64,000 nt of DNA from Pristiophorus japonicus (GCF_044704955.1 NW_027253631.1:1-64000); one strand, 5' to 3'; shown: positions 1-64,000, counted from the first letter of the stretch. Translations and numbers: made by a program. Notes: generated by a model not told the origin, from the letters alone.

Positions 1-12872: not shown

Positions 12873-13500
12873 GAATATACTCCACAGCCCTCTGGGGCAG
12901 AGAATTCCAGATTCACCACCCTCTGAGTGAAGAGGTTTCTCCTCATCTCAGTCCTAAATGGCCGACCCCTTATCCTGAGACTGTGACCCCTGGTTCTAGA
13001 CTCCCCAGCCCGGGGGAAACACTTTCCTATTTTTCCTACCAAAGTGGATAACTTCACATTTTGCCACATTATATTCCATTTGCCATGTTCTTGCCCACTC
13101 ACTGAGCCTGTCTGTATCCCCTTGAAGCCTCTTTGCATCCTCCTCACAACTTACATTCCGACCTAGCTTTGTATCATCAGCAAACTTGGATATATGATAT
13201 TTGGTCCCCTCATCCAAATCACTGATATAGATTGTAAATATCTGGGGCCCCAGCACTAACCCCAGCGGCACCCAACTAGTTACAGCCTGCCAACCCGAAA
13301 ATGACCCGTTTATTCCTACTCTCTGTGTTCTGTCCATTAACCAATCCTCAATCCATGCTAGTATATTACCCCCAATCCCATGAGCCCTAATTTTGTTTAA
13401 TAGCCTCTTGTGAGGCACCTTATCGAATGCCTTCTGAAAATCTAAATAGACCACATCCACTGGTTCCCCCTTATCTACTGTGCCAGTTACAACGTCAGTA
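12873..13500 (-). mobile_element. CR1 RT fragment with internal deletion
   Basis: [17 protein letters not shown] and KCEVIHFG joined directly to RTRGHSLRI. Confidence 0.88.
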
Positions 13501-13620
13501 AACTCTAACTGGTCCACTACATGAGCTATGTGGTCAGTGTTGAATGTGTCTGGCTCTAGTCGAGTTGATAGCAGTGGGGCCAAAGGAAGTGAATATTGGA
13601 GTCAGGCTCCGGGACCCTAC

Positions 13621-13938
13621 CTTGGTCATCCTTGATGTCCCGGCTGGTGTTGGTGTTGGACGATGGATGAGAGACTGTGCAGGTGAAGACTGAACCTTTC
13701 TTCCACTCCTCTGTGCTCACAGTCAGGAAGTAGCTGGCACTGAAAGTCCCTGCCTGCTCCAGCATGGTGCGAGCAGCGCTGGTGTTGGAAGAGATGGGAG
13801 AGTGGTCCTTCTCCCAGGAGACGTGTATGATGTTCGGGTAGAATCCGGTGATCATGCACTCGAGGGTGGCCGTGTTTCTGCTCTGGGTGCCTTGGGCCGG
13901 TGGAGGCAGCAGTCGGACGTTGGGACCCTTTGTGTGAA
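13621..13938 (-). CDS. IgW: IgW heavy chain constant exon CH4
   Basis: Acceptor ctctgtttccAG and donor CAAG/GTaggg; 318 nt. Encodes VHTKGPNVRLLPPP..TATLECMITGFYP..VSW..FTCTVSHP..KDDQ. Confidence 0.92.
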
Positions 13939-14016
13939 CTGGAAACAGAGACAGTGTTAAACTCTTTCCCTCGCGGTTACCAAAGCCAGGCGTTACATTT
14001 CTGATCCTTTGCCCAC

Positions 14017-14319
14017 CTTTTGCACGGCTTGTCCGTACTGACACTGGCGAGGACGAGGAAGTCCGGTGGGCAGAGCACATGTACTCTACCCCACTGCTCC
14101 ACTCCTCCACGCTGGTTCGCAGTTGACTGACGACTCTGTACAGGGTCCCTTCGTCTCTCAGTTGCTGAGTATTAACACCTTCACTTCTGTCCAGCCCGCT
14201 CACCTTCCAGGAGATTTCGACCGGGTTCGGATCGGCACAGAACACTTCACACACCAGGGTAGCAGTCCCACTGATCAAAACCTCTTCCATAGAAGGATTT
14301 CGGATAAAAACAGACATTT
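14017..14319 (-). CDS. IgW: IgW heavy chain constant exon CH3
   Basis: Acceptor ctttctcattcccAG and donor AAAG/GTgggc; 303 nt. Encodes EMSVFIRNPSMEEVLISGTATLVCEV..ISW..YMCSAH..SRAK. Confidence 0.92.
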
Positions 14320-15265
14320 CTGGGAATGAGAAAGGGAAAACTTTCAGAAGAATGGACAATGCCTGGTGCCAGCCGGCTTCAGAATCTCGAGAGACTTTTC
14401 TATTGATGGTCCTTTGAGAGACCAGTGCCAAGGAGAATACATTCTGTGCCTAGTCCAATGGCTCTGACATGAAACGTGGGGAAGTCCATGTTATGGAGAA
14501 AGGATCCCCAACCTGTCTCCAATCTAGACCGCCATTTTGGGCCATCGCTGAAGCCTTTCAGAGATCTCCCCTCAGTCTCGATGACCGACGGCGAAATGCT
14601 TGGAAGAAGTGTGACATACGGAATGGATTATCGAGGGGCCCACAGTACAACCTGAAGGATCAAACCTTCCTCACAAACAGTGGGCAACCATCGACCGCCT
14701 CAGAACCGGTCACGGTCGATGCTGCCACCTTCTCCAGGGGTGGGAGATTAAAGCCTCCCCATCGTGTGACTGTGGAGCTCCTAATCAGACCCTGGAGCAC
14801 ATCATCGAGCCCTGCCCCCAGAGGGAATACACAGGCAGCCTGCGGGATCTCCACACTGTTACACCGGGAGCTTGGGCCTGGAGATCTGACTGAGATATTG
14901 ATGTTTGATTTGCTTTGCTGCTCCCGAGGGAAGAAAAAGATTGATGCTCCGTGACGGAAGGTCAGGGCGGAAGTGAGTTTCAACAGTTTAAACCAGAGTC
15001 CTTTTCAATGTGTAATATCTGGGGTTGATACTCGATCAAGCGGCACTGCAGCTAAACCTGGAGCAAATCTCACATTGGGACATCCCTGGGGTGTTGGAAA
15101 GGTATCAGAGGGTGAGATTGGTCCTGATAGCGCCTCCGGGGGGGGGGGGGGGGCAGGGGGGGAGAGGTCGGGGGCTTTTCAACCGGGGAAGGGGGAGGGG
15201 AGCGCTACGCTTCCTTCGAGAAGCAGTGAGGGCAATTCCGTGCTGGGCCCTAAAAGTCCCGCCAT

Positions 15266-16192
15266 CCCCAGGAGGTTCCCCCCCCGACCCAGGAGGTTCC
15301 CCCCCCGACCCAGGAGGTTCCCCCCCCGACCCAGGAGGTTCCCCCCCCGACCCAGGAGGTTCCTCCCCCGTCCCCCCAGGAGGTTCCCCCCCCCGACCCA
15401 GGAGGTTCCCCCCCCGACCCAGGAGGTTCCTCCCCCGACCCAGGAGGTTCCCCCCCCGACCCAGGAGGTTCCCCCCCCGACCCAGGAGGTTCCCCCCCCC
15501 GACCCAGGAGGTTCCCCCCCCGACCCAGGAGGTTCCCCCCGTCCCCCCAGGAGGTTCCCCCCCCTCCCCCCAGGGGGTTACCCCCCCGTCCCCCAGGAGG
15601 TTCCCCCCCCGACCCAGGAGGTCCCCCCCCCCGACCCAGGAGGTTCCCCCCCCGACCCACAAGGTTCCCCCCCCGACCCACGAGGTTCCCCCCGTCCCCC
15701 CAGGAGGTCCCCCCCCGACCCAGGAGGTTCCCCCCCGACCCAGGAGGTCCCCCCCCCCGACCCAGGAGGTTCCTCCCCCCTCCCCCCAGGAGGTTCCCCC
15801 CCCACAGGAGGTTCCCCCCCCCCAGGAGGTTCCCCCCCCGACCCAGGAGGTTCCTCCCCCCTCCCCCCCAGGAGGTTACCCCGCCCGGCCCAGGAGGCTA
15901 CCCCCCCTCCCAGGAGGTTACTCTCCCACTCCCCCCCAGGAGGTTCCCCCCCCCGACCCAGGAGGTTCCCCCCCCGACCCAGGATGTTCCTCCCCCGTCC
16001 CCCCAGGAGGTTCCCCCCCCCGACCCAGGAGGTTCCTCCCCCCTCCCCCCAGGAGGTTCCCCCCCCGACCCAGGAGGTTCCTCCCCCGTCCCCCCAGGAG
16101 GTTCCCCCCCCCGACCCAGGAGGTTCCTCCCCCCTCCCCCCAGGAGGTTCCTCCCCCCTCCCCCCCAGGAAGTTACCCCCCGCCCCCAGGGG
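15266..16192. repeat. About 21-bp minisatellite CCCAGGAGGTT(C)nGA
   Basis: Tandem units; source of the Pro/Gly-rich pseudo-ORFs. Confidence 0.92.
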
Positions 16193-17288
16193 ATTATTGG
16201 GAAAGCGGGTTGTGTAGAGGACACAGAGAGGCTGCAAAGAGATTGAGATAGGTTAAGCGAATGGGCTAAGGTTTGGCAGATGGAATACAATGTCGGAAAG
16301 TGTGAGGTCATCCACCTTGGGGAAAAAACAGTAAAAGGGAATATTATTTGAATGGGGAGAAATTACAACATGCTGCGGTGCAGAGGGACCTGGGGGTCCT
16401 TGTGCATGAAACTCTTTTAGAAAAACATGTCTGTGTTGAAAGGTGTGGGACGTTATTCCACCTCTCTCAGAATCAGGTTTGGTTAAACTGTGAAACGGAA
16501 TGAAAAATGCTGAGAATCGTAGTGTGCATGAAACTCTTTTGAGTTTCATGCACACTACGATTCTCAGCATTTTTCATTCCGTTTCCCAAAAAGTTAGTTT
16601 GCAGGTGCAGCAGATAATCAGGAAGGCGAATGGAATGTTGGCCTTCATTGCGAGAGGGATGGAGTACAAAAGCAGGGAGGTCCTGCTGCAACTGTACAGG
16701 GTATTGGTGAGGCCGCACCTGGAGTACTGCGTGCAGTTTTACTCACCTTACTTAAGGAAAGATATACTAGCTTTGGAGGGGGTACAGAGACGATTCACTA
16801 GGCTGATTCCGGAGATGAGGGGGTTACCTTATGATGATAGATTGAGTAGACTGGGTCTTTACTTGTTGGAGTTCAGAAGGATGAGGGGTGATCTTATAGA
16901 AACATTTAAAATAATGAAAGGGATAGACAAGATAGAGGCAGAGAGGTTGTTTCCACTGGTCGGGGAGACTAGAACTAGGGGGCACAGCCTCAAAATACGG
17001 GGGAGACAATTTAAAACCGAGTTGAGAAGGAATTTCTTCTCCCAGAGGGTTGTGAATCTGTGGAATTCTCTGCCCAAGGAAGCAGTTGAGGCTAGCTCAT
17101 TGAATGTATTCAAGTCACAGATAGATAGATTTTTAACCAATAAGGGAATTAAGGGTTACGGGGAGCGGGCGGGTAAGTGGAGCTGAGTCCACGGCCAGAT
17201 CAGCCATGATCTTGTTGAATGGTGGAGCAGGCTCGAGGGGCTAGATGGCCTACTCCTGATCCTAATTCTTATGTTCTTATGTTCTTAT
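16193..17288 (+). mobile_element. CR1 family A 3' part carrying a 173-nt insert at 16411-16583
   Basis: Near-identical to the 3' part of the 5057-6842 copy apart from the insert; (TTCTTATG)n tail. Confidence 0.95.
16492..16585. repeat. Perfect 45-bp inverted repeat with TTTT loop
   Basis: 16492-16536 is the exact reverse complement of 16541-16585. Confidence 0.97.
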
Positions 17289-18380
17289 TACCAGATTACA
17301 CCCCCCCCCCCCGCCAGGAGGTTACCCCTCCCCCAATCAGGGGCACAGGGGAGCAACGCCCCCATCTTGCATTTCTTGGCTTGTAAATTGACGGAGAAAA
17401 CATAATCAGAACGTCAGGGATCCACCCGAGCCGTTTTGGATCCACTCGCTGTAACCCTGAACAACAGATCCCCAGCGGGGACTGCAATGGGGCTGAGCGA
17501 CATGTTAATAAAAATGCAATCCCTGCTTTGTGAAATGCAGCGAGAGATGCAGACTGCTGAGTGAAATGGGAGAAATGCTGGTTTGCTCAGAGCCCCCATG
17601 TAGGGCTGTGCATCGATCTGTGACATCGAGCACACACTGAGGCAATGAGGACCCCTCCTCACCATTCACAGCGAGCCCAGTGTCCAATCTCTCCATGGTC
17701 TCACCTCTCCCTCATCTCTCTATCCTTCTCCAGCCCTACAGCCCCTCCGGGAACCCTGCATTCCTCAACTCTGGCCTCTTGTACATCCTGCACTCCCATC
17801 GCCCCAAAACTGTCAGCCACCCGTGGCTTCAGCCCCGTGTCTGGGCCCGAACCTCAGGAACTCCCTCCTAAACCTCATGGCTTGTCACCCTCTCTCTCCC
17901 TGGGACACAGCCTGCCCCGTGACCCAGCTTTTGGTCACTCTCCTTCTTTCTCCTGCTTCACAATATTCCCACATTACAACACTGACTACAGACAGTGCTT
18001 CATTGGCTGGAAAGCGCTTTGAGGCGTCCGGTGCTGGTGACAGGCGCTATATAAATGCAAGTCTTTCCTTCCTTTGGCTCGGTGACAATTTTTGTCTGCG
18101 TCAATTTGAACGGGAATACCTCCACAACACAGTTATAATATACATGTTCTAAACCATCACATATTTAAAATTCATCAAAAGGAAATGTAATTATTAAAAA
18201 CAAAAATTTAATTTTTTGAAAAATAAATTTACATATTTTAAAGGGTCCACAAATAAACTTACCTTATTTAATAGGATTTTAAATGTTTAAATTATTGAAA
18301 ATGCATTTTTCTGTCCTTTAAAAGTCTTATGCTGATTAAAGCAGGCCTTACACCTGCTTCTATCACTTGGAAAAATTGTT

Positions 18381-18725
18381 GGGCCTGGGGCAGGGGGCCA
18401 GGGGCAGGGGGCCAGGGGCCGGGGCAGGGTCAGGAGCCGGGGCAGAGGGCCAGGGCCCGGGGCAGGGTCAGGAGCCGGGGCAGAGGGCCGGGGCAGGGGG
18501 CCTGGGGCAGAGGGCCAGGGCCTGGGGCAGGGTCAGGGTCAGGGGCTGGGGGCCAGGTCAGGGCCTGGGGCAGGGTCAGGGTCAGGGGCAGGGTCAGGGT
18601 CAGGGTCAGGGGCAGAGGGGCAGGGGCAGGGTCAGGGGCAGGGTCAGGGGGCAGGGGCAGGGGCAGGGTCAGGGTCAGGGGGCAGGGTCAGGGTCAGGGG
18701 GCAGGGTCAGGGGCAGGGCAGGCAG
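18381..18725. repeat. GGGGCA/GGGTCA hexamer repeat (G4-prone)
   Basis: Direct reading. Confidence 0.9.
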
Positions 18726-19237
18726 CCCAACTATCTGCCCGCGGAGGCCCTTTATCCGGATGTGTGCGACCTGTGGCGAGGATTGCTGTGGGTTTGGGCA
18801 CACGCTGTGAATGCCTAAACCTGCAGCTCACACACCCTCGGGGCCAGTGACATCCTTCACACATTCCCCCTTTACACTGGTCTCTCACAGGACCATGGTC
18901 ACTTCAGTCACCCCGCAGCTCACTGCGTGTTCTGAGCGCTATTCACACACACACATTCACTGTGTGTCACAACTCAGGCAATGTTTACCCTGTGTATATG
19001 TAATCTCAACACTGGGAGAGGGAGGAGGCAGGATGGCCATCTCTGGGTCAGGATTGAAACCTTTAATGAGTACCGGGAATCACCCCCTCCGGCTGCAGAT
19101 TGAGCTGCTGTGTCAGCACAGTCTCTGTCTGACAGGACCGTGTCTTTGATTCATTTAAAGATCGTCTCTGTTCCTCTCCCCGGCATTTTGAACAGAAATG
19201 CTGTCGGATTGGGATTGGTCACATTGAGACTTGTCAC

Positions 19238-21445
19238 AGTGTGCAATCAGTGATTCTCAAACCCAGGTGTAGTGTACACCATGTATAGTCAGTGATTCTC
19301 AAACCCAGGTGTAGTATACACCGTGTGCAATCAGTGATTCTCAAACCCAGGTGTAGTGTACACCGTGTGCAATCAGTGATTCTCAAACGCAGGTGTAGTA
19401 TACACCGTGTGCAATCAGTGATTCTCAAACCCAGGTGTAGTATACACCGTGTGCAATCAGTGATTCTCAAACCCAGGTGTAGTGTACACCGTGTGCAATC
19501 AGTGATTCTCAAACCCAGGTGTAGTGTACACTGTGTATAGTCAGTGATTCTCAAACCCAGGTGTAGTGTACACCGTGCAATCAGTGATTCTCAAACCCAG
19601 GTGTAGTGTACACCGTGTGCAATCAGTGATTCTCAAACCCAGGTGTAGTGTACACCGTGTATAGTCAGTGATTCTCAAACCCAGGTGTAGTGTACACCAT
19701 GTATAGTCAGTGATTCTCAAACCCAGGCTTAATATACACCGTGTATAGTCAGTGATTATCAAACCCAGGTTTAATATACACCGTGTAATCAGTGATTCTC
19801 AAACCCAGGTTTAATATACACCGTGTATAGTCAGTGATTGTCAAACCCAGGTTTAATATACACCGTGTATAGTCAGTGATTATCAAACCCAGGTTTAATA
19901 TACACCGTGCAATCAGTGATTCTCAAACCCAGGTTTAATATATACCGTGTATAGTCAGTGATTCTCAAACCCAGGTGTAATATACACCGTATATAGTCAG
20001 CGATTCTCAAACCCAGGTTTAATATACACCGTGTATAGTCAGTGATTATCAAACCCAGGTTTAATATACACTGTATATAGTCATTGATTATCAAACCCAG
20101 GTTTAATATACACCGTGCAATCAGTGATTCTCAAACCCAGGTGTAATATACACCGTATATAGTCAGTGATTCTCAAACCCAGGTTTAATATACATCGTAT
20201 ATAGTCAGTGATTCTCAAACCCAGGTTTAATATACACTGTATATAGTCAGTGATTATCAAACCCAGGTTTAATATACACCGTATATAGTCAGTGATTATC
20301 AAACCCAGGTTTAATATACACTGTATATAGTCAGTGATTATCAAATCCAGGTGTAATATACACCGTATATAGTCAGTGATTATCAAACCCAGGTTTAATA
20401 TACACCATGTATAGTCAGTGATTATCAAACCCAGGTGTAATATACACCGTATATAGTCAGTGATTATCAAACCCAGGTTTAATATACACCATGTATAGTC
20501 AGTGATTCTCAAACCCAGGTGTAATATACACCGTGTATAGTCAGTGATTCTCAAACCCAGGTGTAATATACACCGTGTATAGTCAGTGATTCTCAAACCC
20601 AGGTTTAATATACACCGTATATAGTCAGCGATTATCAAACCCAGGTTTAATATACACCGTATATAGTCAGTGATTATCAAACCCAGGTTTAATATACACC
20701 GTATATAGTCAGTGATTCTCAAACCCAGGTTTAATATACACCATATATAGTCAGTGATTATCAAACCCAGGTTTAATATACACCATGTATAGTCAGTGAT
20801 TATCAAACCCAGGTTTAATATACGACGTATATAGTCAGTGATACTCAAACCCAGGTTTAATATACACCGTGTATAGTCAGTGATTATCAAACCCAGGTTT
20901 AATATACACCATGTATAGTCAGTGATTATCAAACCCAGGTTTAATATACACAGTATATAGTCAGTGATTCTCAAACCCAGGTTTAATATACACCGTGTAT
21001 CGTCAGTGATTCTCAAACACAGGTTTAATATACACCGTGTATAGTCAGTGATTATCAAACCCAGGTTTAATATACACTGTATATAGTCAGTGATTATCAA
21101 ACCCAGGTTTAATATACACTGTATATAGTCAGTGATTATCAAACCCAGGTTTAATATACACCGTATATAGTCAGTGATTATCAAACCCAGGTTTAATATA
21201 CACCGTATATAGTCAGTGATTCTCAAACCCAGGTTTAATATACACCGTGTATAGTCAGTGATTATCAAACCCAGGTTTAATATACACCGTGTATAGTCAG
21301 TGATTATCAAACCCAGGTTTAATATACACCATGTATAGTCAGTGATTCTCAAACCCAGGTTTAATATACACCGTGTATAGTCAGTGATTCTCAAACCCAG
21401 GTTTAATATACACCGTGTATAGTCAGTGATTATCAAACCCAGGTT
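19238..21445. repeat. 42-bp minisatellite TCAGTGATT(C/A)TCAAACCCAGGT(T/G)TAATATACACCGTGTATAG
   Basis: 14-aa periodicity in the ORF track; variants grade along the array. Confidence 0.95.
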
Positions 21446-21765
21446 GAGCCTGCACGGTGCTGATGTTAAATGTTGCGGTTTTTGGAAGGTGCTCAGCCCC
21501 TGTCTTGCATCAGTGATCAAGTCTGGACATTGAACAGTTCCCAGTGACAGAGGCTCACCCATCATCAGCCCACACAGGGCCGCAATATTCCCCTTGTTAT
21601 TCCAAAATGATGATATTATTGGGCGAGAGACGCTTCATTCCGTTTACTCAGGGGGAGGAGAGGAGGGGAATTTATAAAACCACTTCCCAAACTTGAATTC
21701 CTTGTGATCATTGAGCTCCTGTCGTTGACTGATGTCAGTATCCGGGAGCTGGGTGAATGATACCG

Positions 21766-22324
21766 AGAAACATAGAAAATAGGTGCAGGAGTATGCCATT
21801 CGGCCCTTCGAGCCTGCACCACCATTCAATAAGATCATGGCTGATCATTCCCTCAGTACCCCTTTCCTGCTTTCTCTCCATACCCCTTGATCCCTTTAGC
21901 CGTAAGGGCCACATCTAACTCCCTCTTGAATATGTCCAATGAACTGGCATCAACAACTCTCTGTGGCAGGGAATTCCACAGGTTAACAACTCTCTGAGTG
22001 AAGCAGTTTCTCCTCATCTCAGTCCTAAATGGCCTACCCCTTATCCTCAGACTGTGACCCCTGGTTCTGGACTTCCCCAACATCGGGAACATTCTTCCTG
22101 CATCTAACTTGTCCAGTCCCGTCAGAATCTTATATGTCTCTATGAGATCCCCTCTCATTCTTCTAAACTCCAGTGAATAAAGGCCCAGTTGTTCCAGTCT
22201 CTCCTCATATGACAGTCCAGCTATCCCTGGAATCAGTCTGGTGAACTTTCGCTGCACTCCCTCAATAGCAAGAACGTCCTTCCTCAGATTAGGAGACCAA
22301 AACTGAACACAATATTCCAGGTGT
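21766..22324 (-). mobile_element. CR1 family B 3' end
   Basis: QRKFTRLIPG..LYSLEFRRMRGDL; plus-strand (AGAAACAT)n tail. Confidence 0.92.
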
Positions 22325-22449
22325 GGAACCCTTTCTATTTCTGCTACCCAGAGTTTTCATCCAAAACCTATCGGGTTGTGCAGGGCACCAGTCGGGCTGC
22401 TGTGTCCTTTCTCAGCAATGTGCCTCAGGAACAACATCATTAAAGACGC

Positions 22450-23445
22450 CCCCCCGCCTTTCACTGGATCAATGGAACATTACGTCCCTCCCTTTCACTG
22501 GATCATTGGGACATTCCCCCCACCCCTTTCACTGGATCAATGGAACATCCCCCCCCCCCCGTCACTGGATCAATGGAACATTCCCCCCCCCCCCGTCACT
22601 GGATCAATGGGACATTCCCCCCCCCCATCACTGGATCAATTGGACATTCCCCTCCCCCCCCCCACGTCACTGGATCAATGGAACATTCCCCCTCCACCCC
22701 GTCACTGGATCAATGGGACATTCCCCCCCCCCCCATCACTGGATCAATTGGACATTCCCCTTCCCCCCCCCACGTCACTGGATCAATGGAACATCCCCCC
22801 CCCGTCACTGGATCAATGGAACATTCCCCCCCCCCCCCGTCACTGGATCAATGGGACATTCCCACCCCCCTTTCAATGGATCAATTGGACATTCCCCTCC
22901 GCCCCCCCACCCCCCCACGTCACTGGATCAATGGAACATCCCCCCCCCCCGTCACTGGATCAATGGAACATCCCCCCACCCCCCCACGTCACTGGATCAA
23001 TGGAACACCCCCCCCCCCCGTCACTGGATCAATGGAACATCCCCCCACCCCCCCGTCACTGGATCATTGGAACATCCCCCCCCCCCCCCCCGTCCCCGTC
23101 ACTGGATCAATGGAACATTTCCCCCCGCCCCACCCCGTCACTGGATCAATGGAACATCCCCCCCCCCCGTCACTGGATCAATGGGACATTCCCCCCTCCC
23201 CCGTCACTGGATCAATGGAACACCCCCCCCCCCCCCGTCACTGGATCAATGGAACATTTCCCCCCCCCCCCCCCGTCACTGGATCAATGGAACATCCCCC
23301 CCCCCCCCCGTCACTGGATCAATGGGACATTCCCCCCCCCCCCGTCACTGGATCAATGGAACATCCCCCCCCCCCCCCCGTCACTGGATCAGTGGAATAT
23401 TTCCCCCCCCCCGTCACTGGATCAATGGGACATTACTCTTCCCCC
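22450..23445. repeat. About 35-bp minisatellite CGTCACTGGATCAATGG(A/G)ACATT(C)n
   Basis: Direct reading. Confidence 0.93.
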
Positions 23446-23621
23446 CCCCCACCCACCCCGCCCTCACTGTATCCCTGGGCCAGAGATGGTCCTCCAATTG
23501 TTGCCCACTCGGCCCAGACCAAAGAGGCAACGGTCAAGCTGTGGGGCCGGGACCGACCCGAAGTGACCCAGCAAAGAATGACCATGTAGACCAGGAGTGG
23601 GCTGGGCTGGGGAACCGAGCT

Positions 23622-25405
23622 TGGGCTGTACCCCCTCCCTCTGTGTACACTCTATCCCCATATACACCGTGGGCTGTACCCCCTCCCTCTGTGTACACTC
23701 TATCCCCATATACACCATGGGCTGTACCCTCCCTCTGTGTACACTCTATCCACACACACACCATGGGCTGTACCCTCCCTCTGTGTACACTGTATCCCAA
23801 TATACACCGTGGGCTGACCCTCCCTCTGTGTACACTCTATCCCACACACACCGTGGGCTGTACCCTCCCTCTGTGTACACTGTATCCCCATATACACTGT
23901 GGCCTGACCCTCCCTCTGTGTACACTCTATCCCACACACACCGTGGGCTGTACCATCCCTCTGTGTACACTCTATCCCCACACACACCGTGGGTTGTACC
24001 CCCTCCCTCTGTGTACACTGTATCCACACACAACATGGGTTGACCCTCCCTCTGTGTACCCTCTATCCCCGTATACACCGTGGGCTGTACCCCCTCCCTC
24101 TGTGTACACTCTATCCCCACACACACCGTGGGCTGTACCCCCTCCCTCTGTGTACACTCTATCCCCATATACACCGTGGGCTGTACCCCCCTCCCTCTGT
24201 GTACATTCTATCCCCACACACACCATGGGCTGTACCCTCCCTCTGTGTACACTGTATCCCAATATACACCGTGGGCTGACCCTCCCTCTGTGTGCACTCT
24301 ATCCCCACACACCGTGGCCTGACCCTTCCTCTGTGTACAGTCTATCCCCACACACCGTGGCCTGACCCTTCCTCTGTGCAACACTCTATCCCACACACCG
24401 TGGGCTGTACCCTCCCTCTGTGTACACTCTATCCCCACACACCGTGGGCTGTACCCTCCCTCTGTGTACACTCTATTCCCAACATATACCGTGGGCTGTA
24501 CCCTCCCTCTGTGTACACTCTATCCCCACACACACCATGGGCTGTACCCCTCCCTCTGTGTACACTCTATCCCCACACACTGTGGGCTGACCCTCCCCCT
24601 GTGTACACTCTATCCCCACACATACCATACGCTGACCCTCCCTCTGTGTACGCTCTATCCACACACACCGTGGCCTGCCCCTCCCTCTGTGTACACTCTA
24701 TCCCACACACACCGTGACCTGACCCTCCCTCTGTGTACACTCTATCCACACACACCGTGGCCTGACCCTCCCTCTGTGTACACTCTATCCCCACACACAC
24801 CGTGACCTGACCCTCCCTCTGTGTACACTCTATCCACACACACCGTGGCCTGACCCTCCCTCTGTGTACACTCTATCCCCACACACACCGTGGGCTGACC
24901 CTCCCTCTGTGTACACTCTATCCCCACACACACTGTGGGCTGTACCCTCCCTCTGTGTACACTCTATCCCCACACACACTGTGGGCTGTACACCCTCCCT
25001 CTGTGTACACTCTATCTCCACACACACTGTGGGCTGTACCCCCTCCCTCTGTGTACACTCTATCCCCACACACACTGTGGGCTGTACCCTCCCTCTGTGT
25101 ACACTCTATCCCCACACACACTGTGGGCTGTACCCTCCCTCTGTGTACACTCTATCCCCACACACACTGTGGGCTGTACACCCTCCCTCTGTGTACACTC
25201 TATCTCCACACACACTGTGGGCTGTACCTCCTCCCTCTGTGTACACTCTATCTCCACACACACTGTGGGCTGACCCTCCCTCTGTGTACACTCTATCCCC
25301 ACACACACTGTGGGCTGTACCCTCCCTCTGTGCACACTCTATCCCCACACACCGTGGGCTGACCCTCCCTCTGTGTACACTCTATCCCCACACACACTGT
25401 GGGCC
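23622..25405. repeat. About 44-bp minisatellite GGGCTGTACCCTCCCTCTGTGTACACTCTATCCCCACACACCGT
   Basis: Tandem units immediately downstream of the short-tail poly(A) site. Confidence 0.95.
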
Positions 25406-25467
25406 GTGTCTATAAGCCATCAGACACTTTGTAATAAAATCCAGCGGCCAATTCCATTCACAACCAA

Positions 25468-25598
25468 TCACTTTATTTCGCATTTGTTTTGGTGACATTT
25501 ATATTGACGCTCGTCACCATCGGGAAGGGTCACTTTAAGGTTAGTCTGGTAGAGAAACTTCGGCACACACCCAGAACAAGAGCACGCAGCGTTTCCAC
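25468..25598 (-). CDS. IgW: IgW short-form (2-CH) Cys-rich secretory tail exon
   Basis: Acceptor ctcttccggttccAG; phase-1 join to CH2 gives GGNAACSCSGCVPKFLYQTNLKVTLPDGDERQYKCHQNKCEIK-stop (5 Cys). From memory it resembles skate IgX / shark IgW short tails (C..C.PKF.YQ.NL.V...DG...QY.C...KCEIK). AATAAA overlaps the last codons. Confidence 0.88.
25472..25477 (-). terminator. Polyadenylation signal of the short IgW form
   Basis: AATAAA lies inside GAA ATA AAG TGA and is followed by GT/T-rich sequence on the minus strand. Confidence 0.7.
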
Positions 25599-25959
25599 CT
25601 GGAACCGGAAGAGTTGCAGATTTAAGTGTTATACATTTTCACCTCCCGTCCCGTGCTGGGAAAGTGGGAGCTCCACACGGCCCCGGAGCTCTGCTCCATC
25701 CGGAGTTTATATGATGCTAAAAGGGAGCAGATCGTGTGGACCATAACACGCTGTCTCACCTGGTCCTGAACAGGCGAATCAGAGACACGAGCTGCGCTTA
25801 AAGGGGAGCCGGGGACGGGTCACTTCAAATCTGATGTGGGGGATCAATATTTCAGTGAGTGGTCAATCGATGGAACACGTTCCCTCAGGAGAGGGTGCAG
25901 CAGCTCGTGGCAATTCATTCAAATGCAAAACTGGGCAGATTTCGTTCCTACCTGTGGGT

Positions 25960-26650
25960 GTATGTGCAGAAATCGCAGAAGGTTGAGAGGAGATTTGACA
26001 GAGGTGTTCTCAGGTTGGGAAAGCAGTTATAAAGGCTTCCAGGATCCTGGGCTTCATAAACCGAGGCACAGAGTACTGCCCGTGGGAATGATGATGGACC
26101 TGTATAAAACACGGGTTCGGCCCCAGCTGGAGTATTGTGTCCAATTCTGGGCCCCGCACTTTAGGAAGGATGTGAAGGCCTTAGAGAGGGAGCAGAGTGG
26201 ATTTCCGAGAATGGTTCCAGGGATGAGGGACTTCAGTGACGGGGATAGACTGGAGAAGCTGGGGTTGTTCCCCTTGGAGCAGAGAAGGTTGAGAGGAGAT
26301 TTGATCGAGGTGTTCACAATCATGAGGGATCTGGACAGAGGTCGAGAGAAACTGTTCCCATTGGGGGAAGGGTCAGGAACCAGAGGGACACAGATTTAAG
26401 GCGATTGGCAGAAGAACCAGAGGCGATGTAAGAAAATACTTGTTTACGCAGCGAGTGGTTGGGATCTGGAATTCAGGGCCTGAGAGGGTGGAGGAGGCAG
26501 GCTCAATCCTGCTTTCAAAAGGGAGTTGGATAAATATCTGAAGGGAAAAATATTGGCGGGCTACTGGGAAAGGGCGGGGAGTGGGACTGGCTGGGGTCAG
26601 CACGGGCTCGGTGGGCTGACTGGCCTTTCGTGCTGTGACCATTCTCTGGT
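25960..26650 (+). mobile_element. Old CR1 3' fragment
   Basis: LYKTRVRPQLEYCVQFWAPHFRKD..RRLRGDLIEVF. Confidence 0.85.
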
Positions 26651-27022
26651 TCTAGTCTATAAAATAACATTTGGGAGACAGTAGGAAGGGAACAGGTAGG
26701 AGGTGAAGGTATCGATGGGCCGCCCGTTTCACGCTCCTCACCATTATCCTTTCCATTGAAGTTAGCGGAGAGTAAAATCGGGCGAGAGTGTAAACGGGTG
26801 ACCAGCCCGACCCCGGCAGTTTCCCCGCCCAGCGCCTTGGGTTAAAGTTACTCTCTCTAAGTGTCGGTTCAGTATCAACACGTAAAATACTAAACATTTC
26901 GCCTCTCTCACCAGGGGCGATATTCGGGACAGTGATTCACGAGTTAAAGGCGAACATTAGCGCATTAAGTTAATACAAGGCTGAATTACTGACCATATTC
27001 CTCCCCCTCAGACACCACTTAC

Positions 27023-27322
27023 CCGCTTGATACCTCATGCTGATTGTGTTAGGGAGGTTCGAAGGTCCATGGGCCACTTCACAGGTGTAGACCTCCCCCT
27101 TGGTCCATTCCTTCACAGGCACCGTCAGGTAAGCCACCGTTTCAAAGGTATCGGCGGCTCCCGGTCTGGAAGGGAGAACGATACCCTTCTGGTCCACCCC
27201 GCCTTTCTTCCAGGAAACCTTTAGTTTGTCGGGATAGAATCCAGATATGGCACAGCCCAGGACAGCGGTGGTTTGATTGTAGACAACCTCCGGCGATGGA
27301 ACAAGCGAGATGAGGCTTGGAG
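27023..27322 (-). CDS. IgW: IgW heavy chain constant exon CH2
   Basis: Acceptor gtgttacAG and donor GCGG/GTAAGT; 300 nt, phase 1/1. Encodes PSLISLVPSPEVVYNQTTAVLGCAISGFYP..VSW..YTCEVAH..MRYQA. Confidence 0.93.
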
Positions 27323-27654
27323 CTGTAACACGTTGCAAGATTTCAGATTAAATGGGGTTGGGATTGGCCGCGATCTAATGCAGTAGCAGAACGGGCCGGA
27401 GAGGTTGACTAGCCTACCCCTGTTCCTGTGTTCCCCTGGACAGATATCGAGGGGTATCAACAGAACAAGGGAATCCTGTGGATCTCTCAGGTGACCTTTC
27501 ATCTCACTCAGCCTGTCAATTCACCCCCAATTGTGACTGGATTCTCTCTCGGCCTCTCCTGAAATGTGTGGTTACTTTTCAGATCTGGGCTCGGAAAACC
27601 AGCCTCCCTTTTCACATTTCAGATGCTGACCGATTTGCTGTGTATGTTCACAGC

Positions 27655-28072
27655 ATCATAGAAATTTACAGCACGGAAGGAGGCCATTCGGCCCATCGTG
27701 TCCACACCGGCCGACCAAGAGCTACCCAGCCTAATCCCACTTTCCAGCTCTCGGTCCGTAGCCCTGTGGGTTACAGCACTTCAGGTATACATCCAGGTCC
27801 TGTTTAAATAAGGTGAGGGTTTCTGCCTCTACCACCCTTTCAGGCCGTGAATTCCAGACCCCCACCACCCTCTGGGTTAAAAACTTTCCCCTCAAATTCC
27901 CCCGACCAATTACTTTAAATCTACGTCCCCTGGTTATTGACCCCTCAGCTAAGGGGTCCTTCCTATCCACTCTATCCAGGCCCCTCATAATTTTATACAC
28001 CTCAATCAGGTCTCTCCTCAGCCTCCTCTGTTCCAAAGTAAACAACCCCAGCCGATCCAATCTGTCCTCACA
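27655..28072 (-). mobile_element. Old CR1 3' fragment
   Basis: DRLDRLGLFTLEQRRLRRDLIEVYK..QRVVGVWNS. Confidence 0.85.
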
Positions 28073-28197
28073 GCCAATGTTTCTGCAGGGACCTGAAGAT
28101 CCCACAGTGCCCATAACCGGGTCTGGGATCGGAGTCGACAGGGATGCACTTTGTAATCTTCTCGCTAAGCCTGTGGGGAAACTACAATTATCCACAA

Positions 28198-31100
28198 GGT
28201 GCAGGCAGTGTGAGCCCGTACCTTCACCATTCCCCCTCCATGGTGCAGTGTGAGACGTACCTTCACCATTCCCCCTCCATGGTGCAGTGTGAGACGTACC
28301 GACACCATTCCCCCTCCATGGTGCAGTGTGAGACGTACCGACACCATTCCCCCTCCATGGTGCAGGCAGTGTGAGACGTACTGACACCATTCCCCCTCCA
28401 TGGTGCAGTGTGAGACGTACCTTCACCATTCCCCCTCCATGGTGCAGTGTGAGCCCGTACCGACACCATTCCCCCTCCATGGTGCAGTGTGAGCCCGTAC
28501 CGACACCATTCCCCCTCCATGGTGCAGTGTGAGCCCGTACCGACACCATTCCCCCTCCATGGTGCAGTGTGAGCCCGTACCGACACCATTCCCCCTCCAT
28601 GGTGCAGGCAGTGTGAGACGTACCGACACCATTCCCCCTCCATGGTGCAGTGTGAGACGTACCGACACCATTCCCCCTCCATGGTGCAGTGTGAGCCCGT
28701 ACCGTCACCATTCCCCCTCCATGGTGCAGTGTGAGCCCGTACCGACACCATTCCCCCTCCATGGTGCAGGCAGTGTGAGACGTACCGACACCATTCCCCC
28801 TCCATGGTGCAGTGTGAGACGTACCGACACCATTCCCCCTCCATGGTGCAGTGTGAGACGTACTGACACCATTCCCCCTCCATGGTGCAGTGTGAGACGT
28901 ACCGACACCATTCCCCCTCCATGGTGCAGTGTGAGACGTACTGACACCATTCCCCCTCCATGGTGCAGTGTGAGACGTACCGACACCATTCCCCCTCCAT
29001 GGTGCAGTGTGAGACGTACCGACACCATTCCCCCTCCATGGTGCAGTGTGAGACGTACCGACACCATTCCCCCTCCATGGTGCAGTGTGAGACATACCGA
29101 CACCATTCCCTCTCCATGGTGCAGTGTGAGACGTACCGACACCATTCCCCCTCCATGGTGCAGTGTGAGACGTACCGTCACCATTCCCTCTCCATGGTGC
29201 AGGCAGTGTGAGACGTACCGACACCATTCCCTCTCCATGGTGCAGGCAGTGTGAGACGTACCGACACCATTCCCTCTCCATGGTGCAGTGTGAGACGTAC
29301 CGAAACCATTCCCCCTCCATGGTGCAGCGTGAGACGTACCGACACCATTCCCCCTCCATGGTGCAGTGTGAGACGTACCGACACCATTCCCCCTCCATGG
29401 TGCAGTGTGAGCCGTACCGACACCATTCCCCCTCCATGGTGCAGTGTGAGACGTACCGACACCATTCCCCCTCCATGGTGCAGTGTGAGACGTACCGACA
29501 CCATTCCCCCTCCATGGTGCAGTGTGAGACGTACCGACACCATTCCCCCTCCATGGTGCAGTGTGAGACGTACCGACACCATTCCCCCTCCATGGTGCAG
29601 TGTGAGACGTACCGACACCATTCCCCCTCCATGGTGCAGTGTGAGACGTACTGACACCATTCCCCCTCCATGGTGCAGTGTGAGACGTACCGACACCATT
29701 CCCCCTCCATGGTGCAGTGTGAGACGTACCTTCACCATTCCCCCTCCATGGTGCAGTGTGAGACGTACCGACACCATTCCCCCTCCATGGTGCAGTGTGA
29801 GCCGTACCGACACCATTCCCCCTCCATGGTGCAGTGTGAGACGTACTGACACCATTCCCCCTCCATGGTGCAGGCAGTGTGAGACGTACCGACACCATTC
29901 CCCCTCCACGGTGCAGTGTGAGCCGTACCGACACCATTCCCCCTCCATGGTGCAGTGTGAGCCCGTACCGACACCATTCCCTCTCCATGGTGCAGTGTGA
30001 GACGTACCGACACCATTCCCCCTCCATGGTGCAGTGTGAGACGTACCGACACCATTCCCCCTCCATGGTGCAGTGTGAGACGTACCGACACCATTCCCCC
30101 TCCATGGTGCAGTGTGAGACGTACTGACACCATTCCCCCTCCATGGTGCAGTGTGAGACATACCGACACCATTCCCCCTCCATGGTGCAGTGTGAGACGT
30201 ACCGACACCATTCCCCCTCCATGGTGCAGTGTGAGACGTACCGACACCATTCCCCCTCCATGGTGCAGTGTGAGACGTACCGACACCATTCCCCCTCCAT
30301 GGTGCAGTGTGAGACGTACCGACACCATTCCCGCTCCATGGTGCAGTGTGAGACGTACCGACACCATTCCCCCTCCATGGTGCAGTGTGAGACGTACCGA
30401 CACCATTCCCCCTCCATGGTGCAGTGTGAGCCCGTACCGTCACCATTCCCCCTCCATGGTGCAGTGTGAGACGTACCGACACCATTCCCCCTCCATGGTG
30501 CAGTGTGAGCCCGTACCGACACCATTCCCCCTCCATGGTGCAGTGTGAGCCCGTACTGACACCATTCCCCCTCCATGGTGCAGTGTGAGACGTACCGACA
30601 CCATTCCCCCTCCATGGTGCAGGCAGTGTGAGACGTACCGACACCATTCCCCCTCCATGGTGCAGTGTGAGACGTACCGACACCATTCCCCCTCCATGGT
30701 GCAGTGTGAGACGTACCTTCACCATTCCCCCTCCATGGTGCAGTGTGAGACGTACCGACACCATTCCCCCTCCATGGTGCAGTGTGAGACGTACCGACAC
30801 CATTCCCCCTCCATGGTGCAGTGTGAGACGTACCGACACCATTCCCCCTCCATGGTGCAGCGTGAGACGTACCGACACCATTCCCCCTCCATGGTGCAGT
30901 GTGAGACGTACCGACACCATTCCCCCTCCATGGTGCAGTGTGAGACGTACTGACACCATTCCCCCTCCATGGTGCAGTGTGAGACGTACCGACACCATTC
31001 CCCCTCCATGGTGCAGTGTGAGACGTACCTTCACCATTCCCCCTCCATGGTGCAGTGTGAGACGTACCGACACCATTCCCCCTCCATGGTGCAGTGTGAG

Positions 31101-34100
31101 CCGTACCGACACCATTCCCCCTCCATGGTGCAGTGTGAGACGTACTGACACCATTCCCCCTCCATGGTGCAGGCAGTGTGAGACGTACCGACACCATTCC
31201 CCCTCCACGGTGCAGTGTGAGCCGTACCGACACCATTCCCCCTCCATGGTGCAGTGTGAGCCCGTACCGACACCATTCCCTCTCCATGGTGCAGTGTGAG
31301 ACGTACCGACACCATTCCCCCTCCATGGTGCAGTGTGAGACGTACCGACACCATTCCCCCTCCATGGTGCAGTGTGAGACGTACCGACACCATTCCCCCT
31401 CCATGGTGCAGTGTGAGACGTACTGACACCATTCCCCCTCCATGGTGCAGTGTGAGACATACCGACACCATTCCCCCTCCATGGTGCAGTGTGAGACGTA
31501 CCGACACCATTCCCCCTCCATGGTGCAGTGTGAGACGTACCGACACCATTCCCCCTCCATGGTGCAGTGTGAGACGTACCGACACCATTCCCCCTCCATG
31601 GTGCAGTGTGAGACGTACCGACACCATTCCCGCTCCATGGTGCAGTGTGAGACGTACCGACACCATTCCCCCTCCATGGTGCAGTGTGAGACGTACCGAC
31701 ACCATTCCCCCTCCATGGTGCAGGCAGTGTGAGACGTACCGACACCATTCCCCCTCCATGGTGCAGTGTGAGACGTACCGACACCATTCCCCCTCCATGG
31801 TGCAGTGTGAGACGTACCTTCACCATTCCCCCTCCATGGTGCAGTGTGAGACGTACCAACAACATTCCCCCTCCATGGTGCAGTGTGAGACGTACCGACA
31901 CCATTCCCCCTCCATGGTGCAGTGTGAGACGTACCGACACCATTCCCCCTCCATGGTGCAGTGTGAGACGTACCGACACCATTCCCGCTCCATGGTGCAG
32001 TGTGAGACGTACCTTCACCATTCCCCCTCCATGGTGCAGTGTGAGACGTACCGACACCATTCCCCCTCCATGGTGCAGGCAGTGTGAGACGTACCGACAC
32101 CATTCACCCTCCATGGTGCAGTGTGAGCCCGTACCGACACCATTCCCCCTCCATGGTGCAGTGTGAGACGTACTGACACCATTCCCTCTCCATGGTGCAG
32201 TGTGAGACATACCGACACCATTCCCCCTCCATGGTGCAGTGTGAGACGTACCGACACCATTCCCCCTCCATGGTGCAGTGTGAGACGTACCGACACCATT
32301 CCCCCTCCATGGTGCAGTGTGAGACGTACCGACACCATTCCCCCTCCATGGTGCAGGCAGTGTGAGACGTACCGACACCATTCCCCCTCCATGGTGCAGT
32401 GTGAGACGTACCGACACCATTCCCCCTCCATGGTGCAGTGTGAGACGTACCGACACCATTCCCCCTCCATGGTGCAGTGTGAGACGTACTGACACCATTC
32501 CCCCTCCATGGTGCAGTGTGAGACGTACCGACACCATTCCCCCTCCATGGTGCAGTGTGAGACGTACCGACACCATTCCCCCTCCATGGTGCAGTGTGAG
32601 CCCGTACCGACACCATTCCCCCTCCATGGTGCAGTGTGAGACGTACCGACACCATTCCCCCTCCATGGTGCAGTGTGAGACGTACCGACACCATTCCCCC
32701 TCCATGGTGCAGTGTGAGACGTACCGACACCATTCCCCCTCCATGGTGCAGTGTGAGACGTACCGACACCATTCCCCCTCCATGGTGCAGTGTGAGACGT
32801 ACCGACACCATTCCCTCTCCATGGTGCAGTGTGAGACGTACCGACACCATTCCCCCTCCATGGTGCAGTGTGAGACGTACCGACACCATTCCCCCTCCAT
32901 GGTGCAGTGTGAGACGTACCGACACCATTCCCCCTCCATGGTGCAGTGTGAGACGTACCGACACCATTCCCCCTCCATGGTGCAGGCAGTGTGAGACGTA
33001 CCGACACCATTCCCCCTCCATGGTGCAGTGTGAGACGTACCGACACCATTCCCCCTCCATGGTGCAGTGTGAGACGTACCGACACCATTCCCCCTCCATG
33101 GTGCAGGCAGTGTGAGACGTACCGACACCATTCCCCCTCCATGGTGCAGTGTGAGACGTACCGACACCATTCCCCCTCCATGGTGCAGTGTGAGACGTAC
33201 CGACACCATTCCCTCTCCATGGTGCAGTGTGAGACGTACCGACACCATTCCCCCTCCATGGTGCAGTGTGAGACGTACCGACACCATTCCCCCTCCATGG
33301 TGCAGTGTGAGACGTACCGACACCATTCCCCCTCCATGGTGCAGTGTGAGACGTACCGACACCATTCCCCCTCCATGGTGCAGTGTGAGACGTACCGACA
33401 CCATTCCCCCTCCATGGTGCAGTGTGAGACGTACCGACACCATTCCCCCTCCATGGTGCAGTGTGAGACGTACCGACTCCATTCCCCCTCCATGGTGCAG
33501 TGTGAGACGTACCGACACCATTCCCTCTCCATGGTGCAGGCAGTGTGAGACGTACCGACACCATTCCCCCTCCATGGTGCAGTGTGAGACGTACCGACAC
33601 CATTCCCTCTCCATGGTGCAGGCAGTGTGAGACGTACCGACACCATTCCCCCTCCATGGTGCAGTGTGAGACGTACCGACACCATTCCCTCTCCATGGTG
33701 CAGGCAGTGTGAGACGTACCGACACCATTCCCCCTCCATGGTGCAGGCAGTGTGAGACGTACCGACACCATTCCCCCTCCATGCTGCAGGCAGTGTGAGA
33801 CGTACCGACACCATTCCCCCTCCATGGTGCAGTGTGAGACGTACCGACACCATTCCCCCTCCATGGTGCAGTGTGAGACGTACTGACACCATTCCCCCTC
33901 CATGGTGCAGTGTGAGACGTACCGTCACCATTCCCCCTCCATGGTGCAGGCAGTGTGAGACGTACCGACACCATTCCCCCTCCATGGTGCCGTGTGAGAC
34001 GTACCGACACCATTCCCCCTCCATGGTGCAGTGTGAGACGTACCGACACCATTCCCCCTCCATGGTGCAGTGTGAGACGTACCGACACCATTCCCCCTCC

Positions 34101-37100
34101 ATGGTGCAGGCAGTGTGAGACGTACCGACACCATTCCCCCTCCATGGTGCAGTGTGAGACGTACCGTCACCATTCCCCCTCCATGGTGCAGGCAGTGTGA
34201 GACGTACCGACACCATTCCCCCTCCATGGTGCAGGCAGTGTGAGACGTACCGACACCATTCCCCCTCCATGGTGCAGGCAGTGTGAGACGTACCGTCACC
34301 ATTCCCCCTCCATGGTGCAGTGTGAGACGTACCGACACCATTCCCCCTCCATGGTGCAGTGTGAGACGTACCGACACCATTCCCCCTCCATGGTGCAGTG
34401 TGAGACGTACCGACACCATTCCCCCTCCATGGTGCAGTGTGAGACGTACCGACACCATTCCCCCTCCATGGTGCAGGCAGTGTGAGACGTACCGACACCA
34501 TTCCCCCTCCATGGTGCAGTGTGAGACGTACCGACACCATTCCCCCTCCATGGTGCAGTGTGAGACGTACCGACACCATTCCCCCTCCATGGTGCAGTGT
34601 GAGACGTACCGTCACCATTCCCCCTCCATGGTGCAGGCAGTGTGAGACGTACCGACACCATTCCCCTCCATGGTGCAGGCAGTGTGAGACGTACCGACAC
34701 CATTCCCCCTCCATGGTGCAGTGTGAGACGTACTGACACCATTCCCCCTCCATGGTGCAGTGTGAGACGTACCGACACCATTCCCCCTCCATGGTGCAGG
34801 CAGTGTGAGACGTACCGACACCATTCCCCCTCCATGGTGCAGTGTGAGACGTACCGACACCATTCCCCCTCCATGGTGCAGTGTGAGACGTACCGACACC
34901 ATTCCCCCTCCATGGTGCAGTGTGAGACGTACCGACACCATTCCCCCTCCATGGTGCAGTGTGAGACGTACCGACACCATTCCCCCTCCATGGTGCAGTG
35001 TGAGACGTACCGACACCATTCCCCCTCCATGGTGCAGTGTGAGACGTACCGACACCATTCCCCCTCCATGGTGCAGTGTGAGACGTACCGACACCATTCC
35101 CCCTCCATGGTGCAGTGTGAGACGTACCGACACCATTCCCCCTCCATGGTACAGTGTGAGACGTACCGACACCATTCCCCCTCCATGGTGCAGTGTGAGA
35201 CGTACCGACACCATTCCCCCTCCATGGTGCAGTGTGAGACGTACCGACACCATTCCCCCTCCATGGTGCAGTGTGAGACGTACCGACACCATTCCCCCTC
35301 CATGGTGCAGTGTGAGACGTACCGACACCATTCCCCCTCCATGGTGCAGTGTGAGACGTACCTTCACCATTCCCCCTCCATGGTGCAGTGTGAGACGTAC
35401 CGACACCATTCCCCCTCCATGGTGCAGTGTGAGACGTACCGACACCATTCCCCCTCCATGGTGCAGTGTGAGACGTACCGACACCATTCCCCCTCCATGG
35501 TGCAGTGTGAGCCCGTACCGACACCATTCCCCTTCCATGGTGCAGTGTGAGACGTACCGACACCATTCCCCTTCCATGGTGCAGTGTGAGCCCGTACCGA
35601 CACCATTCCCCCTCCATGGTGCAGTGTGAGCCCGTACCGTCACCATTCCCCCTCCATGGTGCAGTGTGAGACGTACCGACACCATTCCCCCTCCATGGTG
35701 CAGTGTGAGACGTACCGACACCATTCCCTCTCCATGGTGCAGTGTGAGACGTACCGACACCATTCCCCCTGCATGGTGCAGTGTGAGACGTACCGACACC
35801 ATTCCCCCTCCATGGTGCAGGCAGTGTGAGACGTACCGACACCATTCCCCCTCCATGGTGCAGTGTGAGACGTACCGTCACCATTCCCCCTCCATGGTGC
35901 AGTGTGAGACGTACCAACACCATTCCCCCTCCATGGTGCAGGCAGTGTGAGACGTACCGACACCATTCCCCCTCCATGGTGCCGTGTGAGACGTACCGAC
36001 ACCATTCCCCCTCCATGGTGCAGTGTGAGACGTACCGACACCATTCCCCCTCCATGGTGCAGTGTGAGACGTACCGACACCATTCCCCCTCCATGGTGCA
36101 GTGTGAGACGTACCGACACCATTCCCCCTCCATGGTGCAGTGTGAGACGTACCGACACCATTCCCCCTCCATGGTGCAGTGTGAGACGTACCGACACCAT
36201 TCCCCCTCCATGGTGCAGTGTGAGACGTACCGACACCATTCCCCCTCCATGGTGCAGGCAGTGTGAGACGTACCGACACCATTCCCCCTCCATGGTGCAG
36301 TGTGAGACGTACCGACACCATTCCCCCTCCATGGTGCAGTGTGAGACGTACCGACACCATTCCCTCTCCATGGTGCAGTGTGAGACGTACCGACACCATT
36401 CCCCCTCCATGGTGCAGTGTGAGACGTACCGACACCATTCCCCCTCCATGGTGCAGTGTGAGACGTACCGACACCATTCCCCCTCCATGGTGCAGTGTGA
36501 GACGTACCGACACCATTCCCCCTCCATGGTGCAGTGTGAGACGTACCGACACCATTCCCCCTCCATGGTGCAGTGTGAGACGTACCGACACCATTCCCCC
36601 TCCATGGTGCAGTGTGAGACGTACCGAATCCATTCCCCCTCCATGGTGCAGTGTGAGACGTACCGACACCATTCCCTCTCCATGGTGCAGGCAGTGTGAG
36701 ACGTACCGACACCATTCCCCCTCCATGGTGCAGTGTGAGATGTACCGACACCATTCCCTCTCCATGGTGCAGGCAGTGTGAGACGTACCGACACCATTCC
36801 CCCTCCATGGTGCAGTGTGAGACGTACCGACACCATTCCCTCTCCATGGTGCAGGCAGTGTGAGACGTACCGACACCATTCCCCCTCCATGGTGCAGGCA
36901 GTGTGAGACGTACCGACACCATTCCCCCTCCATGCTGCAGGCAGTGTGAGACGTACCGACACCATTCCCCCTCCATGGTGCAGTGTGAGACGTACCGACA
37001 TCATTCCCCCTCCATGGTGCCGTGTGAGACGTACCAACACCATTCCCCCTCCATGGTGCAGTGTGAGACGTACCGACACCATTCCCCCTCCATGGTGCAG

Positions 37101-40100
37101 TGTGAGACGTACTGTCACCATTCCCCCTCCATGGTGCAGGCAGTGTGAGACGTACCGACACCATTCCCCCTCCATGGTGCCGTGTGAGACGTACCGACAC
37201 CATTCCCCCTCCATGGTGCAGTGTGAGACGTACCGACACCATTCCCCCTCCATGGTGCAGTGTGAGACGTACCGACACCATTCCCCCTCCATGGTGCAGG
37301 CAGTGTGAGACGTACCGACACCATTCCCCCTCCATGGTGCAGGCAGTGTGAGACGTACCGACACCATTCCCCCTCCATGGTGCAGGCAGTGTGAGACGTA
37401 CCGACACCATTCCCCCTCCATGGTGCAGGCAGTGTGAGACGTACCGTCACCATTCCCCCTCCATGGTGCAGTGTGAGACGTACCGTCACCATTCCCCCTC
37501 CATGGTGCAGGCAGTGTGAGACGTACCGACACCATTCCCCCTCCATGGTGCAGGCAGTGTGAGACGTACCGACACCATTCCCCCTCCATGGTGCAGTGTG
37601 AGACGTACTGACACCATTCCCCCTCCATGGTGCAGTGTGAGACGTACCGACACCATTCCCCCTCCATGGTGCAGTGTGAGACGTACCGACACCATTCCCC
37701 CTCCATGGTGCAGTGTGAGACGTACCGACACCATTCCCTCTCCATGGTGCAGTGTGAGACGTACCGACACCATTCCCCCTCCATGGTGCAGTGTGAGACG
37801 TACCGACACCATTCCCCCTCCATGGTGCAGTGTGAGACGTACCGACACCATTCCCCCTCCATGGTGCAGTGTGAGACGTACCGACACCATTCCCCCTCCA
37901 TGGTGCAGTGTGAGACGTACCGTCACCATTCCCCCTCCATGGTGCAGTGTGAGACGTACCGACACCATTCCCCCTCCATGGTGCAGTGTGAGACATACCG
38001 ACACCATTCCCCCTCCATGGTGCAGTGTGAGACGTACCGACACCATTCCCCCTCCATGGTGCAGTGTGAGACGTACCGACACCATTCCCCCTCCATGGTG
38101 CAGTGTGAGACGTACCGACACCATTCCCCCTCCATGGTGCAGGCAGTGTGAGACGTACCGACACCATTCCCCCTCCATGGTGCAGTGTGAGACGTACCGA
38201 CACCATTCCCCCTCCATGGTGCAGTGTGAGACGTACCGACACCATTCCCCCTCCATGGTGCAGTGTGAGACGTACCGACACCATTCCCCCTCCATGGTGC
38301 AGGCAGTGTGAGACGTACCGACACCATTCCCCCTCCATGGTGCAGGCAGTGTGAGACGTACCGACACCATTCCCCCTCCATGGTGCAGTGTGAGACGTAC
38401 CGACACCATTCCCCCTCCATGGTGCAGTGTGAGACGTACCGACACCATTCCCCCTCCATGGTGCAGTGTGAGACGTACCGACACCATTCCCCCTCCATGG
38501 TGCAGTGTGAGACGTACCGACACCATTCCCTCTCCATGGTGCAGTGTGAGACGTACCGACACCATTCCCCCTCCATGGTGCAGTGTGAGACGTACCGACA
38601 CCATTCCCCCTCCATGGTGCAGTGTGAGACGTACCGACACCATTCCCCCTCCATGGTGCAGTGTGAGACGTACCGACACCATTCCCCCTCCATGGTGCAG
38701 TGTGAGACGTACCGTCACCATTCCCCCTCCATGGTGCAGTGTGAGACGTACCGACACCATTCCCCCTCCATGGTGCAGTGTGAGACGTACCGACACCATT
38801 CCCCCTCCATGGTGCAGTGTGAGACGTACCGACACCATTCCCCCTCCATGGTGCAGTGTGAGACGTACCGACACCATTCCCCCTCCATGGTGCAGTGTGA
38901 GACGTACCGACACCATTCCCTCTCCATGGTGCAGTGTGAGACGTACTGACACCATTCCCCCTCCATGGTGCAGTGTGAGACGTACCGACACCATTCCCCC
39001 TCCATGGTGCAGGCAGTGTGAGACGTACCGACACCATTCCCCCTCCATGGTGCAGTGTGAGACGTACCGACACCATTCCCCCTCCATGGTGCAGTGTGAG
39101 ACGTACCGACACCATTCCCCCTCCATGGTGCAGTGTGAGACGTACCGACACCATTCCCCCTGCATGGTGCAGTGTGAGACGTACCGACACCATTCCCCCT
39201 CCATGGTGCAGGCAGTGTGAGACGTACCGACACCATTCCCCCTCCATGGTGCAGTGTGAGACGTACCGTCACCATTCCCCCTCCATGGTGCAGTGTGAGA
39301 CGTACCGACACCATTCCCCCTCCATGCTGCAGGCAGTGTGAGACGTACCGACACCATTCCCCCTCCATAGTGCCGTGTGAGACGTACCGACACCATTCCC
39401 CCTCCATGGTGCAGTGTGAGACGTACCGACACCATTCCCCCTCCATGGTGCAGTGTGAGACGTACCGACACCATTCCCCCTCCATGGTGCAGTGTGAGAC
39501 GTACCGACACCATTCCCCCTCCATGGTGCAGTGTGAGACGTACCGACACCATTCCCCCTCCATGGTGCAGTGTGAGACGTACCGACACCATTCCCCCTCC
39601 ATGGTGCAGGCAGTGTGAGACGTACCGACACCATTCCCCCTCCATGGTGCAGTGTGAGACGTACCGACACCATTCCCCCTCCATGGTGCAGTGTGAGACG
39701 TACCGACACCATTCCCCCTGCATGGTGCAGTGTGAGACGTACCGACACCATTCCCCCTCCATGGTGCAGGCAGTGTGAGACGTACCGTCACCATTCCCCC
39801 TCCATGGTGCAGTGTGAGACGTACCGACACCATTCCCCCTCCATGGTGCAGTGTGAGACGTACCGACACCATTCCCCCTCCATGGTGCAGGCAGTGTGAG
39901 ACGTACCGACACCATTCCCCCTCCATGGTGCCGTGTGAGACGTACCGACACCATTCCCCCTCCATGGTGCAGTGTGAGACGTACCGACACCATTCCCCCT
40001 CCATGGTGCAGTGTGAGACGTACCGACACCATTCCCCCTCCATGGTGCAGTGTGAGACGTACCGACACCATTCCCTCTCCATGGTGCAGTGTGAGACGTA

Positions 40101-40479
40101 CCGACACCATTCACCCTCCATGGTGCAGTGTGAGCCCGTACCGACACCATTCCCCCTCCATGGTGCAGTGTGAGACGTACCGACACCATTCCCCCTCCAT
40201 GGTGCAGTGTGAGACGTACCGACACCATTCCCCCTCCATGGTGCAGTGTGAGACGTACCGACACCATTCCCCCTCCATGGTGCAGTGTGAGACGTACCGT
40301 CACCATTCCCCCTCCATGGTACAGTGTGAGACGTACCGTCACCATTCCCCCTCCATGGTACAGTGTGAGACGTACCGACACCATTCACCCTCCATGGTGC
40401 AGTGTGAGACGTACCGACACCATTCCCCCTCCATGGTGCAGTGTGAGACGTACCGACACCATTCCCCCTCCATGGTGCA
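28198..40479. repeat. 12.3-kb array of a 39-bp unit GTGTGAGACGTACCGACACCATTCCCCCTCCATGGTGCA (40- and 43-bp variants), roughly 310 copies
   Basis: Highly homogeneous tandem units in the CH1-CH2 intron. Confidence 0.98.
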
Positions 40480-40499
40480 ATAGTAAATGGTTTCAATCG

Positions 40500-40562
40500 G
40501 TGTGGGGCGGGAACTCGAGGCGCCGACAGCCAATCGGCAGCCGACTTGTAGCTCCGCCCCAT
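40500..40562. promoter_or_regulatory. GC box - CCAAT - GC box cassette
   Basis: GGGGCGGG at 40504-40511, CCAAT at 40530-40534 and GCTCCGCCCC at 40551-40560 (GGGGCGGAGC on the minus strand); locally CpG-rich. Confidence 0.45.
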
Positions 40563-40618
40563 TGTCCTCAACATTGACCTCGGTGTAGGAAGGACGGACA
40601 AAAGAGGCAACGCAAGTT

Positions 40619-43185
40619 AAATGGTGCACTATTACAGGGAGTGAATGGTGCCCTATTACAGGGGATGAATGGAGCCTTATTACAGGGGGTGAATGGAGCC
40701 CTATTAAAGGAGGTGAATGGTGCCCTATTACAGGGGGTGAATGGTGCCCTATTACAGGGGGTGAATGGAGCCCGATTACAGGGGGTGAATGGTGCCCTAT
40801 TACAGGGGGTGAATGGTGCCCTATTACAGGGGATGAATGGTGCCCGATTACAGGGGGTGAAAGGTGCCGTATTACAGGGGGTGAATGGTGCCCTATTACA
40901 GGGGGTGAATGGTGCCCTATTACACGGGGTGAATGGTGCCCGATTACAGGGGGTGAACGGAGCCCTATTACAGGGGGTGAACAGAGCCCTATTACAGGGG
41001 GTGAATGGTGCTCTATTACAGGGGGTGAATGGTGCCCTATTACAGGAGGTGAATGGTGCCCTATTACAGGGGATGAATGGTGCCCTATTACAGGGGGTGA
41101 ATGGTGCCCTATTACAGGGGGTGAATGGTGCACTATTACAGGGGGTGAATGGTGCCCTATTACAGGGGGTGAATGTGCCCTATTACAGGGGGGAAATGGA
41201 GCCCTATTACAGGCGCTGAATGGCGCCCTATTACAGGGGGGGAATGTGCCCTATTACAGGGGGGAATGGTGCCCTATTACAGGGGGTGAATGTGCCCTAT
41301 TACAGGGAGTGAATAGTGCCCTATTACAGGGGGTGAATGGTGACCTATTACAGGGGGTTAATGGTGCCCTATTACAGGGGGTGAATGGTGCCCTATTACA
41401 GGGGGTGAATGGTGCCCTATTACAGGAGGTGAATGTGCCCTATTACAGGGGGTGAATGGTGCCCTATTACAGGGGGTGAATGGTGCCCTATTACAGGAGG
41501 TGAATGGTGCCCTATTATAGGGGGTGAATGGTGCCCTATTACAGGGGGTGAATGGAGCCCTATTACAAGGGGTGAATGGTGCCCTATTACAGGGGGTGAA
41601 TGGTGCCCTATTACAGGGGGTGAATGGAGCCCTATTACACGGGGTGAATGGTGCCCTATTACAGGGAGTGAATGGTGCCCTATTACAGGGTGTGAATGGA
41701 GCCCTATTACAGGGGGTGAATGGAGCCCTGTTACAGGGGGTGAATGGTGCTCTACTACAGGGGGTGAATGGTGCCCTATTACAGGGGGTGAATGGTGCAC
41801 TATTACAGGGGGTGAATGGTGCCCTATTACAGGAGGTGAATGGTGCCCTATTACAGGGGGTGAATGTGCCCTATTACAGGGGGAATGGTGCCCTATTACA
41901 GGGGGTGAATGTGCCCTATTACAGGGGGAATGGTGCCCTATTACAGCGGGGGAATGGAGCCCTATTATAGGCGGTGAATGGCGCCCTATTACAGGGGGAG
42001 AATGAAGCCCTATTACAGGGTGTGAATGTGCCCTATTACAGGGGGGGATTAGTGCCCTATAACAAAGGGGGGAATGGTGCCCTATTACAGGGGGTGAATG
42101 GTGCCCTATTACAGGGGATGAATGTGCCCTATTACAGGGGATGAATGTGCCCTATTACAGGGGGTGAATGGTGCCCTATTACAGGGGGTGAATGGTGCCC
42201 TATTACAGGGGGTGAATGGTGCCCTATTACAGGGGGTGAATGGTGCCCTATTGCAGGGGGTGAATGGTGCCCTATTACAGGGGGTGAATGGTGCCCTATT
42301 ACAGGAGGTGAATGGTGCCCTATTACAGGGGGTGAATGGTGCCCTTTTACAGGGGGTGAATGGAGCCCTATTACAGGGGGTGAATGGAGCCCTATTACAG
42401 GGGGTGAATGGTGCCCTATTACAGGGGGTGAATGGTGCCCTATTACAGGGGGTGAATGGTGCCCTATTACAGGGGGTGAATGTGCCCTATTACAGGGGAT
42501 GAATGTGCCCTATTACAGGGGATGAATGTGCCCTATTACAGGGGGTGAATGGTGCCCTATTACAGGGGATGAATGTGCCCTATTACAGGGGATGAATGTG
42601 CCCTATTACAGGGGATGAATGTGCCCTATTACAGGGGGTGAATGGTGCCCTATTACAGGGGGTGAATGGTGCCCTATTACAGGGGGTGAATGGTGCCCTA
42701 TTACAGGGGGTGAATGGTGCCCTATTACAGGGGGTGAATGGTGCCCTATTACAGGGGGTGAATGGTGCCCTATTACAGGAGGTGAATGGTGCCCTATTAC
42801 AGGGGGTGAATGGTGCCCTTTTACAGGGGGTGAATGGAGCCCTATTACAGGGGGTGAATGGAGCCCTATTACAGGGGGTGAATGGTGCCCTATTACAGGG
42901 GGTGAATGGTGCCCTATTACAGGGGGTGAATGGTGCCCTATTACAGGGGGTGAATGTGCCCTATTACAGGGGATGAATGTGCCCTATTACAGGGGGTGAA
43001 TTTTGCCCTATTACAGGAGGTGAATGGTGCCCTATTACAGGGGGTGAATGGTGCCCTATTACAGGGGGTGAATGGTGCCCTATTACAGGGGATGAATGTG
43101 CCCTATTACAGGGGATGAATGTGCCCTATTACAGGGGGTGAATGGTGCCCTATTACAAGGGGTGAATGGTGCAACATTACAGGGT
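40619..43185. repeat. 24-bp minisatellite GGGGGTGAATGGTGCCCTATTACA
   Basis: 8-aa periodicity (VNGALLQG); runs into decayed CR1 sequence. Confidence 0.96.
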
Positions 43186-44495
43186 TGCAGGGACCAAGGA
43201 GACCGGTGGGTTTGTGAACACAAACCTTTGAAGGGCAGCAGGACAAGTGGCCGAGATTTTTCAGTAAAAAGCACTCGGGATCCTGGGCTTTATAAACCGA
43301 GGCGTAGAGCACAAAGGCAAGGGAGTTATTCCCCACAACCGCCGTAAATCACCGGCCAGGCCTCAACTGCTGGATTGTGGCGGATTGCCGGAGCCGCACT
43401 GGACCAAGGAATTCAAGGCCATGGAGAGGCCGCAGGGGAGAGTTACTGAAATGGATGAGGGGCTTCAGTGACATGGGGCGACCACAGAAGCTGGGATTGT
43501 TCTCCTTCTGTACAGCAGAGAAGGTTCAGGGGGGAATGTAATGGATGTGTTCCACACACCGTGAGCTGTACCCTCCCTCTGTGTACACTCTATCCCCACA
43601 CACCGTGGGCTGTACCCTCCCTCTGTGTACACTCTATCCCCACACACCGTGTGCTGTACGCTCCCTCTGTGTACACTCTATCCCCACAAACACCGTGGGC
43701 TGTACCCTCCCTCTGCGTGCACTCTATCCCCATATACACCGTGCACTGTACCCCCTCCCTCTGTGTACACTCTATCCCCACACACACCGTGGGCTGTACC
43801 CTCCCTCTGTGTACACTCTATCCCCACAAACACCGTGGGCAGTACCCTCCCTCTGCGTGCACTCTATCCCCATATACACCGTGCACTGTACCCCCTCCCT
43901 CTGTGCACACTCTATCCCCATTTACACCATGGGCTGTACCCTCCCTCTTTGTACACTCTATCCCCACACACCGTGGGATGTACCCTCCCTCTGTGTACAC
44001 TCTATCCCCATATACACCGTGGGCTGACCCTCCCTCTGTGTACACTCTATCCCCACACACACCATGGGCTGTATCCTCCCTCTGTGTACACTCTATCCCC
44101 ACACATACCGTGGGGGAATGTAATGGATGTGTGCCAGATTGTGAGGGGTTCAGTGGATGGGGGAAACTGTTGCCACTGCCGGGAGGGTGGGTGGCCAGAG
44201 GTCACAGATAGAATTCAATTGGCAAAAAATCCAGGGGGAAGATGAGGAATTTAGCAAAAAAAATGTTGTTATACCCTCAGCGACAAGCTAAGATCTGGAA
44301 TGTAGTGTCTGGGAGAGGGGGTGGGAGCAGACTTAATCATGTTTTTCCAAAGGGAATTGGATAAATACTTAAATCGGGAAAATCTGCAGGGCTTTGGGGA
44401 AAGAGCGGGGGGGGAGTGGGAATAATGTGATACCTCGGATATTGCTGGTACAGGCGCGATGGGCCCAATGGAGTCCTGTCCTGTAGGGTTCTATC
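43186..44495 (+). mobile_element. Highly decayed CR1 3' region interrupted by a minisatellite insertion
   Basis: Remnants GGGATCCTGGGCTTTATAAA, GCAGAGAAGGTT, ATCTGGAATG, AAAGGGAATTGGATAAATACTT and a CR1-type 3' UTR. Confidence 0.7.
43551..44111. repeat. Second block of the ~44-bp minisatellite flanked by 21-bp direct repeats
   Basis: Same unit as 23622-25405; GGGGGAATGTAATGGATGTGT at 43530-43550 and 44112-44132. Confidence 0.92.
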
Positions 44496-44504
44496 AACCA
44501 GAGC

Positions 44505-47125
44505 CGGGTTGGGAGTTTGTGTGTGGGGGGGTGGGGAGTGTGTGTGGGGTGGGGGGAGGGGGGAGTGTGTGTGGGGTGGGGGGAGGGGGGAGTGTGTGTG
44601 GGGTGGGGGGGGGGAAGGGGAGTGTGTGTGTGGGGGGCTGAGTGTGTGTGTCGCGGGTGGGGGGGGGGGTGGTTATTGAGAGTGTGTGTGTGTGGGGGGG
44701 AGGGAGGGGGAGTGTGTGTGTCGGGGGGGGGGAGTGTGTGTGTGTGGGGTAGGGGGGGGGGTGTGTATGTGGGGGGTGATTGTGTGTGTCGGGGGGGGTA
44801 TTGAGAGTGTGTGTGTGTGGGGGGGAGGGGGAGCGGGGGTTGGGAGTGCGCGTGAGGGTGGGGGGGAGGGGGAGGGGAGGGGGAGTGTGTGGGGTGGGGG
44901 AGTGTGTGGGGATGGGGGGGAGGGGTGTTGGGAGTGTGTGTGTGGGTGGGGGGGGGGAGTGTGTGTGCCGGGGGGGAGGGGGAGTGTGTGGGGAGGGGGG
45001 TAGTGTGTGGGGCTGGGAGGAGAGAGGGGGGGGAGTGTGTGGGGAGGGGGGGACGTGTGTGTGTGTGGGGGGGGAGTGTGTGTGCTGGGTGGGGGAGGGG
45101 GGAGTATGTGGGGATGGGGGAGGGGTGTTGGGAGTGTGTGTGGATGGGGGGGAGGGGACGGGGAATGTGTGGTGAGGGGGTTAGTGTGTGGGGAGGGGAG
45201 GGGGGGAGTGTGTGGGGAGGGGGGGAATGTGTGGGGAGGGGGAGGGGAATGTGTGGGGAGGGGGAGGGGAATGTGTGGGGAGGGGGGGGAATGTGTGGGG
45301 GGGGGAGTGTGTGGGAAGGGGGGGAGTGTGTGGGGAGAGGGGGGAGTGCGTGGGGAGGGGGGGGAGTGTGTGGGGAGGGGGGGTAGAGTGTGTGGGGAGG
45401 GGGGGGGAGTGTGTGGGGAGGGGGGGGAGTGTGGGGAGGGGGGGGGAAGTGTGTGGGGAGGGGGGGGAGTGTGTGGGGAGGGGGGGAGGAGTGTGTGGGG
45501 AGGGGGGAGTGTGTGGGGAGGGGGGGGGGAGTGTGTGGGGAGGGGGTGGGAGTGTGCGGGGAGGGGGGGGGAGTGTGTGTGGGGAGGAGGGGGGGAGTGT
45601 GTGTGGGGAGGAGGGGGGGAGTGTGTGGGGAGGAGAGGGGGGAGTGTGTGGGGAGGGGGGGGCAGTGTGTGGGGAGGGGGAGGGGAATGTGTGGGGAGGG
45701 GGAGGGGAATGTGTGGGGAGGGGGGGAATGTGTGGGGAGGAGGGGGGGTGTGTGGGGAGGAGGGGGAAGTGTGTGGGGAGGGGGGGAGTGTGTGGGGAGG
45801 GGGGGGAGTGTGTGGGAAGGGGGGGAGTGTGTGGGGAGAGGGGGGAGTGCGTGGGGAGGGGGGGGAGTGTGTGGGGAGGGGGGTAGTGTGTGGGAAGGGG
45901 GGGGAGTGTGTGGGGAGAGGGGGGAGTGCGTGGGGAGGGGGAGGGAGTGTGTGGGATGGGGAGAGGGGGGAGTGTGTGGAGAAAGGGGGGAGTGTGTGGG
46001 GAGGGGGGGTAAAGTGTGTGGGGAGGGGGGGGGGAGTGTGTGGGGAGGGGGGGGGAGTGTGTGGGGAGGGGGGGAGTGTGTGGGGAGGGGGGTTGTGTGT
46101 GGGAAGGGGGGGGTGTGTGGGAGAGGGGGGAGTGCGTGGGAGGGGGAGGGGAGTGTGTGGAAAGGGGGGGGAGGGGGGAGTGTGTGGGGAGGGGGAGTGT
46201 GTGGGGAGGGGGGTAGTGTGTGGGGAAGGGGGGGGAGGTGTGGGGAGGGGGGAGTGCGTGGGGAGGGGGAGGGGAGTGAGTGGGGGATGGGGGAGAGTGG
46301 GGTGTGTGTGGGAGGGGGGAGTGTGGGGAGGGGGGGAAGAGTGTGTGGGGAGGGGAGGGGAGTGTGGGGGAGGGGGTAGAGTGTGTGGGGAGGGGGGGGG
46401 AGTGTGGGGAGGGGGGGGAGTGTGTGGGGAGGGGGGGAGTGTGTGGGGAGGGGGGAGTGTGTGGGGAGGGGGGGGAGGAGTGTGTGGGGAGAGGGGGGAG
46501 TGTGTGGGGAGGGGGGGGGTGTGTGGGGAGGGGTGGGAGTGTGTGGGAGGGGGAGTGTGTGTGGGGAGGAGGGGGGGAGTGTGTGTGGGGAGGAGGGGGG
46601 GAGTGTGTGGGGAGGGGAGGGGGGGAGTGTGTGGGGATGGGGGGCAGTGTGTGGGGAGGGGGGGAAGTGTGTGGGGAGGGGGGGGGAGTGTGTGGGGAGA
46701 GCGGGAGTGTGTGGGAGAGCGGGGAGTGTTTGGGGAGGGGAGGGGGGAGTGTGTGGGGAGGGGGGGCAGTGTGTGGGGAGGGGGGGGAGTGTGTGGGGAG
46801 GGGGGGGAGTGTGTGGGGAGGGGGGGAGTGTGTGGGGAGAGCGGGGAGTGTGTGGGGAGAGGGGGGAGTGTGTGGGGAGGGGGGAGTGTGTGGGGAGGGG
46901 GGGGGAGTGTGTGGGGAGGAGGGGGAGTGTGTGGGGAGGGGGGGGAGTGTGTGGGGAGGGAGTGGGAGTGTGTGGGGAGGGGGTGGGAGTGTGTGGGAGT
47001 GTGTGGGTGGGGGGGAGTGTGTGTGGGGATGGGGGGAGAGGGGGGAGTGTGTAGGGAGGGGGGGAGTGTGTGGGGAGAGGGGGGAGTGTGTGGGGAGGGG
47101 GGAGTGCGTGGGGAGGGGGAGGGGA
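44505..47125. repeat. G-rich low-complexity repeat (GGGGAGTGTGTGGGGAGGGG)n
   Basis: Almost C-free plus strand; dense G4 potential. Confidence 0.96.
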
Positions 47126-47461
47126 CACGAGCGAGGACCCAATGGGTGGTATGACATCAGTCGCCCGTTACATACTTTCATTGACTTTAGACCCGAATAT
47201 CGGGCGTGTCATATCACGGGCGGTAGAGGCGATTCCGATGACATTACGTCTCCGCCCATTGTCCAATTTCAGGTGATTTCTCATTGCCCTGTATTGTGCC
47301 ACCATCAGCACCGCTGGTGTCCCGGGGATAGAGTGTGGGGCACAGGACTCCGTACCGCTTCTATTGCTCAACAGCCTCCCACATTGCTGGTCACATTTCC
47401 TCGTCCAGTTTCACCCCCGACACCAGTGCAGTTTTAAATGGCCAATCATGTCTGTACGCAC

Positions 47462-47782
47462 TTTTAGGTCCAGGTTCTGGGGTCTGAGCCGGCACCATTT
47501 CACTGGCCTTGTACCCCGCCTTGCAGTAGTAGACCCGATTGGTTTCCCAATCTGCTGAAGAGACTTTGAGCACACTGCTCATCGTGTACGCCATATTTTG
47601 CCCCAAGACAGCCGGATACTTCTTCACTCCAGTCGTGATGTCCGCACCATTGGTGGACCATGTCTGAATGATGCTCTTGGGCTGAAAGTCTTTGACCAGG
47701 CACAGGAAGGTGATCCCATCTTGGTTGGAGTTGCTGCCACAGGAAGGGTTGGCGATGTAGACAGATGGTTTGGACTGAACAA
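47462..47782 (-). CDS. IgW: IgW heavy chain constant exon CH1
   Basis: Acceptor tttaccttccAG and donor AAAA/GTgcgt; 321 nt, phase 1/1. Encodes (V)VQSKPSVYIANPSCGS..FLCLVKDFQP..QTW..YTMSSVL..YYCKAG..PEPGPK: C1-set Cys/Trp/Cys motifs plus the extra N-terminal Cys (PSCGS) typical of light-chain-pairing CH1. Confidence 0.92.
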
Positions 47783-47933
47783 CTGGAAGGTAAATAGGTG
47801 CACACAGATAAGTCCAGTAAACAAAGTGCATGACAGGCACACACAGCAGGAGAGATTGTGTTGTGTATAACACCAGCCATTTCCCCAAACAGTTACACTG
47901 CGACACAACCAGCTTACAGTTGTATTGTGGCTC

Positions 47934-48365
47934 ATAGAAACATAGAAACATAGAAATTAAGTGCAGGAGCAGGTCATTCGGCCCTTCGAGCCTGCACCAC
48001 CATCCAATAAGATCATGACTGATCATGCAACCTCAGTAACCTCTTTCCTGCTTTCTCTCCATACCCCTTGATCCCTTGAGCCGTAAGGGCCATATCTAAC
48101 GAACTGGCATCAACAACTTTCTACGGTCGCGAATTCCACAGGTTAACCACTCTGAGTGAAGCAGTTTCTCCTCATCTCGGTCCTAAATGGTTTCCCCTTA
48201 TTCTTAGAGAGTGACCCCTGGTTCTGGAACTACCCAGCAATGGGAACATTCTTCCTGCCTCGAACCTGTCGAATCCCGTCAGAAATTTATATGTTTCTAT
48301 GAGATGCCCTCTCATTTTTCTAAACTCCAGTGGATACAAGCCCAGTTGATCCAGTCTCTCCTCGT
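47934..48365 (-). mobile_element. CR1 family B 3' end, decayed
   Basis: (AGAAACAT)n tail; similar to 21766-22324. Confidence 0.85.
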
Positions 48366-48487
48366 ATGGCTCAGTTGGGAATCATGGTATCATTCTCAGC
48401 TCTGTGTCAGAAGGTAGTGGGTTCAAGCCCGCTCCAGATCCTTGAGCCCATCATCCAGGCTGATACTCCAGTGCAGTACTGAGGGAG

Positions 48488-50415
48488 TGATTAATGCAGT
48501 GACATTGATTGGGAGATTAATGCAGTGACATTGACTGGGAGATTAACGCAGTGGCATTGATTGGGAGATTAATGCACTGACATTGATTGGGAGATTAATG
48601 CAGTGACATTGATTGGGAGATTAATGCACTGACATTGACTGGGAGATTAACGCAGTGACATTGATTGGGAGATTAATGCACTGACATTGATTGGGAGATT
48701 AATGCACTGACATTGATTGGGAGATTAACGCACTGACATTGATTGGGAGATTAATGCAGTGACATTGGTTGGGAGATTAACGCACTGACAATTATAGCAG
48801 ATGCATTCGTTATAATCAACCAAAATTCTCTGGACTCTGGGGAGGTACCAGCGGATTGGAAAGCAGCTAATGTAACGCCTCTGTTTAAAAAATGGGGCAG
48901 ACAAAAGGCAGGTAACTATAGGCCAGTTAATTTAACATCTGTAGTGAGGAAAATGCTTGAAACCATCATTAAGGAAGAAATAGCAGGACATCTAGATAGG
49001 AATAGTGCAATCAAGCAGACGCAACATGGATTCATGAAGGGGAAATCATGTTTAACTAATTTACTTCTTTGAGGATATAACGAGAATGGTGGATAGAGAT
49101 GTACCGATGGATGTGGTGTATTTAGATTTCCAAAAGGCATTCGATAAGGTGCCACACAAAAGGTTACTGCAGAAGATAAAGGTACGCGGAGTCAGAGGAA
49201 ATGTATTAGCATGGATCGAGAATTGGCTGGCTAACAGAAAGCAGAGAGTCGGGATAAATGGGTCCTTTTCAGGTTGGAAATTGGTGGTTAGTGGTGTGCC
49301 ACAGGGATCGGTGCTGGGACCACAACTGTTTACAATATACATAGATGACCTGGAAGAGGGGACAGAGTGTAGCGCAACAAAATTTGCAGATGACACAAAG
49401 ATTAGTGGATAAGCGGGTTGTGTAGAGGACACAGAGGCTGCAAAGAGATTGAGATAGGTTAAGCGAATGGGCTAATGTTTGCCAGATGGAATACAATGTC
49501 GTAAAATGTGAGGTCATCCACCTTGGAAAACAAAACAGTAAAAGGGAATATTATTTGAATGGGGAGAAATTGCAACATGCTGCGGTGCAGAGGGACCTGG
49601 GGGTCCTTGTGCATGAATCCCAAAAAGTTAGTTTGCAGGTGCAGCAGGTAATCAGGAAGGCGAATGGAATGTTGGCCTTCATTGCGAGAGGGATGGAGTA
49701 CAAAGCAGGGAGGTCCTGCTGCAACTGTACAGGGTATTGGTGAGGCCGCACCTGGAGTACTGCGTGCAGTTTTGCTCACCTTACTTAAGGAAGGATATAC
49801 TAGCTTTGGAGGGGGTACAGAGACGATTTACTCGGCTGATTCCGGAGATGAGGGGGTTACCTTATGATGATAGATTGAGTAGACTGGGTCTTTAATCGTT
49901 GGAGTTCAGAAGGATGAGGGGTGATCTTATAGAAACATTTAAAAAAATGAAAGGGATAGACAAGATAAGAGGCAGAGAGGTTGTTTCCACTGGTCGGGGA
50001 GACTAGAACTAGGGGGCACAGCCTCAAAATACAGGGGAGCCAATTTAAAACTGAGTTGAGAAGGAATTTCTTCTCCCAGAGGGTTGTGAACCTGTGGAAT
50101 TCTCTGCCCAAGGAAGCAGTTGAGGCTAGCTCATTGAATGTATTCAAATCACAGATAGATAGATTTTTAACCAATAAGGGAATTAAGGGTTACGGGGAGC
50201 GGGCGGGTAAGTGGAACTGAGTCCACGGCCAGATCAGCCATGATCTTGTTGAATGGTGGAGCAGGCTCGAGGGGCTAGATGGCCTACTCCTGTTTCTAAT
50301 TCTTATGTTCTTATGTTCTTATGATTGGGAGATTAATGCACTGACATTGATTGGGAGATTAATGCACTGACATTGATTGGGAGATTAATGCGGTGACACT
50401 GATTGGGAGATTAAT
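48488..50415. repeat. 26-bp minisatellite GATTAATGCACTGACATTGATTGGGA split by a CR1 insertion
   Basis: Units at 48488-48790 resume at 50322-50415; preceded by a truncated SINE head (48366-48488). Confidence 0.9.
48791..50322 (+). mobile_element. CR1 family A, 5'-truncated
   Basis: RT motifs, several frameshifts and (TTCTTATG)n tail; uninterrupted GTGCATGAATCCC site (CATGAAT at 49612-49618). Confidence 0.95.
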
Positions 50416-53400
50416 AGAAACATAGAAACATAGAAAATAGGTGCAGGAGTAGGCCATTCAGCCCTTCTAGCCTGCACCGCCATTCAATGAGTTCATGGCT
50501 GAACATGCAACTTCAGTACAACATTCCTGCTTTCTCGCCATAACCCTTGATCCCCCGAGTAGTAAGGACTACATCTAACTCCTTTTTGAATATATTTAGT
50601 GAATTGGCCTCAACAACTTTCTGTGTTAGAGAATTCTACAGGTTCACCACTCTCTGGGTGAAGAAGTTTCTCCTCATCTCGGTCCTAAATGGCTTACCCC
50701 TTATCCTTAGACTGTGACCCCTGGTTCTGGACTTCCCCAACATTGGGAACATTCTTCCTGCATCTAACCTGTCTGAACCCATCAGAATTTTAAACGTTTC
50801 TATGAGGTCCCCTCTCATTCTTCTGAACTCCAGTGAATACAAGCCCAGTTGATCCAGTCTTTCTTGATAGGTCAGTCCCGCCATCCCGAGAATCAGTCTG
50901 GTGAACCTTCGCTGCACTCCCTCGATAGCAAGAATGTCCTTCCTCAAGTTAGGAGACCAAAACTGTACACAATACTCCAGGTGTGGCCTCACCAAGGCCC
51001 TGTACAACTGTAGCAACACCTCCCTGCCCCTGTACTCAAATCCCCTCGCTATGAAGGCCAACATGCCATTTGCTTTCTTAACCGCCTGCTGTACCTGCAT
51101 ACCAACCTTCAATGACTGACGTACCATAACACCCAGGTCTCGTTGCACCTCCCCTTTTCCTAATCTGTCACCATTCAGATAATACTCTGTCTCTCTGTTT
51201 TTAACCACCGAAGTGGATAACCTCACATTTATCCACATTATACTTCATCTGCCATGCATTTGCCCACTCACCTAACCTATCCAAGTCACTCTGCAGCCTC
51301 ATAGCATCCTCCTCGCAGCTCACACTGCCACCCAACTTAGTGTCATCCGCAAATTTGGAGAAACTACATTTAATCCCCTCATCTTAATCATTAATGTACA
51401 ATGTAAACAGCTGGGGCCCCAGCACAGAACCTTGCGGTACCCCACTAGTCACTGCCTCCCATTCTGAAACGTACCCATTTACTCCTACTCTTTGCTTTCT
51501 GTCTGCCAACCAGTTCTCAATCCATGTCAGCACACTACCCCCAATCCCATGTGCTTTAACTTTGCACATTAATCTCTTGTGTGGGACCTTGTCGAAAGCC
51601 TTCTGAAAGTCCAAATACACCACATCAACTGGTTCTCCCTTGTCCATTCTACTGGAAACATCCTCAAAAAATTCCAGAAGATTTGTCAAGCATGATTTCC
51701 CTTTCACAAATCCATGCTGACTTACACCTAGCATGTCACCTCTTTCCAAATGCGCTGCTATGATATCCTTAATAATTGATTCCATCATTTTACCCACTAC
51801 TGAGGTCAGGCTGACCGGTCTATAATTCCCTGTTTTCTCTCTCCCTCATTTTTTAAAAAGTGGTGTTACATTGGCTACCCTCCACTCCGTAGGAACTGAT
51901 CCAGAGTCTATGGAATGTTGGAAAATGACTGTCAATGCATCCGCTATTTCCAAGGCCACCTCCTTAAGTACTCTGGGATGCAGTCCATCAGGCCCTGGGG
52001 ATTTATCGGCCTTCAATCCCATCAATTTCCCCAACACAATTTCCCGACTAATAAGGATTTCCCTCAGTTCCTCCTCCTTACTAGACCCTCTGACCCCTTT
52101 TATATCCAGAAGGTTGTTTGTGTCCTCCTCAGTGAATACCGAACCAAAGTACTTGTTCAATTGGTCTGCCATTTCTTTGTTCCCCGTTATGACTTCCCCT
52201 GATTCTGACTGCCGGGGACCTACGTTTGTCTTTACTCATCTTTTTCTCTTTACATATCTATAGAAACTTTTGCAGTCCGTCTTAATGTTCCCTGCAAGCT
52301 TCTTCTCGTACTCCATTTTCCCTGTCCTAATCAAACCCTTTGTTCTCCTTTGCTGAGTTCTAAATTTCTCCCAGTCCCCGGGTTCACTGCTATTTCTGGC
52401 CAATTTGTATGCCACTTCCTTGGCTTTAATACTATCCCTGATTTCCCTAGATAGCCACGGTTGAGCCACCTTCCCTTTTTTATTTTTACGCCAGACAGGA
52501 ATGTACAATTGTTGTAGTTCATCCATGCGGTCTCTAAATGTCTGCCATTGCCCATCCACAGTCAACCCCTTCAGTATCATTCGCCAATCTATCCTAGCCA
52601 ATTCACGCCTCATACCTTCAAAGTTACCCTTCTTTAACTTCTGGACCATGGTCTCTGAATTAACCATTTCATTCTCCATCCTGATGTAGAATTCCACCAT
52701 ATTATGGTCACTCTTTCCCAAGGGGCCTCGCACAACGAGATTGCTAATTAATCCTCTCTCATTACACAACACCCAGTCTAAGATGGCCTCCTCCCTAGTT
52801 GGTTCCTTGACATATTGGTCTAGAAAACCATCCCAGGAAGCACTCCAGGAAATCCTCCTCCACCATATTGCTTCCAGTTTGGTTAGCCCAATCTATATGC
52901 ATATTAAAGTCACCCATGATAACTGCTGAACCTTTATTGCATGCACCCCTAATTTCCAGTTTGATCCCCTCCCCAACATCACTACTACTGTTTGGAAGTC
53001 TGTACACAACTCCCACTTGCGTTTTCTGCCCCTTGGTATTCCGTAGCTCCACCCATACCGATTCCACATCATCCACGCTAATATCTTTCGTTACAATTGC
53101 ATTAATTTCCTCTGTAACCAGCAACACCACCCCAGCTCCTTTTCCTTTCTGTCTATCTTTCCTAAATGTTGAAACCCCTGGATGTTGAGTTCCCAGCCTT
53201 GGTCACCCTGGAGCCATGTCTCTGTGATGCCAACCACATCGCATCCGTTAACTGCTATCTGCACAGTTAATTCATCCACCTTATTCTGAATACTCCTCGC
53301 ATTGAGGCACAGAGCCTTCAGGCTTGCCTTTTTAACACACTTATACCCTTTAGAATGTTGCTGCAAAGTGGCCCTTTTTATTTTTTGCCTTGGGTTTCTC

Positions 53401-53555
53401 TGCCCTCCACTTTTACTCATTTCCTTTCTGTCTTTTGCTTCTGTCTCCATTTTGTTTCCCTCTGTCTCCCTGCATTGGTTCCCATCCCCCTGCCATATTA
53501 GTTTAACTCCTCCCCAACAGCACTAGCAAACACTCCCCCGAGGACATTGGTTCCT
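50414..53555 (-). mobile_element. CR1 family B, near-complete decayed ORF2 (APE endonuclease plus RT)
   Basis: CLNARSI, GITETWL, MGDFN and SDH endonuclease motifs plus RT motifs; several stops and frameshifts. Confidence 0.95.
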
Positions 53556-54110
53556 GTGACATGGCTGATCATGCAACTTCAGTTCCCCATTCCTGCTTTT
53601 GCTCAATACCCCTTGAGCCCTTTAGCCGTAAGGGCCACATCTAACTCCCTTTTGAATATATCGAACGAACTGGCCTCAACAACTTTCTGTGGTAGTGAAT
53701 TCCACAGGTTCACAATTCTCTGAGCGATGAAGTTTTCCTCATCTCAGTCCTAAATGGCTTACCCCTTTTCCTTCGGGAGAAGCTGCCGGATTGTTGTAAA
53801 AACCCACCGGGTTCACAACAACACAAGAATTAGGAGCAGGAGTCCGCCATTCGGCCCCTCGAGCCTGCCCCGCCATTTAATAAGATCATGGCTGATCTTC
53901 GACCTCAACTCAACTTTCCTGCACTATATCCCTCGATTCCCTTAATATCCAAAAATCTATCGATCTCCGTCTTAAATATACTGAAAGGCTGAGCCTCCAG
54001 CCCTCGGGGGCAGAGAATTGCAGAGATTCACCCCCCTCTGAGTGAAGAAGTTTCTCCTTATCTCAGGTTTAAATGGCCGACCCCTTATTCTGAGACTGTG
54101 ACCCCGATTC
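53556..54110 (-). mobile_element. Two further CR1 3'-end fragments
   Basis: Plus-strand ..TTCACAATTCTCTGAG.. and ..CTCTGAGTGAAGAAGTTTCTCC.. remnants with 3' UTRs. Confidence 0.75.
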
Positions 54111-54727
54111 ATTAATGTTCTTCAGGGAAGTGAACCTGCCGCCCCCTCCCCGGTCTGGGCCTACATGTGACTCCAGTCACACACACCCCCAGGGCAACTA
54201 GGGATGGGCAATAAATGCCAGCCACACTGACCTGAAAAATTAGAAAGGAAATCTAAGCCCTTGGTGATAGAGCGATTGCAGTAAAAGGCAATTAATGGCG
54301 GTGATTAATGAACTCTCAGAAATAGGGCAAGGATCAGACTGGGCAGAGATTGATGTAAACGGACACGTTATCACAGGTGACTCCATTCCCCAGAATTTGA
54401 CGGGGGGAAAGAAATTGCTAAAAACTAAGGAACAAGTGTGTGTGTGTGTGGAGGTTGTGTAGGATAGAGAGGGTGAGAGTAACAGAGAGCGAGAAAGGAG
54501 AGAGAGCAAGAATGAAAGAAAGACGCATTTATATAGCGCCTTTCACAACCACCGGACATCCCAAAGCACTTTACAGCCAATGAAGTACTTTTGGAGTGTG
54601 GTCACTGTTGTAATGTGGGAAATGCGACAGCCAATTTGTGCACAGCAAGCTCCCACACACAGCAATGTGATAATGACACGACAATCTGTGACCACACTCC
54701 AAAAGTACTTCATTGGCTGCGTAGCTC

Positions 54728-55170
54728 TCTGGGACACCCTGCGACTGTGAAGCCCCCGGTGGGACACCCCACAGGGACACCCTCCCCCCCCCCCCCGGGG
54801 ACACCCCCCAGGGACATCCTGCGACCAGGGACACCCCCCGGGGACACCCCCCAGGGACACCCTGCGACCGGGGACACCCCCTGGGGACAACCCCTCTTAA
54901 ACACCCCCTCTGGGACCGTGAAGCCCCCCAGGGGACACCCCCTGGGGACACCCTGCGAACCTGAAGCCCCCCGGAGACACCCGTCTGGGACACCCTGCGA
55001 CCGGGGACACCCTGCGACTGTGAAGCCCCCCGGGGACACCCCCCCGGGACACCCCCCTGGGACACCCTGCGACTGTGAAGCCCCCCGGGGTCACCCCCCC
55101 GGGAACACCCTGCGACTGTGAAGCCCCCCCGGGGACACCCCCCCGGGAACACCCTGCGACTGTGAAGGGC
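54728..55170. repeat. Compound repeat GGGACA(C)n / CCTGCGACTGTGAAG expanded inside a SINE tail
   Basis: Flanked by SINE-tail sequences CATTGGCTG and GTGAAGGGCGCTATACAAA. Confidence 0.75.
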
Positions 55171-55239
55171 GCTATACAAAGGCGAGTCTTTTGTAAAAAC
55201 AGGAAAACAAAATAAAAACCTGGAGATCAGAATTTGAAA

Positions 55240-55320
55240 ACAAAGTTGTGATGAAAGGTCACGGACCGGAAACGTTTCTCTGACCCCAGCCGCGGCCGGA
55301 GCTGCTGAACATTTCCAGAG
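55240..55320 (+). mobile_element. Penelope-like pseudo-LTR remnant with a degenerate minimal hammerhead motif
   Basis: (G)TGATGA-AA-GGTC-ACG-GACC-G-GAAAC; the first C of the CTGANGA core is mutated. Confidence 0.45.
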
Positions 55321-55364
55321 CGGGCGGCACGGCGATATCAGTCGGTCATCTTCCACCCTGGGAC

Positions 55365-55883
55365 TGGGGGGTCAGTGGGGGTCAGAGCGGGGTGGGTGGG
55401 GGTCAGAGCGGGTCAGAGCAGGGTCGGTCGAGGTCAGAGCGGGGTCGGTGGAGGTCAGAGCGGGGTGGTTGGGGGTCAGAGCGGGGTGGGTGGGGGTCAG
55501 TGTGGGTCAGAGCGGGGTCGGTGGAGGTCAGAGCGGGGTCGGTGGAGGTCAGAGCGGGGTCGGTGGGGGTCAGAGCGTGGTCGGTGGAGGTGAGAGCGGG
55601 GTCGGTGGGGGTCAGAGCGGGTCGGTGGGGGTCAGAGCGGGGTCGGAGGGGGTCAGAGCGGGGTCGGTGGGTTTCAGAGCGGGGTCGGTGGGGGTCAGAG
55701 CGAGGTCGGTGGGGGTCAGAGCGGGGTCGGTGGGGGTCAGAGCGGGGTCGGTGGGGGTCAGAACAGGGTCGGTGGGGGTCAGAGCGGGTCGGTGGGGGTC
55801 AGAGCGGGGTCGGTGGGGGTCAGAGCGGGGTCGGTGGGGGTCAGAGCAGGTCGGTGGGGGTCAGAGCGGGGTCGGTGGGGGTC
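55365..55883. repeat. 21-bp minisatellite GGTCAGAGCGGGGTCGGTGGG
   Basis: Direct reading. Confidence 0.92.
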
Positions 55884-56169
55884 CTTCTCATCTCAGTTTT
55901 AAATGGGCGACCCCTTACTCTGAAACTATTCCCCTAGTTGTAGATTCCCCCACGAGGGGAAATATCCTCTCTGTGTCGACCTTGTCGAGCCCCCTCAGAA
56001 TCTTATGTTTCAATAAGGTCACCTCTCTGTCTTCTAAACTCCAACTTACTCAGCCTTTCCTCATAAGTCAACCCCTTCATCTCAGGAATCAACCTGGTGA
56101 ACTTCTCTGAACTGCCTCCAATGCCAGTATAATGTTGTCTTTGGGGACAGATGGACAATAGCCGCCCAT

Positions 56170-57075
56170 TGGCAGTGGCTCAGTGGGCAGCACACTCGCC
56201 TCGGACTCACGTGAGGCGTGGGTTCAAGTCCCGCTCCGAAGACTTGAGCACATAAATCTAGGCCGACACTCCCAGTGCAGTGCTGAGGGAGTGCTGCACT
56301 GTCGGAGGGGCAGTACTGAGGGAGCGCCGCACTGTCGGAGGGGCGGTACTGAGGGAGTGCCGCACTGTCGGAGGGGCAGTACTGAGGGAGTGCAGCACTG
56401 TCGGAGGGGCGGTACTGAGGGAGTGCCGCACTGTTGGAGGGGCAGTACTGAGGGAGCGCCGCACTGTCGGAGGGGTGGTACTGAGGGAGTGCTGCACTGT
56501 CGGAGGGGCGGTACTGAGGGAGTGCCGCACTGTCGGAGGGACAGTACTGGGGGAGTGCTGCACTGTCGGAGGGGCAGTACTGAGGGAATGCCACACTGTT
56601 GGAGGGGCAGTACTTGAGGGAGTGCTGCACTGTCGGAGGGACAGTACTGAGGGCGTGCTGCACTGTCGGAGGGGCAGTACTGAGGGAGTGCCGCACTGTC
56701 GGAGGGACAGTACTGGGGGAGTGCCGCACTGTTGGAGGGGCAGTACTGAGGGAGCGCCGCACTGTCGGAGGGGCAGTACTGAGGGAGTGCTGCACTGTCG
56801 GAGGGGCAGTACTGAGGGAGCGCCGCACTGTTGGAGGTGCATTCTTTCAGGTGAATGGTTAAGCTGATTCCCTGAGGTCCTGGGCCAATACTTATCCCTG
56901 AAGATCACAAAAACAGATGATCTGGTCATTACCAGCTTGTTTTGTGTGGGAGCTTGCTGTGCACAAACTCGCTATCATTATGTTACACTTCAAAAGTACT
57001 TCAGCGGCTGTAAAGCGCTCAGGGACATCCTGAGATCATCAAAGGCGCTATATAAATGCAAGTTCTTCCTTTCAC
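56170..57075 (+). mobile_element. Deu-domain-type SINE with expanded 33-bp minisatellite
   Basis: A-box GTGGCTCAGTGG, B-box GGTTCAAGTCC, array about 56272-56836, tail GGCGCTATATAAATGCAAG. Confidence 0.8.
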
Positions 57076-57114
57076 AACCGTTTCTAATGCAAGACGATCA
57101 AGCTTGGTTAAAAA

Positions 57115-58185
57115 AAAGAAATACTTGCATTTATACAACACCTTTCACAACCATCGGATGTCTCAAAGTGCTTTACAGCCAATGAAGTACTTTATGAAGT
57201 GTAGTCACTGTTGTAATGAAGGAATCAATATTGGCCTAGGACACCGGGGATAGCCCAACCTGCTCTTCTTCGAAATAGAGCCATTGGATCTTTTACATCC
57301 ACCTGAGAGAGCAGGCGGGGCCTCGGTTTAACATCTCATCGCTCAGCGCTCCCTCAGTACTGCCCCTCCGACAGTGCAGCAGTCCCTCAGTACTGCCCCT
57401 CCGACAGTGCGGCGCTCCCTCAGCACTGCCCCTCCGACAGTGCAGCACTCCCTCCTCAGTACTGCCCCTCCGACAGTGCGGCGCTCCCTCAGTACTGACC
57501 CTCCGACAGTGCGGCGTTCCCTCAGTACTGCCCCTCCGACAGTGCAACACTCCCTCAGTACTGCCCCTCCGACAGTGCGGCGTTCCCTCAGTACTGCCCC
57601 TCCGACAGTGCGGCACTCCCTCAGTACCGCCCCTCTGACAGTGCAGCACTCCCTCAGTACTGCCCCTCCGACAGTGCAGCACTCCCTCAGTACTGCCCCT
57701 CCCACAGTGCAGCACTCCCTCAGTACTGCCCCTCCGACAGTGCAGCACTCCCTCAGTACTGCCCCTCCGACAGTGCGGCGCTCCGACAGTGCAGCACTCC
57801 CTCAGTACTGCCCCTCCGACAGTGCGGCGCTCCGACAGTGCAGCGCTCCGACAGTGCAGCACTCCCTCAGAACTGCTCCTCTGACAGTGCAGCACTCCCT
57901 CAGTGCTGCCCCTCCAACAGTGCAGCACTCCCTCAGTACTGCCCCTCTGACAGTGCAGCACTCCCTCAGTACTGCCTCTCCGACAGTGCGGCTCTCCCTC
58001 AGTACTGCCCCTCCAACAGTGCGGCGCTCCCTCAGTACTGCCCCTCCAACAGTGCGGCACTCCCTCAGCACTGCCCTTCCAACAGTGCAGTACTCCCTCA
58101 GTACTGCCCATCCGACAGTGCGGCGCTCCCTCAGTACTGCCACTCCAACAGTGCGGCACTCCCTCAGCACTGCCCCTCCAACAGC
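57115..58185 (-). mobile_element. Inverted headless SINE copy with expanded 33-bp minisatellite
   Basis: Reverse-complement tail and core (CCTCGGTTTAACATCTCATC) followed by the array at about 57345-58185. Confidence 0.78.
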
Positions 58186-58455
58186 ACATGGGAAATATAA
58201 AGTGATTTGTTCAGAATCTAACCGGACTGGTCACTGACTTCACACTGAAGCAAAAACGTATTCATTCCCTGAGCCTCACAGAATATTGAAGAACGGCAAA
58301 TCATGTGTTTCTGTCATGGGACAATAACTGCTCTGCCGTCTCCCACAATGAGGGCCCCAGAGCGTTCCCACCTTCTTGTTGATTTGTTTTGCACTTTTTA
58401 TATGAAACTAAATTGCTGCAGTTTGCTTTCATACCTAAAGAACAGGTATTCCGAA

Positions 58456-60650
58456 GTACCTGTCCTGGGAGTGTTTAGTGGGACAGTGGAGAGGGAGCTT
58501 TACTCTGTATCTAACCCCCTGTACCTGCCCTGGGTGTGTTTAGTGGGCCATGTAGAGGGAGCTTTACTCTGTATCTAACCCCCTGTACCTGCCCTGGGAA
58601 TGTTTGATGGGACAGTATAGAGGGAGTTTTACTCTGTATCGAACCCCCTGTACCTGCCCTGGGAGTGTTTGATGGGACAGTGTAGAGGGAGCTTTACTCT
58701 GTATCTAACTCGTGCTGTACCTGCCCTGGGAGTGTTTGGTGGGACAGTGTAGAGGGAGCTTTACTCTGTATCTAACCCCCTGTACCTGCCCTGGGTGTGT
58801 TTGATATGACAGTGTAGAGGAAGCTTTACTCTGTATCTAACCCCATGCTGTACCTGCCCTGGGAGTGTTTGATGGGCCATGTAGAGGGAGCTTTACTCTG
58901 TATAGAAACATAGAAAATAGGTGCAGGAGCAGGCCATTCAGCCCTTCTAGCCTGCACCGCCATTCAATGAGTTCATGGCTGAACATGAAATTTCAGTACC
59001 CCCTTCCTGCTTTCTCGCCATAACCCTTGATCCCACGAGTAGTAAGGACTTCATCTAACTCCTTTTTGAATATATTTAGTGAATGGCCTCAACAACTTTC
59101 TGTGGTAGAGAATTCCACAGGTTCACCACTCTCTGGGTGAAGAAGTTTCTCCTCATCTCGGTCCTAAATGGCTTCCCCCTTATCCTTAGACTGTGACCCC
59201 TGGTTCTGGACTTCCCCAACATTGGGAACATTCTTCCTGCATCTAACCTGTCTAAACCCGTCAGAATTTTAAACGTTTCCATGAGGTCCCCTCTCATTCT
59301 TCTGAAATCCAGTGAATACAAGCCCAGTTGATCCAGTCTTTCTTGATAGGTCAGTCCCACCATCCCGGGAATCAGTCTGGTGAATCTTCGCTGCACTCCC
59401 TCAATAGCAAGAATGTCCTTCCTCAAGTTAGGAGACCAAAACTGTACACAATACTCCAGGTGTGGCTTCACCAAGGCCCTGTACAACTGTAGCAACACCT
59501 CCCTGCCCCTGTACTCAAATCCCCTCGCTATGAAGGCTAACATGCCATTTGCTTTCTTAACCGCCTGCTGTACCTGCATGCCAACCTTCAATGACTGATG
59601 TACCATGACACCCAGGTCTCGTTGCATCTTCCCTTTTCCTAATCTGTCACCATTCAGATCATAGTCTATCTCTCTGTTTTTACCACCAAAGTGGATAACC
59701 TCACATTTATCCACATTATACTTCATCTGCCATGCATTTGCCCACTCACCTAACCTATCCAAGTCACTCTGCAGCCTAATAGCATCCTCCTCGCAGCTCA
59801 CACTGCCACCCAACTTAGTGTCATCTGCAAATTTGGAGATACTGCATTTAATCCCCTCATCTAAATCATTAATGTACAATGTAAACAGCTGGGGCCCCAG
59901 CACAGAACCTTGCGGCACCCCACTAGTCACTGCCTGCCATTCTGAAAAGTACCCATTTACTCCTACTCTTTGCTTCCTGTCTGACAACTAGTTCTCAATC
60001 CACGTCAGCACACTACCCCCAATCCCATGTGCTTTAACTTTGCACATTAATCTCTTGTGTGGGACCTTGTCGAAAGCCTTCTGAAAGTCCAAATATACCA
60101 CATCAACTGGTTCTCCCTTGTCCACTCTACTGGAAACATCCTCAAAAATTCCAGAATATTTGTCAAGCATGATTTCCCTTTCACAAATCCATGCTGGCTT
60201 GGACCTATCATGTCACCATTTTCCAAATGCGCTGCTATGACATCCTTAATAATTGATTCCATCATTTTACCCACTACGGAGGTCAGGCTGACCGGTCTAT
60301 AATTCGCTGTTTTCTCTCTCCCTCCTTTTTTAAAAAGTGGGGTTACATTGGCTACCCTCCACTCAATAGGAACTGATCCAGAGTCAATGGAATGTTGGAA
60401 AATGACGGTCAATGCATCCGCTATTTCCAAGGCCACCTCCTTAAGTACTCTGGGATGCAGTCCATCAGGCCCTGTACCTGCCCTGGGAATGTTTGGTGGG
60501 CCATGTAGAGGGAGCTTTACTCTGTATCTAACCTCGTGCTGTACCTGCCCTGGGTGTGTTTGATGGGCCATGTAGAGGGAGCTTTACTCTGTATCTAACC
60601 CCCTGTACCTGCCCTGGGTGTGTTTGGTGGGCCATGTAGAGGGAGCCTTA
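58456..60650. repeat. About 63-bp satellite (GTAGAGGGAGCTTTACTCTGTATCTAACCCCCTGTACCTGCCCTGGG..) split by a CR1 insertion
   Basis: Units at 58456-58903 resume at 60471-60650. Confidence 0.88.
58903..60474 (-). mobile_element. CR1 family B, 5'-truncated
   Basis: RT motifs from GPDGLHPRVLKE through QRVVNLWNSLP; (AGAAACAT)n tail. Confidence 0.95.
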
Positions 60651-61619
60651 CTTTACACTGATGTCAATGGAATGCTAACTCAGACGGAGTGTGATACCAG
60701 CTGCTGATTTGCCATGAACCGATTTACTATACCACCCAAAGGCAATTACAGCTTTGTGGAATGAGACACAGGAGGAGACCGGTCAGCCAGCCATGCCTGG
60801 TCGAGCTCACAAATTAATCCCAGTCCCCTGCTTGTTCACCATAACCTTGTAAAAGGTTTTCACATGAAGTATTTATCCAATTCTCATTTAAAAGATACTG
60901 TGGAACCTGCTCCCACCGCCCTTTCACACATTGCGTTCCAGATCATAACAACTCGCTGTGTAAAACCTTTCCTTATTTACCCCAATATTGTCTCCAAAAG
61001 TTTCCCCACTGAAGTCAGGCTGACTGGCCTGTTGCTCCCTTATACCCTTCACCTGCTTTCTCAATTCATAGAAACATAGAAAATAGGTTCAGGAGTAGGC
61101 CATTCAGCCCTTCGAGCCTGCACCACCATTCAATAAGATCATGGCTGATCATTCCCTCAGTACCCCTTTCCTGCTTTCTCTCCATACCCCTTGATCCCTT
61201 TAGCCGTAAGGGCCACATCTAACTCCCTTTTGAATTTTAAAAACTGCTTCTTCCCCAAGGAAAACAAACTGAAGTGTCCTTAATTCCAACAATAAATCCC
61301 GAGATATTTTTAATATCCGTGCAATGCTGACTGAGGCTGTTCATTATACCGGATGGGCCTCATACACTACATTACCGTATGAGGTTGATGGGTGTTTTTG
61401 TGACTGGAAGGATGTTTCCAGTGGGGTTCCGCAGGGCTCAGTACTGGGTCCCTTGCTTTTTCTGGTATGTATCAATGATCGAGACTTAAATGTTGGGGGT
61501 ATGATTAAGAAGTTTGATACTAAAATTGGCCGTGTGGTTGATAATGAAGAAGAAAGCTGTGGACTGCAGGAAGATATCAATGTACTGGTCAGGTGGGCAG
61601 AACTGTGGCAAATGAAATA

Positions 61620-63820
61620 CAAATCAAAGCTTTTACCGATATATAAAACGGAAAAGAGTGACTAAAGTAAATGTTGGTCCTTTAGAAGATGAGAAGGGGG
61701 ATTTAATAATGGGAAATATGGAAATGGCTGAGACCTTAAACAATTATTTTGCTTCGGTCTTCACAGTGGAAGACACAAAAACCATGCCAGAAATTGCTGG
61801 TCACGGGAATGTGGGAAGGGAGGACCTTGAGATAATCACTATCACTAGGGGGGTAGTGCTGGACAGGCTAATGGATCTCAAGGTAGACAAGTCCCCTGCT
61901 CCTGATGAAATGCATCCCAGGGTATTAAAAGAGATGGCGGACGTTATAGCAGATGCATTGGTTATAATCTACCAAAATTCTCTGGACTCTGGGGAGGTAC
62001 CAGCGGATTGGAAAGCAGCTAATGTAACGCCTCTGTTTAAAAAAGGGGGCAGACAAAAGGCAGGTAACTATAGGCCGGTTAGTTTAACATCTGTAGTGGG
62101 GAAAATGCTTGAAACTATCATTAAAGAAGAAATAGCGGGACATCTAGATAGGAATAGTGCAATCAAGCAGACGCAGCATGGATTCATGAAGGGGAAATCA
62201 TGTTTAACTAATTTACTGGAATTCTTTGAGGATATAATGAGCATGATAGATAGAGGTGTACCGATGGATGTGGTGTATTTAGATTTCCAAAAGGCATTCG
62301 ATAAGGTGCCACACAAAAGGTTACTGCAGAAGATAAAGGTACGCGGAGTCAGGAAATGTAATAGCATGGATCGAGAATTGGCTGGCTAACAGAAAGTAGA
62401 CAGTCGGGATAAATGGGTCCTTTTCAGGTTGGAAATCAGTGGTTAGTGGTGTGCCACAGGGATCGGTGCTGGGACCACAACTGTTTACAATATACATAGA
62501 TGACCTGGAAGAGGGGACAGTGTAGTGCAACAAAATTTGAGAATGACACTAAGATTAGTGGGAAAGCGGGTTGTGTAGAGGACACAGAGAGGCTGCAAAG
62601 AGATTTAGATAGGTTAAGCAAATGGGCTAAGGTTTGGCAGATGGAATACAATGTCGGAAAATGTGAAGTCATCCACCTTGGAAAAAAAAACAGTAAAAGG
62701 GAATATTATTTGAATGGGGAGAAATTACAACATGCTGCGGTGCAGAGGGACCTGGGGGTCCTTGTGCATGAATTTTCTCTAAGATTCTTTTCCTATACCA
62801 TTCGCCTCCAACCTTCCTCTTTCTGCTCATAGCTCTTGTGATGCCAACCCTTCCACTGCAGCCAGGGTTCATCCAATTCAGGATCTAATCTTGGGGCTGC
62901 AAAGACTCCAACCAGGCACAAAGAAAGTACACAGTAGATCTTCATCCTTTCTTCTTTGCTCCCTGCCGCTCCCGGGCTACAATCTATCGTACTCGTGAGC
63001 GCCACCAGTTTTTATGGATCGCGTCATCCCCGCACTGATACATTTTCAGCACTGATTGGCTGGCCCATCCAGGCACGGACCACACCCAGTCACGAGATGC
63101 AGTGCTCAGAGTGTGCTGTCGATTCATGAATCCCAAAAAGTTAGTTTGCAGGTGCAGCAGGTAATCAGGAAGGCGAATGGAATGTTGACCTTCATTGCGA
63201 GAGGGATGGAGTACAAAAGCAGGGAGGTCCTGCTGCAACTGTATAGGGTATTAGTGAGGCTGCACCTGGAGTACTGCGTGCAGTTTTGTTCACCTTACTT
63301 AAGGAAGGATATACTAGCTTTGGAGGGGGTACAGAGACGATTCACTCGGCTGATTCCGGAGATGAGGGGGTTACCTTATGATGATAGATTGAGTAGACTG
63401 GGTCTTTACTCGTTGGAGTTCAGAAGGATGAGGGGTGATCTTATAGAAACATTTAAAATCATGAAAGGGATAGTCAAGATAGAGGCAGAGAGGTTGTTTC
63501 CACTGGTCGGGGAGACTAGAACTAGGGGGCACAGCCTCAAAATACGGGGGGGCCAATTTAAAACAGAGTTGAGAAGGAATTTCTTCTCCCAGAGTCTGTG
63601 GAATTCTCTGCTCAAGGAAGCAGTTGAGGCGAGCTCATTAAATGTATTCAAGTCACAGATAGATAGATTTTTAACCAATAAGGGAATAAGGGTTACGGGG
63701 AGCGGGTGGGTAAGTGGAGCTGAGTCCACGGCCAGATCAGCCATGATCTTGCTGAATGGCGGAGCAGGCTCGAGGGGCTAGATGGCCTACTCCTGTTCCT
63801 GATATGTTCTTCTGTTCTTA
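61620..63820 (+). mobile_element. CR1 family A carrying a 351-bp host-gene insert
   Basis: Colinear with the 5057-6842 copy except for 62774-63124. Confidence 0.95.
62774..63124 (-). pseudogene. CTSL: Cathepsin L-like 5' fragment (promoter-like motifs, 5' UTR, signal peptide, start of I29 propeptide), apparently processed
   Basis: ATG at 62945: MKIYCVLSLCLVGVFAAPRLDPELDEPWLQWKGWHHKSYEQKEEGWRRMV*EKNLR matches the cathepsin L EEGWRRxVWEKN motif with W changed to TAG. CATGAAT on both flanks. Confidence 0.85.
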
Positions 63821-64000
63821 TGAAATGTGAGGTAATGCATTTGGGGAGGTCTAACAAGGAAAGGAATACACAATAAATGGTAGGACACTGAGAAGTGTAG
63901 AGGAACAAAGGGACCTGGGAGTGCAGGTCCACAGATCCCTGAAGGTAGCAGGCCAGGTAGATTAGGTGGTTAAGAAGGCATACGGAGTGCTTGCCTTTAT

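What the first reader, a model, noticed from the sequence alone, without database searches (positions are those of the whole stretch)
16401..63131. Same site of one CR1 family captured unrelated foreign sequence twice: candidate site-specific capture system
Seen: four family A copies span CCTTGTGCATGAA^TCCCAAAAAG. Two are intact (CATGAAT at 6138-6144 and 49612-49618). Two are interrupted at this point by unrelated inserts: 16411-16583 (hairpin unit) and 62774-63124 (cathepsin L). In both, the LINE resumes with no loss of sequence. The left junction has homology to the donor (exact TGTGCATGAA inside insert 1; inferred from the K-I-x-x-H-N codons for insert 2), and the right side has fold-back symmetry. 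Inference: two independent hits at one position of a 1-2 kb element are unlikely by chance. The pattern fits a reproducible nick or pause where the LINE sense-strand 3' end primes on other templates containing TTCATGCACA-like sequence. The cause could be a sequence-specific endonuclease targeting this CR1, or a programmed second-strand template switch. Either way, copies of this family would act as dispersed traps recording fragments of cellular RNA while breaking ORF2. I know of no description of this in CR1, but could not search the literature.
Basis: partly seen in the sequence, partly recalled or inferred. Interest (0 to 1): 0.9.

Follow-up and report, generated by a model that had tools for sequence, protein, structure and literature searches.

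The report
Recurrent retro-insertions at one CR1 site
Two copies of a very abundant shark jumping gene (CR1) carry unrelated reverse-transcribed inserts at the same bond, probably because another site-specific jumping gene cuts there; this is a by-product of a known habit, not a dedicated capture system.

Summary
Four independent copies of one CR1 family span GTGCATGAA^TCCCAAAAAG. Two are intact. Two are interrupted at that bond with no loss of LINE sequence.

- **Insert 1 (16411-16583)** is not a foreign hairpin unit. It is a 112-nt piece flanked by a 10-nt repeat of the target (TGTGCATGAA), then a second start of the same piece (ACTCTTTT), then a perfect 45-nt snap-back.
- **Insert 2 (62774-63124)** is the antisense 5' part of a cathepsin L transcript, flanked by a 7-bp target duplication (CATGAAT).
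- **A third event:** contigs of the same species hold LINE copies with only ACTCT at this bond, the first five letters of insert 1.

A fixed start, target duplications and re-use of the restored site are marks of target-primed reverse transcription at a nick made by a site-specific retroelement.

Earlier scan notes report a Tx1-type LINE landing at one fixed site in CR1 ORF2 in many other windows of this genome. They also report a cathepsin L fragment inside CR1 on other pieces. I could not check that their site is this one.

No genome-wide breakpoint histogram could be made. Neither insert's junctions were confirmed by reads.

The parts
5054..6845 (+). CR1 family A copy 1. Site intact (TGTGCATGAA at 6134-6143, then TCCC). 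The copy splits a 39-bp minisatellite.
16192..16410 (+). CR1 family A copy 2, left part. It is 5'-truncated inside a 21-bp C-rich array and ends ...TGTGCATGAA.
16401..16410 (+). Left copy of the 10-nt target repeat TGTGCATGAA. It is the last 10 nt of the LINE before the bond.
16411..16522 (-). 112-nt unit. I read it as a 5'-truncated retro-copy whose RNA 3' end is ...CTAAAAGAGT on the minus strand. On the + strand it starts ACTCTTTT directly after GAA.
   Evidence: Unique in the window. No Rfam family reached its gathering score. No special RNA fold.
16523..16532 (+). Right copy of the 10-nt target repeat TGTGCATGAA. This is the restored landing site.
16533..16540 (-). Second start of the same template: ACTCTTTT, identical to 16411-16418.
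16541..16585 (+). Snap-back: the exact reverse complement of 16492-16536 with a 4-nt loop (TTTT). Its last two letters, TC, overlap the resuming LINE as microhomology.
   Evidence: 45/45 match; DNA fold -62.9 kcal/mol, z = -12.4
16584..17284 (+). CR1 family A copy 2, right part. It resumes at TCCCAAAAAG with no loss and ends in (TTCTTATG)n.
48792..50318 (+). CR1 family A copy 3. Site intact (49608-49617). The copy splits a 26-bp minisatellite.
61700..62773 (+). CR1 family A copy 4, left part. The last 7 nt, CATGAAT (62767-62773), are the left copy of the target duplication.
62774..63124 (-). 351-nt insert: the 5' part of a cathepsin L transcript, antisense to the LINE. It has no poly(A) and no 3' part of the gene.
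62796..62945 (-). Cathepsin L codons 1-50 (signal peptide and start of the propeptide). They are followed by an in-frame stop at 62793-62795, where relatives have W, and then by six more matching codons.
   Evidence: (E = 1.1e-5 to human procathepsin L)
62823..62948 (-). Block that behaves as one exon. A DNA contig covers exactly this range with no differences. The one RNA-like contig listed covers 62832-62949 and does not match beyond 62949.
   Evidence: table 8 (records 4 and 18)
62950..63126 (-). Stretch upstream of the ATG, containing CCAAT- and TATA-like motifs. It lies on no listed RNA-like contig, and 62986-63062 has zero depth in both RNA-like runs. A non-LINE genomic locus is colinear with the window over 62963-63126 and differs beyond 63126.
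   Evidence: table 2 (zero depth in X6 and X8 over 62986-63062) and table 8 (records 5 and 15)
63125..63822 (+). CR1 family A copy 4, right part. It starts with the right copy of CATGAAT (63125-63131).

Best explanation
The bond GTGCATGAA^TCCC on the sense strand of this CR1 family is the first-strand nick site of a sequence-specific retroelement. That element is most likely the CR1-targeting Tx1-type LINE that this scan has noted elsewhere in this genome. Its endonuclease nicks the CR1 DNA. The freed 3' end ...TGTGCATGAA is then extended by reverse transcriptase (target-primed reverse transcription, TPRT).

- **Normal template.** The usual template is the element's own RNA, whose 3' end reads ...CTAAAAGAGT. 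The + strand therefore always continues ACTCTTTT... after GAA.
- **Insert 1** records two such events. The first is a copy truncated to 112 nt with a 10-bp target duplication, which restores the site. The second starts at the restored site, stops after 8 nt, folds back on its own strand for 45 nt, and is joined to TCCC through a 2-nt overlap.
- **The ACTCT variant** seen in other copies is the same reaction aborted after 5 nt, or a deletion derivative of it.
- **Insert 2** is the same nick extended on a cellular RNA instead. This is a cathepsin L transcript, primed internally and copied towards its 5' end, and it is sealed with a 6-7-bp target duplication.

Shown: the anatomy, the repeats, the shared ACTCT start and the cathepsin L identity. 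Inferred: the nick, the enzyme that makes it, the RNA nature of both templates, and the identity of this site with the Tx1 landing site in the earlier notes.
For: - Same bond in 2 of 4 independent copies.
- Insert 1 parses exactly as TSD(10) - unit(112) - TSD(10) - same start(8) - perfect 45-nt self-copy.
- Contigs of the same species hold GAA+ACTCT+TCCC at mean word depth 330, against tens for the contigs on the cathepsin L insert. This is the same first 5 nt as insert 1 (table 5c).
- Insert 2 has a 7-bp TSD. Its cDNA-sense strand is joined to the same 3' end.
- Insert 2 runs on without interruption past a DNA contig end at 62823, after codon 41. From my own recall, the first coding exon ends about there in vertebrate cathepsin L genes (record 4). 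This indicates an RNA template.
- Insert 2 differs from the contigs laid on it at only 2 of about 270 positions. The LINE copies differ from each other by 3-4%. The insert is therefore younger than its host copy.
- The target letters are specific to family A. The 70%-identical CR1 family in the window reads differently there and is uninterrupted.
- Earlier notes, not verified here, describe a Tx1 LINE landing at one fixed 9-18-letter site in CR1 ORF2, stacking head to tail with the site restored each time, and a tRNA/Tx1 chimera at that site.
- Tx1-clade elements are known for target specificity, including targeting another transposon (PMC4494074).
Against: - No Tx1-type ORF or any other copy of the 112-nt unit is in the window. 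The unit's identity as a LINE 3' end is therefore unproven.
- The earlier notes give no letters, so site identity is untested. A look-up of the unit by sequence was blank.
- The top loose ends show no abundant foreign sequence joined at 62772/62773. Only about 6 rows per run were listed, out of more than 2,600.
- Insert 2 contains no LINE-derived tail, unlike classical template-switch chimeras.
- Whether the cathepsin L mRNA has complementarity to ...GTGCATGAA is unknown.
- 62950-63126 is not in the abundant mRNA. The template would therefore have to be an intron-1-retaining or alternative-promoter transcript.
- The unit's RNA has no notable fold.
Confidence: 0.5

Rival explanations
1. Break-prone site repaired with filler DNA. 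The bond lies next to short palindromes (GGACC..GGTCC and CATG). It breaks recurrently for structural reasons, and breaks are patched by end-joining that copies nearby or floating templates (polymerase-theta-type snap-back and loop-out synthesis, or capture of stray cDNA). No dedicated endonuclease is involved.
For: - Insert 1 as a whole has no target duplication. It contains both a direct and an inverted copy of adjacent sequence, and it is sealed with 2-nt microhomology. All of these are typical of templated end-joining.
- A 14-nt deletion flanked by TCC microhomology ends at the same bond in other copies (table 5).
- Capture of cDNA at breaks is established knowledge.
Against: - It does not explain why two events in insert 1 and the ACTCT variant all start with the same foreign letters.
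- The 100 nt of unit 1 that is neither LINE nor local is unexplained.
- The 7-bp and 10-bp duplications indicate staggered nicks rather than blunt breaks.
- The stem next to the site is only 5 bp.
Confidence: 0.17
2. Coincidence. Two unrelated insertions fell within a few bases of each other by chance in a scan of very many windows. The ACTCT variant is merely an allele or deletion derivative of the copy-2 locus.
For: - The prior chance is about 0.2-0.8% per pair, and hundreds of windows of this LINE-rich genome were read.
- The depth of the ACTCT contig may be inflated by LINE words, so it could be single-copy.
- The best DNA runs hold only about half of the words of the insert-1 region.
Against: - The internal 10-nt target repeat has a chance of about 1.6e-4.
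- The same start is used twice inside insert 1.
- Insert 2 has a target duplication anchored on the same bond.
- Earlier notes report site-specific insertion into CR1 ORF2 in this genome.
Confidence: 0.13
3. The CR1 family itself has a programmed pause or second-strand template switch at this position, so that copies trap cellular RNA fragments during or after their own retrotransposition.
For: Both inserts continue the LINE sense strand at the same nucleotide. The site lies just beyond the end of the RT domain match.
Against: - Insert 2 has a target duplication and is much less diverged than its host copy, so it entered existing DNA and not a nascent copy.
- Insert 1 shows re-use of a restored DNA site.
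- The intact form dominates overwhelmingly among what are probably tens of thousands of copies.
Confidence: 0.08
4. Assembly artefact, at least for insert 1. The perfect palindrome and the repeat would be a long-read or assembler error at a shared word of a hyper-abundant repeat.
For: - Perfect 45-bp arms.
- Only 0.50-0.54 of the sampled words are present in the best DNA runs.
- No junction-bridging piece was listed.
Against: - The LINE resumes exactly, with no loss, in the same copy.
- The structure has an orderly internal logic.
- The share of words held is above the 0.30 expected from the LINE flanks alone.
- The ACTCT start is seen independently in contigs.
- Insert 2 has a target duplication.
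Confidence: 0.07

Closest known systems
Target-specific Tx1-clade LINEs (Tx1 in the Tx1D transposon of Xenopus; Keno in U2 snRNA genes; Kojima and Fujiwara 2004, as summarised in PMC4494074)
   Same: One exact landing site inside a multicopy sequence. A constant 3' junction with variable 5' truncation. Short target duplications. Repeated use of the restored site.
   Different: The target here would be the ORF2 of another LINE (CR1). No Tx1 coding sequence is present at these two sites, only a 112-nt tail-like piece and abortive products. Membership of the unit in a Tx1 family was not shown.
LINE-mediated chimeric retrocopies and template-switch products (U6/L1 chimeras, snRNA-Alu chimeras; Buzdin 2002 and Garcia-Perez 2007, cited in PMC4494074)
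   Same: A cellular RNA is reverse-transcribed by LINE machinery at an endonuclease nick and ends up flanked by a target duplication.
   Different: Classical chimeras keep a LINE or poly(A) 3' part and add the cellular RNA at the 5' side. Insert 2 has no LINE part and no poly(A), and it starts inside the coding region of the mRNA.
Processed pseudogenes
   Same: Target duplication, and at least one intron apparently missing.
   Different: Only the first ~350 nt of the transcript are present, with no 3' end and no poly(A). The insert also contains ~175 nt upstream of the ATG that the abundant mRNA lacks.
Templated sequence insertions and cDNA capture at double-strand breaks; polymerase-theta snap-back synthesis (from my own knowledge, not looked up here)
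   Same: Short unrelated or locally templated filler, inverted self-copies, and microhomology at one junction. Insert 1 as a whole has no duplication.
   Different: The same foreign start is used three times at one bond, and staggered duplications of 7 and 10 bp are present.
Helitron gene capture (insertion between A and T, hairpin near the 3' end)
   Same: The bond is A^T. Insert 1 has a hairpin at one end. Insert 2 carries a gene fragment.
   Different: Neither insert has the TC...CTRR termini. Insert 2 has a target duplication, which Helitrons do not make. The hairpin includes copied target letters.

Membership tests
Site-specific non-LTR retrotransposon insertion (Tx1 clade) | Insertions recur at one exact target sequence | tested here: met
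   Two of four copies in the window are interrupted at the bond, and contigs of the same species hold an ACTCT variant there. A genome-wide rate was not obtained.
Site-specific non-LTR retrotransposon insertion (Tx1 clade) | Constant 3' junction with variable 5' truncation | tested here: met
   ACTCTTTT follows GAA twice in insert 1, and ACTCT follows it in other copies. The lengths are 112, 8 and 5 nt.
Site-specific non-LTR retrotransposon insertion (Tx1 clade) | Target-site duplication from staggered nicks | tested here: met
   10 bp (TGTGCATGAA) around unit 1 and 7 bp (CATGAAT) around insert 2.
Site-specific non-LTR retrotransposon insertion (Tx1 clade) | The inserted sequence is the 3' end of an element that encodes an APE-type endonuclease and an L1/Tx1-type reverse transcriptase | not testable with these tools
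   No such ORF and no second copy of the unit is in the window.
Site-specific non-LTR retrotransposon insertion (Tx1 clade) | Same landing site as the CR1-targeting Tx1 family noted earlier in this genome | not testable with these tools
   The notes give no letters. They are compatible in ORF2 position, duplication length (9-18 letters) and stacking habit.
Processed pseudogene / retrocopy | Introns removed | tested here: inconclusive
   The coding sequence runs on past codon 41, where a DNA contig ends (62823). From my own recall, vertebrate cathepsin L genes have an intron about there. The gene of this species was not seen.
Processed pseudogene / retrocopy | Poly(A) tail and 3' end of the mRNA | tested here: not met
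   The insert ends at about codon 57 with no A-run beyond AAAA.
Helitron | 5' TC and 3' CTRR termini, with no target duplication | tested here: not met
   Insert 1 runs ACTC...CCGTT and insert 2 runs TTTC...CGATT. Insert 2 has a 7-bp duplication.
Known structured RNA as donor of insert 1 | Match to an Rfam family at its gathering score | tested here: not met
   Only generic hairpin matches to miRNA precursor models, all below their gathering scores.

The most novel reading that the evidence does not exclude
The nick that a site-specific LINE makes in a CR1 family with probably tens of thousands of copies is regularly extended on cellular RNAs that happen to pair with ...GTGCATGAA. The CR1 copies of this genome would then hold a dispersed, datable collection of 5' fragments of germline-expressed transcripts, inserted without any LINE tail. 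That would be a class of orphan target-primed retrocopies not described for site-specific LINEs.
Probability: 0.12. Interest if true: 0.65.

Novelty: new variant of a known kind. Interest (0 to 1): 0.42.

Why it matters
If the reading is right, these two loci show what happens when site-specific target-primed reverse transcription goes wrong in a vertebrate germline:
- extreme 5' truncation;
- re-nicking of the restored site;
- snap-back self-copying;
- use of a cellular mRNA instead of the element's own RNA.

Such by-products are rarely visible, because most LINE nick sites are not fixed. A fixed site in a hyper-abundant target makes them countable, and so gives a natural assay for template choice and the failure modes of a LINE reverse transcriptase. 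It also cautions that gene fragments inside LINEs need not mean a capture system.

Tried and rejected
- **Rfam on insert 1**: only sub-threshold hairpin look-alikes.
- **BLAST of both inserts against the window**: no other copy.
- **Protein search with the frame that reads from CR1 into insert 1**: no candidate.
- **Exact look-up of six junction-spanning ORFs**: none is in the collection.
- **Earlier-findings look-ups** by sequence and by motif words: blank, or the words were filtered out. The letters of the Tx1 landing site could not be obtained.
- **Metagenome pattern scans.** The scan for the unit's start found nothing. The scan for the LINE site found two hits, both unrelated non-LINE sequence that matches by chance.
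- **RNA fold of the unit**: not more stable than shuffles.
- **Pfam on the cathepsin fragment**: no hit, because the fragment is too short. The PDB sequence search settled its identity instead.
- **Rejected readings.** Helitron: the termini do not fit and a TSD is present. A cryptic RAG signal at the site: the heptamer/nonamer spacing does not fit, judged by eye only. A programmed CR1-intrinsic switch: insert 2 is young and has a TSD.
- **Genome-wide breakpoint enrichment:** not testable. One search listed only the best-supported joints and loose ends, and every variant near the reference's own insert is listed as a joint, which biases towards the site.

Full report
The N runs at 142-1603 were left alone. 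The single calls allowed for the look-up of sequencing runs and read laying, and all eight look-ups of earlier findings, were used.

**Observation.** The window is a minisatellite-rich stretch of a cartilaginous-fish-like genome. It holds four sense-strand copies of one CR1 family:
- c1: 5054-6845
- c2: 16192-16410 and 16584-17284
- c3: 48792-50318
- c4: 61700-62773 and 63125-63822

With the inserts taken out, the four copies are 96-97% identical in a star-like pattern. They are letter-for-letter the same for at least 60 nt on each side of GTGCATGAA^TCCCAAAAAG. Their 5' truncation points and flanks differ. c1 splits a 39-bp array, c2 a 21-bp C-rich array and c3 a 26-bp array, and all four copies end in TTCTTATG-type tail repeats (degenerate in c4). 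They are therefore four separate retrotransposition events. A second CR1 family in the window (70% identical, two copies) reads differently at the homologous place and is uninterrupted. The site lies in ORF2 (codons V-H-E-S), some 20 residues past the end of a weak RVT_1 match.

**Insert 1 (16411-16583).** A script parse gives this order:
- LINE ending in TGTGCATGAA (16401-16410)
- a 112-nt unit starting ACTCTTTT (16411-16522)
- TGTGCATGAA again (16523-16532)
- ACTCTTTT again (16533-16540)
- 45 nt that are the exact reverse complement of 16492-16536 (16541-16585)
- the LINE resuming at TCCC, with the last two letters of the snap-back (TC) shared with the LINE

The fold is extreme: -62.9 kcal/mol, z = -12.4. 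This is because it is a self-copy, not because the donor is a hairpin RNA. Rfam gives only generic hairpin look-alikes below threshold. The unit on its own has no notable fold and no second copy in the window. A 10-nt copy of the target inside the insert has a chance of about 1.6e-4. It reads naturally as a target-site duplication: one short insertion with a 10-bp duplication, then a second event at the restored site that started on the same template, stalled after 8 nt and copied back along its own strand.

**Insert 2 (62774-63124).** It is flanked by CATGAAT on both sides (62767-62773 and 63125-63131). The minus strand encodes MKIY...GWRRMV, which aligns with residues 9-51 of human preprocathepsin L (E = 1.1e-5). 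A stop stands where relatives have W, followed by EKNLRE. There is no poly(A) and no 3' part of the gene.

**Reads.** Runs of the same organism were found with the insert-1 region. The best DNA runs hold 0.50-0.54 of its sampled words. That is more than the ~0.30 expected from the LINE flanks alone, but far from all. Contigs of two DNA runs and two unclassified runs were laid on 61600-63900.
- The LINE has enormous summed depth, about five orders of magnitude above the contigs on the cathepsin L insert. The intact junction (joint 62766>63125) dominates.
- X6 and X8 behave as RNA. The cathepsin exon reaches depth ~1,300-2,700 while 62986-63062 has none.
- A DNA contig covers exactly 62823-62948 with no differences. 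Its left end falls after codon 41. From my own recall, which I did not check here, the first coding exon ends about there in vertebrate cathepsin L genes. A de Bruijn contig that stops there suggests two continuations in the genome, intron and next exon. On that reading the insert lacks that intron and came from RNA.
- The one RNA contig listed matches 62832-62949 and then carries 17 unmatched letters. No RNA lies on 62986-63062. A 431-nt DNA contig matches 62963-63126 and then runs on for 267 nt unlike the window.
- The ~175 nt upstream of the ATG therefore exist at a non-LINE locus but are not in the abundant mRNA.
- This fits a transcript that keeps intron 1 or starts inside it. [quoted passage not shown] 2003).
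- All DNA contigs read C where the window has T at 62957 and 62996. The contigs listed therefore come from the donor or from other copies, and they do not confirm this locus. The low divergence (2 in ~270) shows that the insert is younger than its host LINE, whose copies differ from each other by 3-4%.

**A third event at the same bond.** Among the joints with extra letters, one contig class reads GAA + ACTCT + TCCC (table 5c; depth 330 in X3). ACTCT is the first five letters of insert 1. The chance of that is about 1e-3 per candidate. Contigs also show a 14-nt deletion (TCCTTGTGCATGAA, with TCC microhomology) that ends at the bond. I give this little weight. Because the reference itself carries an insert here, every small variant near the site is reported as a joint, and comparable variants elsewhere in the LINE were not listed.

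**Mechanism.** Three features are the marks of target-primed reverse transcription at a sequence-specific nick on the CR1 sense strand between A and T: a fixed foreign start joined to one DNA 3' end, variable length, and staggered duplications of 10 and 7 bp with re-use of the restored site. The usual template would be an element whose RNA ends ...CTAAAAGAGT. Site-specific LINEs commonly use read-through RNA that pairs with the nicked target; this is established for R1-type elements and I state it from my own knowledge. Such pairing would explain how any RNA with a TTCATG(CACA)-like stretch could be used by mistake.

**Link to earlier notes.** The scan's notes describe a Tx1-type LINE in many other windows of this genome. 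It lands at one fixed 9-18-letter site in CR1 ORF2 and stacks head to tail with the site restored each time. The notes also describe a tRNA/Tx1 chimera at that site. Two further notes describe a cathepsin L 5' fragment inside a CR1 on other pieces of the assembly. These notes changed my reading from break repair to a LINE landing site. They give no sequence, however, and I could not show that their site is this one. Tx1-clade target specificity, including a transposon as target, is documented (PMC4494074).

**Rivals.**
- A structurally fragile site patched by templated end-joining explains the snap-back and the microhomology. It does not explain the thrice-used foreign start or the duplications.
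- Pure coincidence is weakened by the internal target repeat and the ACTCT variant.
- A CR1-intrinsic programmed switch is contradicted by the young age and the target duplication of insert 2.
- An assembly artefact is unlikely for insert 2: it has a TSD, and earlier notes list cathepsin L fragments inside CR1 on other pieces. It cannot be excluded for the palindrome of insert 1.

**Verdict.** It is best explained as by-products of a site-specific retroelement's nick in CR1 copies (confidence about 0.5, limited by the untested link to the element). It is a new variant of a known kind. The novel element is a tail-less, internally primed cellular cDNA at a site-specific landing pad. There is no evidence for a dedicated capture system.

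Noticed in passing
window 13559-14431 (-) and 47394-48026 (-): A 291-aa open frame holds two immunoglobulin constant-type domains in one frame (Pfam C1-set, 1.6e-32). The best solved relatives are Ig heavy chains and a cartilaginous-fish UrIg2. A second C1-set ORF lies 33 kb away. Two C domains without an intervening intron is unusual for an Ig heavy-chain gene.
   Followed up: partly
window 1604-47125, e.g. 28205-40479: About half of the window is minisatellite arrays with units of 20-46 bp. One 39-bp unit is repeated 309 times. All four family-A CR1 copies sit inside or beside such arrays and end in (TTCTTATG)n, which suggests a landing preference for tandem repeats.
   Followed up: partly
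window 62758-63131, from contigs: Other genomic copies of the LINE carry a 14-nt deletion (TCCTTGTGCATGAA, flanked by TCC) and a 6-nt deletion (CCTTGT) directly beside the same bond. This may be target-site truncation or plain slippage. The listing is biased towards this place.
   Followed up: no
window 62950-63126 (-): CCAAT- and TATA-like motifs lie upstream of the cathepsin L ATG inside the insert. The abundant mRNA does not cover them. This recalls the intron-1 promoter of the human gene.
   Followed up: partly
window 61600-63900, runs X6 and X8: The CR1 family is heavily represented in RNA-like runs, with depth rising towards the 3' end. Whether this is its own transcription or passenger copies in other transcripts was not examined.
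   Followed up: no
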